From: an uncultured Conexibacter sp.
GTDB lineage: Bacteria; Actinomycetota; Thermoleophilia; Solirubrobacterales; Solirubrobacteraceae
Assembly (NCBI GenBank): GCA_964525715.1
Contig: CAZGJV010000010.1
Span: 18,567-82,566 of the forward strand
Direction of reading: 5' to 3'
DNA: 64,000 bases
In this document: piece by piece, positions 1-64,000 of the stretch
Position numbering within the stretch: position 1 is the stretch's first letter
Layout of the letters: the number at the start of each line of letters is the position of its first letter
The notes under the pieces: model-generated
Database searches by the model: none
What the model saw: only the letters and a program-made list of their open reading frames with translations
Told to the model about the DNA's origin: nothing
Translations under genes and position numbers: made by a program

Positions 1-1236
1 GCCGGCCTCGCCTTCCCGACGACGCTCGCGCTGATCACCGCCCTGTGGTCGGGCGCCGGCCGCACGCGCGCGATCGCGCTGTGGTCGGGCATCGGCGGCG
101 CGATCTCGGCGCTCGGCCCGCTGATGTCAGGCGCGCTGCTGGAGCACTTCGACTGGGGCTCGGTCTTCTTCGCGACGCTGCCGCTCGCGCTGATCGCGCT
201 CGTGCTGGCGATCAAGCTGATCCCTGCGCACGTGAACGAGACGACCGACCCCGTCGACAACCTCGGCGGCATCCTGTCCGTGCTGCTCGTCGCGGCGCTC
301 GTGCTGGCGATTAACTTCGCGCCCGTGCCGAACAAGGGCGCGCTGGCGATCGGCCTCGGGCTGGTCGCGCTCGCGGCCGGCGTCGCGTTCGTGCTGCGCC
401 AGAAGCGCGCGGCCTCCCCCCTCTACGACCTCGACGTCGCGCGGCGGCGGATCTTCTGGGTCGCCGCCTGCGCCGGCGTGATCGTCTTCGGCTCGCTGAT
501 GGCGGCGATGTTCATCGGCCAGCAGTTCCTGCAGAACGTGCTCGGCTACTCGACGCTCGGCGCCGGCGCCTCGATCCTGCCGGCGGCCGCGCTGATGGTG
601 GTCGTCGCGCCGCGCTCGGCGAGACTCGTCGAGAGATACGGCGCGCGCTTCACGCTCCTGTTCGGCTACGTCTTCTGCCTGCTCGGCTTCCTCGCGATGC
701 TGCTGCTGTGGAAGGACGGCATCCCGTACTGGAAGGTGTTCATCGGCTACGCGCTGCTGGGGATCGGCGTCGGCCTCGCCGGCACGCCCGCCTCGCACTC
801 GCTGACCGGCTCGGTGCCGGTCAAGCGCGCCGGGATGGCGTCCGGCACCGCCGACCTCCAGCGCGACCTCGGCGGCGCGATCATGCAGTCGATCCTCGGC
901 GCGCTGCTGACGGCCGGCTACGCGGCCGCCTTCTCCAGAGCGATCGCCGGCTCGCCGAACGCCGGGCAGGTCAGCAGCGGCACGCAGGCGACGCTGGAGA
1001 AGTCGTTCGCGAGCGCGGCCGACCTCGCCCAGCAGCACCCGCAGTACTCGGACGCGATCCTGACGGCCGCCAAGTCCTCGTTCGTCTCCGGCGACAAGGC
1101 CGCGTTCAGCGCGGGGATCGTCGCCGTCCTGCTCGGCGCCACACTCGTCTTCTTCCGCTTCCCGAAACGGGAGCAGGAGCTGGCGCTGCTGGACCGGTAC
1201 CACGCCGAGGACACGGCGCCCGCACCGGCCGCCTGA
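1..1236 (+). CDS. MFS transporter, DHA2/EmrB-QacA family (5' truncated by the window)
   Basis: Frame is open from base 1 (AGLAFPTTLALITALWSG...). Multiple hydrophobic helices and the motifs WGSVFF, QFLQNVLGYS and RDLGGAI. Confidence 0.9.
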   Translation, partial: AGLAFPTTLALITALWSGAGRTRAIALWSGIGGAISALGPLMSGALLEHFDWGSVFFATLPLALIALVLAIKLIPAHVNETTDPVDNLGGILSVLLVAALVLAINFAPVPNKGALAIGLGLVALAAGVAFVLRQKRAASPLYDLDVARRRIFWVAACAGVIVFGSLMAAMFIGQQFLQNVLGYSTLGAGASILPAAALMVVVAPRSARLVERYGARFTLLFGYVFCLLGFLAMLLLWKDGIPYWKVFIGYALLGIGVGLAGTPASHSLTGSVPVKRAGMASGTADLQRDLGGAIMQSILGALLTAGYAAAFSRAIAGSPNAGQVSSGTQATLEKSFASAADLAQQHPQYSDAILTAAKSSFVSGDKAAFSAGIVAVLLGATLVFFRFPKREQELALLDRYHAEDTAPAPAA

Positions 1237-1246
1237 GGCAGCCGCG

Positions 1247-3118
<1,872 letters not shown>

Positions 3119-3159
3119 CCGGCCCATCGTAGGGGAGCGGGCGCCATGACAGCTCCCTT

Positions 3160-4350
3160 CTATGCGTAGGACTCCGAAGATCGCCGTGCGTCGGCAGCCC
3201 GCAGGCGAAGTCCCAGGATCGGGTAGATCGCCGTGGAGCAGATCGCCGCGAGGATCAGCGAGGCCGCCGTCGAGCTGCGCATGTGATGGTCCGCGACGGC
3301 GATCGTCGTGATCGCGACGACGAGCGGCAGCTCGGTCGCGCTGAACAAGGCCAGCGCCGCCCGCTCGCGCGCGTCGAGCACCTTGCGGTAGAGCAGCAGC
3401 GCGGGCGCGCCGCGCACGAGCAGGAACAGCGCCAGGAACAGCGGCACCTTCAAGAACTGGATCGGGTCGTCGGTCAGCGCCGAGAGGTTGACGGCGACGC
3501 CGCTGGCGACGAAGAAGAAGGGGATCAGGAAGCCGTAGCCGACCGCCGTCAGCTTGCTCTCGAGCACCTCGACCTCGTGCCCGCGCAGCGCCAGGCGGGT
3601 GATGATGCCGGCGACGAAGCCGCCGAGCAGCAGGTCGAGCCCGAGCGACGAGGCCAGCGCCGCCAGCGCGAAGACGATCACGACCGTCGCGCGGATCGCG
3701 AGCTGGCTGCTCGTCTCCAGCGTCCGCTCGAGCAGGTTCCAGCCGCGCCCCAGCGAGCGCACGGCGATCACGCCGGCGAGCACCGCGAGCGCGATGAAGG
3801 CGACCAGGATCGCCGCGTTCTCGGCTGCGCCCTTCGTCGAGAAGACGATCGTGATCAGCAGGATCGGGCCGAACTCGCCCATCGCGCCGGCGCCCAGCAT
3901 GTACGTGCCGAAGCGCGTTCTCAGCTCGTCGGCGTCGCGCAGGATCGGGATCAGCGTGCCGATCGCCGTCGTCGCGATCGCCGAGCCGGTGTAGAGCAGC
4001 GACACGACGATCCCGGCGAGCGCGAGCAGCCCGCCGACGGCATAGGCGAGCACGAGCGAGATCGCCCAGCCGAGCGCGGCGAGCCGCAGCGGCTCGCCGC
4101 GGATGCGCTCGAAGTCTATCTCGTAGCCGGCGAAGAAGAACAGCATGCCGAGCCCGAGGCTCGAGAAGAAGTCGACGAAGTCAGACGGGTGCGCGAGCCC
4201 CAGCACCTCCGGGCCGACGACGATCCCGAGCAGCAGCTCGAGCACGACCACCGGCACCACGAGGCGCTGCGCGATCAGCCCCGCCAGCAGCGCGGCGAGC
4301 ATCGCCACGACGACGATCGTCAGGAACGAGCCGGCGTCGACGCTCACCAC
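3160..4350 (-). CDS. Cation:proton antiporter (CPA2/KefB-like membrane domain)
   Basis: About 12 TM helices with [25 protein letters not shown] and [11 protein letters not shown]. Confidence 0.88.
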
Positions 4351-4508
4351 CCGGCGATCCTAACGCGCGGCAGGACGCGAACTGGGGTGCGGACCCCATT
4401 GAGGCGCTGCGTGAGACGCCGATGATGTGACCGCGGCGCCAGGCCGGCCCTCCACGTCTTTCGGCCCGGCGCCCCACCTTCCCCATATCGATCCACGGAG
4501 GATCTCCC

Positions 4509-5849
4509 GTGTCCGAAGCGCATGCGCTTGCGGTCGCGCCCGCCCCTGCGGTCGCGCCCGTCGCCGCCCCGACCCCCGTCGCGCCCCCGCTCGTCCCGGC
4601 GTGCGTCGCCGTCGTCGGGCTCGGGTACGTCGGCCTGCCGACCGTGCTCGCGCTGCACGACGGCGGCGCCGACGTGATCGGTATCGACATCAGCGAGCGC
4701 CGCCTGCAGGCGATCCGCACACACGACGTGGACCTGCCCGACGGCGACGTCGCACGGCTGGGCAGAGCGCTCGGCGGCGAGCGGCTGCGGCTCGGATCGA
4801 GCCCGGCGGCGATCGCGGCCGCCGACGCGGTGATCGTCTGCGTCCCGACGCCGGTCGACGCGCAGCGCAAGCCCGACGAGCGGGCGCTGCGCGCCGCCTG
4901 CGCGGCTGTCGTGGAGCACGCCCGCCCGGGGCAGACGCTCGTGCTGACGTCCACGATCTCCGTCGGCTCGACGCGCGAGCTGCTGGTCGATCCGCTCGCC
5001 GAGCGCGCCCTGCAGGCGGGCCGCGACGTGGCCGTCGCGTTCGCGCCGGAACGGATCTTGCCGGGCGATCCGACGGTCGACCAGCACGCCGTCCCGCGCG
5101 TCGTCGGCGGCGCCACGCCGGACTGCGCCCACCGCGCGCGCCGGCTGCTCGCGCCCACGACGGCGCAGATCCACGTCGTCTCCTCGCTCGAGGCGGCCGA
5201 GCTGACGAAGCTCTACGAGAACACGTTCCGCGCCGTCAACCTCGCGTTCGCGAACGAGATGGCGGGCGTCTGCACGCACCTCGGGATCGACCCGGTCGAG
5301 ATCGTCGACGCGGCCGCGACGAAGCCCTACGGCTTCCTCGCCCACTACCCCGGGCCGGGCGTCGGCGGCCACTGCATCCCGGTCGACCCCTACTACCTGC
5401 TGGAGCCGCTGCGCGAGGCCGGCGTCGCGGCGCCGATCGCCGAGCAGGCGATGAAGGGGATCGCGGCGCGCCCGGCGGTCGTCGCGACGCGCGCGCTGAC
5501 GTTGCTGCGACTGCGCGGGATCGCCCCGCCGCAGGCGCGCGTGGTGATCGCCGGGATGGCCTACAAGCCGGGCGTCTCCGACGCGCGCGAGTCGCCCGGG
5601 CTCGCGATCGCGGAGAAGCTCGAGCGTGCCGGCGCGCAGGTCGCCTACCACGACCCGCGCGTCCCGGCGGTGCGCACGGCGGCCGGCACCAAGCTGCGCT
5701 CGCTCGCGCGGCCGACGCCCGCCGACGCCGACCTCGCGATCGTGACGGCGCTGCACGCCGACGCCGACCTGCGCTGGCTCGACGCCTTCGAGCACGTGCT
5801 CGACGCGACCTACCGCCTGCCGCTCGACGGTCCCCGCCACCTCGTCTGA
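4509..5849 (+). CDS. Nucleotide-sugar 6-dehydrogenase (UDP-GlcNAc/ManNAc dehydrogenase, WbpA/WecC-like)
   Basis: GLGYVGLP Rossmann motif, CVPTP, APERILPG, ENTFRAVNLAFANE, catalytic PGPGVGGHCIPVDP, YKPGVSDARESP. Confidence 0.92.
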   Translation: MSEAHALAVAPAPAVAPVAAPTPVAPPLVPACVAVVGLGYVGLPTVLALHDGGADVIGIDISERRLQAIRTHDVDLPDGDVARLGRALGGERLRLGSSPAAIAAADAVIVCVPTPVDAQRKPDERALRAACAAVVEHARPGQTLVLTSTISVGSTRELLVDPLAERALQAGRDVAVAFAPERILPGDPTVDQHAVPRVVGGATPDCAHRARRLLAPTTAQIHVVSSLEAAELTKLYENTFRAVNLAFANEMAGVCTHLGIDPVEIVDAAATKPYGFLAHYPGPGVGGHCIPVDPYYLLEPLREAGVAAPIAEQAMKGIAARPAVVATRALTLLRLRGIAPPQARVVIAGMAYKPGVSDARESPGLAIAEKLERAGAQVAYHDPRVPAVRTAAGTKLRSLARPTPADADLAIVTALHADADLRWLDAFEHVLDATYRLPLDGPRHLV

Positions 5850-5853
5850 GCCG

Positions 5854-7182
5854 ATGCCCCCGCCCCGTTTCGCCGACCGCGCGGCACGCGTCGCCGCCGC
5901 CGTCTACCTGGCCGTCCTGCTCGCCTTCGCCGTCGCCTACCACGGGCTGTGGTTCGGCGACGGCGGCAGCGACGTCGCGCTGATGGCCTACGGCCTGATC
6001 GTCGTCACGTACATCACGAGCCGCTTCCTGCTGTCGCTGCCCTACCGCCCGCCGCGCGACGCCGGCATCGAGCCGCACGTCGCGATCGTGATGCCGGCCT
6101 TCAACGAGGAGGAGGTGATCGCCCACTCGCTGCGCTCGCTGCTCGCGCTCGACTACCCGCCGGAGAAGCTCGAGCTGGTGGCCGTCAACGACGGCTCGAC
6201 CGACCAGACGCTTCAGCGGATGGTCGAGGTCGCCGACGAGGAGCCGCGCGTGCGCGTGATCGATCTCGGCTCCAACTGCGGCAAGCGCGCCGCGATGGCG
6301 GTCGGCATGCGCGCGACCGACGCGGAGATCCTCGCCTTCGTCGACTCCGACAGCAGCGTCGAGCCCGACGCGCTGCGCCGCCTCGTGCAGGGCTTCGCGG
6401 ACGAGCGCGTCGGCGCGATCTGCGGCCACGCCGACGTCGCCAACCCGGACGACTCCTGGCTCAGCCGCATGCAGGTCGTGCGCTACTTCGTCGCGTTCCG
6501 CGTCGTGAAGGCGGCCGAGTCGGTCTTCGCCTGCATCACCTGCTGCTCGGGCTGCTTCTCCGCCTACCGCCGCGCGGCGATCGTGCCGCACCTCGACACG
6601 TGGGAGCACCAGACGTTCTTCGGCTCGCCGGCGACGTTCGGCGACGACCGCGCGCTGACGAACCGCGTGCTGCGCGACTGGAAGGTGCTCTACGCCGCCG
6701 ACGCGATCTCGCACACGGCGGTGCCGACGAAGCTGCGCCAGTTCCTGCGCCAGCAGCTGCGCTGGAAGCGCTCGTGGACGCGCGAGTCGCTGATCCTGAT
6801 GGGCTTCGTGTGGCGCAAGCACCCGGTCGCGGCGCTGCAGGCGTACGCCGGCGTGCTGCTGTCGATCGTCGCGCCGATCGTGGCGCTGCGCGCGCTCGTG
6901 TGGCTGCCGCTCGTCGGCCACCGCGGCGTGCCGCTGATCTACGTCGCCGGCATCTACGCGATGGCACTCGCCTACGGCCTCTACTACGTCGTGCGCCAGC
7001 CGCGCTACGACTCGCGCTGGATCTACGGCGTCGTCTTCTGCTTCTTCTATCTCGCCTTCCTGCTGTGGCAGACGTACTGGGCGATCCTGACCGCGCGCAG
7101 CTCGGACTGGGGCACGCGCCCGGCGACCGCCACCGGCGCGGCGCCCACACCCCAGCCGACCGCGAACGAGGCCGGCGCATGA
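5854..7182 (+). CDS. Processive GT2 glycosyltransferase, hyaluronan synthase (HasA)/NodC-like
   Basis: Two N-terminal TM helices, VNDGS, GKRAAM, FVDSDS, CCSGCFSAYRR, FGDDRALTN, QQLRWKRSW, C-terminal TM helices ending WGTR. Confidence 0.88.
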   Translation: MPPPRFADRAARVAAAVYLAVLLAFAVAYHGLWFGDGGSDVALMAYGLIVVTYITSRFLLSLPYRPPRDAGIEPHVAIVMPAFNEEEVIAHSLRSLLALDYPPEKLELVAVNDGSTDQTLQRMVEVADEEPRVRVIDLGSNCGKRAAMAVGMRATDAEILAFVDSDSSVEPDALRRLVQGFADERVGAICGHADVANPDDSWLSRMQVVRYFVAFRVVKAAESVFACITCCSGCFSAYRRAAIVPHLDTWEHQTFFGSPATFGDDRALTNRVLRDWKVLYAADAISHTAVPTKLRQFLRQQLRWKRSWTRESLILMGFVWRKHPVAALQAYAGVLLSIVAPIVALRALVWLPLVGHRGVPLIYVAGIYAMALAYGLYYVVRQPRYDSRWIYGVVFCFFYLAFLLWQTYWAILTARSSDWGTRPATATGAAPTPQPTANEAGA

Positions 7183-7345
7183 GCCGCTGGCGGCGCGCGG
7201 CCGGCTTCGCGCTGATCCCCCTGTCGGCACTGCCGCTCGCGGCGGCCGCGCCCGTCATCGCGCCCTCGGCCGCCAAGCGGATCGCCGAGCTGCGCGGCCT
7301 GCCCCACCCCCATCCCACCCCCGTCTCGTCCCCCACCATCACCCT
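7179..7345 (+). pseudogene. Possible remnant of an exported/membrane protein gene (signal-peptide-like N-terminus only)
   Basis: ATG overlaps the GT2 stop (ATGA). MSRWRRAAGFALIPLSALPLAAAAP looks like a signal peptide, then runs into a C-rich tract and continues out of frame through glmS. Confidence 0.3.
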
Positions 7346-7363
7346 CGAAGGGAGCCCACGCGC

Positions 7364-9202
7364 ATGTGCGGCATCGTCGGTTACGTCGGACAGCGCCCCG
7401 CGCTCGAGCTGCTGCTCGGCGGCCTGGAGCGCCTGGAGTACCGCGGCTACGACTCTGCGGGCGTCGCCCTGCTCGACGCGGACGGCACGGCCGTGCGCGT
7501 GCGCAGCGTCGGCGGGATCGCGCAGCTGCGCGAGGCCGTCGCCGGGCACCCGCAGAGCGACGCGCTGCGCGTCGCGACGGCGGGGATCGGCCACACGCGC
7601 TGGGCGACGCACGGCCGCGTCAGCGAAGACAACGCGCACCCGCTGAGCGACGACGCGGGGCGCATCCAGATCGTCTTGAACGGGATCGTCGAGAACCACG
7701 CCGAGCTGCGCGCGCAACTCGAGGCCGAGGGCGCACACTTCGACTCCGACACCGACGCGGAGGTCGTCGCCCACCTCGTCGCCCAGACGCTGCATGCCGG
7801 CGGACTGGCGGAGGCGGTGCGCGCCACGCTGCCTCTGCTCAACGGCCATTTCGCGTTCGTCGCCGCCTCGCCGGAGCAGCCCGACACGCTCGTCGGCACG
7901 CGCCGCGCCTGCCCGCTGGTGGCCGGCCACGGCGAGGGCGAGCGCTTCCTCGGCTCCGCGCTCGTCGGCCTGCCGGGCGAGCTGGCCGGCGCGCACGCGA
8001 TCGAGGACGACGAGATCGTCGTGCTCGACGCGCACACGACGCAGGTGCTCGACGCGCGCGGGCGCGCGGTGCGCCCGCGCGGGCTCGCGCTCGCCGACCG
8101 GCAGGAGCGCGCGGTACTCGACGGCCACGAGTCGTTCACGCTCGCGGAGATCGAGGAGCAGCCGAAGGCGCTGCGGCGCACGCTGCGCGTCGCGCCGAGC
8201 GGGCCGGGCCTCGACGAGCTGCCGTGGGTGTCGCTGTGCGCGGCGCGCCGCATCTCGATCGTCGCGTGCGGCACGAGCTACCACGCCGGCCTCGTCGGCC
8301 GCCTGCTGCTGGAGCGCTGGGCGGGGCTGCGCGTCGAGGTCGACATCGCGTCCGAGTGGCGCCACCGCGACCCTGACGTCGCGCGCGGGGACCTCGTGCT
8401 GGGGATCACGCAGTCGGGCGAGACGGCCGACACGATCGGCGCGCTGCGGCTCGCGCGCGAGCGCGGCGCGCAGGTGCTCGCGCTGACGAACGTGCCCGGC
8501 TCGCAGGTTACGCGCGAGGCGAGCGCGGTGCTGCTGACCGACGCCGGCACGGAGGTCGGCGTCGCCGCGACGAAGACGTTCGTCACGCAGGTCGCGATGC
8601 TTGCGGCGCTCGCGCGCCAGCTCGGCGCCGCGCGCGGGATCCTCAGCGACCTCCAGGCGGACCGCCTCGACGACGAGCTGCAGCGGCTGCCGGCCGTCGT
8701 CGCGGCGGCGCGCGCGGCCGCCGAGCAGCCGATCGCGCGGGCGGCGGAGCGCTGGAGCCAGGAGCCGTTCTTCCTCTTCCTCGGGCGCCAGGCCGGGCTG
8801 CCGGTCGCGCTGGAGGGCGCACTGAAGCTGAAGGAGATCGCCTACATCCCCTGCGACGCCTACGCCGCCGGGGAGATGAAGCACGGCCCGATCGCGCTGC
8901 TGCGCGAGGGCACGCCGGTCGTCGTCGTCGCGACGCAATCGCCGGTGCTCGACAAGCTGCGCTCGAACGTCGCCGAGGTCAAGGCGCGCGGCGCGCACGT
9001 GCTGGCGATCGCGACCGAGGGCGCCGCCGGCGCGATCGCCGACGAAGCCGACGAGCTGGTGCTCGTGCCGGCGACCGACCCGCTGCTGTCCCCGATCCCG
9101 GCGATCGTGCCGCTGCAGCTGCTCGCGCACCGGATCGCCTGCGCGCGAGGCCTGGACCCCGACCGGCCCCGCAACCTCGCGAAGACGGTGACGGTCGAAT
9201 GA
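7364..9202 (+). CDS. glmS: Glutamine-fructose-6-phosphate aminotransferase
   Basis: MCGIVG N-terminus, LEYRGYDSAG, GHTRWATHG, ACGTSYHAG, QSGETADT, EGALKLKE, PRNLAKTVTVE. Confidence 0.97.
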   Translation: MCGIVGYVGQRPALELLLGGLERLEYRGYDSAGVALLDADGTAVRVRSVGGIAQLREAVAGHPQSDALRVATAGIGHTRWATHGRVSEDNAHPLSDDAGRIQIVLNGIVENHAELRAQLEAEGAHFDSDTDAEVVAHLVAQTLHAGGLAEAVRATLPLLNGHFAFVAASPEQPDTLVGTRRACPLVAGHGEGERFLGSALVGLPGELAGAHAIEDDEIVVLDAHTTQVLDARGRAVRPRGLALADRQERAVLDGHESFTLAEIEEQPKALRRTLRVAPSGPGLDELPWVSLCAARRISIVACGTSYHAGLVGRLLLERWAGLRVEVDIASEWRHRDPDVARGDLVLGITQSGETADTIGALRLARERGAQVLALTNVPGSQVTREASAVLLTDAGTEVGVAATKTFVTQVAMLAALARQLGAARGILSDLQADRLDDELQRLPAVVAAARAAAEQPIARAAERWSQEPFFLFLGRQAGLPVALEGALKLKEIAYIPCDAYAAGEMKHGPIALLREGTPVVVVATQSPVLDKLRSNVAEVKARGAHVLAIATEGAAGAIADEADELVLVPATDPLLSPIPAIVPLQLLAHRIACARGLDPDRPRNLAKTVTVE

Positions 9203-11055
9203 GGCGCTCGCTCATGCTGCTGCCGCTGCTCGCAGCGCTGCTGCTCGCCGCCGTGCCGGGATCGGCGGGCGCGGCCGCGAAGAAGCGCCCCGCGCGCCGC
9301 CCCGCGTGCGTCATGCCCAGCCGCCTCGCGTTCGCGCGCAAGGTCGGCCAGACGGTCGGCGTGCTGAGCTGGCACGCGAAGGGCAGCGCCACGCGCTGGC
9401 GCGTGACGCGCAACGGCCACACCGTCGGGCAGACCCATCACCACACGATGCGCATCGGGGTCGTGCTCGACCGCCCCTACCGCTTCGCGGTCGTCGCGCT
9501 GGACCGTAGAGGCCGCCGCACGCGCTGCGGCGTCGCGCGCCACGTCGACGTCGCCTACCAGCGACTCGGCGCGCCGCAGAGCCTCGCGATCGCCGGCAGC
9601 GAGCGCGGGATGAAGCTCGACTGGCTGCCGGGCGCGCGCGGCGACGGCAAGCTCGCCGGCTACCGGCTGCTGCGCGACGGCCAGCCGATGGGCCAGACGG
9701 CGGGCACGGCGTGGACGCTCGGCGCGATGCCGAACCACAGCTACCGCTTCGCGGTCGTCGCCGTCGACAGCCGCGGCCGCACGAGCGCGGCGAGCAACAC
9801 CGTCACGCTCGTGACCGGCCACGAGCCGCCGTCGTCACCGCAGAACGTGCAGGCGCTGTCCGTCTCGGAGTCGTCGATCGGGGCGCAGTGGGACGCGAGC
9901 AGCGTCGGCGCCGGCCGCATCGTCGGCTACCGCGTGCTGCGCGACGGCGCGGTCGTCGAGCAGGTCGGCGGCACCTCCGCCGTGCTCGACAACCTCGCGC
10001 CGAGCACCGCCTACGGCATCTCGGTCGTCGCGATCGACGGGCTCGGCTACCAGAGCGCGCCGTCACCTGTGGTGAGCGCGCGCACGCAGGACCCGGTCCC
10101 CACGACCGGCCACGCGCACGCCTATCTGCTCGCCTCCACCGACCAGAGCTTCACCGACTTCCGCGCCCACTACCGGCAGGTCGGCTACCTCTACCCGACG
10201 TACTTCGACTGCACGTCGGCGATGCAGCTCCGGGGCCAGGACGACCCGCTTGTGACGGGCTGGGCGCGGGCGCGCAGAGTGCTCGTGATGCCGCGCGTCA
10301 ACTGCCAGGGCACGGCGAGAGTGCACCAGATGCTGACCGACCCCGCGACACGCGCCTACTGGCTCGACACGATGGTCTCGCTCACGCAGACGTACGGCTA
10401 CGACGGCATCTCGCTCGACCTCGAGGCGGGGCCGGCGGCCGACCGCGCCGCACTGACGTCGTTCGTCGCCGAGCTGGCCGCGCGCCTGCACGCCGACGGC
10501 AAGCTGCTGTCGCTCGCCGCCTCCGCGAAGGCGTACGACTCCAGGACGCACCCGCGCTCGGGGATCTTCGACTACCCGCAGATCTCGCAGTCGGCCGACT
10601 TCGTGATCGTGATGGTGTGGGGCCTGCACTGGGCGACGTCGGCGCCGGGCGCGCAGGACGAGATCGGCTGGGCGACGAGCGTCGCGCACTACGTCGCGAC
10701 GATGCCGCTGCACCACAAGTTCGTCTACGGCACGAACCTCTACGCGATGGACTGGGCCGACGGCGGCGGCGCCGCGCACCCTGCCGACACCGAGCAGTAC
10801 GGCGACATCGTGCCGCGCTTCCCGCAGCTCGGCGCGGCCACCCAGCTCGACCCGACCGTCGACGGCAACCACGCCACATACACTGACGGCGGCGGCTCGC
10901 CGCACGACGTCTGGTATCCGGACGCGGGCACGACCGAGCACCGCATCCAGCTCGCGGACGACAACGGCTTCGGCGGCGTCGCCTTCTGGCGCCTGGGCAT
11001 GGAGGACCAGGGCGTCTGGAGCGACCCGCTGATCGCGCCGGGTGTTAGTTGGTGA
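9199..11055 (+). CDS. Secreted fibronectin type III repeat protein with a C-terminal GH18 glycoside hydrolase domain
   Basis: Signal peptide; repeated Fn3-type segments (YRFAVVA.D.RG, GYRLLRDG/GYRVLRDG); GH18 motif YDGISLDLE and C-terminal GGVAFWRLG. Confidence 0.82.
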   Translation: MRRSLMLLPLLAALLLAAVPGSAGAAAKKRPARRPACVMPSRLAFARKVGQTVGVLSWHAKGSATRWRVTRNGHTVGQTHHHTMRIGVVLDRPYRFAVVALDRRGRRTRCGVARHVDVAYQRLGAPQSLAIAGSERGMKLDWLPGARGDGKLAGYRLLRDGQPMGQTAGTAWTLGAMPNHSYRFAVVAVDSRGRTSAASNTVTLVTGHEPPSSPQNVQALSVSESSIGAQWDASSVGAGRIVGYRVLRDGAVVEQVGGTSAVLDNLAPSTAYGISVVAIDGLGYQSAPSPVVSARTQDPVPTTGHAHAYLLASTDQSFTDFRAHYRQVGYLYPTYFDCTSAMQLRGQDDPLVTGWARARRVLVMPRVNCQGTARVHQMLTDPATRAYWLDTMVSLTQTYGYDGISLDLEAGPAADRAALTSFVAELAARLHADGKLLSLAASAKAYDSRTHPRSGIFDYPQISQSADFVIVMVWGLHWATSAPGAQDEIGWATSVAHYVATMPLHHKFVYGTNLYAMDWADGGGAAHPADTEQYGDIVPRFPQLGAATQLDPTVDGNHATYTDGGGSPHDVWYPDAGTTEHRIQLADDNGFGGVAFWRLGMEDQGVWSDPLIAPGVSW

Positions 11056-11101
11056 TTTCGCCCGCCGGTGGTCGCAAGCGACCGCCTTCGGGCGACGTCA
11101 C

Positions 11102-11377
11102 CTACGCCGCGCGGCCGTAGCGCTCGGCCGCGCGCGCCTTCGCCTTCGCCGCCTCGACCTCGCGGTCCTTCGGCGGGGCGACCGTCGTCAGCTCGGCCAG
11201 CAGCTCGCGCGAGATCTCGGCGACCTGCTCGACCGCGCGCTCGAACGCCGCGGCGTTCGCCTGCGACGGTCTCGTGAAGCCGGAGATCTTGCGGACGTAC
11301 TGGAGCGCGGACGCGTAGATCTCGTCCTCGCTCGCCGGCGGATCGAAGTTGTGGAGGGTTCTGATGTTTCGGCACAT
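11102..11377 (-). CDS. DUF2277 family protein
   Basis: MCRNIRTLHNFDPPASEDEIYASALQYVRKISGF is the characteristic DUF2277 N-terminus. Confidence 0.85.
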   Translation of the reverse strand: MCRNIRTLHNFDPPASEDEIYASALQYVRKISGFTRPSQANAAAFERAVEQVAEISRELLAELTTVAPPKDREVEAAKAKARAAERYGRAA

Positions 11378-11429
11378 GCCCGCCATGGTAGGCGGCGTCG
11401 CCGCCCACGCCAAGCCGGCCGAGCGCCGT

Positions 11430-12935
11430 TCAGACCGCGACCGGCTCCGGCGGTGCGCTGACCGGCGTGCCGTCGCGCGAGAAGGCGATCGCGTCGTCCT
11501 CGATCGGCCCGCGCCGCAGCAGCAGGATGTCGCGCGCGTAGTTCTGGTGCAGGCGCCACGGCGTGCGGTCGCCCTGCTTGGGCAGCGCGTCGAGCGAGCG
11601 CAGCACGTAGCCGGATCTGAGGTCGAGGAACGGCTGCGTCGGCTGCGACGGATCGGGCCCGCGCGGCGTGACGACGCGGTAGCCGTTGGCGTCCATGTGG
11701 TTCAGCAGCCGGCAGACGTACTCGGCGCAGAGGTCGGCCTTCAGCGTCCACGAAGCGTTCGTGTAGCCGAGCGTGACGGCCATGTTCGGCAGCCCGCTGA
11801 ACATCATGCCCTTGTAGCCGACGGTGTCGGCCATGTCGACCGAGCGTCCGTCGACGCCTATCTCCATGCCGCCCAGCAGCTGCAGGTTCAGGCCGGTGGC
11901 GGTGACGATCACGTCGGCCTCCAGCTCGGCGCCGGAGGCGAGCTTGAGCCCGCTCTCCGTGAACGTCTCGATGCGGTCGGTCACGACCGACGCGTCGCCG
12001 CTCCTGATCGCCTTGAAGAGGTCGGCGTCAGGGACGAGGCAGATGCGCTGGTCCCACGGGTCGTATCTCGGGTTGAAGTGCGTGTCGACGTCGTAGCCGG
12101 GCGGGAGCTGTCTCTCGACGCCTCTGCGCAGCACCTTGCGCATGAAGCGCGGTGCGCGTCTGCTGAGGCCGTACATCGTCGCCTGCAGCGTCACGTTCTT
12201 CCAGCGCACGATCGGATAGGCGACTCTCGGCGGCAGCTTGCTGCGCAGGACGTCGGCGATCGGGTCGCGGCCCGGCAGCGCGACGATGTACGTCGGCGAG
12301 CGCTGCAGCATCGTCACGTGTGCGGCGCCCTGCTCGGCCATCGACGGGACGAGCGTCACCGCCGTGGCACCGGAGCCGATCACGACGACGCGCTTGCCGC
12401 TGTAGTCGAGCTGCTCCGGCCAGTGCTGCGGGTGGACGATCTCGCCTCTGAAGCGGTCGGTGCCCTCGAACTGCGGCGTGTAGCCCTCGGCGTAGTTGTA
12501 GTAGCCGGTGCAGCCGAACAGGAAGCTGCAGGTGAGCTGCTCCGTCTCGCCCGTGTCCGTCCGCTCCACCTCGACCGTCCAGCGCGTGTCGGCGGAGGAC
12601 CAGTCGGCTCGCACGACGCGGCGCTGGTAGCGGATCTTCTGCTCCACCCCGTGCTCGCGCGCCGTCTCGCGTATGTAGCCGAGGATCGACGGGCCGTCGG
12701 CGATCGCCTTCGCCTCCGTCCAGGGCTTGAACGAGTAGCCGAGCGTGAACATGTCGGAGTCGGAGCGGATGCCGGGGTACTGGAAGAGGTCCCACGTCCC
12801 CCCGCTGCGCTCGCGCCCCTCGAGGATCGCGTAGCTCTTTCCGGGGCAGTCCGTCTGGAGGTGCACGGCGGCGCCGATGCCGGAGAGGCCGGCGCCGACG
12901 ATCAGGACGTCGAGGTGCTCGATGGTGGTGGCCAT
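11430..12935 (-). CDS. FAD-dependent Baeyer-Villiger monooxygenase (EthA-like)
   Basis: GAGLSGI, GGTWDLFQYPGIRSDSD, FRGEIVHPQHWP fingerprint, GSGATAVT, PWDQRICLVPD. Start at ATG 12935. Confidence 0.93.
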   Translation of the reverse strand: MATTIEHLDVLIVGAGLSGIGAAVHLQTDCPGKSYAILEGRERSGGTWDLFQYPGIRSDSDMFTLGYSFKPWTEAKAIADGPSILGYIRETAREHGVEQKIRYQRRVVRADWSSADTRWTVEVERTDTGETEQLTCSFLFGCTGYYNYAEGYTPQFEGTDRFRGEIVHPQHWPEQLDYSGKRVVVIGSGATAVTLVPSMAEQGAAHVTMLQRSPTYIVALPGRDPIADVLRSKLPPRVAYPIVRWKNVTLQATMYGLSRRAPRFMRKVLRRGVERQLPPGYDVDTHFNPRYDPWDQRICLVPDADLFKAIRSGDASVVTDRIETFTESGLKLASGAELEADVIVTATGLNLQLLGGMEIGVDGRSVDMADTVGYKGMMFSGLPNMAVTLGYTNASWTLKADLCAEYVCRLLNHMDANGYRVVTPRGPDPSQPTQPFLDLRSGYVLRSLDALPKQGDRTPWRLHQNYARDILLLRRGPIEDDAIAFSRDGTPVSAPPEPVAV

Positions 12936-13092
12936 GCCTTGAACGATAGTCAAACCACGAGCCGCGCGCGCTGGAGGACTACGGAGGACCGACCGCGGTG
13001 CCCCTGATGCCCTACCGGATGCACGGTGGGACGGTGCTCGGAGACGTCGGCGAACCCCACCCCACACCGTCCCGGCCCGAGAGGAGAGCCAG

Positions 13093-14631
<1,539 letters not shown>

Positions 14632-14636
14632 ACCCT

Positions 14637-15002
14637 TTGATCGCACGCGTCCCCGCACGTGTGACCGCGACCCCGGAGGCGCTCGCCGTGATCGAGCGCC
14701 TCCGGGTGGCGCACGGACCGCTCGCCTTCTTCCAGTCGGGCGGCTGCTGCGACGGCACCGTGCCGATGTGCTTCGGCGAGGGCGACATGCCGCCGAGCGC
14801 GCACGACGTCAAGCTCGGCGAGATCGGCGGCGCGCCGTTCTACATCGACGGCGAGCAGGACGAGCGCTGGGGTCAGCCGACGTTCACGATCGACGTCGCG
14901 GACGGCCCGGCGGAGAGCTTCTCGCTCGAGGGGCTGGAGGGCGTGCACTTCGTGACGCGCACGGAGGCGCCGCTCAGCTGCGAGACGGAGCCGGCGGCGT
15001 AG
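14637..15002 (+). CDS. DUF779 family protein
   Basis: HGPLAFFQSGGCCDG..PMC and FSLEG..GVHF; typical partner downstream of this ALDH family. Start is TTG 14637 or GTG 14661. Confidence 0.85.
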   Translation: MIARVPARVTATPEALAVIERLRVAHGPLAFFQSGGCCDGTVPMCFGEGDMPPSAHDVKLGEIGGAPFYIDGEQDERWGQPTFTIDVADGPAESFSLEGLEGVHFVTRTEAPLSCETEPAA

Positions 15003-15918
15003 CCGCGGCAGCGCGGGCGCGCTCGGCGCCGGCGACGTGATCCACCACCGCGCCGACGAGCTGCGGCCACAGGCGCTCGGGCAGGCCATGGCCCATCTGC
15101 GGGATCAGCAGCAGGCGCGCGTTCGGGATCGCCTTCGCGGTCGCCTTGCCGCCCGACGCCGGGATCAGCGGATCCTGCTCGCCGTGGATCACGAGCGTCG
15201 GCGCGGTGATCGTCTGCAGTCTGCGCGTGCGGTTGCCGGAGGCGAGGATCGCCGCGAGCTGGCGGGCGGTGCCGCGCGGGTCGGGATCGCGCGCATAGGA
15301 GTCCTCCACGAGCGCGCGCCCCTCCGGCGTGTCGAGCACGTCGCCGGGCGCGCCGATCGCGGTCAGCAGCGCGAGCATGTGCGCGACGTACGTGTCGCGC
15401 TCGCGCGGCGCCGGCTTGAGCAGCAGCGGGTAGATGTTCGGCCGCGGCTGGCCGACGCGGCGGCTGCCGGTAGTCGACATGATCGACGTGAGCGAGCGCA
15501 CGCGTCTCGGTCGTGTGGCGGCGACCGTCTGGGCGATCATCCCGCCCATCGAGACGCCGACGAGGTGGACCGAGTCGAGCTCCAGCGCGTCGAGCAGGCC
15601 GACGGTGTCGAGCGCCATGTCGTCGAGCGTGTACTGGTCCGCGCCGAAGCGCCGCGTGAACAGTCTGGGCGGCGTCGGCGGCGGGAACGCCATGTGCGTC
15701 GAGCGCCCGCGGTCGCGGTTGTCGAAGCGCACCACGTAGTGGCCGCGCTCAACGAGCTGCGCGACCAGCGGCAGCGGCCAGTGGACCATCTGCATCCCGA
15801 GGCCCATGATCAGCAGCACCGGCGGATCGGCCGGATCGCCGAACGTCTCGCAGCACAGCTCGATGCCCCGGCCGACGTCGAGGAGCCGCTCACCCTCGTT
15901 GGATGCGATGGCGCTCAT
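14974..15918 (-). CDS. Alpha/beta hydrolase
   Basis: LLIMGLG, RFDNRDRG, nucleophile elbow GVSMGG, HGEQDPL, MGH. Confidence 0.92.
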   Translation of the reverse strand: MSAIASNEGERLLDVGRGIELCCETFGDPADPPVLLIMGLGMQMVHWPLPLVAQLVERGHYVVRFDNRDRGRSTHMAFPPPTPPRLFTRRFGADQYTLDDMALDTVGLLDALELDSVHLVGVSMGGMIAQTVAATRPRRVRSLTSIMSTTGSRRVGQPRPNIYPLLLKPAPRERDTYVAHMLALLTAIGAPGDVLDTPEGRALVEDSYARDPDPRGTARQLAAILASGNRTRRLQTITAPTLVIHGEQDPLIPASGGKATAKAIPNARLLLIPQMGHGLPERLWPQLVGAVVDHVAGAERARAAAATPPAPSRS

Positions 15919-15956
15919 GGATCAGACGATAGACGGCGCGATGCCCGCATCCGCCG

Positions 15957-16286
15957 CTACCGCACCTTGCTCCCGCTCGGGACCTGGGTCTCCGGCTGGA
16001 GCAGGACCGGCCGGCCGTCGCGATCGGCCGCGATGATCATGCCCTGGCTCTCGCAGCCGCGAATCACCCGCGGGTCGACGTTGAGCAGCACCGGCATCTG
16101 CCTGCCGCGCAGCGCGTCCGGATCGTCGAAGAACGGGGCCATCGCCGCCACGACCTGGCGCTGCTCGCCCGCGCCGACGTCGAACGTGAACCTGAGCAGC
16201 CGCTCGGCGCCCGCGACGCGCTCGACGCTCGTCACCGTTGCGATGCGGATGTCGAGCCGCGCGAAGTCCTCCCAGGTCACGTTCAT
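15957..16286 (-). CDS. tRNA-binding OB-fold protein (Trbp111/CsaA/MetRS C-terminal domain family)
   Basis: TWEDFARLDIRIATV, RQVVA, LLNVDPRVIRGCESQGMIIAA, GSKVR match the tRNA_bind domain. Confidence 0.9.
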   Translation of the reverse strand: MNVTWEDFARLDIRIATVTSVERVAGAERLLRFTFDVGAGEQRQVVAAMAPFFDDPDALRGRQMPVLLNVDPRVIRGCESQGMIIAADRDGRPVLLQPETQVPSGSKVR

Positions 16287-16295
16287 CGGCCGACG

Positions 16296-17834
16296 CTACC
16301 GCTGCCTACCCGCGATTGCACGCGCCAGCCGCGGCAGCGCCGCGCGATCCAGCTTGCCCGACGACGTGTGCGGCAGCTCCGGCACGAGCATCAGCCGCTG
16401 CGGCACCATGTAGGGCGCAAGCGCCGCGGCGGCGGCCGCGCGCACGGCCCGAACGACGGACGCCTCCTCCTGCCCCGGGCCCGGCACGAGCAGCGCCACG
16501 AGGAAGCCGTCGCCCCCCTCGGTCCGTGCGACGGTGACGGCGGCCGCGCTCACCTCGCGACACGCGCCCACGACGGCTTCGATCTCGCCGAGCTCGATGC
16601 GGTAGCCGCGCAGCTTCACCTGGTCGTCGTTGCGACCGACGTAGTCCAGCTCGCCGCCCGGCAGCACGCGTGCGAGGTCGCCGGTCCGGTACCAGCGCCG
16701 CGCGCCTCCGCCGACCGCGAGCTCGCGGAAGCGCTCCCGCGTCAACTCCGGCCGGTTGAGGTAGCCCTGCGCGACCCCGGCGCCGGCCACCCACATCTCC
16801 CCCACCTGCCCGTCCGCCACCGGCGAGAGACCGTCGTCCAGGACGGCCACCTCCAGATGCGGCAGCGCCCGGCCGATCGGCGACCGCGCAGCGTCGTCCG
16901 TCAGCTCCCCGAGCGGCTTCCAGGTGACGTGGACGGTCGTCTCGGTGATGCCGTACATGTTGACGAACGCCGGCGTCGAGCCGGCGGCGGCCGCGCGCTC
17001 GCGGAAGCGCCGCACGAGGCTCAGGTCGACGCCCTCGCCGCCGAAGATGACGTATCGCAGGGCGAGCGCGGGCGCCTCCTGCTCGTAGGCGCCGACCAGG
17101 CTCCGGAACGCCGACGGGATCTGGTTGAGCACGGTCACCGCGCGATCGGCCAGCAGCGCGAGCAGCTCGTCGGGGAGGCGCACGACGTCGGGCGCCACCA
17201 CCACGCAGCTGCCTCCGGTGGCGAGCGCCCCCCACAGCTCCCACACCGAGAAGTCGAACGCGTGGGAGTGGCAGAGCGTCCACACGTCCGCCGGCCCGAA
17301 CGCGAACAGCGGCAGCGCGTTGCGCAGCAGCGCGACGACGTTGGCGTGGCTGACCAGGACGCCCTTCGGCACACCGCTCGAGCCGGACGTGTAGATCACG
17401 TACGCGGGCGCGTCCGCTGCGACCTCCGGCAGCTCCCCCCGGGCGGCCGGGAGCGCGCCGGCGAGGCGCACGACCCCCACGCCCTCGGGGAGCAGGTGAT
17501 CGGCCGTGCCGTCGGAGACCACCTGGCCGATCTCGGCGTCGCCCAGGACGTGCTCGACCCGCGCGCGCGGGTGGGCCGGATCGAGCGGGACGTACGTCGC
17601 CGCCGCACGCATCGCGCCGAGGCTCGCAACCGCGACGTCGACGGTCCGGTCGAGCAGCAGTCCGACGCGGTGGCCCGGCCCGACGCCCGCCGCGATCAGC
17701 GTCAGAGCGAGGCGGCGGCTGGCGCGCTCCAGCTCCCGATAGGTGAGCGCGCGCTCCGCGTCGCGGACCGCGACCCGCTCGCCGTGCTCGGCGACCGACC
17801 GCAGGAACAGCTCGCAGAGGCTCTCCGGCCTCAT
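16296..17834 (-). CDS. Stand-alone NRPS adenylation domain (no carrier domain), predicted L-Thr
   Basis: A-domain cores YTSGSSGVPKG, FDFSVWE, NMYGITETTVH, YRTGD, QVKLRGYRIELGEIE, SGKLDR; the protein ends right after A10. Extracted code DFWNIGMVHK is the canonical Thr code. Confidence 0.9.
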   Translation of the reverse strand: MRPESLCELFLRSVAEHGERVAVRDAERALTYRELERASRRLALTLIAAGVGPGHRVGLLLDRTVDVAVASLGAMRAAATYVPLDPAHPRARVEHVLGDAEIGQVVSDGTADHLLPEGVGVVRLAGALPAARGELPEVAADAPAYVIYTSGSSGVPKGVLVSHANVVALLRNALPLFAFGPADVWTLCHSHAFDFSVWELWGALATGGSCVVVAPDVVRLPDELLALLADRAVTVLNQIPSAFRSLVGAYEQEAPALALRYVIFGGEGVDLSLVRRFRERAAAAGSTPAFVNMYGITETTVHVTWKPLGELTDDAARSPIGRALPHLEVAVLDDGLSPVADGQVGEMWVAGAGVAQGYLNRPELTRERFRELAVGGGARRWYRTGDLARVLPGGELDYVGRNDDQVKLRGYRIELGEIEAVVGACREVSAAAVTVARTEGGDGFLVALLVPGPGQEEASVVRAVRAAAAAALAPYMVPQRLMLVPELPHTSSGKLDRAALPRLARAIAGRQR

Positions 17835-17868
17835 CAGGCGCAGACGACGGACGTTCGCGCGCCGGCCC

Positions 17869-19368
17869 TCATGCGCCCTTCAGCTCGAGCTCCCGCCGGG
17901 CGCGCCGGGTGCCGATCCCGCCCGGGACGTTCGTCCGGCCGAGCGGCGAGTAGTCGTGCCGGTCGATCGGATCCTGCTTCGGATTGGCGATCGACTCGTT
18001 GCGGCGGCCGACCGTCTGCTTGACCTCGTCGCTCACGAACTGGAGCGCCATGCCATCGACGAACACGCTCCCGTCGTCTGACGGCGCGATCGTGCGCTCG
18101 CCCACGTTCAGCACGCCGAGGTCGCCGAGCCGCCCGAGCTGCTCGGAGAACCGCTCCAGCGGATCGACGCCGAAGCGGGCCGCGAACGCGGCCCGATCGA
18201 TCCCCTTCGACCGCAGCCCGAACATCATCGCGCGGCGCATCCGCTCGTCGTCGCTCAGCGTCGCCGCACGCCAGATCGGCTGCTCGCCGCGCTCGACCGC
18301 GTCGATGTACGGCGTCAGCCGGCACTCGTTGTAGAACTGCGTGCCGCCGACGTAGCCGAAGCCGCTCACGCCGAACGGCAGCAGGTTCGTGTCCTCGATG
18401 TCGTCGAACTTGCTCTCCTGCTGGCGCGAGTGTGTGGCGGTCTTCGCGTAGTACAGGACGGGGCCGCGCTGGAAGCCCTCGGCGTGCAGGATCGCCTCGG
18501 CCATCAGGTGCATGAGCAGGCGATCCTCCTCGCTGGGGAACAGCTCCGGCGACTTCGAGAACAGGTGCGTCACCGGGTCGGAGTGCTTGAACATCAGCGG
18601 GAAGACGTTGAACTTGCGCAGTCCCGCGTCGAGCAGCACCGCGATCGTCGCGTACCAGTTCTCGAGCGTCTGATGCGGGAGCCCGTAGATCAGGTCGACG
18701 TTGACGTTGTCGATCCCGCGCTCGCCGAGGATGTCGAGCATCGCGAAGACCTCGCCGCGCCCGTGGCCGCGATTGATCGTCGCGAGCACCTGCTCGTCCA
18801 TCGACTGCACGCCGAAGACGAAGCGGTTCGCTCCCCGCTCCCGCACTGCGTCGATGCGCTCGCCGTAGTCCGCGTGCCGCACGAGGCCGGGGTGCAGCTC
18901 GAACGTGACCTCCGCCGCGTCGTCCAGCTCGACGTGCTGCCAGAGCTGGTCGAACAGCGCCGCCAGCTCCTGCGGCTCGAGGTAGGAGGGCGTTCCACCG
19001 CCGAAGTAGGCCGAGTGCGCGCGGCGCGGGCCGCCGACGCGCTCGGTCGTCATGGCGATGTCGCGGTGCAGCGCGTCGAGGTAGCGCGTCACGCGCGAGG
19101 CCTGCGGCCGGATCTCCTTGGCGAAGTGGCAGAACGTGCACTGCTGCTCGCAGAACGGCAGGTGGACGTAGATGTTGCAGTTGGCGCTGGCCCCGGCCAG
19201 CACCTGCGACGGATCGGCCGGGCCCATCGCCTTGAGCGGCGGGTAGGTGCCGACGAGGTAGTACTCCAGCGGCCGCAGGTAGACGCCGGCACGTCGGAGC
19301 CCGTCCAGATCGATGTGAGCGGCCCGCTCGCGTGCCGCCTCGATCGCTTGATCGAACGTGAGTCTCAC
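17869..19368 (-). CDS. HemN-like (class C) radical SAM enzyme
   Basis: YVHLPFCEQQCTFC (CxxxCxxC), YFGGGTPS, FGVQS, NVDLIYGLPHQT and a HemN-type C-terminal domain. Confidence 0.9.
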   Translation of the reverse strand: MRLTFDQAIEAARERAAHIDLDGLRRAGVYLRPLEYYLVGTYPPLKAMGPADPSQVLAGASANCNIYVHLPFCEQQCTFCHFAKEIRPQASRVTRYLDALHRDIAMTTERVGGPRRAHSAYFGGGTPSYLEPQELAALFDQLWQHVELDDAAEVTFELHPGLVRHADYGERIDAVRERGANRFVFGVQSMDEQVLATINRGHGRGEVFAMLDILGERGIDNVNVDLIYGLPHQTLENWYATIAVLLDAGLRKFNVFPLMFKHSDPVTHLFSKSPELFPSEEDRLLMHLMAEAILHAEGFQRGPVLYYAKTATHSRQQESKFDDIEDTNLLPFGVSGFGYVGGTQFYNECRLTPYIDAVERGEQPIWRAATLSDDERMRRAMMFGLRSKGIDRAAFAARFGVDPLERFSEQLGRLGDLGVLNVGERTIAPSDDGSVFVDGMALQFVSDEVKQTVGRRNESIANPKQDPIDRHDYSPLGRTNVPGGIGTRRARRELELKGA

Positions 19369-19428
19369 CTCGTGCGGAACCTACCAGTTTCCGCACGCTA
19401 TTGTATTCTTTTGTATACGATAGTACGC
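19369..19428. promoter_or_regulatory. Divergent promoter region between the radical SAM gene and the glutamate mutase operon
   Basis: 60-nt AT-rich gap; TACGAT 7 nt before ATG 19429; tandem TTGTAT repeats (ttgtattcttttgtatac). Confidence 0.6.
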
Positions 19429-19968
19429 ATGGATGCGGTGTCGGAGCGTCCCAGGACCGCGCCGACGGACACGGCGGAGTCCGTCACCGCGCTCGCCGCG
19501 CTCGCGTCGCAGATCGCGCACGCGAGCTTGAGCGTGCTGATCGGCGTCCCGGGCGACGACGTCCACGTCGTCGCCAACAAGCTCGCCGAGACGATCCTCG
19601 CGTCGGTCGGCTACGCGGTCACGAACCTGGGCGTGCTGGTGCCGGCGGCCGAGCTGGTCGCGGCCGCCCGCGACCTGCGCCCGTCCGCGATCCTGCTGTC
19701 GTCGCTGAACGGGCACGCGCTGCTCAACTGCGGTTCCGTTCCACGGCTGCTGGCCGAGGCCGGCGAGGAGGTCCCCGTCTACGTAGGCGGCAACCTGTGC
19801 GTCGGTCGCACGGATTGGCCCCTGGTGCTGCGCCGCTTCGCGGGCCTCGGGTTCGCCCGCGTCTTCCCGCCGAGAACCGACCTGCTCGCAGGCGTCGCCG
19901 AGATCTCGCGCGAGCTGCTCCAGCCGCGAGTCGTCCACGCGATCCGTCGCAGCGGTGCGCCGGCGTGA
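19429..19968 (+). CDS. Glutamate (methylaspartate) mutase S/sigma subunit, cobalamin-binding
   Basis: B12-binding motif D-x-H (GDDVHVVANK), NLGV, SSLNGH, YVGGNL, GFARVF; translationally coupled to the E subunit. Confidence 0.9.
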   Translation: MDAVSERPRTAPTDTAESVTALAALASQIAHASLSVLIGVPGDDVHVVANKLAETILASVGYAVTNLGVLVPAAELVAAARDLRPSAILLSSLNGHALLNCGSVPRLLAEAGEEVPVYVGGNLCVGRTDWPLVLRRFAGLGFARVFPPRTDLLAGVAEISRELLQPRVVHAIRRSGAPA

Positions 19969-21410
19969 TCGCGCCCGACGCCTTCCTCGCCGCGCGCGCC
20001 CGCGTCCTGCAAAGCCATCCGAGCGGAGCGGAGGTCGACTTCGACGGCGGCGTGCGAACGCAGCGGTCGCTCGGCCCGCGGCAGCGCTTCCACCGGCTCA
20101 CCGCAGGGGCGCTGCGAAGCGGCGAGATGCTGTTGCAGCCGCGCGCGGGAGTCGCGACGATCGCCGGCCAGTCGGAGCTGCTGGGCCGCCTCGCCGGCGA
20201 GGGTGGAGCCGACGTCCTGCCGCTGACGATCGACAGCTTCACGCGACAGCTCGACTTCGCGCACGCGGACGCGCTGTGGCGCGAGGCCGAGGCGACCGCG
20301 ACCCCCGGGCTGCTCAACGGCTTCCCCGCGATCAGCGCGGGCGTGGCAGGATGCAACGCGGTCGTGCGCGCGTGCGACCGCGCGCTGCAGGTCCGCCACG
20401 GCGCGCCGGACGCGCGCCTGCTCGCGGAGGTCACGCTGGCCGCGGGCTGCAGCGCATTCGAGGGAGGCGGCATCACGTACTGCATCCCCTACTCGAAGAC
20501 CACGCCGCTCGAGCAGTCGCTGCGCTGGTGGGCGTACGTCGACCGGCTGTGCGGCCTCTACGCCGCGCACGGGGTCGTCGTCGAGCGCGAGGCGTTCGGC
20601 GCGCTCACCGGCATCATGATCCCGCCGTCGATCGCCGTCGCCTGCTCCGTGCTCGAGCTGCTGCTCGCGGCCGAGCAGGGCGTCGCGGCGTTCGCGCTCG
20701 GCATCGGCCAGGGCGGCGACCTGGTGCAGGACGCAGCCGCGATCAGGGCGCTCGACGTGGTCGGGCGCGCGTACCTGCGGCGCCACCGGCCGGCACATCG
20801 CGTACAGGTCAGCACGGTCTTCTACCAGTGGATGGGGCCGTTTCCGCGTGACGAGGCGGCCGCCGCGGCGATCATCGCGCTCGGCGCCGCCGCTGCCGTG
20901 GCGGGCGGCGCGACGCGCATGATCACGAAGTCCTGCGAGGAGGCGCACGGCGTGCCGGGAGCGGACAGCAACGCCGCCGGGCTGCGGCTCAGCCGCGCGA
21001 TGGCCTCGGCGCTGGCAGCGCATGCGTTCGCCGACCCGTCGCTGATCCGCGAGGAGCAGCACTGGATCGAGCGCGAGAGCCGCTGCCTGCTCGACAACGT
21101 GCTGCGGCTGTCCGAGAGCGGGTCGCTCGCCGACGGGATCTGCACCGCCTTCGACCGCGGCCAGCTCGACGTGCCGTTCGCTCCAAGCCTGGCGGTGCGC
21201 GGATCGGTCTGGACTCAGCGCGACGCGCGGCGCGCGATCCGCTACCGGGAGGTCGGACACCTCCCGTTCGACCGGGAGCTGCGCCAGCGCAACGATCGCG
21301 AGCTGGACCGACGGCGCGAGCGGGACGGGGACGTCGGAGCGACGCTGCGCGCGCTGGCCGGCGCGGTCGACGACATCTTCCCGATCCAGCCGTCGCGGTC
21401 TGCCGCGTAG
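19965..21410 (+). CDS. Glutamate (methylaspartate) mutase E/epsilon subunit
   Basis: QPRAGV, LPLTIDSFTR, LLNGFP, QVRHGAPDARLLAE, FEGGGITYCIPYSK, EREAFGALTG, QWMGPFP. GTG overlaps the S-subunit stop. Confidence 0.92.
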   Translation: MIAPDAFLAARARVLQSHPSGAEVDFDGGVRTQRSLGPRQRFHRLTAGALRSGEMLLQPRAGVATIAGQSELLGRLAGEGGADVLPLTIDSFTRQLDFAHADALWREAEATATPGLLNGFPAISAGVAGCNAVVRACDRALQVRHGAPDARLLAEVTLAAGCSAFEGGGITYCIPYSKTTPLEQSLRWWAYVDRLCGLYAAHGVVVEREAFGALTGIMIPPSIAVACSVLELLLAAEQGVAAFALGIGQGGDLVQDAAAIRALDVVGRAYLRRHRPAHRVQVSTVFYQWMGPFPRDEAAAAAIIALGAAAAVAGGATRMITKSCEEAHGVPGADSNAAGLRLSRAMASALAAHAFADPSLIREEQHWIERESRCLLDNVLRLSESGSLADGICTAFDRGQLDVPFAPSLAVRGSVWTQRDARRAIRYREVGHLPFDRELRQRNDRELDRRRERDGDVGATLRALAGAVDDIFPIQPSRSAA

Positions 21411-21418
21411 GACGGGGC

Positions 21419-24400
21419 GTGCCGGGTCCGTTCGACGCCGAGGATGCGCGCTACCGCGTCCTCGTCAACGGCGAGCAGCAGCACTCGCTGTGGCCGGACG
21501 GGGTCGACGTGCCGGCCGGATGGAGCGCCGTGTACGGCCCCGCCGGCCGTGCCGCATGCCTGCGGCACGTCGAGCGCAGCTGGAGCGACCTGCGCCCGGC
21601 GAGCCTCCGCCGCGCCACACCGGAGCCGTCCAGCGCGCGCGCCGGGTGCGTCCACGACGCCTTCGAGCGGTGCGCTGCGAGCGCGCCCGACGCGATCGCG
21701 CTCGTCGCAGCCGACGGTGCCGTGACCTACGGCGAGCTGAGCGCCGCGGCCGATCGCCTCGCCGCGGGCGTCGCGGCGGCGACGACGCGCGCGGAGGCGG
21801 TCGTCGGCATCTGCCTGGAGCGCGGCGTGGACCTCGTCGTCGCGCTGCTCGGCGTCCTGAAGGCGGGCTGCGCCTACGTCTGCCTCGACCCGACGTTCCC
21901 CGCCGCCCGGCGCGAGGAGATCCTGCTGGCCGCGCGCGCCGAGGCGCTGATCGCACGCGCCTGGCGGCCGTCCGCCGCCGCCCGGGAGCTCGCCGCGATC
22001 GACCCGCGCCCACAGGCGCACACGCCCGGCCTCGCGCCCCCCGCCGCGCGTGCGGTGCCCGACAGCCTCGCCTGCGTCCTGTTCACCTCGGGCTCGACCG
22101 GCACGCCGAAGGGCGTCGCGGTGCCCCACCGCGCCATCGTCGGCACGCTCGTGGGGCAGGACTACGCGGAGTTCGACAGCCGCTCGGTGTGGCTGCAGTC
22201 CGCGCCGATCTCGTGGGACGCCTTCCACCCCGAGCTGCTCGGTGCGCTGCTCCACGGCGGGACGTGCGTCATGCAGCCCGGCGAGGCGCCCGACCCGGCG
22301 CTGATGGCGGCGCTGGCCGCACGGCACGGGGTCACCGTCCTCAAGGCGTCGGCGAGCCTCTTCAACCACATGGTCGACGAGCATCCACAGCTGTTCCGGC
22401 AGGTCCGCCAGGCGATCACGGGCGGCGAGGCCCCCTCGATCCGGCATCTCGCCGAGCTGCGCCGGCTCGCTCCCGGCCTGCGGCTGACCAACGGCTACGG
22501 GCCGGTCGAGAGCATGGGCTTCACCACCGCCCACGACGTCACCGACGACGACCTCGCCTGCGGCGTGGTGCCGATCGGTCGTGCGGTCGCCGGCAAGCGG
22601 ATCCACGTCCTCGGCGAGGACCTGCGACCGGTGGCGCCCGGGGAGGTGGGCGAGATCCACGCGGCTGGCGTCGGCCTGGCGCGTGGCTACCTGGGGAGCC
22701 CCGCACTGACGGCCGAGCGCTTCGTCGCGAGCCCGTTCGGGCCGCCGGGCGAGCGGATGTACCGCACGGGCGACCTCGCCCGGGTGCGTCCCGACGGCGC
22801 GGTCGAGTACCTGCGCAGGAGCGACGACCAGCTGAAGATCCGCGGGTTCCGCGTCGAGCCCGCGGAGGTCGAGCGCGTGCTCGCAGGCCACGACGACGTG
22901 CGGCAGGTCGCGGTGGCGGTGCGGGACGACGGTCCCGCCGGCAGCGTCCTGGTCGCGTACGTCGTCGCGGCCGGGCGCGGCGGGCCCGACCTCGACGAGC
23001 TGCGGCGATTCGCTCGCTCGCGGCTCCCCGCGCACCTCGCGCCGGCGGTCTTCGTCGCGCTCGCGCAGCTGCCGCGGACCGCCGCCGGCAAGCTCGACCG
23101 GCGGGCGCTGCCACGGCCCGACTACGCGAGCGGCAACGGCGACGCCGCGACCCCGGACGAGGCCGTCCTCTGCGCCCTCTTCGCCGAGGTGCTCGGCGTC
23201 GCCGACGTCGGCACCGACGCGGACTTCTTCGCGCTCGGGGGCGAGTCGCTGCTCGCGCTGCGGCTGATCGGCCGGATCCGCTCGGAGCTGGACGTCGAGA
23301 TCGGCGCGCACGACCTGTTCGAGCGACCCTCCGCCGCCGGCCTGGCGCGGCGCGTCAGGAGCAGGGCGTCGGCGCGGCCGCCGCTGCACGCGCGCGAGCG
23401 GCCGCAGCGGGTCCCCCTGTCCGCGGCGCAGCTGCGGCTGTGGTTCCTCAGCCAGCTGGAGGACGGCGGCGCCAGCTACAACTGCCTGTACCTGCTGCAC
23501 CTGCGCGGGCGGCTGTCGGAGGTCGCGCTGGCCGACGCGCTCGCCGACGTGGTCGCGCGGCACGAGACGCTGCGCACGACCTTCCCGGTCGAGCGCGGCG
23601 AGCCGTGGCAGCGCGTGCTGCCGCCCGAGGCCGCCCGTCCCGCGCTCGTCCGCGTCGACTGCTCCGCGAGCGGGCTCGCGGCGGAGCTGCGCGCCGCCTC
23701 GCGCCACGCCTTCGACCTCGAGCGGGACCTCCCGATCCGCGCCCGCCTGCACCGGATCGCGCCCGACCACCACGCGCTGCTGCTCGTGCTCCACCACATC
23801 GCCACGGACGCCTGGTCGCGGCAGCCGTTGCTGCGGGACCTCGGCCGTGCCTACACGGCGCGCGCCGCGGGCCGGGCCCCCGCGTGGGAGCCGCTTCCGG
23901 TCCAGTACGCCGACTACGCCCTCTGGCACGCCGAGCTGTTGGGTGCCGACGGCGATCCGGCGAGCGTCGTGCGGGTGCAGGGCGAGCACTGGGCGCGCGC
24001 GCTCGCGGGCCTCCCGCGCGAGCTGGCGCTGCCGCGCGATCGCCCGCGCTCGAGCGCCGCGAGCCACGGCGCGGTCGGACGCGTCGAGCTCGACGTCCCC
24101 GCCGCGACGCACCTGCGCGTCGTCGAGCTCGCGCGAGCGAGCCGGGCGACGGCGTTCATGGTGCTGCAGGCAGCGGTCGCGGGCCTGCTGTCGCGCACCG
24201 GTGCCGGCGACGACATCGCGCTCGGCACGCCGATCGCCGGACGCACCGAGCCGGCGCTGGACCAGCTCGTCGGGTTCTTCGTCAACACGCTCGTGCTGCG
24301 CATGGAGGTCTCCGGCGACCCGTCGCTGCGCGAGCTCGTGCGCCGCGCACGCGAGGTCGACGTGGCCGCGTACGCGCATCAAGACGTCCCGTTCGACCGG

Positions 24401-24745
24401 CTCGTGCGCAGGCTCAACCCCGACCGGGCGCTGTCGCGGCACCCGCTGTTCCAGGTGATGCTCGTGATGGAGGACGGCGACGTCGCGGCGCCGCGGCTCG
24501 GCGACCTCGACGTGGCGCTCGAGCTCAGCCCCGCGGTCCCGGCGGGCGCGAAGTTCGACCTCGCGTTCGGCTTCCACGCGTGCTCCGGCAAGGACGGCGC
24601 GCACGGCATCCGCGCGTCGCTGGAGTACGACCGCGACGTCTTCGACGCGTCGACCGCCGAGCGACTGCTGCGCGAGCTCGAGCGGCTGCTCGCGGCCGGC
24701 GCGCGCGACCCGGACCTGCCGCTCGGCAAGCTCGGCCGCGGCTGA
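21419..24745 (+). CDS. NRPS MbtH-A-T-C, predicted to activate 3-methylaspartate or a related acidic residue
   Basis: N-terminal MbtH domain (VLVNGEQQHSLWP...PAGW...WSDLRP); A domain (FTSGSTGTPKG, SWDAF, NGYGPVESMGFTT); T domain (DFFALGGESL); C-terminal C domain (HHIATDAWS). Confidence 0.9.
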   Translation: MPGPFDAEDARYRVLVNGEQQHSLWPDGVDVPAGWSAVYGPAGRAACLRHVERSWSDLRPASLRRATPEPSSARAGCVHDAFERCAASAPDAIALVAADGAVTYGELSAAADRLAAGVAAATTRAEAVVGICLERGVDLVVALLGVLKAGCAYVCLDPTFPAARREEILLAARAEALIARAWRPSAAARELAAIDPRPQAHTPGLAPPAARAVPDSLACVLFTSGSTGTPKGVAVPHRAIVGTLVGQDYAEFDSRSVWLQSAPISWDAFHPELLGALLHGGTCVMQPGEAPDPALMAALAARHGVTVLKASASLFNHMVDEHPQLFRQVRQAITGGEAPSIRHLAELRRLAPGLRLTNGYGPVESMGFTTAHDVTDDDLACGVVPIGRAVAGKRIHVLGEDLRPVAPGEVGEIHAAGVGLARGYLGSPALTAERFVASPFGPPGERMYRTGDLARVRPDGAVEYLRRSDDQLKIRGFRVEPAEVERVLAGHDDVRQVAVAVRDDGPAGSVLVAYVVAAGRGGPDLDELRRFARSRLPAHLAPAVFVALAQLPRTAAGKLDRRALPRPDYASGNGDAATPDEAVLCALFAEVLGVADVGTDADFFALGGESLLALRLIGRIRSELDVEIGAHDLFERPSAAGLARRVRSRASARPPLHARERPQRVPLSAAQLRLWFLSQLEDGGASYNCLYLLHLRGRLSEVALADALADVVARHETLRTTFPVERGEPWQRVLPPEAARPALVRVDCSASGLAAELRAASRHAFDLERDLPIRARLHRIAPDHHALLLVLHHIATDAWSRQPLLRDLGRAYTARAAGRAPAWEPLPVQYADYALWHAELLGADGDPASVVRVQGEHWARALAGLPRELALPRDRPRSSAASHGAVGRVELDVPAATHLRVVELARASRATAFMVLQAAVAGLLSRTGAGDDIALGTPIAGRTEPALDQLVGFFVNTLVLRMEVSGDPSLRELVRRAREVDVAAYAHQDVPFDRLVRRLNPDRALSRHPLFQVMLVMEDGDVAAPRLGDLDVALELSPAVPAGAKFDLAFGFHACSGKDGAHGIRASLEYDRDVFDASTAERLLRELERLLAAGARDPDLPLGKLGRG

Positions 24746-24748
24746 CGC

Positions 24749-27598
24749 TCAGCGCGGGTCCGGCAGGGCCGACCGGTCGACCTTCCCGTTGGGCGAGCGC
24801 GGCAGCTCCCCGACGACGACCACGCGGCCGGGGGCGAGATGGACCGGCGCCCGCTCGCGCACGAACGCCCGCAGCTCGCGGGCGACGCCGCCGTCGCCTC
24901 CGGACCAGACCACGTAGGCGACCAGCTCGCGCTCGCCGCCGACCGCGCGCACGTCCACGCACACGTCCCCCACGTGCGGATGGGCGCCGACGAGCGCCTC
25001 GACCTCGCCCAGCTCGACGCGGTAGCCGCGGACCTTCACCTGGCTGTCCCGGCGTCCGAGGAACTCGAGCTGCCCCTCGGCCGTCCACCGCACCACGTCG
25101 CCGGTGCGATACGTCCGGCCGCCGTCGTCGCCGGCCTCGACGAACCGCTCCGCCGTCAGGTCCTCCCGCCGCCAGTAGCCCAGCGCGACGCCGGCCCCGC
25201 CGATCAGCAGCTCGCCGGCCACGCCGGGCGGGACTGGCTGCAGCCGCTCGTCGACGACGCGCAGTCGCGCGCCCGCGATCGGCCGCCCGATCGTGGGCAC
25301 CGCGCCCGCCCGCGTCGCGCTCAGGTCGGCGACCGCGCACCAGACCGCAGCCTCCGTCGGCCCGTATTCGTTGTACAGGCGCGTGTCCGGAGCGACCCGC
25401 AGGTGCAGGTCCACGAGCGACTGCGGGCACGCCTCGCCCGCGACGATCACGGTCCTCAGCCGGCGGACGGTCTCCGGCACGTTGCCCAGGAGCACCGCGT
25501 GCAGGCCCGGCGTGAGCAGCGTGTGCGTCACCCCGTGCCGCTCGACGAGCGCCTCGACGTCGTGCAAGTCGAGCTCGGCGCCGGCCGGGCCGAGCACGAG
25601 CGCGCCGCCCGTCGCCAGGGTCCAGAACAGTCCCGCCACGGAGCTGTCGAACGAGAAGGACGACAGCGACAGGAACGCGCGCGGCCCGCCGCCGGGGTAC
25701 TCACCCACGCGTGCGAGCGTCGAGGCGACCGCGTTGGCGTGCCCGACCACGACGCCCTTGGGCGCGCCGGTCGAGCCGGACGTGTAGATGACGTAGGCGG
25801 GATCGTCGGGACCGGGGCGTGCACGGTCGCCGGCGCCGCGCGGCGCCGCCGCGGCTTCGCCGGCGCCCACGTCCACGACGCGGACGCCCGCCGGGACCTG
25901 CGCCGCGGTGGTGGCGTCGGCGACGACCGCGACGGGCTCGCTGTCCTCGAGCATGCAGGCGATGCGATCCGGCGGATACGCGGGGTCGAGCGGGACGTAG
26001 GCCGCGCCGGCCTCGAGCACGGCGAGGATCGCGACGACGAGCTCCGCCGAGCGCGGCAGCAGGACGCCGACCCGCGCACCCGGACCTGCGGACGCGCCGA
26101 GCGCCGGCGCCAGCCCCGCCGCCCGCCGGTGGAGCTCGCCGTACGTGAGCGTGCGGTCGCCGGCGACGACCGCGGGCGCGGTCGGCGTCGCGGTCGCCTG
26201 ACGGGCGACGAGCTCGTGCAGACGCAGGGTGGTGGGCGGAGGATCGGGCCCCCGGCCCCAGCGCCGCACGCGCTCCCGCTGGCGCGGCGTGAGCGACGGC
26301 AGGCCGCCGAGCGGCGCGGACGGGTCGGCGAGGGCCGCGGCGAGCAGCGTCTCGAAGCTCGCGGCCAGGTCCTCCACCGTGTGCGGAGCGAGCAGGTCGG
26401 CGCGGTAGTCCCACGCACAGCGCAGCGGCTCGCCGGCGCGCGGCTGCGTCTCGGTCCGCAGCGCGAGGTGGTACGGCGTCGCCGGTGCCGCCGTCTCGAC
26501 CTCGACGACGTCCGCCTGCGCGAGCCGCAGCGGCGCCGCGGGCGCAGGCTGCGCGACGATCGCCTGGACGGCGCGCGCGTGCTCGGGCGGGACCGGCCGG
26601 TGCGCGAGCGCCTCGGCCATGCGATCGCCGACCGCCTCGACGAGCCGCTCGAAGGACGCCCGCGGGTCGACCTCGACGCGGATCGGCAGCACCTCGCCGA
26701 GCGGGCCGATCGTGCGCGCCAGCTCGGCTTGCGGGCGGCCCGCGACGGCGGCGCCCACGACGACGTCGGACGCTCCCGTCCAGCGGTGCAGCAGCGCGTG
26801 GAGGGAGGCGAGCAGGACCACGGCGGGCATCGTGCGCTGCCGGCGCGCGAACGCCTCCAGCCGGGCCGTCAGCGGCGCCGGCAACGCCGTCGCCGCGCGG
26901 CCCGCGCGGAGGCTCGGCGCTGCGGCGCGCGGCCGGTCGTCGGGAAGCCGGAGCGTCGGAAGCGGCTGGCGCAGACGCCCGGACCAGAAGGCGAGGTCGT
27001 CCACGAGCGCGGGCGAGCCCTGCGTGTGGCGCTCCCACTCCGCGAACGCGGCGTACTGGATCGCCGGTCGCTCGACCGCCGGGTCCGCGCCGTCGCGGAT
27101 CGCCGCGTACGCGGTCGAGAGGGCCTCCGCGAGCAGGCCGCCCGACCATTCGTCGAGCAGCGTCCGGTGAGCCACGATCGAGAGCAGGCGATCGTCGGGC
27201 GCGAGCTCCGCGACCGCGACCCGCAGCAGCGGGCCACGGCCGAGCTGGAACACGTGACCGGCCTCCTCCGCGAGGACCTGCTCGACGTGCGCCGCGACGC
27301 CGACGCTCGGCGGGCGCGGCGCCAGGCGCACCGGCCAGCGCGGCGGCGCCTCGTGCACGACCTGCAGCAGCTCGCCGCCGACGGACTCGAAGCGGCTGCA
27401 CAGGACGTCGTGCGCCGCGGCCGCCGCCGCCACCGCGCGCGCGAGCACGTCGGCGTCGAGCGGACCGGCGACGCGCCACGCCGACACGACGTTGAGCGGC
27501 GCGTCCGCGGCACGCTCGTGCGCGGCCCACATCCGTCGCTGGTCCAGCGACGCCGGGGCGCGATAGCGCTCGCTGGACTCGATCGCGCCGAACCGCAC
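24749..27598 (-). CDS. NRPS C*-A didomain (degenerate C, no T), predicted His-like substrate
   Basis: C-like domain with AHRTLLDEWS in place of HHxxxDG; A domain (YTSGSTGAPKG, FDSSVAG, NEYGPTEAAVW) ending at NGKVDRSALP. Extracted code DSALIAEVWK. Confidence 0.87.
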   Translation of the reverse strand: MRFGAIESSERYRAPASLDQRRMWAAHERAADAPLNVVSAWRVAGPLDADVLARAVAAAAAAHDVLCSRFESVGGELLQVVHEAPPRWPVRLAPRPPSVGVAAHVEQVLAEEAGHVFQLGRGPLLRVAVAELAPDDRLLSIVAHRTLLDEWSGGLLAEALSTAYAAIRDGADPAVERPAIQYAAFAEWERHTQGSPALVDDLAFWSGRLRQPLPTLRLPDDRPRAAAPSLRAGRAATALPAPLTARLEAFARRQRTMPAVVLLASLHALLHRWTGASDVVVGAAVAGRPQAELARTIGPLGEVLPIRVEVDPRASFERLVEAVGDRMAEALAHRPVPPEHARAVQAIVAQPAPAAPLRLAQADVVEVETAAPATPYHLALRTETQPRAGEPLRCAWDYRADLLAPHTVEDLAASFETLLAAALADPSAPLGGLPSLTPRQRERVRRWGRGPDPPPTTLRLHELVARQATATPTAPAVVAGDRTLTYGELHRRAAGLAPALGASAGPGARVGVLLPRSAELVVAILAVLEAGAAYVPLDPAYPPDRIACMLEDSEPVAVVADATTAAQVPAGVRVVDVGAGEAAAAPRGAGDRARPGPDDPAYVIYTSGSTGAPKGVVVGHANAVASTLARVGEYPGGGPRAFLSLSSFSFDSSVAGLFWTLATGGALVLGPAGAELDLHDVEALVERHGVTHTLLTPGLHAVLLGNVPETVRRLRTVIVAGEACPQSLVDLHLRVAPDTRLYNEYGPTEAAVWCAVADLSATRAGAVPTIGRPIAGARLRVVDERLQPVPPGVAGELLIGGAGVALGYWRREDLTAERFVEAGDDGGRTYRTGDVVRWTAEGQLEFLGRRDSQVKVRGYRVELGEVEALVGAHPHVGDVCVDVRAVGGERELVAYVVWSGGDGGVARELRAFVRERAPVHLAPGRVVVVGELPRSPNGKVDRSALPDPR

Positions 27599-27639
27599 CG
27601 CGCTTAATGTATACTACGGTATTCAGTCCTCCAAGCCGG
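27599..27639. promoter_or_regulatory. Very short divergent promoter region
   Basis: AT-rich ttaatgtatactacggtatt; minus-strand TACATT 7 nt before GTG 27598; plus-strand TATACT. Confidence 0.55.
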
Positions 27640-28947
27640 ATGCGGCCGATGCGCTTTCCGCTCTCCACCGCGCAGCGCCTGCAGTGGGATCGCTACCACG
27701 GGGGCGCGCCGCGCAACGCGTACAACCTGTCGGTGCCCTTCGAGATCGAGGGCGACGTGGAGATGGACGCGCTGGAGCGCGCCGTGCTCGGCCTGCTGCG
27801 GCGCCACGAGGTGCTGCGAGCGAGGTTCGAGGACGATCTCGGCGAGCCGACCCAGATCGTCGAGACGATGCCCGCGTCCGTCCTGCAGGTCGTCGAAGGC
27901 CCCGACGCGCCGCGGGCATTCGCGCAGGCGCGCGAGGAGCCCTTCGACCTGCGGCGCGGCGGGCTCGTGCGTGCCGTCGCGGAGCCGCTCCCGGACGGCT
28001 GCCGGCTGCTGCTCGTGCTCCACCACATCGTCGCCGACGGCCGCTCGCTGATCACCGTCGTCGAGGACGTCGTCGCGCTGTACGCGTCGGAGGCGCGCGC
28101 CGGGTCCGGCGCGCCGCGACCGCTGCGCGCGCAGTTCCTGCCGTGGGCGCGCCAGCAGCACAACTGGCTCGACTCCCCGCAGGCCGCCGCCCGCCTGGAG
28201 GGGATCGCGCGGCGGCTGCGCGGCGCTCCCGCGCTCTGCACGCTGGCGCCCGATCACCCGCGACAGGAGGTGCAGCAGTTCGTCGGTCGGGAGCTCGCGT
28301 CGGAGCTGGAGGGCACGCTGGTGGAGGACGCGGCGCGCACCGCGCGAACGTTGCGGGCGACTCCGTTCATGGTCTGGTGCGCCGCACTGATCGTGACGCT
28401 CGCGCGCTGGACCGGGCTGGAGGACGTCGTGGTGGCGACCCCCGTCGGGTCGCGCCCCGCGGCGGCGTTCGACGACGTCGTCGGATGCTTCGTGACGCGG
28501 GGGCTGGTGCGCTGTCCGGTCCCTCCGTCCACCACCTTCGCGGACGTGGTCCAGCGCGTGCGCGCGGAGGTGCTGGAGTCGATCGAGCAGCGCGACATCC
28601 CGCTGGGCCGCGTCTGCGAGCGGCTCGGCGTGCAGCCCTCGCGAGCGTGGAGCCCGCTCGCGCAGGTGCTGTTCGCGCACGAGGCGCCGCTGCATGCGCC
28701 GATCACCGCGAGCGGGCTGCGCTGGACGGTGCCGCCGCCGGAGGTCGACGAGGCGGGCGAGGGCCCAATCCGCGCGGACGTCGTCGTGACCGTCCGTCAC
28801 GCGTTCGACGGAGCCGCGCTGATCGTCTCGTGGGCGACGGACCTCTACGACCGCGACACGATGCGTCGCTTCGCGGCGAGCTACCGCGAGACGGCTCGCG
28901 CGACGATGGCGGACCCTTTCGGGCCCGTGCGGCCGGCGGCGGACTGA
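27640..28947 (+). CDS. Stand-alone NRPS condensation domain
   Basis: FPLSTAQ, AYNL, RHEVLRARF, EPFDL, intact HHIVADG, VGCFV. Start is ATG 27640 or 27649. Confidence 0.88.
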   Translation: MRPMRFPLSTAQRLQWDRYHGGAPRNAYNLSVPFEIEGDVEMDALERAVLGLLRRHEVLRARFEDDLGEPTQIVETMPASVLQVVEGPDAPRAFAQAREEPFDLRRGGLVRAVAEPLPDGCRLLLVLHHIVADGRSLITVVEDVVALYASEARAGSGAPRPLRAQFLPWARQQHNWLDSPQAAARLEGIARRLRGAPALCTLAPDHPRQEVQQFVGRELASELEGTLVEDAARTARTLRATPFMVWCAALIVTLARWTGLEDVVVATPVGSRPAAAFDDVVGCFVTRGLVRCPVPPSTTFADVVQRVRAEVLESIEQRDIPLGRVCERLGVQPSRAWSPLAQVLFAHEAPLHAPITASGLRWTVPPPEVDEAGEGPIRADVVVTVRHAFDGAALIVSWATDLYDRDTMRRFAASYRETARATMADPFGPVRPAAD

Positions 28948-28951
28948 GCGC

Positions 28952-31900
28952 TCACGCGCGCGCGGCCTCGACGGCCGCGGCCAGCGCGCCGACCGTCGCG
29001 CCCTCGAACAGCACCCGCAGCGACAGCTCGACGGCGAACGCCTCCTGCACCCGCGCCATCATCTCCGCCACGAGCAGCGAATGCCCGCCCAGCTCGAAGA
29101 AGTCGTCCTCCACCCCCACCGCATCCACGCCAAGCAGCTCCCGCCACACGCCGCACAAGCACTCCTCCACCGCCGTCCGCGGCGCGACGGACGCACCACC
29201 GCGCAACGGCCCCTCCGGCGCCGGCAGCGCACGCCGGTCGACCTTCCCGCTCGGCGTCGACGGCAGCCGCTCCAGCAGCGCCACGCGCGACGGGACCATG
29301 AACTCCGGCAGCCGCCCCCGCAGCCACGACCGCAGCGCCTCGCCGTCCACTCCGTCCTCGACGACCGCGTACGCCACCAGCCGCCGGTCTCCCGCGACGT
29401 CCTCGCGCGCGACCACGGCCGCCTCCCGCACCCCCGCGTGCGTGGCCAGCGCCGCCTCGACCTCGCCCGGCTCCACGCGGTAGCCCCGCACCTTCACCTG
29501 CTCGTCCGTCCGCCCCAGGAACTCCAGGCGACTGTCCCCGCGCCACCGCGCCACGTCGCCCGAGCGATACAGCCGCCCGCCGCCGAAGGGAGCGTCCACG
29601 AACCGCTCGGTCGTCAGCTCCGCACGGCCCAGGTACCCGCGCGCCACACCCACCCCGCCGATGCACAGCTCGCCGGCCACGCCGACCGGCAGCGGCCGCA
29701 ACCCCTCGTCCAGCACGAAGCACGTCACGTTCCCGATCGGACGACCGATCGGCGGCTCGCCCTCGACGTCCGCGTCGAGCTCGGCGATCGTCGCCACGAT
29801 GCTCGCCTCGGTCGGCCCGTAGGCGTTGAACAGGCGCCGGCCGCGCGCCCACCTCGACGCCAGCTCGCGCGGACAGCGCTCGCCGCCCACGACGATCGTC
29901 CGCAGCGACGGCACGCGCCGCGGGTCGACGGTCCTCAGCACCGATGCGGGCAGCGCCGCGATCGTGATCCCGAGCTCGCGCCACACGTGCGGGTCGTGCG
30001 GCTCGGCGTGCGGCAGGCAGAGCGTCGCGCCGTGCAGCAGCGCGATCAGGATCTCCCACAGGCACGGGTCGGTGCTGAGCGAGGCGAACTGCAGCACGCG
30101 ATCGCCGGGACCGACGTCGAACAGCGCACTCTGATGGCAGGCGAGGTTGGTGAGCCCGCGGTGCTCGACCATCACGCCCTTGGGGGTGCCGGTCGAGCCG
30201 GAGGTGTAGATCACGTAGGCGAGGCTGTCCGCCGTCGCCAGCGGCGGCGGCGTCGTCACGGGCTGCTCGGCGATCAGCGGCCGGTCGCGATCGAGCGAGA
30301 CGACGGGCGCGTCGCTCGCGGGCAGCACGCGCGCCGACGCGCTGTCGCTCACCACCACCCGCGCCCCGGCGTCCGCGAGCATGAACGCGACGCGCTCGGC
30401 CGGATACGAGGGATCGACCGGCACGTACGCACCACCGGCCTTCAAGATCCCCAGCACGCCGACGACCAGCTCGACCGAGCGCGACACGCAGATCCCGACG
30501 AGCGTCTCGCGCCCGACCCCCAGCGAGCGCAGGTGCCACGCCAGCTGGTTGGCGCGGCGATCGAGCTCGCCGTAGCCGATCTCGCGATCCCCGTGACGCA
30601 CGGCGATCGCCTCCGGCGAGCGCGCCGCCTGCTCCGCCACCAGCTCGTGCACGCGGCGATCCGGAACCTCGCCCACCGACCCGCTCCACTCCACCAGCAC
30701 CCGCTCGCGCTCCGCCTCCCGCAGCAGCGACAGCTCGCCGACCGCCCGTCCCGGCTCCGCCACGGCGGCGTCGACCAGCCGCGCGAAGTGCTCGCCCATG
30801 CGCGCGACGGTCGCCTCGTCGAACAGGTCGGTCGCGTAGGTGACGTTGATCGTCAGCTCCCCGTCCAGCTCTCGCGCCGACCACTCCATGTCGAAGCGCG
30901 CGCGACCGGTCGAGCAGCCGGTGAACGCCTCGACCCCCATGCCCGCCGCCCCGAGCTCCGCCGCCGGGCCGGCCTGACGATCGAGCCGGCCGGACTCGAC
31001 CAGCTGGAGCATCACCTGCACGAGCGGATGCCGGCTCACGTCGCGGACGGGCTGCAGCTCGTCGACGAGCCTGTCGAACGGCAGGTCCTGATGCGCATAG
31101 GCGTCGAGCGACGCTGCTCGCACGCGCGCGAGCAGCTCGCGGAAGCTGGGGTCGCCGGACAGGTCGCCGCGCAGCACGAGCGTGTTGACGAAGAACCCGA
31201 TCGTCCGCTCGACCTCGGCCCACGAGCGCCCCGCCGCCGGCACGCCGACGACCACGTCGTCACCGGCCCCGTAGCGCGACAGCAGCAGCTCGAAGACCGC
31301 CGTCAGCACCATGAACAGCGTCACCCCCTCACTGCGCGCAAGCTCCCTGAGGGCGTCGGTCGCCTCCTTGCCGATCCGGAAGGTCACCGTCGCGCCGCGG
31401 TACGTGGGCATCGCGGGCCGCGGGCGATCGGTCGGCAGCTCCAGCGCCAGCGGGGCTCCCCGCAGCTGCTCGCGCCAGTACGCGAGCTGCCCGTCGAGCA
31501 GCTCGCGATCGAGCGATCCGCGCTGCCACACGGCGAAGTCGGCGTACTGGAGCGGCGGTGCGCCGAGCGGCGACGAGCGCCCCTCCACACCCGCGCGGTA
31601 GAGCGCGGCGACCTCGTCGAGCCAGACGTCCCACGACCAGCCGTCGAAGACGATGTGATGCGTCACGAACCACAGCACATGCTCCCGCTCACCCAACCGC
31701 ACGAGCCCCGCACGCACCAGCCGGTCCCGCTCCAGGTCGAACGGCCGCGCACCCTCCCCGCCGACGATCTCACGCACCCGCGACGCGAGGTCCCCATCCT
31801 CGCCGGAGACGTCCACGAGCGGCAACGACGACGTCCACGGCTCGTGCACGATCTGCCGCGGGCGCCCGCCGACGCTCGCGAAGCGCGTCCGCAGCACCTC

Positions 31901-34099
31901 ATGCCGCGCGACGACCTCGCCTAAGGCCCGCTCCAGCGCCCTCACGTCGAGCGGCCCCGTCAAGCGGACCGCGTCGCACACGTTGTAGAACGCGTTCCCC
32001 GGCACCAGCCGATCCAGGAACCACAACCGCTGCTGCCCGAACGACAACGGCACCACCTCAGGCCGCGAGACCGGCGCCAACGGCGGAGCCGCCGGAGCGC
32101 GCGGCACCTCCGCGGCGGCTTCGGCCTCGAGCAGCTCGGCGAGCGCCGCCACCGTCGGGTGGTCGAACAGCGCCCGCACGGACAACTCGACGCCGAGCAG
32201 CTTCCGCACCCGATACCGCAGCTGCACCACCAGCAGCGAATGCCCGCCCAGCTCGAAGAAGTCGTCCTCCACCCCCACCGCATCCACGCCAAGCAGCTCC
32301 CGCCACACGCCGCACAAGCACTCCTCCACCGCCGTCCGCGGCGCGACGAACGCGCCGGCCGCCTGCTCCGCGACCGGCTCCTCCGCACGACGGTCCGGCA
32401 CCTCGTCCCGCAGCGACAGCTCGCCGACCGACCGCCACGGCTCCGCCACCGCTGCGCCGATCAGCTGGACGAAGCCCTCCACCATCCCCATCGCCGTCAC
32501 CTCGTCGAACAGATCGGTCGCGTAGCTCACGCCGGCGACCAGCTCGCCGTCGACGTCCCGCACCGCCCAGTCCATGTCGAAGCGCGCGCGACCGGCCTGC
32601 CATCCCGCGACCGCCTCGACGCGCAGGCCCACCGCCGCGAGCTCGCCGGCCGGGCCGTCCCGGCCCTCGGCGCGCGGATCGAGCGGGCCGGGCTCGATCA
32701 GCTGGAACATCACCTGCACCAGCGGATGCCGGCTCAGGTCGCGAACGGGCTGCAGCTCCTCGACCAGCCGGTCGAACGGCAGGTCCTGATGCGCGTACGC
32801 CCCGAGCGACGCCTCCCGCACCCGGCCCAGCAGCTCGGAGAAGGTTGGGTCCCCGGACAGGTCGCCGCGCAGCACGAGCGTGTTGACGAAGAACCCGATC
32901 GTGTGCTCGACCTCGGCCCACGAGCGCCCCGCCGCCGGCACGCCGACCAGCACGTCGTCGCCGGCGCCGTGACGAGACAGCAGCAGCTCGAAGACCGCCG
33001 TCAGCGCCATGAACGGCGTGACACCCTCCCGGCGCGCGAGGTCCTTCAGCGCCTCGCTCAGCTCGCGCCCGAGCCCGCGGCTCACGCTCGCGCCGCGATA
33101 CGTGGGCATCGCGGGCCGTGCGCGATCGGCCGGCAGCTCCAGCACCAGTGGCGCCCCGCGCAGCGTCTCGCGCCAATACGCAAGCTGCCCCTCGAGCAGC
33201 TCGCCCTCCAGCCACCTGCGCTGCCACACGGCGAAGTCGGCGTACTGCACCGGCAACGGCTCCAGCGGCGAGGAGCGGCCCTCCACGCTCGCTCGGTACA
33301 GGGCGGCCACCTCGCCCACCAGCACCTCCCACGACCAGCCGTCGAAGACGATGTGATGCGTCACGAACCACAGCACGTGCTCGCGCTCGCCCAACCGCAC
33401 GAGCCCCGCACGCAGCAGCCGACCGTGCTCCAAGTCGAACGGCCGCGCGCCCTCCCCGCCGACGATCTCACGCGCCAGCGACTCGACGTCCCCGCCGTAC
33501 CCCGACACGTCGAGCAGTGCCGGTGCCGGCGTCCACGGATCCTCCACGACCTGCCGCGGACGGCCGTCACTGTCGACGAAGCGCGTCCGCAGCACCTCAT
33601 GCCGCGCGACGACCTCGCCCACCGCCCGCTCCAGCGCCCCCACGTCCAGCGCGCCAGTCAGGCGCACCGCGTCGCACACGTTGTAGAACGCGTTCCCCGG
33701 CACCAGCCGATCCAGGAACCACAACCGCTGCTGCCCGAACGACAACGGCACCACCGCAGGGCGCGGGAGCGGCACCAACGTCGGAGCCGCGGGCTCACCG
33801 GACGCACCCGACGCGTGCTCGACCGCGTCCGCCAGCCCGGCGACGGTCGGATGGTCGAACAGCACACGCACCGGCAGGTCGACCCCGAACAGCTCCCGCA
33901 GCCGATAGCGCAGCTGCGCCACGAGCAGCGAGTGCCCACCCAACTCGAAGAAGTCGTCCTCCACCCCCACCGCACCCACGCCGAGCAGCTCGGCCCACAG
34001 CGCGCACAGCCGCTCCTCCAGCGGGCTGCGCGCAGCCACCAGCTCACCGCCGACGACCCACCGGCCCTCCGGCTCGGATGCGTTCGGCAGGTCGCTCAT
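28952..34099 (-). CDS. NRPS T-C-T-C-A-T (about 1715 aa), no thioesterase
   Basis: Start MSDLPN overlaps the MFS stop (ATGA). Three DDFFELGGHSLL carrier motifs, two THHIVFDGWS C domains and one A domain (code DPWAVGAIVK, hydrophobic/aromatic-like); ends after the last T. Confidence 0.92.
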   Translation of the reverse strand: MSDLPNASEPEGRWVVGGELVAARSPLEERLCALWAELLGVGAVGVEDDFFELGGHSLLVAQLRYRLRELFGVDLPVRVLFDHPTVAGLADAVEHASGASGEPAAPTLVPLPRPAVVPLSFGQQRLWFLDRLVPGNAFYNVCDAVRLTGALDVGALERAVGEVVARHEVLRTRFVDSDGRPRQVVEDPWTPAPALLDVSGYGGDVESLAREIVGGEGARPFDLEHGRLLRAGLVRLGEREHVLWFVTHHIVFDGWSWEVLVGEVAALYRASVEGRSSPLEPLPVQYADFAVWQRRWLEGELLEGQLAYWRETLRGAPLVLELPADRARPAMPTYRGASVSRGLGRELSEALKDLARREGVTPFMALTAVFELLLSRHGAGDDVLVGVPAAGRSWAEVEHTIGFFVNTLVLRGDLSGDPTFSELLGRVREASLGAYAHQDLPFDRLVEELQPVRDLSRHPLVQVMFQLIEPGPLDPRAEGRDGPAGELAAVGLRVEAVAGWQAGRARFDMDWAVRDVDGELVAGVSYATDLFDEVTAMGMVEGFVQLIGAAVAEPWRSVGELSLRDEVPDRRAEEPVAEQAAGAFVAPRTAVEECLCGVWRELLGVDAVGVEDDFFELGGHSLLVVQLRYRVRKLLGVELSVRALFDHPTVAALAELLEAEAAAEVPRAPAAPPLAPVSRPEVVPLSFGQQRLWFLDRLVPGNAFYNVCDAVRLTGPLDVRALERALGEVVARHEVLRTRFASVGGRPRQIVHEPWTSSLPLVDVSGEDGDLASRVREIVGGEGARPFDLERDRLVRAGLVRLGEREHVLWFVTHHIVFDGWSWDVWLDEVAALYRAGVEGRSSPLGAPPLQYADFAVWQRGSLDRELLDGQLAYWREQLRGAPLALELPTDRPRPAMPTYRGATVTFRIGKEATDALRELARSEGVTLFMVLTAVFELLLSRYGAGDDVVVGVPAAGRSWAEVERTIGFFVNTLVLRGDLSGDPSFRELLARVRAASLDAYAHQDLPFDRLVDELQPVRDVSRHPLVQVMLQLVESGRLDRQAGPAAELGAAGMGVEAFTGCSTGRARFDMEWSARELDGELTINVTYATDLFDEATVARMGEHFARLVDAAVAEPGRAVGELSLLREAERERVLVEWSGSVGEVPDRRVHELVAEQAARSPEAIAVRHGDREIGYGELDRRANQLAWHLRSLGVGRETLVGICVSRSVELVVGVLGILKAGGAYVPVDPSYPAERVAFMLADAGARVVVSDSASARVLPASDAPVVSLDRDRPLIAEQPVTTPPPLATADSLAYVIYTSGSTGTPKGVMVEHRGLTNLACHQSALFDVGPGDRVLQFASLSTDPCLWEILIALLHGATLCLPHAEPHDPHVWRELGITIAALPASVLRTVDPRRVPSLRTIVVGGERCPRELASRWARGRRLFNAYGPTEASIVATIAELDADVEGEPPIGRPIGNVTCFVLDEGLRPLPVGVAGELCIGGVGVARGYLGRAELTTERFVDAPFGGGRLYRSGDVARWRGDSRLEFLGRTDEQVKVRGYRVEPGEVEAALATHAGVREAAVVAREDVAGDRRLVAYAVVEDGVDGEALRSWLRGRLPEFMVPSRVALLERLPSTPSGKVDRRALPAPEGPLRGGASVAPRTAVEECLCGVWRELLGVDAVGVEDDFFELGGHSLLVAEMMARVQEAFAVELSLRVLFEGATVGALAAAVEAARA
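29073..29189. repeat. 117-bp exact direct repeat, copy 1 (T3 carrier domain)
   Basis: Identical to 32232-32348. Confidence 0.9.
31968..32057. repeat. 90-bp exact direct repeat at the start of the duplicated C domains
   Basis: Identical to 33666-33755; the two C domains stay highly similar along their length. Confidence 0.88.
32232..32348. repeat. 117-bp exact direct repeat, copy 2 (T2 carrier domain)
   Basis: Identical to 29073-29189. Confidence 0.9.
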
Positions 34100-35562
34100 C
34101 GCCTCGCCGTCTCCGCCGGACCGAGCAGCGGCGAGCGCACGAGCTCCACCGCCGACTCCGCCTTCGCCGGGCGCCCGGCGACCAGCAGCGCGGCGAGCGC
34201 CACGCCGAGCAGCGCCACGCCGGCATCGAGCAGCAGCCCGTCGTGCAGCGCATGGACGAACGCCTCGCGCACGGCGGTCGTGGCCCCTCCGGACATCTGC
34301 GCTCCGCCCGTACGTGCCTGGATCAGCGCACCCAGCGCGGCGAGGCCGAAGGCACCCCCGAGCGTGCGGGTGGTCGACAGCACGCCCGAGGCGACGCCGC
34401 CCTTGCTCGCCTCGATCGCGTTCATCGCCGCCGTGCTCGTCGGCGACGTCACGAAGCCGAGACCGACCCCCATCAGGGCGAACGCTCCGAGCAGCAGCGT
34501 GAGCGAGCCCTCGACCCCGACGCGGGAGAGCCACACGAGCGACCCCGCGACGACGAGCAGGCCCCAGGACATCAGCCGCCGCGGTCCGACGACGTCTGTC
34601 AGACGACCCGCGACCGGGCCGGCAGCGGTCACGGTCACGGTCGCCGGGAGGAAGCACAGGCCGGCCTTCAGCGGCGAGTAGCCCGCGACGTCCTGCATGT
34701 ACAGCGCGAGGAAGAAGTACATCGAGACCATCGAGAACGCCGCGGTCAGGCCGACGAGGTTGGCGCCGAGGAACGAGCGCGAGCGAAAGCACGCGAAGTC
34801 GACCATCGGCACGCGGCTGCGCCGCTCGATCCGCACGAACGCGACGAGCGCCACGGCCGCGGTCGCGAGCAGCGACAGCTCGCGGGGCGAGCCCCAGCGC
34901 CAGGCGTCGCCCTGGATCAGCGCCAGCATCGCCGTGACGAGCGCGAGCGCCAGGGCGAGCGCGCCCGGCACGTCGAGGCGCCGCTGGACCGTACGGTCGC
35001 GCGACTCCGGCGTCGTCTGCAGCGTCAGTGCGACCGCCGCCGCCGCGACCGGCAGGTTGAGCAGGAAGATCGCGCGCCAACCGACCGTCTGGACGACGAG
35101 GCCGCCGACCACCGGCCCGATCAGCAGCGCCGTCCCCGAAACGCCCGACCACATCCCGATCGCCTTGCCGCGCTCGCCCGGCACAAAGGCGCTCGAGATG
35201 ATCGGCAGCATCGGCGGCATCATCAGGGCGGCGGCGGCGCCCTGGACTGCACGCCACGCGATCAGCCAGGCGTCGTCCGGAGCGCACGCGATCGCGCAGC
35301 TGGCGGCTGCGAACAGGCCGATGCCGAGCAGGAAGCAGCGACGCCGTCCGACCACATCCGCAAGCCGGCCGCCGGCCACCAGCAGCACCGCGAACGTCAG
35401 CGTGTACGCGTTGATCGTCCACTCGAGCGCCGACGTGGGGACGTCCAGGCTCCGCTGGATCGACGGCAAGGCGACGTTGAGGACCGTGCTGTTGAGCATC
35501 AGCATGAACAGGCCGCAGCTCATCGCGCCGAGCGTCCACCAGGGACGGTGCCGCACGGTCAC
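34096..35562 (-). CDS. DHA2-family MFS exporter of the NRPS cluster
   Basis: LNVALPSI, WTINAYTL, GRLADVVGRRR, WRAIFLLNLP, about 14 TM helices; coupled to the NRPS start. Confidence 0.92.
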   Translation of the reverse strand: MTVRHRPWWTLGAMSCGLFMLMLNSTVLNVALPSIQRSLDVPTSALEWTINAYTLTFAVLLVAGGRLADVVGRRRCFLLGIGLFAAASCAIACAPDDAWLIAWRAVQGAAAALMMPPMLPIISSAFVPGERGKAIGMWSGVSGTALLIGPVVGGLVVQTVGWRAIFLLNLPVAAAAVALTLQTTPESRDRTVQRRLDVPGALALALALVTAMLALIQGDAWRWGSPRELSLLATAAVALVAFVRIERRSRVPMVDFACFRSRSFLGANLVGLTAAFSMVSMYFFLALYMQDVAGYSPLKAGLCFLPATVTVTAAGPVAGRLTDVVGPRRLMSWGLLVVAGSLVWLSRVGVEGSLTLLLGAFALMGVGLGFVTSPTSTAAMNAIEASKGGVASGVLSTTRTLGGAFGLAALGALIQARTGGAQMSGGATTAVREAFVHALHDGLLLDAGVALLGVALAALLVAGRPAKAESAVELVRSPLLGPAETARR

Positions 35563-35603
35563 GTCAGGTCAGGTCCAGGAATATTCACCCACATAGGGGG
35601 ACA

Positions 35604-35626
35604 ATATCCATGAACAATATGGATAT
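35604..35626. promoter_or_regulatory. Candidate operator upstream of the MFS-NRPS operon
   Basis: Perfect inverted repeat ATATCCAT-N7-ATGGATAT in an AT-rich stretch. Confidence 0.5.
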
Positions 35627-35644
35627 CAATCTGCTTTTGCTGTC

Positions 35645-35880
35645 CCGACACGGCGCGTGTCGAGCGACAGCATCCAGTCGTTGACACGGTGCGGCGGGTG
35701 GAAGACTGTCATCTCGTCGACGGCCGCTTCGAGCACGCCGAGGCGGGCTGAGAGTCTGCCGGCCGCCGGTCTGCCAGCGCGAGATCGTCTACGGCGTGGC
35801 GTCGAGCAGCGCCGCGACGTCGCGGGCGCTCAGGCCGCCGCGGTCGCAAAGCAGCACGAGCCGGTCGAACGCCGGCCCGA
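35645..35880 (-). pseudogene. Degraded Xre/MbcA(DUF2384)-like antitoxin HTH gene
   Basis: Reads DRGGLSARDVAALLDATP*TISRWQTG (HTH with an in-frame TAG at 35789-35791), then after a frameshift LGVLEAAVDEMTVFHPPHRVNDWMLS. Confidence 0.5.
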
Positions 35881-36092
35881 ACTCGATCGCGCAGCACTCC
35901 CCAGCCGAGCAACGTCAATCGAGGTCGACACCGGCGTCGCCGAGATTACGTGCGAGATCGCCGTCGATCACGCCGCGCCCGCTTGTTCCCGAGGACTCTG
36001 CTTGTTCCCTCGTCCGATACCCGACGTATGGTGTGACACCGGCTCGGGTCCGACAGTGCCGATTTGCAGGTGTTTCCTGCGGAACTCCCCAG

Positions 36093-36166
36093 TCGGGGCG
36101 CCGGGATTTGAACCCGGGACCTCCTGCTCCCAAAGCAGGTGCGCTACCAAGCTGCGCTACGCCCCG
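36093..36166 (-). tRNA. tRNA-Pro(TGG)
   Basis: Reverse complement CGGGGCGTAGCGCAGCTTGGTAGCGCACCTGCTTTGGGAGCAGGAGGTCCCGGGTTCAAATCCCGGCGCCCCGA folds as a cloverleaf with anticodon TGG; CCA is not encoded. Confidence 0.97.
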
Positions 36167-36237
36167 CGACTGCCGAGTATAGGGACGGACGGCTGGACCG
36201 CCGCCGGGATCGCACGGCTTCCGTAGGCTCGCCAGCC

Positions 36238-37038
36238 ATGACCATGCGCATCACGCACATCGGTGGGCCGACTGCGCTGATCGAGGTCGGCGGGTGGCGG
36301 ATCCTGACCGATCCCACGTTCGACGAGGCCGGCCGGAGATACAGCTTCGGCTGGGGCACGTTCTCGCGCAAGCTGGCCGACCCCGCGATCGCGGCCGCAG
36401 ACGTCGGCCCGATAGACGCCGTCCTGCTCAGCCACGACCACCACGACGACAACCTCGACCCTGCCGGGCGTGCCCTGCTCCCGCAGGCCGGCACCGTCGT
36501 CACGACCGTCAGCGGCGCCAAGCGCCTCACCTCCAAAGGCGCCACCAACGCCCAAGGCCTCGCCGACTGGCAGACCACCACGCTCGACGCCCCCGGCAAG
36601 ACCCCGATCGAGATCACCGCCACGCCCTGCCGCCACGGCCCGCCGCTGAGCCGGCCGATCGTCGGCGACGTGATCGGCTTCGCGCTCAGATGCGACGGCC
36701 AGCAGCATGGCGCCGTCTGGATCTCCGGCGACACCGTCCTCTACGACGGCGTCCGCGAGGTCCCCAACCGCATCGACGTCGGCACCGCGATCCTGCACCT
36801 CGGCGGCGTCCGCTTCCCGGTCTCCGGCCCGTTGCATTACACGATGACCGCGAGAGACGCCATCGAGCTCACGCGCCTGACCAACCCCCACACCGCCATC
36901 CCGATCCACTACGAGGGCTGGAAGCACTTCCGCGAGAAGCGCGGCGCCGTCGAGCACGCGCTGGCCGCCGCCCCCGCCGACATCAGAGACCGCTTCCGCT
37001 GGATCCCGATCGGCGAGGCCGTCGACATCGAGACGTGA
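36238..37038 (+). CDS. MBL-fold metallo-hydrolase
   Basis: THIGGPTALIE, ILTDPTFD, LSHDHHDDNLD, ISGDT, PIHYEGW. Confidence 0.9.
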   Translation: MTMRITHIGGPTALIEVGGWRILTDPTFDEAGRRYSFGWGTFSRKLADPAIAAADVGPIDAVLLSHDHHDDNLDPAGRALLPQAGTVVTTVSGAKRLTSKGATNAQGLADWQTTTLDAPGKTPIEITATPCRHGPPLSRPIVGDVIGFALRCDGQQHGAVWISGDTVLYDGVREVPNRIDVGTAILHLGGVRFPVSGPLHYTMTARDAIELTRLTNPHTAIPIHYEGWKHFREKRGAVEHALAAAPADIRDRFRWIPIGEAVDIET

Positions 37039-37508
37039 CGACCCACCGCTACGCCGCCCACGTCGCCTGGACCGGCTCCACCGCCGAGGGCTACGACTCC
37101 TACACGCGCGCGCACGAAGCGACCTCCCCGCCGGTGACGCGCGACCGGCCGCTCCCCCTCTCCGCCGACGCCGCGTTCGGCGGCGACCCGGCCAAGCTCA
37201 ACCCCGAGCAGCTGCTCGTGCTCGCCGCCAGCTCGTGCCAGATGCTGTCGTTCCTCGCCGTCGCCGCCCGCGCGCGCATCGACGTCGTCGCCTACGAGGA
37301 CGACGCCGAGGGCGTGATGCCGGAGGACGAGCGGCCGATGCGGATCACGCGGATCGTCCTGCGCCCGCGGATCGTCATCGCCGGCGACGCGCCCGACGAT
37401 GCCCGGCTCCACCAGCTCACAGAGACGGCGCATCGCCACTGCTTCATCGCGAACAGCCTCAGCACCGAGATCGCGATCGAGCCGGTCTTCACGCGCACGA
37501 GCGGCTGA
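37035..37508 (+). CDS. OsmC/Ohr family protein
   Basis: SADAAFGGD..LNPEQLLVLAASSCQMLSFL and AHRHCFIANSL. GTG overlaps the upstream stop. Confidence 0.88.
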   Translation: MTTHRYAAHVAWTGSTAEGYDSYTRAHEATSPPVTRDRPLPLSADAAFGGDPAKLNPEQLLVLAASSCQMLSFLAVAARARIDVVAYEDDAEGVMPEDERPMRITRIVLRPRIVIAGDAPDDARLHQLTETAHRHCFIANSLSTEIAIEPVFTRTSG

Positions 37509-37618
37509 CGACGCGCGCGTCGTACGCCCAGCCGCGGACAGCCAGCCCGTATCCGGCCGGTCCGGCGCCTCGCTACGATGGGCGCCCCACCAGTCCCACC
37601 CGGAGCACGACAACAGAG

Positions 37619-38017
37619 ATGATGAAGGCGACCGCCCGACGAACCGGCACCTACACGCACGAGATCGACGTGCGCGACCACCGGCTCAACGCCGACGAGG
37701 GCCGCGACGTCGGCGGCGAGGACGAGGCCCCCAACCCGCAGGAGCTGCTGGCTGCGAGCCTCGCCTCCTGCACGGCGATCACCGTCGAGATGTACGCCAA
37801 GCGCAAGGGCTGGGACATCGGCGAGATCGAGGTCGAGGCCGAGTACACGCCCGCCGAGCGCGGCGCCCCCACCCGCTTCAAGCTGCTGCTGCGCCTGCCC
37901 AGAGACCTCACGAGCGAGCAGGTCGAGCGCCTCTCGGTGATCGCCGCGAAGTGCCCGATCCACCGCACGCTCGACGGCGAGGTCATGTTCGACGAGCGCA
38001 TCGAGCTCGTCGGCTGA
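37619..38017 (+). CDS. OsmC family protein
   Basis: ADEG..VGG.D..PNPQELLAASLASCTAITVEMYAKRKGW and KCPIHRTL. Confidence 0.9.
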   Translation: MMKATARRTGTYTHEIDVRDHRLNADEGRDVGGEDEAPNPQELLAASLASCTAITVEMYAKRKGWDIGEIEVEAEYTPAERGAPTRFKLLLRLPRDLTSEQVERLSVIAAKCPIHRTLDGEVMFDERIELVG

Positions 38018-38027
38018 GCCGGGCGGC

Positions 38028-38639
38028 GTGAGCGCGATCCGCGAGGAGCTGCGCGAGCGCCTCGCCGCGGCCGCGAGCGCGGGGAGCGATCAGGCCGAGC
38101 CGGCCCACCTGCACCTCAGAGACGAGACCGAGGCCGCCGTGCTCGTCCCGCTCTACGTCCGCGACGGCGAGCTGCACGCGGTCTTCACCAAACGCCGCGA
38201 GGACCTGCGCCGCCACCCCGGCGAGATCTCGTTTCCCGGCGGCCGCCGCGACCATCCTGACGAGCAGCTCGAGACGACCGCGCTGCGCGAGGCCGAGGAG
38301 GAGATCGGCCTCGCCCCGGAGACCGTCGACCTGCTCGGCACGCTCACTCCGGTCAGCACGTTCGTGACCGGCTACCTGATCTACCCGCACGTCGGGCTGA
38401 TCGAGCCGATCGCCTGGAAGCCCAGCCCGAACGAGGTCGAGCTGATCCTCGAGCTGCCGCTGCACGCGCTGATCGCCGGCTACGCGCTGCGGCCGATGAC
38501 GCGCCGCGGCTTCACGTTCGAGACCGACACGTACGTCGTCGGCGACCACCTCATCTGGGGCGCCACCGCCCGCATCCTCGGCGACCTTCTGGAGCGCCTG
38601 GGGCCGCTCGCCGAGCGGCGGAGCGGCCCCGGCTCATAA
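38028..38639 (+). CDS. Nudix hydrolase, CoA pyrophosphatase family
   Basis: AAVLVPL, HPGEISFPGG, ALREAEEEIG, IWGATARIL. Confidence 0.92.
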   Translation: MSAIREELRERLAAAASAGSDQAEPAHLHLRDETEAAVLVPLYVRDGELHAVFTKRREDLRRHPGEISFPGGRRDHPDEQLETTALREAEEEIGLAPETVDLLGTLTPVSTFVTGYLIYPHVGLIEPIAWKPSPNEVELILELPLHALIAGYALRPMTRRGFTFETDTYVVGDHLIWGATARILGDLLERLGPLAERRSGPGS

Positions 38640-38651
38640 TGCGCCGGGCGC

Positions 38652-39494
38652 TCAGGCGCCCTTCTCGATCGGCACGTTGACGAGGTTGCCCCACTCGGTC
38701 CACGAGCCGTCGTAGTTTCTGACGTCCTCCTGGCCGAGCAGCTCGTGCAGCACGAACCACGTGTGCGCCGAGCGCTCGCCGATGCGGCAGTAGGCGATGA
38801 TCGGATCGCCGCTCAGCACGCCTCTGCCGCCGTACAGCTCGCGCAGCTCGTCGGCCGACTTGAACGTGCCGTCCTCCTGCACCGCTCTCGCCCACGGGAT
38901 CGACGCCGCGCCCGGGATGTGGCCGCCGCGCTGGGCGCCCTCCTGCTCGTAACCGGCCATCGCGATCAGCTCGCCGGAGAACTCCTGCGGCGAGCGCACG
39001 TCGACGAGCTTGCGGCCGTCGCCGAGCGCCGACTGCACCTCGTCGCGCTTGGCGCGGATCGCGTCGTTGCCGGGCTGCGCGGTGAACGTCGTCGCCGCGT
39101 GCGACGGCACGTCGGTCGACGTCGCGCGACCCTCGGCGATCCAGCGCTCGCGCGGGCCGTTGAGCAGCTTGACGTTGTCGTGCCCGTAGTACTTGAGGTA
39201 CCAGTAGGTGTAGGCGGCGAACCAGTTGTTGCGATCGCCGTAGAGCACGATCAGGTGGTCGTTCGAGATGCCGTGCTTGCCGAACAGCTCGCCGAACGCC
39301 TCGGGGCCGAGGAAGTCGCGCTTGACCTGGTCCTGCAGGTCCTTCTGCCAGTCGAAGCCGATCGCGCTGGGGATGTGCGCCTCGGCGTAGAGCGCCGGGT
39401 TCTCGTCGACCTCGACGATGCGGATGCCCTCGTCGTCCAGATGCTGCTCGAGCCACTCGGGCTCCACCAGCACGTCCTTCGCATACTCAGCCAC
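38652..39494 (-). CDS. Tandem-domain sulfurtransferase (rhodanese, CysA/SseA-like)
   Basis: VEVDE, HIPSA, LYGDRNNWFAAY, GGHIPGA, active-site YCRIGERS, NYDGSWTEWGN. GTG start at 39494. Confidence 0.93.
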   Translation of the reverse strand: MAEYAKDVLVEPEWLEQHLDDEGIRIVEVDENPALYAEAHIPSAIGFDWQKDLQDQVKRDFLGPEAFGELFGKHGISNDHLIVLYGDRNNWFAAYTYWYLKYYGHDNVKLLNGPRERWIAEGRATSTDVPSHAATTFTAQPGNDAIRAKRDEVQSALGDGRKLVDVRSPQEFSGELIAMAGYEQEGAQRGGHIPGAASIPWARAVQEDGTFKSADELRELYGGRGVLSGDPIIAYCRIGERSAHTWFVLHELLGQEDVRNYDGSWTEWGNLVNVPIEKGA

Positions 39495-39566
39495 GGGGCA
39501 TGACCTCCGAATTCCTATCGCCTTTTGCCCATTTGCGGCGAGTCTAGCGCAAGCCGACCGCCGCGC

Positions 39567-39600
39567 GAGCATTTCCCCACTGATCTAGTAGGAAATGCTC
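39567..39600. promoter_or_regulatory. Palindrome upstream of the sulfurtransferase: Rrf2-like operator and/or terminator
   Basis: GAGCATTTCC-N14-GGAAATGCTC with core CCCACT-GATCT-AGTAGG. Confidence 0.5.
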
Positions 39601-39612
39601 CGGGGCGAGGCG

Positions 39613-40113
39613 TTACGCCCGCTCGAACGCGAGCAGGTCGTCGATCGCATCCAGCGCCGACGCGAGCCACGCGTCGTGGTCGGCCGGGTCCGCCGACAGC
39701 AGCGCGTGCGGGATCTCGGACTTGTCGCACGCGGCCTGCACGGTCTCCGCCCCGGCCGCGAGCAGCGCCGGATCCACCGACCCCGCCGCCTCGTACAGCA
39801 GCCCGCGCACGGTCGTGTCGATCGTGCGCTCCAGCAGCATTCTCAGCCGCGAGCCGTGCAGCGCCTCGAGCTTCTCGTCAGGCCCATCCGCCGAGCCCAT
39901 CAGCCAGCAGAGGATCGTCACGTCGGCGAGCGCGTAGTGGATCGACGCGATGCGGTCGGGGTCGCCGACCCACACGTCGGCGCCCGCCGCCTCGATCGCC
40001 GGCCGGTTCGCCTCGTCGCGCGTCGTGCCGCGCACCGCGTGCCCCTGCGCGCGCAGCGCCCGCGCGAGCGCCTGCCCGCGACAGCCACAGCCGACGATCA
40101 GCACGCGCGCCAC
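39613..40113 (-). CDS. NAD(P)-binding Rossmann-fold protein (TrkA-N-like)
   Basis: RVLIVGCGCRGQALA dinucleotide-binding motif and VRGTTR. Confidence 0.75.
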   Translation of the reverse strand: MARVLIVGCGCRGQALARALRAQGHAVRGTTRDEANRPAIEAAGADVWVGDPDRIASIHYALADVTILCWLMGSADGPDEKLEALHGSRLRMLLERTIDTTVRGLLYEAAGSVDPALLAAGAETVQAACDKSEIPHALLSADPADHDAWLASALDAIDDLLAFERA

Positions 40114-40125
40114 GGCGGGAATGTG

Positions 40126-40398
40126 TCACATCAAGCCGCGGCGCACGTCCTCGTCGTCGAGCAGGCCATCCAGGGTGAGCTCGGCGTCGCCGCGAGCACG
40201 CCGGCGCACATTCGCCGCCTCCAGCATCTGCTCGAGATCCTCCGCCTCGCGCACCGCCTGCGTGCGGTCGTGCTCGTGCGTCGTTCTCCAGCCGAGCTGC
40301 TCGGAGCCGGTGCCCGGCGTGTTGAGGATGCCGATGACGATGAACGCAGCGAGGGCGAGTGCGATGGAGCCGAGCACGATCGCGGTGAACGCGTCCAC
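40126..40398 (-). CDS. Small hypothetical protein with an N-terminal TM helix
   Basis: Hydrophobic N-terminus, charged C-terminus (EDLEQMLEAAN.RRR.RG); TAGACT -10 upstream. Confidence 0.7.
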   Translation of the reverse strand: MDAFTAIVLGSIALALAAFIVIGILNTPGTGSEQLGWRTTHEHDRTQAVREAEDLEQMLEAANVRRRARGDAELTLDGLLDDEDVRRGLM

Positions 40399-40521
40399 GG
40401 GTCGAGTCTACCTCCGCAACTCAGGCGCGAAGCCGGTGTTCAAGCAGGCGTCCCAACACCCCTGCCGACCGGCACGCGACGGCACTCGGAGGAGCCGTCG
40501 AAGGGGTCATCCACCACATCC

Positions 40522-41532
40522 ATGCCTGCACAGGAGGATCGCTTGCGCCCTCGCATCGTCATGCTCATCGCCGTCGCGGCCGTGCTCGGTCTCGCACTGC
40601 CCACGGCGGCGTCCGCGCGGGTCCACGGACCCTTCCACCGCGGCCACCCGCCGCGCGTCGCGGCGACCGTCACGCTCGACCAGCCGAGCGGGAACCTCAC
40701 GACCGCCACGCAGATCCAGTTCACCGGCACGGTCACGCCGGCGAGCGCCGGCCACCGCGTCCTGCTGCAGCGCCAGGTCGGTCAGAACGGCGACCGCTGG
40801 GTCGCGGTCGACGGCGGCTTCGTGCGCGCCGACGGCAGATACACGATCGTCCACCGCTTCCGCGTGCCGGGCGACCGCACGCTGCGCACGGTGCTGCAGC
40901 CCAACCGCCACACGCTGCGCAGCCCCTCGACGCCGATCTCGATCACCGTCCAGCAGCTCCAGGTCGCCGGCTTCACGATCGGCTCCAGCGCCCAGCCGAT
41001 CGACTTCGGCGGCAGCGTCACGATCTCCGGCACGCTCACCGGCGGCGCGAGCACGTCGGTGACGCTGTTCGCACGCGACGAGTGGCGCGGCGGCCCGCTG
41101 CACGCGATCCAGGCCGGCACCACCGACGCCAACGGCGCCTACTCGTTCACACAGAGCCCGGCGCGCAACACCGTCTACCAGGTGCGCGTCACGACGACCC
41201 CGAAGAAGCGCACCGCGCGCCTGTTCGAGGGCGTGCGCGACGTCGTCTCAATCGCGGCCAGCACGACGACGGCGAGAGTCGGCGACGTCGTCACGTTCAC
41301 CGGCACCGTCCAGCCGGCCAAGGTGGGGCACGTGATCCTGCTGCAGCGGCTCGACGGGAGCGTCTGGCAGTCGATCGTCGTCGCCCGCGTCGGCGCCGGG
41401 TCGGCCTACTCGATCCCGTTCACGCTCGCCGCGAGCGGCACCGCGAAGTACCGCACCGTCGTCCCCGGTGGTCCCGTCAACCAGCGGGGCGTCTCGTCGG
41501 CCGTGCAGGTCACGGCGAACCCATCGTCGTGA
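40522..41532 (+). CDS. Secreted protein with repeated beta-sandwich (Ig-like) domains
   Basis: Signal peptide (MLIAVAAVLGLALPTAASA); internal repeat FTGTVTPASAGHRVLLQR / FTGTVQPAKVGHVILLQR; Thr/Val-rich. Start is 40522 or 40561. Confidence 0.7.
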   Translation: MPAQEDRLRPRIVMLIAVAAVLGLALPTAASARVHGPFHRGHPPRVAATVTLDQPSGNLTTATQIQFTGTVTPASAGHRVLLQRQVGQNGDRWVAVDGGFVRADGRYTIVHRFRVPGDRTLRTVLQPNRHTLRSPSTPISITVQQLQVAGFTIGSSAQPIDFGGSVTISGTLTGGASTSVTLFARDEWRGGPLHAIQAGTTDANGAYSFTQSPARNTVYQVRVTTTPKKRTARLFEGVRDVVSIAASTTTARVGDVVTFTGTVQPAKVGHVILLQRLDGSVWQSIVVARVGAGSAYSIPFTLAASGTAKYRTVVPGGPVNQRGVSSAVQVTANPSS

Positions 41533-41714
41533 GCGGACTCCGTACATCCGCCTCGCGACCGTGACCTAGTCCCAGCACGGCACTCCCGCGGCCGGCCGGC
41601 ACGCCGGCCGCGGGACGACGGCCCGCCGGCTCCCGATCGCACAGCCCCCGCGGTCGGGAGCCAGTGGCGGCCGAACCGGCGAAGCGCGGCGGCGCGCGAG
41701 ATAGCGTGCCGGGC

Positions 41715-42872
41715 ATGGACTTCGACCTGACTGACGAGCAGCGCCTGATCCGCGACACCGCGCGCGAGTTCACCGACAACGAGATCGTCCCGCGCGCTCG
41801 CGACAACGACCGCAACGCCCACTTCGATCTCGAGCTGGTGCAGAAGATGGCCGCGCAGGGCTACCTCGGCGCGATCGTCCCCCGCGAGTACGGCGGCGCC
41901 GGCCTCGACTACATCTCCTACGGCCTCGTCGTCGAGCAGATCGGCCGCGGCTGCTCCTCGATGCGCACCGTCGTCTCGGTGCAGACCTCGCTCGTCTGCT
42001 CGGCTATCCTCAAATGGGGTACGGAGGAGCAGAAGCAGGCCTACCTGCCGAAGCTGACCTGCGGCGAGTGGCTCGGCTGCTTCGGCCTGACCGAGCCCGA
42101 CACCGGCTCGGACGCAGCGAACCAGAAGACGCGCGCGAGAAAGGTCGACGGCGGCTGGTCGATCTCCGGCTCGAAGATGTTCATCTCGCAGGGCAGCCAC
42201 GCGAAGGTCGCGCTGATCTTCGCCCAGACCGACCCGCAGCTCGGCTATCGCGGCCTCGCCTGCTTCCTCGTCGACACCGACCATCCCGGCTACACGGCGC
42301 AGTCGATCCACCACAAGCTCGGGCTGCGCGGCTCCGACACGGCCGAGCTGGCGCTGGACGAGGTCGAGGTGCCCGAGGAGGCGATGCTCGGCGGGATCGG
42401 CGACGGCTTCAAGGTCGCGATGAGCGCCTTGGACTCCGGCCGCTACTCGGTCTCGTGCGGCTGCGTCGGCGTGATGCAGGGCTGCATCGACGCGTGCGTC
42501 TCCTACGCGAGAGAGCGCGAGCAGTTCGGCAAGCCGATCGGCAGCTTCCAGCTCGTGCAGGAGATGATCGCCGACATGGTCGTCGACATGGAGGCCGCGC
42601 GCGGGCTCGCGTGGCGCGCAGGAGTGCTGAAGGACCAGGGCAAGCCGTCCACGACCGAGACGTCGATCGCCAAGCTGTTCTCGACCGAGGCCGCGGTGCG
42701 GACCGCCAACACGGCGATCCAGCTCCACGGCGGCTCCGGCTACGTCGACGACCACCCAGTCGAGCGATACTTCCGCGACGTGCGCGTCACCACCCTGTAC
42801 GAGGGCACCTCGCAGATCCAGAAGCTGATCATCGGCCGCGCGGCCACGGGCATCAACGCGCTCACCGGGTGA
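41715..42872 (+). CDS. Acyl-CoA dehydrogenase
   Basis: MDFDLTDEQ, FGLTEPDTGSD, KLGLRGSDT, REQFGKPIGSFQ, IQLHGGSGY, LYEGTSQIQ. Confidence 0.96.
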   Translation: MDFDLTDEQRLIRDTAREFTDNEIVPRARDNDRNAHFDLELVQKMAAQGYLGAIVPREYGGAGLDYISYGLVVEQIGRGCSSMRTVVSVQTSLVCSAILKWGTEEQKQAYLPKLTCGEWLGCFGLTEPDTGSDAANQKTRARKVDGGWSISGSKMFISQGSHAKVALIFAQTDPQLGYRGLACFLVDTDHPGYTAQSIHHKLGLRGSDTAELALDEVEVPEEAMLGGIGDGFKVAMSALDSGRYSVSCGCVGVMQGCIDACVSYAREREQFGKPIGSFQLVQEMIADMVVDMEAARGLAWRAGVLKDQGKPSTTETSIAKLFSTEAAVRTANTAIQLHGGSGYVDDHPVERYFRDVRVTTLYEGTSQIQKLIIGRAATGINALTG

Positions 42873-44494
42873 GCGTGGGCGGGCGGGATCCGGTTCAGGT
42901 CGTCGGCGTCGTCGGCGCCGGCACGATGGGCGGCGGGATCGCCCAGCTCGCCGTGCTCGCCGGCGCGCGCACGCTGCTGCACGACCCCGTCAAGGACGCC
43001 CTCGACCGCGGCGCCGAGACGCTGCGCGCGAACCTCGCGAAGGGCGCCGAGCGCGGGCGCTGGAGCACAGAGGAGGCTGACGCGGCCGCGGCGCGTCTGG
43101 AGGTCGCGTACACGCTGGAGGCGCTTGCCCCCTGCGAGGTCGTGATCGAGGCCGCGCCCGAGCGGCTCGAGCTCAAGCGCGAGCTGTTCGGCCGCCTCGC
43201 CGCGATCGTCTCGACCGACTGCGTGCTGGCGAGCAACACCTCATCGATCCCGATCACCGCGATCGCCGGCGCCGTCGAGCACCCCGAGCGCGTCGTCGGG
43301 ATGCACTTCTTCAACCCCGCGCCGCTGATGAGACTGCTGGAGATCGTCGCGGGCGAGGACTCCGGCGAGGCGGCGCTCGCGACCGCGCGTGCGCTCGGCG
43401 ACGCGATGGGCAAGGTCGTCATCGACGCCGCCGACGGCCCGGGCTTCCTCGTCAACCGCGCGAACCGCCCGTTCGGCCTGGAGGCGCTGCGACTCGTGAC
43501 CGAGCGGCTCGCGACGGTCGAGCAGGTCGACCGCATCGCCCGCCTCGGCGGCGGCTTCCGCATGGGCCCGTTCGAGCTGATGGACCTCGTCGGCGTGGAC
43601 GTCGGCTTCGACGTGGCGAAGTCGTTCCACGAGCTGAGCTTCGGCGAGCCGCGCTGGCGTCCCTCGCCGCTGAGCGCGCGGATGGTCGCCGCCGGCCGCA
43701 CCGGCCGCAAGTCCGGCCGCGGCTTCTACGACTACCGCGACGGCCCGCACCGCCCCGACGACCAGCCCACGCCCCGGGCCGAGCTGCCGACCACCGCCGG
43801 CGGCCCGGTCGTCGTGATCGCCGGCGAGATCCCGCTCGCGCACCTGCTGCTCGAGCGCGCCGAGGAAGCCGGCTGGGACGCGCGCACACCGGCCGAGGCC
43901 GATGGCGAAGTGCCGTTCCTGATCCTCGACTGCGGCGCCGACGAGGATGACCCGCCGCTGCAGGGCGGCCCGCAGGCGATCTGCTGCCACGAGGGCTCGC
44001 TGCTCGCGCTCGACCCGGGCGGCGCGGCGGTCGGCTTCCACGCCTTGTGGCCGCTGGAGCCGGGCGGGCTCGTCGAACTGACGCGCGGGCCCGAGTCGCT
44101 CGACGCCGCCGCGAGCGCCGCCGAGCGCTTCTTCGCGACGCTCGGCCTGCACACCGAGTGGGTCGGCGACGCCCCCGGGCTCGTGCTCGGGCGGATCGTC
44201 TGCCAGCTCGTCAACGAGGCGGCGTTCGCCGTCGGCGAGGGCGTCGGCACGCCCGCCGACGTCGACGCCGGCATGGTCCACGGCCTCAACCACCCGCGCG
44301 GCCCGCTCGGCTGGGGCGACGCGATCGGGCTCGACCACGTCGTCGCGGTGCTGGACGGCCTGTTCGACGAGTACCGCGAGGAGCGCTACCGCGCCGCGCC
44401 GCTGCTGCGCCGGCTCGTGCTGTCCGGCCGCGTCGGCCGCGCGACCGGCGAGGGCTTCTTCACCTACGACGACCCCGACGAGGAGAGCGACTGA
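42869..44494 (+). CDS. 3-hydroxyacyl-CoA dehydrogenase (PaaH-like, duplicated C-terminal domain)
   Basis: GAGTMGGGIA, EAAPE, ASNTSS, GMHFFNPAP, PGFLVNR, MGPFELMD; second C-terminal repeat NHPRGP. Confidence 0.93.
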   Translation: MSVGGRDPVQVVGVVGAGTMGGGIAQLAVLAGARTLLHDPVKDALDRGAETLRANLAKGAERGRWSTEEADAAAARLEVAYTLEALAPCEVVIEAAPERLELKRELFGRLAAIVSTDCVLASNTSSIPITAIAGAVEHPERVVGMHFFNPAPLMRLLEIVAGEDSGEAALATARALGDAMGKVVIDAADGPGFLVNRANRPFGLEALRLVTERLATVEQVDRIARLGGGFRMGPFELMDLVGVDVGFDVAKSFHELSFGEPRWRPSPLSARMVAAGRTGRKSGRGFYDYRDGPHRPDDQPTPRAELPTTAGGPVVVIAGEIPLAHLLLERAEEAGWDARTPAEADGEVPFLILDCGADEDDPPLQGGPQAICCHEGSLLALDPGGAAVGFHALWPLEPGGLVELTRGPESLDAAASAAERFFATLGLHTEWVGDAPGLVLGRIVCQLVNEAAFAVGEGVGTPADVDAGMVHGLNHPRGPLGWGDAIGLDHVVAVLDGLFDEYREERYRAAPLLRRLVLSGRVGRATGEGFFTYDDPDEESD

Positions 44495-44496
44495 CG

Positions 44497-45528
44497 ATGC
44501 ACGCCGTCACCTTCCAGGCCCCCGGCGAGGTCGCGGTCGAGGAGGTCGCCGACCCGATCCTGCAGGCGCCCGACGACGTGATCGTGCGCGTCGAGGCGAG
44601 CGGCATCTGCGGCTCGGACCTGCACATCTACCACGGGCGCGTGCCGGTCGGGAAGGGCTTCACGATCGGCCACGAGTTCGTCGGGACCGTCACCGACGCG
44701 GGCGACGCCGTCGAGCGCGTGGCTGTCGGCGACCGCGTGCTCGGCACGTTCGTCACCGCCTGCGCCACCTGCACGCCGTGCATCCGCGGCGACTACCACC
44801 GCTGCTCGCACGGCCGCACGTTCGGCCACGGCCCGAACCTCGGCGACCTGCAGGGCGCTCAGGCCGAGCAGCTCCTGGTCCCGCACGCGAACCTGACGCT
44901 GCGCAGAGTCCCCGAGGGGATGTCGTCCGACGTCGCGCTGTTCGCCGGCGACGTGATGGGGACCGGCTATCACTCGGTCGCGCACGCCGGCGTGAGAGCG
45001 GGCGACACGGTCGCCGTGCTCGGCCTCGGCCCCGTCGGCCTGTGCGCGATCCAGGCCGCGAAGGCCTCCGGCGCCGCGCAGATCTTCGCGATCGACACCG
45101 TCGCCGACCGCCTCGCAATGGCCGAGCGCTTCGGCGCAACGCCGTTGCACCTCACAGAGGACGACCCCAAGAAGGCCGTCCGCGCCGCCACCGGCGGCGG
45201 CGTCGACGTCACGGTCGACGCCGTCGGCGACCCCGGCCCGCTCGCGCTGGCGGTCAGCCTCACCCGCGACGCCGGCATCGTGTCGGGGATCGGCGCCTAC
45301 GCCGGCAAGGGCGAGGTCCCCCTCGGCCTCGCCTGGCTCAAGGGCCTCCAGCTCCGCCTCGGCCTCGCCAACGTGATCGCCCACGTCGACCGCGTCCTCG
45401 CCCTCATGCAGGCCGGCATCCTCGACCCCGCCCCCCTCGTCACCCACCACATGACCCTCGCCGACGCCGCCGAGGCCTACCGCATCTACGACGCGCGCGA
45501 GGCCTTGAAGATCGTGCTGACGCCGTAG
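44497..45528 (+). CDS. Zinc-dependent alcohol dehydrogenase
   Basis: ICGSDLH, GHEFVG, structural-zinc CATCTPC...C, GLGPVGL. Confidence 0.93.
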   Translation: MHAVTFQAPGEVAVEEVADPILQAPDDVIVRVEASGICGSDLHIYHGRVPVGKGFTIGHEFVGTVTDAGDAVERVAVGDRVLGTFVTACATCTPCIRGDYHRCSHGRTFGHGPNLGDLQGAQAEQLLVPHANLTLRRVPEGMSSDVALFAGDVMGTGYHSVAHAGVRAGDTVAVLGLGPVGLCAIQAAKASGAAQIFAIDTVADRLAMAERFGATPLHLTEDDPKKAVRAATGGGVDVTVDAVGDPGPLALAVSLTRDAGIVSGIGAYAGKGEVPLGLAWLKGLQLRLGLANVIAHVDRVLALMQAGILDPAPLVTHHMTLADAAEAYRIYDAREALKIVLTP

Positions 45529-45558
45529 GCGTCTTTCGTCATCTATAGGGTCCGCCGC

Positions 45559-46623
45559 GTGGGATCGACACGGCGTGGGATCCAGCTCACCGGAGCGGTC
45601 GGGGCCGTGGCGCTCGTGCTGCTGCTGCTCGCCGATCCAGCGCTCGCGCAGGCGGCCAGAGCCGCCGCCAGACCCGCCTCCCACGAGGCGACGGAGGCCG
45701 GCCGCTGGAGCCTCGTGATCGCACTCGTCGCGCTGGGCCTCGTGGCGCCGCTGCTGCTGGCGCTGGCCGAGCTGCTCACGAGCAGAAGAGCGCAGCCGCG
45801 GCACGGGAGAGCCGCGCTGCCGTGGCACCTCATCCGCGGCGTCTTCGTCGGCCACGACAATCGCATCTCCACGAGCAAGACCGTCGCCGCGGTCTGGACG
45901 TTCAGCGTCGCGAGCGCCTTGCTGTCGCTCGTGATCGCGAAATGGATGGGTCATGGCGGCGCGCTCGCCGCGCAGGAGAGCAAAGGCCTGCAGAGCAACT
46001 ACGGCCTGCTGATCGGCGGGCCGCTGGGCGCGGCGATCCTCGCGAAGGGGGTCGTCACCTCGCAGACGCAGGACAGACCGGGCAGCAAGGCCGGCGGCAC
46101 GCCCGCGGCCTCGCAGCTCGTCGCCAACGACCAGGGCGACACCGACCTCGGGGACCTGCAATACGTGCTGTTCAACCTGGTCGCGCTGATCTTCTTCTAT
46201 GGCGAGCTTTGGGTCGCGCCGAGCGCGGGCATGCCGAACCTGCCGAACCTGCTCGTCGGCCTCACGAGCGTGTCCGCGGTCGGCTACGTCGGCAAGAAGA
46301 CGCTCCCGTCGACGACGGTCGCGATCACGAGCGTCGAACCGGCCAGAGGAGCGCCCGGCAGCATCCTCACGATCGCGGGGCCCGGCCTCGCCGCCGTCGG
46401 CGAGCCGCCGAGATCCGTCAGCTTCGACGCGACTGCTGCCGCGCCGCCCTTCCGCGTCGTCCATACCCCGAGAGGGCCCGTGACGAGAGTCACCGTGCCG
46501 ACGATGCCTCCCGCGGGCGACGTCACGCTGCGGCTGACGACGCACGCCGGCGTCGAGGTGACATGGAGAGGCTTCGAGGTCACCGAGGCAAGACCCGCCG
46601 GGCCCGCGGGCCACGGCGGCTGA
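45559..46623 (+). CDS. Hypothetical membrane protein with a C-terminal IPT/TIG-like domain
   Basis: Several TM helices (GHDNRISTSK, DLGDLQYVLFN, SAVGYVGKK), then ITSVEPARGAPGSILTIAG. Confidence 0.7.
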   Translation: MGSTRRGIQLTGAVGAVALVLLLLADPALAQAARAAARPASHEATEAGRWSLVIALVALGLVAPLLLALAELLTSRRAQPRHGRAALPWHLIRGVFVGHDNRISTSKTVAAVWTFSVASALLSLVIAKWMGHGGALAAQESKGLQSNYGLLIGGPLGAAILAKGVVTSQTQDRPGSKAGGTPAASQLVANDQGDTDLGDLQYVLFNLVALIFFYGELWVAPSAGMPNLPNLLVGLTSVSAVGYVGKKTLPSTTVAITSVEPARGAPGSILTIAGPGLAAVGEPPRSVSFDATAAAPPFRVVHTPRGPVTRVTVPTMPPAGDVTLRLTTHAGVEVTWRGFEVTEARPAGPAGHGG

Positions 46624-46627
46624 GCGC

Positions 46628-47923
46628 TCAGCGCCCGCGCCCGCCCAGCGCCGCCGGCAGCAGCTTCAAGGCCGACAGCCGCGCTCGCGGCTTCAGCTTG
46701 CCGCGCATGACCGCGTGGCCGGGGTTGATGCGCCCGCCGGCGACGTCGAGCCAGTCGTCCCAGCTCGTGCGCAGCGTCACGTCGGCCTTCGCGTCGCTGC
46801 CGCGCTCGACCGTCGGCTGGCCGCCGTTGAGCCGCAGCACCCACGGCTCGACATCGGTGAAGGCGAACTGGACCGTCAGCTTCGTGCCGTTCGTGTCGGG
46901 GAGCTGGCGGCGGACCGTGTCCATCACCAGCTCGATCGACGCGGCCTCCTTCGGCGCGCTCGCCTGTCTCTCCCCCAGCAGGCCGGCCTGCGTCAGCAGC
47001 GGCCCGCGCGTCGCCGTCTCGCGCGGCGTCAGGTCCGTCGGCACGATCGGCGGCCCGGGCAGCTCCTCCATCGGCATGCCGGCGCTGCGCAGCTTCGTCT
47101 GCAGCGACGTGACACCCTCCTCGCCGATGTCCTCAAGCGTGAAGCCGAAGACCTCGGTGTAGTTGCGATCCCAGCCGGGCGGCTGGAGCACCGCAGCGCC
47201 CCACGGGGTGACCTCGCGCAGCGTGTCGGCGACGGCGCGGCGGCAGCGCTCGTCTCTCGAGGCGACGTCGGCCAGCAGCTTCACGCCGAAGGCGATGTGG
47301 CGCTGCTCGTCGCGCGCGATCTGCGTCATCCCCTCGCGGAACGCGGGCATCAGGTTGCGGGTCTCCAGGTACGACGTGATGAAGTGCTGGCCCGGCTGCG
47401 CGAGCGTCGCCTCGATCACCATGTGGTAGAGCGTCACGGCCGCCGACAGCTTCGCCGGCGAGCGGTCCTTGCGCAGCTCGTCGGCCATCGTGTCGAGGCG
47501 GTCGAAGACCTTGCGGAAGCCCCACGTCAGCTCAGGCTTGATCGCGTTCAGCCCGCCCGCGGCGGTGCCGTCGCCGAGGCCGCAGACCTCGTGCATGAAG
47601 CGCTTGAAGAAGATCGCGTGGCGTGCCTCGTCGACCTGCTGCGTCGTGAGAAAGTACTTCTGCTCCTCGAGCGGCGCGGCGTCGATGAACGGCGACAGGT
47701 TGTCGGCGACGGCGTCCTCGCCCCAGAAGAAGAGCGCGTAGTTCCACAGCGCCGCCTTGCGCTCGAAGTCGCTCAGCTCCTCGCGCCACTGGCGCGCGTC
47801 CTCGGTGAAGTCGAGGCCCATCGCGCTCCAGTTGCCCTGCTCCCAGCGGGTGTAGAGGTCCTCGTAGGAGATCAGGTCCGCGGCGGTGCGCGGCGAGGTC
47901 GTTTGAACATCGTTCAAGCTCAT
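46628..47923 (-). CDS. R2-like ligand-binding oxidase (R2lox-type ferritin-like protein) fused to an SCP2 lipid-binding domain
   Basis: GEDAVADNL, QVDEARH, YHMVIEATLA, RDEQRHIAFG metal ligands; C-terminal SCP2-type ADVTLRTS..DW....G.INP..AVMRGKLK. Confidence 0.75.
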   Translation of the reverse strand: MSLNDVQTTSPRTAADLISYEDLYTRWEQGNWSAMGLDFTEDARQWREELSDFERKAALWNYALFFWGEDAVADNLSPFIDAAPLEEQKYFLTTQQVDEARHAIFFKRFMHEVCGLGDGTAAGGLNAIKPELTWGFRKVFDRLDTMADELRKDRSPAKLSAAVTLYHMVIEATLAQPGQHFITSYLETRNLMPAFREGMTQIARDEQRHIAFGVKLLADVASRDERCRRAVADTLREVTPWGAAVLQPPGWDRNYTEVFGFTLEDIGEEGVTSLQTKLRSAGMPMEELPGPPIVPTDLTPRETATRGPLLTQAGLLGERQASAPKEAASIELVMDTVRRQLPDTNGTKLTVQFAFTDVEPWVLRLNGGQPTVERGSDAKADVTLRTSWDDWLDVAGGRINPGHAVMRGKLKPRARLSALKLLPAALGGRGR

Positions 47924-48572
47924 GGCGAGTACGATAGACAGCGCCTTGAACGGAAGTCAAGACATAGCATCGGCCCCAGTCGCCGACCGCCGCGCGGAGC
48001 TGCTCGCGATCGGTCGCCAGCTGTTCGCCAAGCACGCCTACGACGAGCTGTCGATCGACGACGTCGCCGCCGCGGCCGGCGTCGCCAAGGGGCTCCTCTA
48101 CTACTACTTCAGAAGCAAGCGCGGCTTCTACCTCGCGACGATCCGCGCGGAGGCCGACGAGCTGCTCGAGCTCGCCCAGCCGGACCCCGCGCTGCCACCC
48201 GCCGAGCGCCTGCGCCGCACGCTCGACGCCTACCTCGCGTTCGTCGACGAGGCATCGGACCGCTTCCGCGCCCTCTACCTCGCCGGCCTCGGCTCCGATC
48301 CCGAGGTGCGCGCGATCCGCGATCGCGACCGCGCGGAGTTCCTGCGCCTGATCGCCGAGGGCGTCGCGCACCAGCCCGAGCCCTCCCCCTCGCTGCGCAC
48401 CGCGCTCGTCGGCTGGCTGAGCTTCATCGAGGGCGTCAGCCTCGACTGGCTCGACCACCGCGACCTCGGCCCCGAGCAGTTGCGCGAGCTGCTGGTCGCC
48501 GCGCTCGCCGGCTCGCTGCAGGCGGCGCTCGCCGTCGACCCGACGCTCGAGATCGACTTCAGCGTCTTCTGA
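47922..48572 (+). CDS. TetR/AcrR family transcriptional regulator (start uncertain)
   Basis: RRAELLAIGRQLF..YDELSIDDVAAAAGVAKGLLYYYF.SK helix-turn-helix. Confidence 0.9.
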   Translation: MASTIDSALNGSQDIASAPVADRRAELLAIGRQLFAKHAYDELSIDDVAAAAGVAKGLLYYYFRSKRGFYLATIRAEADELLELAQPDPALPPAERLRRTLDAYLAFVDEASDRFRALYLAGLGSDPEVRAIRDRDRAEFLRLIAEGVAHQPEPSPSLRTALVGWLSFIEGVSLDWLDHRDLGPEQLRELLVAALAGSLQAALAVDPTLEIDFSVF

Positions 48573-48599
48573 GGAGCGCCGCCGGCCGGCCGCCGGCGC

Positions 48600-49973
48600 T
48601 CATCTGCTCGTCGCGCCGCCCGCGCTCAGCAGGTCGCTCGCGCGTCTGTCGACGAACTGCGTCAGCAGCTGCTGGGAGAAGCCGAACAGCGCCGCGTAGG
48701 CGAGCAGCACCGCGGTCGAGCGGCCGCCGGCCGGTGCGACGATCAGCTCGGACTCGACCAGCAGGACCCCGATCAGCGCCGTCGCCGCACCGCCGACCGC
48801 CTTCAGCACGATCTGCGGCGCGAGCAGGTTGTAGCGCGACGGGGCCTGTTCCATTCTGCCGAGCAGGAAGGCGGTGCCGAGCAGCCCGCCGACCATCCCC
48901 ACCAGCTCGATCTCGAAGATCACGCGCGCGGGCGACGTCGTCCCATGCGTGCCGAAGCAGATCGGTCTGCTGTCCGACGAGCACAGTGGCACGACGCTTG
49001 CGTTGAGCACGTGCCAGACGCCGAGCCCCACGAGCAGCAGCGCCAGCAGGCCGCCGAGGCCGAAGAGCGTGTTGCGGAACGCGCGCAGGCTGGCGTGCCA
49101 GTCGACGTTCGAGGTGATCGCGTCCTGGTAGGCCTGGCGCAGCGTGGAGCGAGCGGGCGCTCTGTGCGCTCTGACCGCGTCGTCGAACGTCGTCTCGTAG
49201 CTGCTGAGCAGGTCGCGATCGCTCATCACCTGTCTCATCCACGAGCGCAGCTGCGGCAGCGCCGCCAGCGCCTCGGCGTCGGTCTCGATCGCCGCCAGCT
49301 CGCGCTCCGCCTGGTGGACGGACTCCCACGCGGCGGTGATCGCCTCGCCCGACGCCCACTCGCGCACGCGCCGCCACAGCCCGTGCCGGGCGGTGATCGT
49401 CGCGACCGCGTCTTCGAGCGCGCGCTGCGTCGCGGCGGCGTGCTGGGCGCGCACGGGCGCGGCCAGCGGCGGCACGGCTGCCGCGGCGGGGGGCTTGGCG
49501 GCATCCGGCGCGCTGGTCGCCGGCGAGGCGAAGCCGACGCCGCCGACCGCGCCCGCCACTCTCGCCAGCGTCAGGAAGCCGACGTCGGGGCGTCTGCGCC
49601 CGCGCCACAGCCCACGGCGCCCGGCGTCCTCTCTGCCGGCGGCGTCCTCTGCGGCGGGCGCGGGCGCCGCCGCCCGTGCAAGCGCCAGCCGCGCACCCAG
49701 GTCGCTCACGCGCAGCGCGATCTCCGTGCGCCACAGCCCGCGCATCGAGCCGGGCGGCGCGGCGGCGGCCAAGCTGGCGGCTGCGTTCGCGTCCGGCGCA
49801 GCGTCAGCGGCGTCCGGAGCGACACCCGCGACGGGAGGCGCGGCGGCACCATGAGCGGCAGGCGGCGGCACGACGGCTACGGCTCCATCCCCGGCGACGG
49901 CCGCCTCCCGGCGACGCCGCCGCCAGCGTCCGATCGTCGATTCCGCCGCCGGATGCCCTTGCTCCTGCGCCAC
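48600..49973 (-). CDS. Hypothetical membrane protein (Ala/Pro-rich N-terminus, C-terminal multi-TM domain)
   Basis: C-terminal TM segments GMVGGLLG, KAVGGAATALIGVLL, YAALFGFSQQLLTQFVD; start uncertain. Confidence 0.65.
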   Translation of the reverse strand: MAQEQGHPAAESTIGRWRRRRREAAVAGDGAVAVVPPPAAHGAAAPPVAGVAPDAADAAPDANAAASLAAAAPPGSMRGLWRTEIALRVSDLGARLALARAAAPAPAAEDAAGREDAGRRGLWRGRRRPDVGFLTLARVAGAVGGVGFASPATSAPDAAKPPAAAAVPPLAAPVRAQHAAATQRALEDAVATITARHGLWRRVREWASGEAITAAWESVHQAERELAAIETDAEALAALPQLRSWMRQVMSDRDLLSSYETTFDDAVRAHRAPARSTLRQAYQDAITSNVDWHASLRAFRNTLFGLGGLLALLLVGLGVWHVLNASVVPLCSSDSRPICFGTHGTTSPARVIFEIELVGMVGGLLGTAFLLGRMEQAPSRYNLLAPQIVLKAVGGAATALIGVLLVESELIVAPAGGRSTAVLLAYAALFGFSQQLLTQFVDRRASDLLSAGGATSR

Positions 49974-50045
49974 GCCTACTCCCTCCCTGCCGGGAAACCG
50001 CCTTGCGCGCAGCAGTATTCAAGGTCGCGCAGACGGCGACGCCGC

Positions 50046-51029
50046 TCAGGCCTCGATCGTCTGCTGCGACTCGCCGCGCGCCGCGACCGCCGGCGGCGTG
50101 TCGCGCAGATACCACTCGGCGTCGAGCGCGGCCTTGCAGCCGGAGCCGGCGGCCGTGATCGCCTGGCGGTAGGTGTGGTCGACGAGGTCTCCGGCCGCGA
50201 ACACGCCGGACACGTTCGTCCGCGTCGACAGCCCGGTCGTCTTGACGTAGCCGTTGTCGTCGAGCTCCACCTGCCCGGCGACCAGCTCGGACTGCGGCTC
50301 GTGGCCGATCGCGACGAACGCGCCCGTGGCCGGCACGTCGCGCAGCTCGCCCGTGTCGGCGTGCCGCGTGCGCACGCTCGCGAGCGCGCCTCTGTCGCCG
50401 GCGACGAACTGCTCCGGCACGTAGGGCGTCACGAACTCGATGTTGCCGACCGCTCTCGCGCGGTCGAGCATGATCGCCGAGGCGCGGAACTCCTCGCGGC
50501 GGTGGATCACGTGCACTCTGGCAGCGAACTTCGCGAGGAAGATCGCCTCCTCCATCGCCGAGTCGCCGCCGCCGACGATGACCGTGTCGTGCTCCTTGAA
50601 GAAGGCGGCGTCGCACGTCGCGCAGTACGACACGCCGCGGCCCGACAGCGACTCCTCGCCGTCGATCCCGAGCTTCTTGTGCTGGGCGCCCATCGCGAGC
50701 ACGACCGCCTTCGCGCGGTGCGCCTCGTCGCCGATCCAGACGGTCTGGATCCCGCCGTCGACCAGCTCGACTCTCGTCGCGTCGTCGGTGACGAAGCGCG
50801 TGCCGAAGCGCTCGGCCTGGTCGCGCAGCTCCTGCATCATCTCCGGGCCCATGATCCCGTTCGGGTAGCCGGGGTAGTTCTCGACGTCGGTCGTCTGCTG
50901 CAGCAGACCGCCCCACGCGAAGCCCTCGATCACGAGCGGTCTGAGGTCGGCGCGCGCGGTGTAGAGCGCAGCGGTGTAGCCGGCCGGTCCGCTGCCGATG
51001 ATGATCACGTTCTCGACGTCGTCAGCCAT
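50046..51029 (-). CDS. trxB: Thioredoxin reductase
   Basis: IIGSGPAGYTAA, TTDVENYPG, VSYCATCD, GGGDSAMEEA, GVFAAGD, RQAITAAGSG. Confidence 0.97.
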   Translation of the reverse strand: MADDVENVIIIGSGPAGYTAALYTARADLRPLVIEGFAWGGLLQQTTDVENYPGYPNGIMGPEMMQELRDQAERFGTRFVTDDATRVELVDGGIQTVWIGDEAHRAKAVVLAMGAQHKKLGIDGEESLSGRGVSYCATCDAAFFKEHDTVIVGGGDSAMEEAIFLAKFAARVHVIHRREEFRASAIMLDRARAVGNIEFVTPYVPEQFVAGDRGALASVRTRHADTGELRDVPATGAFVAIGHEPQSELVAGQVELDDNGYVKTTGLSTRTNVSGVFAAGDLVDHTYRQAITAAGSGCKAALDAEWYLRDTPPAVAARGESQQTIEA

Positions 51030-51080
51030 GCCCGCTCCGTTCGAAAGTCCTAATACTTCACAAAGTATAGCGCCAGGCCG

Positions 51081-52220
51081 TCACACCGGCGACAGCCGGT
51101 GCCGCCACTGCTGGACGCGCCGCCGCAGCTGGAAGTAGGCGATCACGCCCGGCACGGTCGGCAGCCAGAACGCGAACAGACGATACGAGAGCACGGCCAG
51201 CACGGCGACGCCGGCGTCGACCCCGAACGCCGCCAGCGCGCCGATCATGCCGCCGTCGACCCCGCCGATCCCGCCGGGGATCGGCAGCAGGTTCGCGAGC
51301 ATCCCGACGAAGAACGCCTGGATCAGCACGGCGATCGGCGGCGAGGAGCCGAACGCGCGGAAGGACGCCCACAGCACCGCGATGTTGAACGTCCACCACG
51401 TGACCGAGCCGATCATCGCGAGGTCGGGATGGACGACCTTGTACAGCGCGAAGCGCACGCCCCCCCGCATCGAGGCCGGCGCCAGCGCGAAGCGGCGCAG
51501 CCAGCGCGCGACGCGCGGCCTGCGCGGCGCCATCCGCTCGATGCGCCGCTCGAAGTCCTCCGGCACGAGCGCGAGCGCACCGACCACGACGATCACGGTG
51601 CCCGCGATGATCGCCGGCACGACCGTCAGGCCGAACGGCGCCTCGCCGGACAGCAGACCGGTGCGCAGCCCGATCCCGCACACGAGCATCGCCGTCACGT
51701 AGACGCCGTAGAGCACGACGAGGAACGCGATCATCCGCTCGGCCACCTCGCGCCGCTCCATGCCCGAGCGCCGCAGCGCCCACGCCGTCAGCGCGACGCC
51801 GCCCGCGCCGCCGGCCGCGAACAGCCGCGTCGCCGCCAGGCCGGCCATCGTGATCAGGTAGCTGTCGCGGTGTCTGAGCGGCGAGCCGGGCGGCACGTGG
51901 ATGCCGTGGAACAGCGCCACGTAGCTGGCGATCGACAGCAGCTCGAACCCCAGCGCCGCCGCGAGCCACGCGTGGTCGCCGTCGGAGACTCTCACGTAGG
52001 CCGCCTTCACCCCGCCGATCTGCGGCAGCACGAAGTACAGGAACGCGATCGACGCGAGCACGAAGACGACGAGCGCGATCACCCGCCGGCGCGTCAGCGC
52101 GACGCGCGGCATCTCCTCGTCGTCGTGCGGCGGCACGGCCGGCGGGACCTCGACCGGCGGCCCGGCGGACGCGTCGCGCAGTCGTGCGCGCGCAGCCGGC
52201 TCGACGGCGTCCTCGGCCAT
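51081..52220 (-). CDS. Lysylphosphatidylglycerol synthase TM-domain / UPF0104 flippase-like protein
   Basis: Multiple TM helices with PGGIGGVDGGM and VLSYRLFAFWLP. Confidence 0.85.
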   Translation of the reverse strand: MAEDAVEPAARARLRDASAGPPVEVPPAVPPHDDEEMPRVALTRRRVIALVVFVLASIAFLYFVLPQIGGVKAAYVRVSDGDHAWLAAALGFELLSIASYVALFHGIHVPPGSPLRHRDSYLITMAGLAATRLFAAGGAGGVALTAWALRRSGMERREVAERMIAFLVVLYGVYVTAMLVCGIGLRTGLLSGEAPFGLTVVPAIIAGTVIVVVGALALVPEDFERRIERMAPRRPRVARWLRRFALAPASMRGGVRFALYKVVHPDLAMIGSVTWWTFNIAVLWASFRAFGSSPPIAVLIQAFFVGMLANLLPIPGGIGGVDGGMIGALAAFGVDAGVAVLAVLSYRLFAFWLPTVPGVIAYFQLRRRVQQWRHRLSPV

Positions 52221-52224
52221 GAGC

Positions 52225-53187
52225 CTAGGCGTGCGCCCGCGCCTCGAGCGCCTGCACCACGCCGGCGGCCCGCTCCAGGCGCGGCCCGAGCACCGGCGCG
52301 AGCGCGCGCACGCCCTCGGTCAGCGCGAGCCCCGCGAGCAGGTCGGCGACGTAATGCTCGCCGAGGTAGACGAGCGCGAGGCCGAGCGTCAGCGCGTAGG
52401 TCCAGCCGAGCGCGCCCTCGACCGGCCCGGACTCGGCGAGCAGGTGAGCGGCGTTGACGGACGTGGCGAAGTGCAGGGAGGGCATGGCGGCGAGGGGATT
52501 GCCTCCCAGAACAGAGTAGAGCGGGCCCCAGCGATGCTTCCAGAACTGCTCGCCGTACTCGACCATCATGCGCCGCACGGGCGGCGTGTGCGGGTCGCCG
52601 AGCCGGCCTCTCTCGGCCGCGTACCAGGGCGGCGCCGTCGGCACCAGCCAGTACACGACGGCGCCGAGGTCGAAGACCGCGTAGGTCGTGGCGGCCGCGC
52701 GGCCGAAGCGCTCGCGATGGCGGACGAGCACGTAGGCGGTCGCCGCGTGCGGCACCGCGAACCACAGCCAGTGGGTCCACACGAGCACCTTCTCGAGGCG
52801 GCGCGTCTGCCCGGGAGCGGGCAGCAGCCGCTGCAGCCGCAGCGTCGGCGGCACGCCGAGGCCGAGCACGCGGTCGACCCGCACGGGATAGTCGATCCGC
52901 ACGCGGCGTTCGAGCGCCTCGGCGTCGTCGTGCGGCATCTCGTACGCCGCCAGGTACGCCCACATCTGCAGCGCGCAGGTCGCGACGTCGCGTGCGCGCG
53001 TGCGCGGGAGGGCGACGCAGATGGCGACGGGCGCGGCCGCGGCGGTCGCGAGCACCGCTGCCTTCGGCAGGCGCATTCGGCGTCGCACGAGTGGTGCGGC
53101 CACGCCGGCGGCGACGACCGACCACGCCGCGACTCGGATGGCCTGGGACTTCCGCAAAGCGCGGGGAGTATATGAGGGGCGTCTCAT
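52225..53187 (-). CDS. PAP2-family phosphatase/phosphotransferase (AUR1-like)
   Basis: PTAPPW, AAMPSLH, LGEHY..D motifs; start uncertain. Confidence 0.85.
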   Translation of the reverse strand: MRRPSYTPRALRKSQAIRVAAWSVVAAGVAAPLVRRRMRLPKAAVLATAAAAPVAICVALPRTRARDVATCALQMWAYLAAYEMPHDDAEALERRVRIDYPVRVDRVLGLGVPPTLRLQRLLPAPGQTRRLEKVLVWTHWLWFAVPHAATAYVLVRHRERFGRAAATTYAVFDLGAVVYWLVPTAPPWYAAERGRLGDPHTPPVRRMMVEYGEQFWKHRWGPLYSVLGGNPLAAMPSLHFATSVNAAHLLAESGPVEGALGWTYALTLGLALVYLGEHYVADLLAGLALTEGVRALAPVLGPRLERAAGVVQALEARAHA

Positions 53188-53256
53188 GCCGGACGGTCGC
53201 GCGGTCCGCGCGGGCGACTGCGCCGCACCCGGCCGGCGGCGCTTACAGTCCGGCCC

Positions 53257-54069
53257 ATGAGCGACTACGAGCTGGTGCACGCCTACGAGACCGTCAACCT
53301 CCAGCGCGCCGGCGGCGCCGCGCGGATCGAGCTGAACCGGCCCGAGAAGATGAACGCGTGGGAGGCGACGCTCACGCGCGACCTGCTCGCGGCGCTGGAG
53401 CGCGTGGCCGGGGACGACACGCTGCGCGCCGTGCTGCTGACCGGCGCGGGGCGCGGCTTCTGCTCGGGCGCCGACCTGTCCGCCGGCTTCGACCCGACGC
53501 CGAGCGGCCACCCCGACCTGCAGACCTCGCTGCGCGAGCGCTATCACCCGGTCATCACGACGATCCGCGAGCTGCCCAAGCCGGTCGTCGCGGCCGTCAA
53601 CGGCGGCGCCGTGGGCGTCGGCTGCTCGCTCGCGCTCGCCTGCGACCTGATCCTCGCGGCCGAGTCGGCCTACTTCCTGCTCGCGTTCGTGAACATCGGG
53701 CTCGTGCCCGACGGCGGCTCCTCCGCCTTCATCCCGGCGCGCGTCGGGCTCACGCGCGCGCTCGAGATGGCGATGCTCGGCGAGCGCGTGCACGCGCCCA
53801 AGGCGCTCGAGTGGGGGCTCGTCAACGCCGTGCATCCAGACGACGAGCTGCAGGCCGCGGCCGACGCGCTCGTCGCGCGCCTGGCGACCGGTCCGACGCT
53901 GTCCTACGCGGGCGCCAAGCGCCAGCTGAACGCGTGGGCCTACCGGGCGCTGGCGGAGCAGCTCGAGCTGGAGGCGGCGATCCAACAGGAGCAGGCGGTG
54001 ACGGCCGACTTCGTCGAGGGCGTCACGGCCTTCCTGCAGAAGCGCCCGGCGGCGTTCGAAGGCCGGTGA
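53257..54069 (+). CDS. Enoyl-CoA hydratase/isomerase (PaaG-like)
   Basis: LNRPEKMNA, GRGFCSGADL, AAVNGGAVGVG, IGLVPDGG, EGVTAFLQKR. Confidence 0.93.
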   Translation: MSDYELVHAYETVNLQRAGGAARIELNRPEKMNAWEATLTRDLLAALERVAGDDTLRAVLLTGAGRGFCSGADLSAGFDPTPSGHPDLQTSLRERYHPVITTIRELPKPVVAAVNGGAVGVGCSLALACDLILAAESAYFLLAFVNIGLVPDGGSSAFIPARVGLTRALEMAMLGERVHAPKALEWGLVNAVHPDDELQAAADALVARLATGPTLSYAGAKRQLNAWAYRALAEQLELEAAIQQEQAVTADFVEGVTAFLQKRPAAFEGR

Positions 54070-54121
54070 GCCTTCCCCGCCCGGCCGCCGGAGCCGGGGT
54101 GACGCGTCACTCCGCCGCTCC

Positions 54122-55009
54122 ATGAGTAGAATCCGCGCCGCCTTGCGACCTGAATCCTCCTTCCGCCGCCGCCTCGTCGCGGCCCTGCTGCTCGCGACGA
54201 TCGCTTCGCTCGTCTTCGCCAGCGGCGCGTTCGCCAACCTCATCACCCCCGAGTCGGGTGGATCGCCGAACGCCAATCAGATCTCCTCGCTGTACAAGAT
54301 CATCCTCTACATCGCGATCGTCGTGTTCGTGGTCGTCGAGGGTGCGCTGCTGTACTCGCTCGTCAAGTTCCGCGCCAGAAGAGGCCGCGTCGCCGCCCAG
54401 ATCCACGGCAACACCCGCCTGGAGATCACCTGGACCGTCGCCGCCGCGCTGATCCTCGTCGTGCTCGCGGCCGTCACGTTCGCGAAGCTGCCCTCGATCC
54501 AGAATCCGCCGAACAGCGGCCCCAACGGCCTGCAGTTCGCGTCCACCACGGAGCCGACGCCGCCCAACGGCAAGAAGCTCACGATCTGCGTGACCGGCCG
54601 CCAGTACATCTGGCGCTACACGTACGGCGCCGACTGCAAGTCCAACGCGTTCGGGCTGCCCTACTCCTACCAGGAGATGGTCGTCCCGGCCGACACGACC
54701 GTCGTGCTCGACCTGCAGTCGACCGACGTCATCCACTCCTGGTGGATCCCCAAGCTCGGCGGCAAGTTCGACGCCTTCCCGGGGTACCGCAACTTCACCT
54801 GGTTCAAGGCGCCCACCGCCGGCGCGCTGTACAGAGGCCAGTGCGCCGAGCTGTGCGGCCGCAACCACGCCGACATGACGGCGCGCGTGAAAGTCGTGAC
54901 GCCCGACCAGTACCTCACCTGGATCGCCGGCCAGAAGGCCGCCATCGCGGCCGCCAACAGACAGGTCATCCAGCTGCACCAGCAGTTGAGAACCTACGGC
55001 ATCCTCTAG
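54122..55009 (+). CDS. coxB: Cytochrome c oxidase subunit II (module 1)
   Basis: IHGNTRLEITWT, DVIHSWWIP, CuA motif CAELCGRNHADM. Confidence 0.94.
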   Translation: MSRIRAALRPESSFRRRLVAALLLATIASLVFASGAFANLITPESGGSPNANQISSLYKIILYIAIVVFVVVEGALLYSLVKFRARRGRVAAQIHGNTRLEITWTVAAALILVVLAAVTFAKLPSIQNPPNSGPNGLQFASTTEPTPPNGKKLTICVTGRQYIWRYTYGADCKSNAFGLPYSYQEMVVPADTTVVLDLQSTDVIHSWWIPKLGGKFDAFPGYRNFTWFKAPTAGALYRGQCAELCGRNHADMTARVKVVTPDQYLTWIAGQKAAIAAANRQVIQLHQQLRTYGIL

Positions 55010-55051
55010 CGCTCCTCCTTACTCCAGCAGACAAAGGAATCCGAACCGATC

Positions 55052-56752
55052 ATGGCCACCACCGAGTACGCACTGCGCCCAGTGCCCCAGGTGATCGCCC
55101 ACGAGGTCACGGCCGAGCCCACGCGCGCGCGGTGGACCGAGTGGTTCACCACGACCGACCACAAGAAGATCGGGATCCTCTACATCGTCACGACGTTCGC
55201 CTTCTTCCTGATCGGCGGCGTCGAGGCGCTCCTCATACGTCTGCAGCTGGGTGAGCCGAACAACAACCTGCTGACGCCCGAGCATTACAACGAGCTGTTC
55301 ACGCTCCACGGCACGACGATGATCTTCCTGTTCGTCGTGCCGATGATGGCGGGCTTCGCGAACTACTTCCTGCCGCTGATGATCGGCGCGCGCGACATGG
55401 CGTTCCCGCGCCTCAACGCGCTCTCCTACTGGCTGCTGCTGTTCGGCGGCATCGTCTTCTACAGCTCGCTCTTCTGGCAGCCGCCGGAGGCGGGCTGGTT
55501 CTCCTACACGCCGCTCTCCAGCTCCATCTACACGCCGAGCGGCGGCCAGGACGCGTGGATCTACCTGATCCACATCACCGGCATCTCCTCGCTCGTCGGC
55601 GCGATCAACTTCTACGCGACGATCGTGAACATGCGCGCGCCAGGCATGGGCTGGGGCCGTCTGCCGCTGTTCGTGTGGGCGATCCTGATCTACGCGCTGC
55701 TGCTGATCCTCGCGCTGCCGGTGATCGCCGGCGCCGTCACGATGCTGCTGACGGACCGCAACTTCGGCACCCACTTCTTCGACCCGACCCAGGGCGGCTC
55801 GCCACTCTTGTGGCAGCACCTGTTCTGGTTCTTCGGGCATCCAGAGGTGTACATCATGATCTTGCCGGGCTTCGGGATCGTCTCCGAGATCCTCCCGGTG
55901 TTCGCGCGCAAGCCGATCTTCGGCTACAAGGCGATCGCCGCCTCGACGGTCGTGATCGCCTTCCTGGCGGCGCTCGTGTGGGCCCACCACATGTTCCAGA
56001 CGCCGGTGCCGACCGTCGTGCTCGGCTTCTTCATGCTGTCGTCGTTCCTGATCGCAGTGCCGACGGGCGTGAAGATCTTCAACTGGATCGCGACGCTGTG
56101 GCGCGGCAACATCGACTTCAAGACGCCGCTGTACTTCTGCGTCGGCTTCATCTCGATCTTCGTCGTCGGCGGCATCACCGGCGTCTTCCTGGCCGTCTTC
56201 CCCGTCGACTGGCAGCTGACCGACACGTACTTCGTCGTCGCCCACTTCCACTACGTGCTGATGGGCGGCGCGGTCTTCACGATCTTCGCCGGCCTCTACT
56301 ACTGGTACCCGAAGATGACGGGCCGGATGCTGAGCGAGCCGCTCGGCAAAGCCTCCTTCTGGCTGATGTTCGTCGGCTTCAACGTCACCTTCCTGGTCCA
56401 GCACGCCGCGGGCCTCTCGGGCATGCCCCGCCGCGTCTACCAGTACCCGGCCGACGCCGGCCTGACGCTGTACAACCAGATCTCGACGGTCGGCGCGTTC
56501 ATCCTCGGCTTCGGGATCCTGCTGTCGGTGATCAACTTCGTGCGCAGCCTCAAGAAGGGCGCGATCGCCGGCCCCGACCCGTGGAAGGCGAACACGCTCG
56601 AGTGGTTCACGACGTCGCCGCCGCCGGTTAACAACTTCGACGTCGTGCCGCGCGTCCGCTCGGTCGAGCCGATGAAGGACATCCGCCGCCAGGTGGAGCG
56701 TCAGTCCGGCGTCGAGCACGAGTCGGCACCGCAGCCCGCCGTCACCGTCTGA
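55052..56752 (+). CDS. ctaD: Cytochrome c oxidase subunit I, A1-type (module 1)
   Basis: TDHKKIG, HGTTMIF, DMAFPRLN, WFFGHPEVY, WAHHMF, AHFHY, GMPRR. Confidence 0.97.
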   Translation: MATTEYALRPVPQVIAHEVTAEPTRARWTEWFTTTDHKKIGILYIVTTFAFFLIGGVEALLIRLQLGEPNNNLLTPEHYNELFTLHGTTMIFLFVVPMMAGFANYFLPLMIGARDMAFPRLNALSYWLLLFGGIVFYSSLFWQPPEAGWFSYTPLSSSIYTPSGGQDAWIYLIHITGISSLVGAINFYATIVNMRAPGMGWGRLPLFVWAILIYALLLILALPVIAGAVTMLLTDRNFGTHFFDPTQGGSPLLWQHLFWFFGHPEVYIMILPGFGIVSEILPVFARKPIFGYKAIAASTVVIAFLAALVWAHHMFQTPVPTVVLGFFMLSSFLIAVPTGVKIFNWIATLWRGNIDFKTPLYFCVGFISIFVVGGITGVFLAVFPVDWQLTDTYFVVAHFHYVLMGGAVFTIFAGLYYWYPKMTGRMLSEPLGKASFWLMFVGFNVTFLVQHAAGLSGMPRRVYQYPADAGLTLYNQISTVGAFILGFGILLSVINFVRSLKKGAIAGPDPWKANTLEWFTTSPPPVNNFDVVPRVRSVEPMKDIRRQVERQSGVEHESAPQPAVTV

Positions 56753-56808
56753 CGATGGCGGCCCGGCCGCACCGGCTCGGAGCCGCCACCCGCTAGGCTG
56801 CCCTGCGC

Positions 56809-57744
<936 letters not shown>

Positions 57745-57770
57745 CCCGACGAAGTAGGATTCCCGACACC

Positions 57771-57881
57771 ATGGACCGTCGACTCGCTCGCAAGAACATC
57801 CGCTCCGCGCTGATCGCCACGGCGGTCTGCATCTTCATGTTCGGCGCCTCCTTCCTGGCCGCCGCGATCTACATCTCATGA
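57771..57881 (+). CDS. 36-aa single-TM protein (missing from the ORF track)
   Basis: MDRRLARKNIRSALIATAVCIFMFGASFLAAAIYIS*; stop overlaps the next ATG; TAGGAT upstream. Confidence 0.65.
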   Translation: MDRRLARKNIRSALIATAVCIFMFGASFLAAAIYIS

Positions 57882-58111
57882 CGAGCCCCGAGCAGACCCC
57901 GCCGCCCGCCGGCGAGGAGATCCACCTCCCCGGCCCGAGCCTGCTGCCGATCCTCTGCGCAGCCGGCATCACGCTGGGCATCATCGGCATCACGCTCGGC
58001 TGGGTCCTCAGCGCCGTCGGCATCATCCTGTTCGTCGTGACGACGTGGAAGTGGATCGCCTCCACCCGCCGCGACATCCAGGCGCTCCCGCCAGAGCACA
58101 GCAGCCACTGA
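57878..58111 (+). CDS. Small two-TM protein, cytochrome c oxidase subunit IV-like
   Basis: GEEIHLPGPSLLP followed by two TM helices, within the oxidase locus. Confidence 0.7.
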   Translation: MTSPEQTPPPAGEEIHLPGPSLLPILCAAGITLGIIGITLGWVLSAVGIILFVVTTWKWIASTRRDIQALPPEHSSH

Positions 58112-58123
58112 TCGCCGCGGGCG

Positions 58124-58225
58124 CTCGCCCGCTCAAATCCGTTCCTGGCAAGGAAGCAGGGAGCGTGGCCTGCTAAGCAGGCGAGCGACCGATGACGCCG
58201 CCAGGGGCGGATTTCAGCGGGCGAG
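58124..58225. repeat. About 100-bp palindromic REP/MITE-like element; likely bidirectional terminator
   Basis: 26-bp imperfect terminal inverted repeats (ctcgcccgctcaaatccgttcctggc / gccaggggcggatttcagcgggcgag) around an internal hairpin gcctgc-taa-gcaggc, between convergent genes. Confidence 0.65.
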
Positions 58226-58618
58226 GGGCACGGCGCAGACGGCGCCGTCCTCGGTCCAGCAGCGCACGACGTCGCGCATCGACAGGACGCCGACGAGCTC
58301 GGCGCCTTCGACGACGATCAGGTGGCGGAAGCCGCCGCGGACCATCTCGCAGGCGGCCTGCTCGAGCGACCAGTCGGGCGCCGCGAACACGAGGTCGCTC
58401 GTGAGGTGGTCGCCGACCAGCTCGGCGTCCGGGTCGAGCCCGCGGCCGATCGCGGCGAGCAGGTCGCGCTCGGTCAGCAGCCCGGGACCCGGCTGATCGC
58501 CGTCGAGCACGATCGCCGAGCCGACGCGCCGCTCGTGCATGAGCTGCGCCGCCTCGCGCAGCGTGTGCCCCGGACCGACCGTGAGCGACGTGGCCGACAT
58601 CCCCTCGCGAACCTGCAT
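58214..58618 (-). CDS. CBS domain protein
   Basis: TLREAAQLM...VGSAIV, GLLTERDLL, FRHLIV...VGVLSMRD. Start MQVREG at 58618. Confidence 0.9.
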   Translation of the reverse strand: MQVREGMSATSLTVGPGHTLREAAQLMHERRVGSAIVLDGDQPGPGLLTERDLLAAIGRGLDPDAELVGDHLTSDLVFAAPDWSLEQAACEMVRGGFRHLIVVEGAELVGVLSMRDVVRCWTEDGAVCAVPLAR

Positions 58619-58803
58619 CGTCGTCCCTCCCGTTTGGCTTGCAACGATTGCCTCAAGCATACTTGACGGCGAAGCGCCCGCCGAAACGTCGCATCCCGTG
58701 GCATCCGGCGGCTTTCGTACCCAAAGCGCGCCGGTGCGCCAGCTTCCGGACATTCTCGGCGTAATCGCAAACCAAACAAGCCGCTGCGACGTATCTGCTG
58801 CAC

Positions 58804-59181
58804 ATGCAACGACCCGGCACCGTCCGCCACCGCACGCAGCTCTACTCGGAGGCCATCCGGATCGTCGAAGCCGAGTACGCGTCAGATCTCGAGCTCGACG
58901 ACATCGCCCGCCGGGTCGCCAGCTCGCGCCGCCAGCTCCAGCGCGCCTACGCCGAGATCGGCCACACGACGTTCCGCGAGCACCTCACGCGGGTGCGCAT
59001 GGAGCGCGCCGCCGGGCTGCTCGCGAACGGCTCGCTGACCGTGCGCGAGGTCGCGCGCCGCGTCGGCTACCGCCAGCCGGCGCAGTTCGCCAAGACGTTC
59101 CGCCGCCACCTCGGCGCCGTCCCGTCGGCGTACCGCACCCGTGTGCGGGACCGCGGCGAGCACCTGCAGCACGCTGCCTGA
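58804..59181 (+). CDS. Stand-alone AraC-type HTH regulator
   Basis: LDDIARRVASSRRQLQR, RMERAAGLL, VREVARRVGYRQPAQFAKTFRRHLG. Confidence 0.9.
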   Translation: MQRPGTVRHRTQLYSEAIRIVEAEYASDLELDDIARRVASSRRQLQRAYAEIGHTTFREHLTRVRMERAAGLLANGSLTVREVARRVGYRQPAQFAKTFRRHLGAVPSAYRTRVRDRGEHLQHAA

Positions 59182-59264
59182 CCGTCCCCGTTTGCGGTCC
59201 ATCCCACCTGTCGCATAGGATCGGCACCGGAGAGTTGTGAGGGTGCTCGCGACAGGACAAGCCG

Positions 59265-60311
59265 GTGCGTAAGCACCCCATCATCCAGATGGTCGCCATT
59301 GGTGCGATCGCCTCTGCGATCGGCATCGCGCTGTCCTACTGGATCCACTGGTTCCCGGCCGACGCGGCGAAGCAGGACAAGCCGATCGACACGCTCTACC
59401 ACGTGCTGATGATCGTCTCGATCCCGATCTTCGTGCTCGTGCTGACGGTCATCCTCTACTCGGTCTGGGCCTTCCGCATGCGCCCCGGCCAGGAGAACGA
59501 GGACGGGGCGCCGATCCACGGCAACACGCGCCTCGAGGTCTTCTGGACGGCGATCCCGGCGATCATCCTCGTGTCGCTCTGCAGCTACGCCTACGGCGTG
59601 CTGACCGACATCGAGAAGACGCACAAGGACGAGCTCGTCGTCAAGGTCCACGCGATCCAGTTCGCCTGGACCTTCGGCTATCCGCAGGCGGGCGGCAGAA
59701 CGGTCGTCTCCGACCAGCTCTACCTGCCGAAGGACCGCCCCGTGCGCTTCGACATCGACACGCAGGACGTGATCCACGACTTCTGGGTGCCGGCCTTCCG
59801 CGTGAAGATCGACACGGTTCCGGGCATCGTCACCCACCTGCGCGTGACGCCCACCAAGATCGGCAGCTACCCGGTCGTGTGCGCCGAGCTGTGCGGCCTC
59901 GGCCACTCGGTGATGCGCTCGACCGCGCACGTGATGACGCCCGCCGCGTTCAGCAGATGGCTCGTGCAGAAGCAGGCGCCGGTCACGATCGCCGCCGGAG
60001 GCGGAGGCGGCGGCGGCCAGCCGTCGCAGACCCAGCTGATCGCGCTCGGCAGACAGACCTTCACGAGCGACGGCGGCTGCGGTGCCTGTCACACGCTCGC
60101 CGAGGCGGGCACGACCGGGACGACCGGGCCGGACCTCGGCAGAGCGCTCAGAGGTCAGAGCCAGGCCGACATCCGCACCGACATCGTCAGCCCGAACGCG
60201 AGAATCACGCCCGGGTACCCGGCGAACATCATGCCGCCCACGTTCGCGCAGACGCTCTCGGCGCAGCAACTGGACGGGCTCGTCGCCTACCTGGCTACCG
60301 TGTCGAAGTGA
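59265..60311 (+). CDS. coxB: Cytochrome c oxidase subunit II with fused cytochrome c (caa3-type, module 2)
   Basis: IHGNTRLEVFWT, DVIHDFWVP, CAELCGLGHSVM, Gly linker, heme motif CGACH with distal Met (NIMPP). Confidence 0.93.
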   Translation: MRKHPIIQMVAIGAIASAIGIALSYWIHWFPADAAKQDKPIDTLYHVLMIVSIPIFVLVLTVILYSVWAFRMRPGQENEDGAPIHGNTRLEVFWTAIPAIILVSLCSYAYGVLTDIEKTHKDELVVKVHAIQFAWTFGYPQAGGRTVVSDQLYLPKDRPVRFDIDTQDVIHDFWVPAFRVKIDTVPGIVTHLRVTPTKIGSYPVVCAELCGLGHSVMRSTAHVMTPAAFSRWLVQKQAPVTIAAGGGGGGGQPSQTQLIALGRQTFTSDGGCGACHTLAEAGTTGTTGPDLGRALRGQSQADIRTDIVSPNARITPGYPANIMPPTFAQTLSAQQLDGLVAYLATVSK

Positions 60312-60324
60312 TGGAGGAGATCTG

Positions 60325-62235
60325 ATGCTCGCCAAGCTCCGCGCTCCAGGCTGGTACCGCGCAGGCCTGTTCGTCGCGCTCGCGTTCGCGTTCGCGTACG
60401 CGGTCGTCGGGGTCGCGCGGACGGCGATGCACTTCCCGAACGCGTGGAGCGACGGCGACGCGATCACGATCGTCTCGCTGCTCGCGGTCCCGCTCTTCTT
60501 CCTCGTCGGCCTCGGCTGCTTCGACTACTGGTTCTACTGGGTCTCCGGCCGCCCGACGCGGCCCGAGGACCACTCCTCGCACGGCGCGACGTCGTGGAAG
60601 GACTACTTCCGCGTCAACACCGATCACAAGGTGATCGGGATCCAGTACATCTGCGTCTCGGTCTTCTTCCTGTTCGTCGGCGGCCTGATGGCGATGCTGA
60701 TGCGCGCCGAGCTCGCGCAGCCCGGCATGCAGTTCGTCAGCAGCGAGCAGTTCAACGGACTCTTCTCGGTGCACGCGGCGCTGCTGATCTTCCTGTTCGT
60801 GATCCCGATCTTCGCCGGCATCGCGAACTTCGTGCTGCCGCTGATGATCGGCGCGCCGGACATGGCGTTCCCGCGCCTCAACGCGCTGTCGTTCTGGATG
60901 CTGCCGATGGCCGGCCTGCTGATGGTGGCGAGCTTCCTCGCCCCCGGCGGCTCGTTCGCGACCGGCTGGACGGCCTACGCGCCGCTCTCGACGACGATGC
61001 CGCTCGGGCAGCTGTTCTTCACGATCGGCGTGCAGTTCGCGGGCGCCTCCTCGATCGCGACCGCGCTGAACTTCCTGGTGACCATCATCACGATGCGCGC
61101 GCCGGGCATGAGCTTCTTCCGCATGCCGCTGCTCGTGTGGGCGAACTTCTCGACCTCGCTGCTGGTCGTGATCGCGACGCCGTTCATCGCCGCCTCGCAG
61201 TTCTTCGTGCTGCTCGACCGCGCGCTCGGCTTCCAGTTCTTCAACGCGTTCGTCGGCGCCGGCAAGGACGGGAGCGTGCTGATGTACCAGCACGTCTTCT
61301 GGTTCTACTCCCACCCGGCCGTCTACATCATGATGCTGCCGGGCTTCGGGATCATCAGCGAGATCATCTCGGTCAAGTCGCGCAAGCCGATCTTCGGCTA
61401 CCGCATGATGGCGTTCTCGCTGATCGCGATCGTGATCCTCGGCTTCACCGTGTGGGCGCACCACATGTTCGTCTCCGGAATGCAGAGCTGGATCCGCATC
61501 CCGATGATGATCACGACGGCGATCATCGCCGTGCCGACCGGGATCAAGATCTTCTCGTGGCTGGCGACGCTGTGGCGGGGCGTGCTGCATCTCGACACGC
61601 CGATGCTGTTCGCGCTCGGCTTCCTGACGACGTTCACGCTCGGCGGCATCAGCGGCGTGATGCTCGCGATGGTGCCGTTCGACATCCACGTCTCGGACAC
61701 GTACTTCATCGTCGCCCACATCCACTACGTGCTGTTCGGCGGCTCGCTGTTCACGATCTTCGCCGGGCTGTACTACTGGTTCCCGAAGATGACCGGGCGG
61801 ATGTACGACGAGCGCCTGGGGAAGATCCACTTCTGGTGCACGTTCGTCTTCTTCAACCTGACGTTCGGGCCGATGCACGTGATCGGCATCCAGGGCATGC
61901 CGCGCCGCGTCGCGGACTACGCCCAGCAGTTCGCGGGCATGAACCTGGCGATCTCGATCGCGAGCTTCGCGCTCGGCCTGAGCATGCTGGTGTTCCTCTA
62001 CAACATGGTCGTGAGCTGGCGCCTCGGGCCGCGCGCCGCGGCCAACCCGTGGCGCGCGCTGACGCTCGAGTGGCAGGTCTCCTCGCCACCCCCGATCTTC
62101 AACTTCGACGCGGTGCCGACGGTGGTGGGCGGTCCCTACGAGTACGGGATCCCCGGCGCGGTCCACGGCATCTTCCAGTCACCGGCAGAGGCGAAGCCGG
62201 TCGGCAGCGTCGCGACATCACCGACCACGGAGTGA
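60325..62235 (+). CDS. ctaD: Cytochrome c oxidase subunit I, A2-type with an N-terminal TM extension (module 2)
   Basis: TDHKVIG, DMAFPRLN, WFYSHPAVY, WAHHMF, AHIHY, GMPRR; RBS GGAGG before ATG 60325. Confidence 0.95.
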   Translation: MLAKLRAPGWYRAGLFVALAFAFAYAVVGVARTAMHFPNAWSDGDAITIVSLLAVPLFFLVGLGCFDYWFYWVSGRPTRPEDHSSHGATSWKDYFRVNTDHKVIGIQYICVSVFFLFVGGLMAMLMRAELAQPGMQFVSSEQFNGLFSVHAALLIFLFVIPIFAGIANFVLPLMIGAPDMAFPRLNALSFWMLPMAGLLMVASFLAPGGSFATGWTAYAPLSTTMPLGQLFFTIGVQFAGASSIATALNFLVTIITMRAPGMSFFRMPLLVWANFSTSLLVVIATPFIAASQFFVLLDRALGFQFFNAFVGAGKDGSVLMYQHVFWFYSHPAVYIMMLPGFGIISEIISVKSRKPIFGYRMMAFSLIAIVILGFTVWAHHMFVSGMQSWIRIPMMITTAIIAVPTGIKIFSWLATLWRGVLHLDTPMLFALGFLTTFTLGGISGVMLAMVPFDIHVSDTYFIVAHIHYVLFGGSLFTIFAGLYYWFPKMTGRMYDERLGKIHFWCTFVFFNLTFGPMHVIGIQGMPRRVADYAQQFAGMNLAISIASFALGLSMLVFLYNMVVSWRLGPRAAANPWRALTLEWQVSSPPPIFNFDAVPTVVGGPYEYGIPGAVHGIFQSPAEAKPVGSVATSPTTE

Positions 62236-62245
62236 GGTGAAGCGC

Positions 62246-63094
62246 ATGGCCAACGTCCTCGTCGTCGCGAACGACACCCATGGCGGACGCAGCCTGATCG
62301 AGGCGATCAAGGCGCGTGCCGCGAGAGGCGATGCGCGCTTCGTCGTGATCGCACCGCAGAACAAGCCGCAGTCGGGCCTCGTGATCTACGACGAGGCGGT
62401 GCGCGACGCAGCTCAGAACCGCGTCGAGCTGACGCTGTCGGCGCTGCGCGACCTCGGGATCGAGGCGCGCGGCGACGTGATGGACCCCGACCCGTTCAAC
62501 GCGACGCTCGACGCCGTGCGCGAGTACGGGATCGACGAGATCATCATCTCGACCCACCCCGAGACGCGCTCCGGCTGGATGCGCCGCGACCTGATCGAGC
62601 GCGTGCAGGAGGCGACGAGCCTGCCCGTCGAGCACGTCGTCGTCGACCTCGACGCCGATCGCGCGGAGGCCGACCAGACGCTCGTGATCGCGAACCAGAC
62701 GGCCGGCGGCGAGCCGCTGTTCGCAGAGCTCAAGCGGCGTGCGTCCGACGGGCACCACCGCTTCACCGTGATCGTGCCGCAGGACGGCGGCGACGGCCAC
62801 CACGCCGCAGAGGCGCGCGAGCGCCTGAAGGCGCTGCTGGCGCGGCTGCACAGCGAGGGCATCCCGGCGACCGGCGGCATCGGCGACCCCGACCCGTACA
62901 CCGCGGTGATGAACGCGCTGCAGTTCTACCGCGTCGACGAGATCGTCATATCGACGCTGCCGAGAATGCGCTCGCGCTGGCTGCGCAGCGACCTCGTCGA
63001 GCGCGTCAAGCGCGCCACCGCCTGCCCCGTCGAGCACGTCGTCGTCGACCTCGCCGGGGCGGACGCCGGCGACAGCGGAGCGCAGGCCGCCTGA
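62246..63094 (+). CDS. Tandem USP-like domain protein
   Basis: Two homologous halves (VLVVAN.T.GG..L, DPDP..A, DEI.IST.P..SGW/SRW.R.DL.ERV, PVEHVVVDL). Start is ATG 62246 or GTG 62237. Confidence 0.78.
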   Translation: MANVLVVANDTHGGRSLIEAIKARAARGDARFVVIAPQNKPQSGLVIYDEAVRDAAQNRVELTLSALRDLGIEARGDVMDPDPFNATLDAVREYGIDEIIISTHPETRSGWMRRDLIERVQEATSLPVEHVVVDLDADRAEADQTLVIANQTAGGEPLFAELKRRASDGHHRFTVIVPQDGGDGHHAAEARERLKALLARLHSEGIPATGGIGDPDPYTAVMNALQFYRVDEIVISTLPRMRSRWLRSDLVERVKRATACPVEHVVVDLAGADAGDSGAQAA

Positions 63095-63726
63095 TGGAGG
63101 CCTCGGCGGCATCCCTGCACTCCGGCGCCGGCGCTCACGCCGAGGAGCACGAGCACCACGGCCCGCCGGAGGCGCATCGCAGCTCACGCGTCGAGCCCCA
63201 GCTGCTGGGGATGCTGCTGTTCATCATCTCCGAGGTGATGGTCTTCGGGGCCTTCTTCACGGCCTACTTCTTCATCCGGGTCGTGAACGACAACCCATGG
63301 CCGGCCGCCGGCACCGAGCTGCCGAAGCTGATCGCCGGCTTCAACACCGCCATCCTGCTGTCCTCCTCGGTCACGCTCCACTGGGCGCTCGAGTCGGTCA
63401 AGCGCGGCAACCGCTTCGGCCTCAAAGCCGGGATGCTGACGACGTTCTTCCTCGGCGCGACGTTCCTGTTCGTGCAGGTCAACGAGTACATCCACATCGG
63501 CTTCGCACCGCACAACAGCGCGCAGGCGTCGATCTTCTTCGGCCTCACCGGCCTGCACGGCGCGCACGTCTTCATCGGCCTGTGCCTGCTCGCGATGGTC
63601 ACCGTGCGGGCGTTCCGCGGGCACTTCTCGCCCGAGGAGCACCGCGGCGTCGAGGTGCCGGGCATCTACTGGCACTTCGTCGACGTGATGTGGGTGATCG
63701 TCTACACGACCGTCTACCTCCTCTAG
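63094..63726 (+). CDS. ctaE: Cytochrome c oxidase subunit III
   Basis: LGMLLFIISEVMVFGAFF, NTAILLSSS, TGLHGAHV, YWHFVDVMW. Confidence 0.95.
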   Translation: MEASAASLHSGAGAHAEEHEHHGPPEAHRSSRVEPQLLGMLLFIISEVMVFGAFFTAYFFIRVVNDNPWPAAGTELPKLIAGFNTAILLSSSVTLHWALESVKRGNRFGLKAGMLTTFFLGATFLFVQVNEYIHIGFAPHNSAQASIFFGLTGLHGAHVFIGLCLLAMVTVRAFRGHFSPEEHRGVEVPGIYWHFVDVMWVIVYTTVYLL

Positions 63727-63837
63727 ATGCTCAATCCGCTGCGCTCCGAGCAGGAGGCGTTCCGGTTCCTGCTGTACGTCGCCGGGATCGTGATCGCGAT
63801 CACGGCCGTCGTGCTCGTCGTGCGCGCGCTGACGTGA
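63727..63837 (+). CDS. 36-aa single-TM protein (missing from the ORF track)
   Basis: MLNPLRSEQEAFRFLLYVAGIVIAITAVVLVVRALT*, directly after the cox3 stop. Confidence 0.65.
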   Translation: MLNPLRSEQEAFRFLLYVAGIVIAITAVVLVVRALT

Positions 63838-63878
63838 GCGCCGCACGCGTCCCGCGCGCGCGGGACGATTGAGCGACG

Positions 63879-64000
63879 ATGACGCTCGTGTCCTTCGATC
63901 CCGTGATCGCGGCGATGCTGCTGCTCACGGGCGGCCTGTACGTGCGCGCGCTGCGCGTCCTGCGCGGCCGGCACCTGCACGTCTCGACCTGGCAGCAGAC
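63879..64000 (+). CDS. Probable caa3-type cytochrome c oxidase assembly factor (CtaG-like), 3' truncated
   Basis: MTLVSFDPVIAAMLLLTGGLYVRALRVLRGR...WQQ resembles CtaG N-termini and fits the locus. Confidence 0.6.
   Translation, partial: MTLVSFDPVIAAMLLLTGGLYVRALRVLRGRHLHVSTWQQ

Follow-up and report, generated by a model that had tools for sequence, protein, structure and literature searches.

In the streptolydigin pathway a glutamate mutase supplies β-methyl-Asp, and a mutase pair is likewise known to supply 3-methylaspartate in friulimicin biosynthesis. A first-pass annotation of the DNA under study had listed both cases together with vicenistatin, for which the precedent could be traced in print. 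According to PMC5785472, the vicenistatin/sceliphrolactam systems (VinH/VinI/VinN) form 3-methylaspartate with a two-subunit B12 glutamate mutase. For streptolydigin, excerpts describe SlgN1 (PDB 4GR4/4GR5) as a fusion of MbtH and an adenylation (A) domain (PMC10510592) that activates (2S,3S)-β-methyl-Asp (PMC11253843).

We compared these systems with a locus in a window of 64,000 nucleotides, the whole stretch of DNA analysed, from an uncultured Conexibacter sp. Its starter protein resembles SlgN1 in the N-terminal fusion of MbtH to A. Unlike SlgN1, it runs on into a T and a C domain, and the assembly line is a pure peptide line without the PKS or tetramic acid step of streptolydigin. The mutase is shared with the vicenistatin group, whereas a decarboxylase, VinK/VinM-type genes and a PKS are absent from the island. 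A mutase also adjoins an NRPS in loci that we take to be acidic lipopeptide clusters of the friulimicin/malacidin type, two of which (L224 and L229) contain A-less T-C units. In contrast to those loci, the island has neither an acyl ligase nor a starter C domain, its line is far shorter and its A domain is of the SlgN1 and not the DLTK type; conversely, the lipopeptide loci carry no radical SAM (rSAM) and no tRNA-binding gene. Bleomycin-family clusters have a free terminal C domain and, like the island, a Thr module. The island differs from them by the absence of PKS, Cy/Ox, Ser and Asn modules, glycosyltransferases and a binding-protein resistance gene (Pfam and family models). The His code found here is reported in an excerpt of PMC12283262 to accept β-OH-His, and Blm-Orf8, a methyltransferase placed in the HemN-like family in an excerpt of PMC10114718, is likened to the rSAM enzyme by description only. 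Judged by its genes, the locus belongs to none of the streptolydigin, vicenistatin, lipopeptide, bleomycin and glycopeptide families. In its predicted logic, the cluster resembles other trans-loaded NRPSs, with the unit of an SlgN1-type protein and a mutase as a borrowed part.

A bounded island beside a tRNA-Pro gene

The cluster occupies a slot of 20,153 bp (15,937–36,089), defined by comparison with relatives and flanked on the left by a core alpha/beta-hydrolase gene and on the right by a tRNA-Pro(TGG) gene (36,092–36,166, minus strand), whose 3′ end faces the slot. Genes to the right of the tRNA and to the left of position 15,936 are conserved in the genus. The tRNA-adjacent DNA was compared in eight relatives. 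In six of them (G015, G010, G014, G007, G026 and G005), other DNA of 2.5–5.2 kb fills the slot; of the remaining two, G021 has a contig that breaks off, and the stretch compared in G018 does not reach the left flank. G015 is 94–96% identical on both flanks of the slot. The island, a slot at a tRNA 3′ end whose content differs between relatives, is well bounded and missing from close relatives, and its limits agree with the cluster of about 20 kb delimited in the first-pass annotation. These limits also assign the tRNA-binding gene and the exporter to the cluster. The GC content of the island is 74.1% compared with 72.4% for the genome. No integrase was detected among the island ORFs (Pfam) and no att direct repeat, the tRNA end occurring in one copy within the window. 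Several copies of the tRNA end in G018 and a relaxase-like gene in the slot of G010 indicate that the site is an insertion hot spot.

All ten genes are open and form five units in the strand order −,+,−,+,− (ORF calls, codon-position GC and family scans); the alternating units annotated initially were thereby recovered, with every named gene present and open at the position given. The first unit, on the minus strand, is an operon of its own that comprises the rSAM gene (17,869–19,368; Radical_SAM and HemN_C, HemN-like, putatively class C-type), a stand-alone A domain (16,296–17,834; code DFWNIGMVHK, predicted Thr) and, as last gene, a stand-alone tRNA-binding OB-fold protein of the Trbp111/MetRS C-terminal type (tRNA_bind, 15,957–16,286; PF01588). 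An AT-rich divergent promoter region (19,369–19,428), which contains a 9-bp inverted repeat before the rSAM start (hairpin −18.6 kcal/mol, z −3.05), separates it from a plus-strand unit. This unit encodes the B12-binding S subunit (19,429–19,968; above the cut-off of NF002612, below that of TIGR01501) and the E subunit (19,965–21,410; TIGR01503, 447.7 bits, cut-off 390) of a glutamate mutase, followed by the MbtH-A-T-C starter module (21,419–24,745; A code DAPKIGGGFK, C motif HHIATDA). Then follow C*-A (24,749–27,598, minus strand), whose C domain has the motif HRTLLDE and a C-lobe deletion and whose A code is DSALIAEVWK (predicted His), and a free C domain (27,607–28,947, plus strand; HHIVADG), a candidate release enzyme. 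The last unit, on the minus strand, contains a T-C-T-C-A-T protein of 1,715 aa (28,952–34,099; last A code DPWAVGAIVK) and a predicted MFS/DHA2-family exporter (34,096–35,562; above the cut-off of TIGR00711). The start of the large NRPS gene at 34,099 overlaps the stop of the exporter gene, a sigma70-like site lies ahead of this unit at 35,629–35,601 and the two genes are predicted to be co-transcribed. AT-rich, promoter-like islands remain between the transcription units.

The inventory amounts to four A domains, four T domains, each with its Ser motif, five C-type domains (four with intact motifs and one altered) and one fused MbtH (Pfam and motif check), so that the earlier count of four A and four T domains stands. 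The core motifs of the A, T and C domains are intact, as in a thiotemplated NRPS. The line is non-collinear, as had been proposed: it has two A-less carriers, a free A and a free C domain, and no full C-A-T series in gene order with a TE or R end. TE, R, E, Cy, MT and acyl-ligase domains were not detected in the cluster proteins, nor a P450 or a regulator among the cluster genes (Pfam); a weak TE-family match lies on a different contig of the genome. In an Rfam scan, the tRNA was the sole match. The eight mutase, rSAM and NRPS genes checked have a GC3 of 0.92–0.96, and codon usage in the island resembles that of the host.

The host assembly comprises 3.64 Mb with 72.4% GC and is 94.8% complete. 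The sequencing runs containing this DNA are rhizosphere metagenomes of a single year, possibly of one campaign. Among the runs listed there was none of RNA, which has no bearing on expression. All 30 bins of the region have depth from contigs of four other runs, and most of its length is tiled by long pieces that differ at few positions or at none; among the pieces listed none spans it, and the duplicated T-C stretch (approximately 31,200–33,900) is covered in part. An ENA cluster member contains the same 1,715-aa NRPS with one substitution. Full-length variants were seen for five further proteins, and variants from other assemblies are full length with one to four substitutions except for three shorter cluster members. 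With identities of only 76% at the protein level (75–88% at the DNA level in aligned repeats), the two T-C copies are no repeat that was collapsed or doubled; an old duplication fits these values better than an assembly error. Among 13 coding variants, chosen by hand after leaving out dense blocks and positions likely to stem from other organisms, seven are synonymous and six non-synonymous, too few to show selection.

Monomer supply, activation and condensation

The mutase E subunit aligns over 470 residues to the solved Clostridium enzyme and keeps three Arg, a Glu, two Tyr and a Lys, which we take to be the substrate-binding residues. One active-site His is replaced by Tyr, as across its clade. 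The S subunit aligns to the solved Clostridium subunit and keeps the D-x-H motif, whose His is presumably the cobalt ligand; the next Gly is Ala. This points to a GlmS/GlmE-type B12 glutamate mutase. The gene pair precedes the MbtH-A gene on the same strand in a predicted transcription unit, MutL/GlmL (PF13941) was not found in the genome and the ammonia-lyase family PF07476 gave partial matches on other contigs only (best 27.3 bits, cut-off 27), which together favour a biosynthetic role. With neither MutL/GlmL nor an ammonia-lyase beside the mutase, the locus does not have the make-up of a catabolic methylaspartate pathway. In quick unrooted IQ-TREE and FastTree trees, mutase E grouped with six metagenomic proteins (support 99–100), and this clade stands apart from catabolic, Streptomyces-cluster and Pseudonocardiaceae NRPS-linked mutases; identity to a Streptomyces macrolactam-type mutase is 31%. 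Direct recruitment from a fermentative GlmE was also considered and was weakened when the Pseudonocardiaceae NRPS-linked mutases were added, the clade then being distinct and its deeper branching unresolved. The host genome contains a PPTase (PF01648, a 226-aa ORF on contig C24), a PduO-type B12 adenosyltransferase and three other B12 mutases. CobS gave no match in the genome at its 94.8% completeness, so B12 would have to be salvaged.

The MbtH-A protein combines the MbtH fusion with membership of the SlgN1 clade. SlgN1 is its closest solved structure (482 bits; the next single domain scores 314, and the 463 of LgrA is a sum over two domains), and 8 of 10 code residues are shared in the alignment (DAPKIGGGFK and DALQIGGGFK, respectively). 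Pro239 and Lys278 replace the Leu and Gln of SlgN1, and Lys278 is, as we assume, a residue typical of Asp-binding pockets. The exact code was not found among 119 relatives. SlgN1-like domains among these carry many codes, so kinship to SlgN1 leaves the substrate unfixed. β-Methylaspartate is the predicted substrate, in line with the original monomer guess. For the last A domain (DPWAVGAIVK), there was no exact match in the 30 best hits. Its nearest domains have codes of the type DAWTIAAVC/DASTIAAIC, which we take to be Phe/Tyr-type, and its PDB matches include TycA and GrsA. It is likely Phe/Tyr-like and specific for an aromatic or bulky residue, which lends weight to the hydrophobic or aromatic monomer suggested before. 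The Thr and His assignments suggested at the same time were upheld by exact codes: those of the free A domain and of C*-A are assigned to Thr and His, respectively, in an excerpt of PMC12283262.

HHxxxD is retained in C1, C2, C3 and the free C domain, whereas C* has HRTLLDE and misses approximately 25 C-lobe residues. HRxxxDE is described in parts of PMC6565677 and PMC11546977 as the inactivating motif of the kistamicin X-domain. The change from HHxxxDG to HRxxxDE thus recalls the glycopeptide X-domains (Tcp12, KisL; kistamicin motif in PMC6565677, in part); unlike these, C* precedes an A domain and not a TE, scores higher with ordinary C domains than with X-domains, and has no P450 in the island. 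HRxxxDE is outside the 15 commonest motifs in 852 aligned C domains and recurs in a C domain of the relative G011. C* is therefore predicted to be an independently inactivated C domain and not an X-domain orthologue. Docking for in-trans loading is a simpler role for C*; the stand-alone modules of ramoplanin and enduracidin need an N-terminal extension for in-trans loading (PMC8949500, in part). A profile search of the whole library with C*-A returned long multi-module NRPSs only and was uninformative. The C domains searched against solved structures best match the ordinary L-L type and not the dehydrating AmbE type. T2, T3 and T4 are mutually 65–76% identical, so the sequence is silent on which in-trans A domain loads which carrier.

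The tRNA_bind protein scores below the MetG-beta and CsaA cut-offs. PF01588 has one match, in a long ORF, in each of 26 genus relatives and two in this genome; tRNA_bind is the extra, stand-alone copy.

The radical SAM enzyme and the gene combination

Class C enzymes attach a methylene radical, which stems from SAM, to an sp2 carbon, leading to a methyl group or a cyclopropane, and NosN makes a methylene ester that is closed by a Glu carboxylate (PMC10114718 and PMC6050322, both in part). The rSAM enzyme resembles NosN/NocN, TbtI, Jaw5 and C10P in its HemN fold, CxxxCxxC motif, SAM-site residues and location in a biosynthetic cluster; in contrast to C10P, it has no partner methyltransferase. 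In an alignment of 27 members, CxxxCxxC and the counterparts of the HemN residues that we take to form two SAM sites show little or no variation. The predicted structure (pLDDT 91) is closest to the fold of HemN (TM 0.68/0.78). Scores are below the HemN, HemW, HutW and HemZ cut-offs (182 of 325 bits for HemN, 162 of 205 bits for HemW), and the HemN substrate motif, as we understand it, is not matched. At the position of the HemW motif HNxxYW (PMC10114718, in part) the protein has HSRQQESKF, and it is thus no true HemN or HemW. GxYPPLK, FPLxFK and HSxQQxK are invariant motifs peculiar to the subfamily. In the PDB, NocN is the second match, with only the N-terminal approximately 190 residues aligning.

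The 120 best protein matches, apart from the query itself, are 41–56% identical, and members occur in Actinomadura, Saccharopolyspora, Streptomyces, Bradyrhizobium and Mesorhizobium. Relatives lie in a cluster with an aminotransferase, ThDP enzyme, KAS III and β-branching genes, in an ATP-grasp/desaturase/AurF cluster, behind a T-TE and on rhizobial plasmids. These varied biosynthetic contexts suggest a mobile tailoring enzyme. No member with an assigned reaction was found in the literature searched. By analogy, the enzyme likely adds one carbon. Among the predicted side chains, the only non-carbonyl sp2 carbons are those of the imidazole and of the ring of the last residue. The aminotransferase and ThDP neighbours of the relatives hint at aromatic substrates, as in carbazole-type pathways. 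A Jaw5-like cyclopropanation of dehydro-Thr was ranked low, as the C domains searched fail to match the dehydrating type. A complex prediction for C* and the rSAM enzyme scored 0.00 and weighs neither way.

To follow the distribution of mutase E and the rSAM enzyme, the best three to four candidates per genome were scored, Streptomyces being represented through the phylum draw and the plasmids. Mutase E gave one weak match (E 4e-4) among 60 relatives. It was present in 24 of 400 genomes of the class, all in one other family with at most 46% identity, in 107 of 401 Pseudonocardiaceae genomes and on 28 plasmids. The rSAM subfamily was found in none of 400 genomes of the phylum, in 7 of the 401 Pseudonocardiaceae genomes and on four plasmids; its profile recovered two subfamily loci among the 80 metagenome matches listed and two in the genome-contig search. 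None of the 401 Pseudonocardiaceae genomes belonged to both the 7 rSAM-positive and the 107 mutase-positive ones, which gives no comparative support for linking the two. C domains lie within approximately 10 kb in 12 of the best 20 Pseudonocardiaceae mutase loci, and none of these 20 has an rSAM or tRNA-binding gene. C domains occur in 15 of 26 genus relatives. Fifteen stretches from eight of these relatives contain other NRPS clusters, often fragmented and several with a free C or A domain, and no mutase, rSAM or tRNA-binding gene; the relative G008 has a 52% identical free Thr A domain in another context. The same gene set was not found in the genomes, plasmids or open literature searched, and the initial statement that no characterised cluster has it was borne out to that extent. 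In these searches the combination was found in this genome only; split NRPSs and mutase-NRPS pairs are ordinary.

Proposed pathway and competing readings

The locus is a real, well-bounded orphan cluster whose product is predicted here from genes alone. We think it probable that it is an intact, TE-less split-module NRPS cluster for a seemingly undescribed tetrapeptide β-methylaspartate-His-Thr-aromatic, in which His and Thr may be swapped, with one carbon added by the rSAM enzyme and export by an MFS pump. All genes lie inside one island, which we counted in favour of a single pathway. The mutase, by its family and residues, would convert Glu into 3-methylaspartate, and MbtH-A would load it on T1 as starter in the manner of SlgN1. 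Since no C domain precedes MbtH-A and its own C domain follows, MeAsp would have to be the first residue. C*-A may supply His in trans, in the simplest case to the N-terminal T2; the dead C* would be a docking relic, because the C-terminal C domain of the starter protein does the chemistry. The free A domain would load Thr on the internal A-less T3. We slightly prefer His on T2 and Thr on T3 to the reverse order, because C*-A and an N-terminal T read as a split module. The C-A-T end module would add the aromatic or bulky residue. As the cluster has no TE, the free C domain is by elimination the candidate to release the chain, either to an amine or through ring closure. The rSAM enzyme might transfer a SAM-derived CH2 or CH3 to an sp2 carbon, most likely of the imidazole or aromatic ring if it acts like class C enzymes. 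The product would leave via the MFS pump, and since the cluster has an exporter but no uptake system, the product is more probably antagonistic than a nutrient scavenger.

The same genes could instead lead to a different product, by iterative or branched use of the free C and T-C units or by rearrangement of the monomers (cyclised, with dehydrated Thr or cross-linked), and not to a plain linear tetrapeptide. Five C-type domains stand against three peptide bonds, the carriers look interchangeable, non-canonical NRPS logic is common (PMC8949500, in part) and free A domains occur in streptothricin biosynthesis (PMC11546977, in part). However, with four A and four T domains the numbers pair off one to one, the C domains that were compared with solved structures best match the L-L and not the AmbE type, and there is no E, Cy or TE domain; we regard such a product as rather unlikely. 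It is improbable, in our view, that the rSAM, Thr-specific A and tRNA_bind genes are a separate cassette, or that the substrate of the rSAM enzyme is a free, not yet loaded amino acid, the NRPS product then being unmodified on line. The three genes do form their own operon, the subfamily moves among unrelated clusters (ThDP/KAS III/β-branching, ATP-grasp, rhizobial plasmid, T-TE) and the free Thr A domain of G008 lies elsewhere. Yet the operon shares the divergent promoter region with the mutase-NRPS operon in the same island, and one of the two A-less carriers needs a free A domain. A silent or decaying acquired cluster without a product might be read from the modules without A domains, from C* with its HR motif (catalytic His lost) and deletion, from the missing TE, regulator and MutL and from the occurrence in one species only. 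Open frames throughout, host-like codon use, full-length variants elsewhere with one to four substitutions (three shorter members excepted), free A domains equal in number to A-less carriers and the remaining AT-rich promoter-like islands argue against decay, to which we give the smallest chance.

With respect to the proposed tetrapeptide, a more far-reaching variant is doubtful. Here, a NosN-type methylene would be placed on the His imidazole or the C-terminal ring and captured by the side-chain carboxylate of β-methylaspartate, giving a TE-free macrocyclic ester; C* might serve as an X-like landing pad for the rSAM enzyme instead of a P450, the product might bind Cu/Ni, and tRNA_bind might confer self-protection. 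If this were true, the HRxxxDE domain C* would have evolved an X-domain-like role independently, and a copper- or nickel-binding peptide would result from the free amine together with His in the second or third position. The order MeAsp-Thr-His would be an ATCUN-like metal binder.

The predicted tetrapeptide cluster overturns nothing, since orphan NRPS clusters abound and every part of this one has a precedent; the novelty is the combination. At 20 kb it is compact, sharply bounded and apparently complete, so that the entire cluster lends itself to synthesis and expression, and its high-GC host lineage is not among the usual producers. For NRPS engineering, it would show cleanly how each of two different free A domains selects its carrier when the two carriers are nearly identical. 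It also gives a predictable substrate for a HemN-like rSAM subfamily that numbers about a hundred proteins or more.

Promoter-like regions inside the island

Within the NRPS island, back-to-back AT-rich, promoter-like stretches were located at window positions 19401-19431 and 27596-27625, and both contain the sequence GTATAC. The start of the glutamate mutase S gene (19429-19968, plus strand) is preceded, at a distance of 7 bases, by a TAnnnT element, and so is the start of the C*-A gene (24749-27598, minus strand), which carries a C domain with HRTLLDE and an A domain. This spacing suggests that both genes may be expressed from leaderless transcripts. Additionally, a perfect 9-bp inverted repeat (19371-19397; hairpin z -3.05) was found between a -10-like element and the start of the radical SAM gene (17869-19368, minus strand). 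The repeat is a possible operator or translational control element.

Relatives of the radical SAM protein and the mutase

The radical SAM subfamily occurs in several genomic contexts. A recurrent cluster in three sampled genomes, G706 (L096/L097), G464 (L102/L103) and G784 (L094/L095), combines the radical SAM gene with genes for an aminotransferase, a ThDP enzyme, KAS III, an ACP, HMG-CoA synthase, enoyl-CoA hydratases, a KS, a P450 and an FAD oxidoreductase. A related layout was seen in G559 and G467, and to our knowledge this cluster has no known product. The second recurrent context, at L001:8997-18101 and at L104/L105 of G670, comprises the radical SAM gene between two unknown genes, an ATP-grasp gene (in L001), a FemAB-like gene and an MFS gene; G670 has additional genes for a desaturase, a PLP enzyme, peptidase C26, AurF and Asn synthase. 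Numerous members belong to Bradyrhizobium and Mesorhizobium, and the subfamily is also present on rhizobial plasmids, as in Rhizobium gallicum (L086:11941-18020), where its neighbours encode GNAT, RND efflux and an unknown protein of 397 aa. At L006:608-13077, a relative adjoins a B12-radical SAM-glycosyltransferase fusion, together with aminotransferase III, SAM decarboxylase and a branched-polyamine synthase domain.

For mutase E (19965-21410, plus strand), a small clade of metagenomic proteins was found (P0122-P0127 and P0135; 51-66% to the protein of the window), and six aligned members share a His-to-Tyr change. A Streptomyces sp. NBC_01216 plasmid (L187:11573-21254) encodes a glutamate mutase alongside a 'lantibiotic dehydratase' that may be PEARL-like, a free C domain, an ACP, an AMP-binding protein, an ATP-grasp protein and GTP cyclohydrolase II; this is another unusual orphan cluster.

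The surrounding window and the tRNA-Pro site

Outside the island, the window carries a core polysaccharide operon (4509-11055; UDP-sugar dehydrogenase, GT2, GlmS and fn3-GH18), to which a second stretch further along the contig is related, a ribonucleotide-reductase-small-chain/SCP2 fusion (46628-47923) and two sets of cytochrome c oxidase genes in tandem (54122-63726; COX2/COX1 twice, UbiA and COX3).

Comparable NRPS domains were also observed in genus relatives. G011 has another HRxxxDE C domain upstream of A-T (L178:9722-10684), and G008 has a free Thr A domain (52%), a free T and a free C domain (L180:830-4891).

At the right border of the island, short DNA adjacent to tRNA-Pro(TGG) (35672-36090) is common to the window and the genus relatives G018, G010 and G007, and G018 (C43:68600-106300) contains several repeats of the tRNA 3' end. 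Together, these sequence features mark the tRNA-Pro(TGG) site as an insertion hot spot within the genus.

What the first reader, a model, noticed from the sequence alone, without database searches (positions are those of the whole stretch)
16296..34099. Two carrier-less A enzymes match two A-less carrier domains: in-trans loading
Seen in sequence: the free A (16296-17834) and C*-A (24749-27598) both stop right after the A10 lysine with no T domain, while T1 and T2 of the large NRPS have no cis A domain. Inference: they are loaded in trans. The suggested order is MbtH-A-T-C (starter) -> T1 -> C1 -> T2 -> C2-A-T3. The C* domain lacks the catalytic second His (HRTLLD) and may serve as a docking scaffold that selects T1 versus T2.
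Basis: partly seen in the sequence, partly recalled or inferred. Interest (0 to 1): 0.75.

Follow-up and report, generated by a model that had tools for sequence, protein, structure and literature searches.

The report
Peptide assembly line with outsourced loading
A 20-kb gene island encodes a peptide assembly line in which two carrier domains lack a loading enzyme of their own and are likely charged by two separate, carrier-less loading enzymes, a known trick in an unusual arrangement.

Summary
Observation confirmed. The free A (16296-17834) and C*-A (24749-27598) end 18 and 10 residues after the A10 lysine, with no carrier. The large NRPS is T1-C1-T2-C2-A3-T3, and C* reads HRTLLDE. The genes form a 20-kb island at tRNA-Pro with exactly 4 A, 4 T and 5 C domains and no thioesterase; the genome search found no other peptidyl carrier. 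C1-T2 is a duplicate of C2-A3-T3 with its A deleted: a 17-residue scar remains, and contigs of five runs bridge the junction. Predicted substrates are Thr (free A), His (C*-A) and 3-methylaspartate (MbtH-A, SlgN1-like, beside glutamate mutase); A3 is unassigned. In-trans loading is likely (0.7) but untested. T1 and T2 are nearly identical around the serine, so pairing would depend on position; His to T1 and Thr to T2 is my best guess. C* looks like a decayed C; docking is unsupported (complex prediction unavailable). Trans loading is known (WS9326A, kutzneride, capreomycin), and the scan noted an A-less module on other DNA (e1-4801407). Verdict: new variant of a known kind.

The parts
15957..16286 (-). 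tRNA-binding domain protein (PF01588, Trbp111/MetG-C-like), last gene of the island, 9 nt behind the free A; role unknown
   Evidence: Pfam, NCBIfam; absent from the same site in 4 of 4 congeners; only copy found in the genome
16296..17834 (-). Free A domain without carrier; code DFWNIGMVHK, predicted Thr
   Evidence: code listed among Thr-type signatures in PMC12283262
17869..19368 (-). HemN-like radical SAM enzyme, a predicted tailoring enzyme; substrate unknown
   Evidence: relatives at about 42-56% identity sit in varied clusters
19412..19418 (.). TGTATAC motif in the divergent intergenic region rSAM/glmS (possible operator)
   Evidence: 2 matches in the window, 0.19 expected, 2 of 100 shuffles reach 2
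19429..19968 (+). Glutamate (methylaspartate) mutase S subunit, B12-binding
   Evidence: PF02310; NF002612 above cut-off
19965..21410 (+). Glutamate mutase E subunit, predicted source of 3-methylaspartate
   Evidence: PF06368; TIGR01503 above cut-off
21419..24745 (+). MbtH-A-T-C protein; A code DAPKIGGGFK (SlgN1-like, predicted 3-methylaspartate), T with GGES, C with HHIATDA
   Evidence: best PDB hit 4GR5 SlgN1, E 1.7e-146, 8 of 10 code residues shared; SlgN1 substrate from PMC11253843
24749..27598 (-). C*-A protein without carrier: degenerate C (about 26291-27556, HRTLLDE) plus A with code DSALIAEVWK, predicted His
   Evidence: code listed as His-activating in PMC12283262
27608..27614 (.). 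Second TGTATAC motif, between the divergent C*-A and stand-alone C genes
27640..28947 (+).
   Evidence: (44 of 72 conserved columns); start may be 27607, 27640 or 27649
28952..34099 (-). NRPS T1 (33806-34036)-C1-T2 (32114-32344)-C2-A3 (29222-30655; code DPWAVGAIVK, unassigned)-T3 (28955-29185); no TE
32358..32409 (-). Deletion scar between C1 and T2: 17 residues of a lost A-domain N-terminus, 13 of 17 identical to the start of A3
   Evidence: 0 of 2000 shuffles reach the score
34096..35562 (-). DHA2-type MFS exporter, stop overlapping the NRPS start
36092..36166 (-). tRNA-Pro(TGG) at the right border of the island
   Evidence: synteny with 4 of 4 congeners resumes at or near this gene

Best explanation
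The island encodes a dissociated NRPS with four A and four carrier domains, in which T1 and T2 have no adjacent A domain and are likely loaded in trans by the two carrier-less enzymes, the His-type C*-A likely on T1 and the Thr-type free A likely on T2. Shown: the domain inventory, the island borders, the A-deletion scar and intact motifs. Predicted: the substrates. Inferred pathway: glutamate mutase makes 3-methylaspartate, and MbtH-A loads it on its own T. Its C-terminal C would join it to His-T1, C1 would add Thr on T2, and C2 would add the A3 residue on T3. With no thioesterase, the stand-alone C would release the tetrapeptide (onto an amine or by ring closure); the radical SAM enzyme would tailor one residue and the MFS would export the product. 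Because T1 and T2 are nearly identical around the serine, sorting would come from position. The bare Thr enzyme could occupy the slot left behind C1 by the deleted A, whereas C*-A, whose C-binding face is taken by C*, would reach only the N-terminal T1, like a module split between A and T. C* is most likely a decayed structural relic. Odds given trans loading: His-T1/Thr-T2 about 0.55; this order about 0.55.
For: Closed accounting: the island (about 15937-36090) lies between a native hydrolase, with orthologues in 21 of 26 congeners, and tRNA-Pro; 4 of 4 congeners examined carry only about 3.7-5.2 kb of unrelated DNA there. It holds 4 A and 4 T. The genome (94.8% complete) has 7 PP-binding hits: these 4, two ACPs beside fatty-acid genes, and one marginal hit (E 1e-3) that I could not assign to a gene; it also has one PF01648 transferase. 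C1-T2 aligns to C2-A3-T3 with the A missing: C1/C2 77% identical, T2/T3 share 117 identical nt, scar 13 of 17. T1's N-terminal extension weakly resembles the A3-T3 linker (72 of 2000 protein and 13 of 2000 DNA shuffles reach the score). C1 is not decaying: 69 of 72 conserved columns, dN/dS 0.41 against C2, branch 0.16 vs 0.14. Both free A keep A3, A5, A7, A8 and A10. Codes match published Thr and His signatures. The C of MbtH-A-T-C is an ordinary elongating type (best PDB hit DhbF 5U89, E 3e-121), while the free C is divergent (best E 3e-42), which fits release. The two other genomes matched by MbtH-A (2 of 400) also have glutamate-mutase genes beside it.
Against: No biochemical or interaction test, and no homologous whole cluster to compare. 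T1 and T2 share 15 of 15 residues up to and including the serine and 12 of 16 after it, and T2 equals T3 at 34 of 34 residues up to the serine. So A3 could load T2, as CmnA-A1 loads CmnI (PMC12400406), and the two free enzymes may not discriminate. In the kutzneride line a partial A is reported as critical for KtzN transfer (PMC10587159 passage); here only 17 residues remain. The MbtH-A code differs from SlgN1 at 2 of 10 positions, and the A3 code is unassigned. The order is not fixed by any result.
Confidence: 0.7

Rival explanations
1. Same trans loading, opposite order. C*-A plus T1 is the initiation module, with C* a vestigial starter. The chain runs T1, T2, T3; the stand-alone C then joins it to 3-methylaspartyl-T of MbtH-A-T-C, whose C-terminal C releases the product (His/Thr-Thr/His-X-MeAsp).
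For: Uses every domain once. Loss of the catalytic His is about ninefold commoner in N-terminal C domains (6 of 117 vs 5 of 914). A congener has an HRxxxDD C in what appears to be the first of two modules. In G350 and G267 the SlgN1-like A sits in C-A-T acceptor modules. C-terminal C domains can release peptides (PMC10587159, PMC11546977 passages).
Against: The C of MbtH-A-T-C is an ordinary elongating type and the free C is the divergent one. T3 has no evident docking extension.
Confidence: 0.3
2. A3 (or MbtH-A) loads T2 and perhaps T1 iteratively, as CmnA-A1 loads CmnI. One or both carrier-less enzymes then act as carrier-independent amide ligases together with the stand-alone C.
For: T2 and T3 are identical over 34 residues up to the serine. 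Iterative trans loading is demonstrated (PMC12400406). Among 119 related NRPS, 12 have A-less C-T modules, 5 of them directly before a module with an SlgN1-like A.
Against: Helix 2 of T2 resembles T1 (12 of 16), not T3 (6 of 16). It leaves two intact amino-acid-type A enzymes without a carrier in a 10-gene island, and no other peptidyl carrier was found in the genome.
Confidence: 0.17
3. Both free enzymes load both carriers without sorting; the C domains gate the order, or the line makes a mixture of His/Thr congeners.
For: T1 and T2 are nearly identical on the surfaces that A domains normally touch. CmnI prefers its cognate A less than threefold (KD 1.85 vs 4.93 uM, PMC12400406).
Against: The contexts differ strongly: a free N-terminus for T1, against T2 held between two C domains.
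Confidence: 0.2
4. The A-less modules are relics of a decaying cluster, or an assembly collapse.
For: C* and the free C have lost many conserved residues; the NRPS contains repeats; no homologous cluster was found.
Against: No stop or frameshift; C1 and the T serines are intact; dN/dS 0.41; the junction is bridged in 5 runs, at single-copy depth where depth could be judged.
Confidence: 0.06

Closest known systems
Streptolydigin SlgN1 (MbtH-A, PDB 4GR5)
   Same: Best structural relative of MbtH-A: fused MbtH, 8 of 10 code residues, substrate beta-methyl-Asp (PMC11253843 table). That SlgN1 works with a glutamate mutase and loads a separate C-T protein is recalled.
   Different: Here the A has its own T and C in cis and the line is all-peptide, with no polyketide part.
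WS9326A Cal22(Thr)/Cal23(Asn) (PMC7539972, parts 1-2 of 4 read)
   Same: Two trans-acting A enzymes, one of them for Thr, serve an assembly line with an A-less C-T module.
   Different: There they are described as A-PCP didomains and only one module is A-less. Here both enzymes lack a carrier, there are two A-less carriers on one protein, and the island has no shuttle carrier or thioesterase.
Kutzneride KtzH C-A*-T with stand-alone KtzN (passage in PMC10587159)
   Same: A module that lost most of its A is served by a stand-alone A.
   Different: KtzH keeps a partial A reported as critical for transfer; here 17 residues remain, and two such carriers exist.
Capreomycin/viomycin CmnI/VioI (PMC12400406, parts 1-2 of 3 read)
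   Same: An N-terminal T-C unit without A, with an N-terminal extension of about 20 residues that is needed for binding the loading A; T1 here has a 22-residue extension.
   Different: There the donor is the A of another complete module acting iteratively; here dedicated carrier-less enzymes exist.
Andrimid, syringomycin, yersiniabactin (introduction of PMC7539972); pacidamycin PacU/PacO/PacL (recalled; two ids tried were not held)
   Same: Dissociated lines with free A domains loading carriers in trans; PacL is recalled as having an inactive C.
   Different: Different substrates and architectures; no relationship by sequence was tested.
X-domain of glycopeptide NRPS (Tcp12, PDB 4TX2)
   Same: C fold (TM 0.88, rank 4) and an HRxxxD-acidic motif (HRxxxDD per PMC11546977; HRTLLDE here).
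   Different: C* is N-terminal before an A rather than in the last module; there is no P450 in the island; and 4TX2 is only the 10th sequence hit.

Membership tests
NRPS with A-less modules loaded in trans | Intact C and T without a cis A domain | tested here: met
   T1 and C1-T2; serines and HHIVFDG intact
NRPS with A-less modules loaded in trans | Separate, intact A enzyme(s) in the same cluster | tested here: met
   Free A and C*-A with all core motifs, inside the island
NRPS with A-less modules loaded in trans | The separate A actually acylates the A-less carrier | not testable with these tools
WS9326A-type shuttle system | Trans A fused to its own PCP, or a shuttle carrier | tested here: not met
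   No T behind either enzyme and no free PCP in the island or found in the genome
Kutzneride-type C-A*-T module | Large A remnant retained in the module | tested here: not met
   Only a 17-residue N-terminal scar; no further A hit in the island
SlgN1-type 3-methylaspartate A domain | MbtH fusion, closest solved relative SlgN1, similar code, glutamate mutase adjacent | tested here: met
   code 8 of 10
SlgN1-type 3-methylaspartate A domain | Activates (2S,3S)-3-methylaspartate | not testable with these tools
   Predicted only; positions 239 and 278 differ (P, K vs L, Q)
X-domain | C fold with HRxxxDD in place of HHxxxDG | tested here: inconclusive
   Fold met; motif is HRxxxDE; similar motifs occur in two unrelated congener domains
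X-domain | Located in the terminal module and paired with P450 enzymes | tested here: not met
   N-terminal before an A; no P450 among the island genes
HemN-like radical SAM tailoring enzymes | Radical_SAM plus HemN_C domains, distinct from housekeeping HemW | tested here: met
   below every NCBIfam cut-off; a separate copy at 29% identity exists in the genome

The most novel reading that the evidence does not exclude
C* is a convergently evolved X-like platform (HRxxxDE). It steers C*-A to T1 among two almost identical carriers and recruits the HemN-like radical SAM enzyme to carrier-bound histidine. The line would then sort two carrier-less loaders purely by position and tailor on the carrier.
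Probability: 0.08. Interest if true: 0.75.

Novelty: new variant of a known kind. Interest (0 to 1): 0.42.

Why it matters
[quoted passage not shown] This island offers a compact natural test: two carriers on one protein, nearly identical around the serine, and two carrier-less loaders with clearly different predicted substrates, so one mass-spectrometry experiment can show whether position alone sorts them. That bears on engineering NRPS with exchangeable free A enzymes. The duplicated module with its deletion scar also records how an A-less module arises. The predicted methylaspartate/His/Thr peptide has no counterpart that I could find, but I had no natural-product cluster database to search.

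Tried and rejected
Homologous clusters: none found in those searched. The radical SAM gene in 60 relatives gave only 26-37% HemW-like hits. Its relatives in 25 examined of 80 loci from genome contigs had no matching NRPS layout or mutase. MbtH-A-T-C gave 63 metagenome loci of generic NRPS. Phylum samples of 400 genomes gave 2 MbtH-A and 3 mutase matches (only 3-4 candidates were scored per genome, so sensitivity is low).

C* relatives: only itself and one 35% hit at E 1e-100. The top 150 representatives are itself and multi-module giants at 37% identity or less, a ranking biased by summed scores.

Hydrolase 14974-15918 as release enzyme: rejected as a cluster gene, because it is native and outside the island. 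Thioesterase family search: 3 weak hits, none in the island. X-domain membership: rejected; the three HR-type domains do not group in a quick tree (the careful tree did not finish, and C* and the free C are long branches). Automatic pairwise code extraction mis-aligned several positions, so codes were read from the MAFFT alignment.

Complex prediction (C* with the radical SAM enzyme) was not available, so no interaction was modelled. No RNA holder listed. The sigma-70 scan found one site upstream of the MFS.

Paper searches: searches were uninformative. One search found only DSALIAEVWK in print, not the MbtH-A or A3 codes. Three recalled ids were not held. Supplements were not read; the code tables of PMC12283262 may bear on the A3 and MbtH-A assignments.

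Full report
OBSERVATION. Pfam and a six-frame profile scan of the cluster find four A, four T and five C domains. The free A (16296-17834) ends 18 residues after the A10 lysine and C*-A (24749-27598) ends 10 residues after it; no carrier follows either in any frame. The large NRPS starts at 34099, overlapping the MFS stop, and reads T1-C1-T2-C2-A3-T3 with three GGHS serines and two HHIVFDG motifs. C* reads HRTLLDE.

IS IT REAL? The gene has internal repeats, so I laid contigs of 7 different public runs. Five bridge the C1-T2 junction without a difference (X3; X1, X2, X4, X7). In X1, X2 and X4 the junction has the depth of unique sequence, and in X1 and X2 the stretch shared by T2 and T3 has twice that. 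X1 and X2 may be the source, and all 19 listed holders are 2019 rhizosphere runs, so these are not fully independent. The 1715-aa protein is on record from 3 contigs, plus a one-residue variant.

BORDERS. The neighbouring hydrolase has orthologues in 21 of 26 congeners. In 4 of 4 congeners examined, synteny stops near 15.9 kb and resumes near 36.1 kb, at tRNA-Pro, with about 3.7-5.2 kb of unrelated genes in between. The cluster is therefore a 20-kb island of ten genes: tRNA-binding protein, free A, radical SAM enzyme, mutase S and E, MbtH-A-T-C, C*-A, free C, NRPS and MFS. It has no thioesterase. The genome (94.8% complete) has 7 carrier hits: these four, two ACPs beside fatty-acid genes, and one marginal hit. 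It also has one PF01648 transferase, one cobalamin adenosyltransferase and only the fused MbtH. A TGTATAC motif lies in both divergent intergenic regions (2 found, 0.19 expected), which hints at co-regulation.

ORIGIN OF THE A-LESS CARRIERS. C1-T2 aligns to C2-A3-T3 with the A missing. C1 and C2 are 77% identical, T2 and T3 share 117 identical bases, and between C1 and T2 stand 17 residues of which 13 match the start of A3 (0 of 2000 shuffles). T1's N-terminal extension weakly resembles the A3-T3 linker (72 and 13 of 2000 shuffles), so T1 probably lost a cis A too (inference). C1 has not decayed: 69 of 72 conserved columns, dN/dS 0.41 over 444 codons, branch lengths 0.16 and 0.14. A-less C-T modules are not rare among relatives: 12 of 119 proteins, and four in one cluster of G267.

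SUBSTRATES (predicted). Codes were read from the alignment, with positions anchored on motifs by recalled GrsA numbering. The free A has DFWNIGMVHK and C*-A has DSALIAEVWK, listed as Thr-type and His signatures in passages of PMC12283262. MbtH-A has DAPKIGGGFK; its best solved relative is SlgN1 (E 1.7e-146, code DALQIGGGFK read), whose substrate is beta-methyl-Asp (table in PMC11253843). The mutase genes lie directly upstream, and both other genomes matched by this protein also carry mutase genes beside it. A3 (DPWAVGAIVK) is unassigned. Only the MbtH-fused A has Ala at the position I take to be the MbtH-binding residue; the others have Asp, Glu or Arg (rule from PMC7539972), which fits the lack of a free MbtH. 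Relatives of the radical SAM enzyme sit in PKS, NRPS and other clusters, so its substrate cannot be inferred.

C*. It models as a complete C fold (pLDDT 89.6, alignment-driven) but keeps 46 of 72 conserved columns, against 59-72 in 55 ordinary domains, with losses in the active-site motif and the FFVN motif. Of 1031 aligned C domains, 11 lack the second His and none has Arg; loss is commoner at N-termini (6 of 117 vs 5 of 914). HRxxxDE resembles the X-domain's HRxxxDD (PMC11546977 passage). However, two congeners have HR-type C domains that do not group with C* (quick tree), one of them with HH orthologues; there is no P450 in the island; and 4TX2 is only the tenth sequence hit. I read C* as a dead C kept for structure. 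A steering or recruiting role is not excluded, and no complex could be modelled.

MECHANISM. Four loaders, four carriers and a closed island make trans loading of T1 and T2 by the two carrier-less enzymes the most economical reading (0.7). The carriers offer little to tell the enzymes apart: 15 of 15 identical residues up to and including the serine and 12 of 16 after it. I infer sorting by position: C*-A with T1 as a module split between A and T, and the bare Thr enzyme in the slot vacated behind C1. CmnI offers a precedent, since its 20-residue N-terminal extension is needed for binding the loading A (PMC12400406). The C of MbtH-A-T-C is an ordinary elongating type and the free C is divergent, which slightly favours MeAsp-His-Thr-X with release by the free C. 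The reverse order, ending in MeAsp with release by the C-terminal C, also uses every part. Against my reading, T2 equals T3 over 34 residues up to the serine, so iterative loading by A3 remains possible.

KNOWN SYSTEMS AND VERDICT. Trans loading of A-less modules is established: WS9326A (PMC7539972, parts 1-2 of 4 read), kutzneride (one passage, PMC10587159), capreomycin (PMC12400406, parts 1-2 of 3 read), and andrimid, syringomycin and yersiniabactin as cited there; pacidamycin is recalled. What differs here is two A-less carriers in tandem on one protein, at least one from deletion in a duplicated module, with two different carrier-less loaders and no shuttle carrier or thioesterase. I did not see this combination in my ten paper searches, which cover open-access papers only and were not all aimed at it. 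No homologous cluster was found in those searched. Verdict: new variant of a known kind, interest 0.42.

Noticed in passing
window 15957-16286 (-): A stand-alone tRNA-binding domain gene (Trbp111/MetG C-terminal-like) is part of the island, right behind the free Thr enzyme, and is the only copy found in the genome; cargo or self-protection, unexplained.
   Followed up: partly
window 19412-19418 and 27608-27614: TGTATAC sits in both divergent intergenic regions (17 hits genome-wide counting both strands); it resembles a GntR-type operator (recalled), yet the island has no regulator.
   Followed up: partly
window 15937-36166; L185-L188: The tRNA-Pro(TGG) site is an insertion hotspot: congeners carry different small cassettes there, some toxin-antitoxin-like by eye.
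   Followed up: partly
L192-L193 (G001:C49, about 17392-22050) and L196:7637-10705 (G011): Two more C domains with HRxxxD-acidic motifs in this genus. One follows, in the same open frame, a stretch resembling an FAD-dependent oxidoreductase; the other has orthologues with normal HH in G007 and G024.
   Followed up: partly
L013, L015, L016, L018 (about 8000-18000): The same radical SAM subfamily recurs with a TPP enzyme and a P450 (4 of 4) and, in some, KASIII-like, ACP, HMG-CoA-synthase and enoyl-CoA hydratase genes: an apparently uncharacterised polyketide cassette.
   Followed up: no
L020-L031 (rhizobia), about 10000-13300: A radical SAM gene followed by a roughly 400-aa protein without a Pfam match and a GNAT gene, in 8 loci, in several next to hydrogenase genes.
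   Followed up: no
L027:3002-7728: A radical SAM gene with anthranilate phosphoribosyltransferase-like, class I (W/Y) tRNA-synthetase-like and carbamoyltransferase genes, suggesting a synthetase-targeting product.
   Followed up: no
L162 and L189 (G267:C100): A cluster with C-T-C-T-C-(partial A)-T and C-T-C-A-T proteins, SlgN1-like A domains, an A-T didomain, a mutase S gene and a TauD-like gene: four A-less modules.
   Followed up: partly
window 4509-11055: Operon of UDP-sugar dehydrogenase, GT2, glucosamine-fructose-6-phosphate aminotransferase-like and fn3-GH18 genes; a possible chitin-like polymer locus.
   Followed up: no
window 46628-47923 (-): A ribonucleotide-reductase small-chain-like di-iron domain fused to an SCP2 domain.
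   Followed up: no
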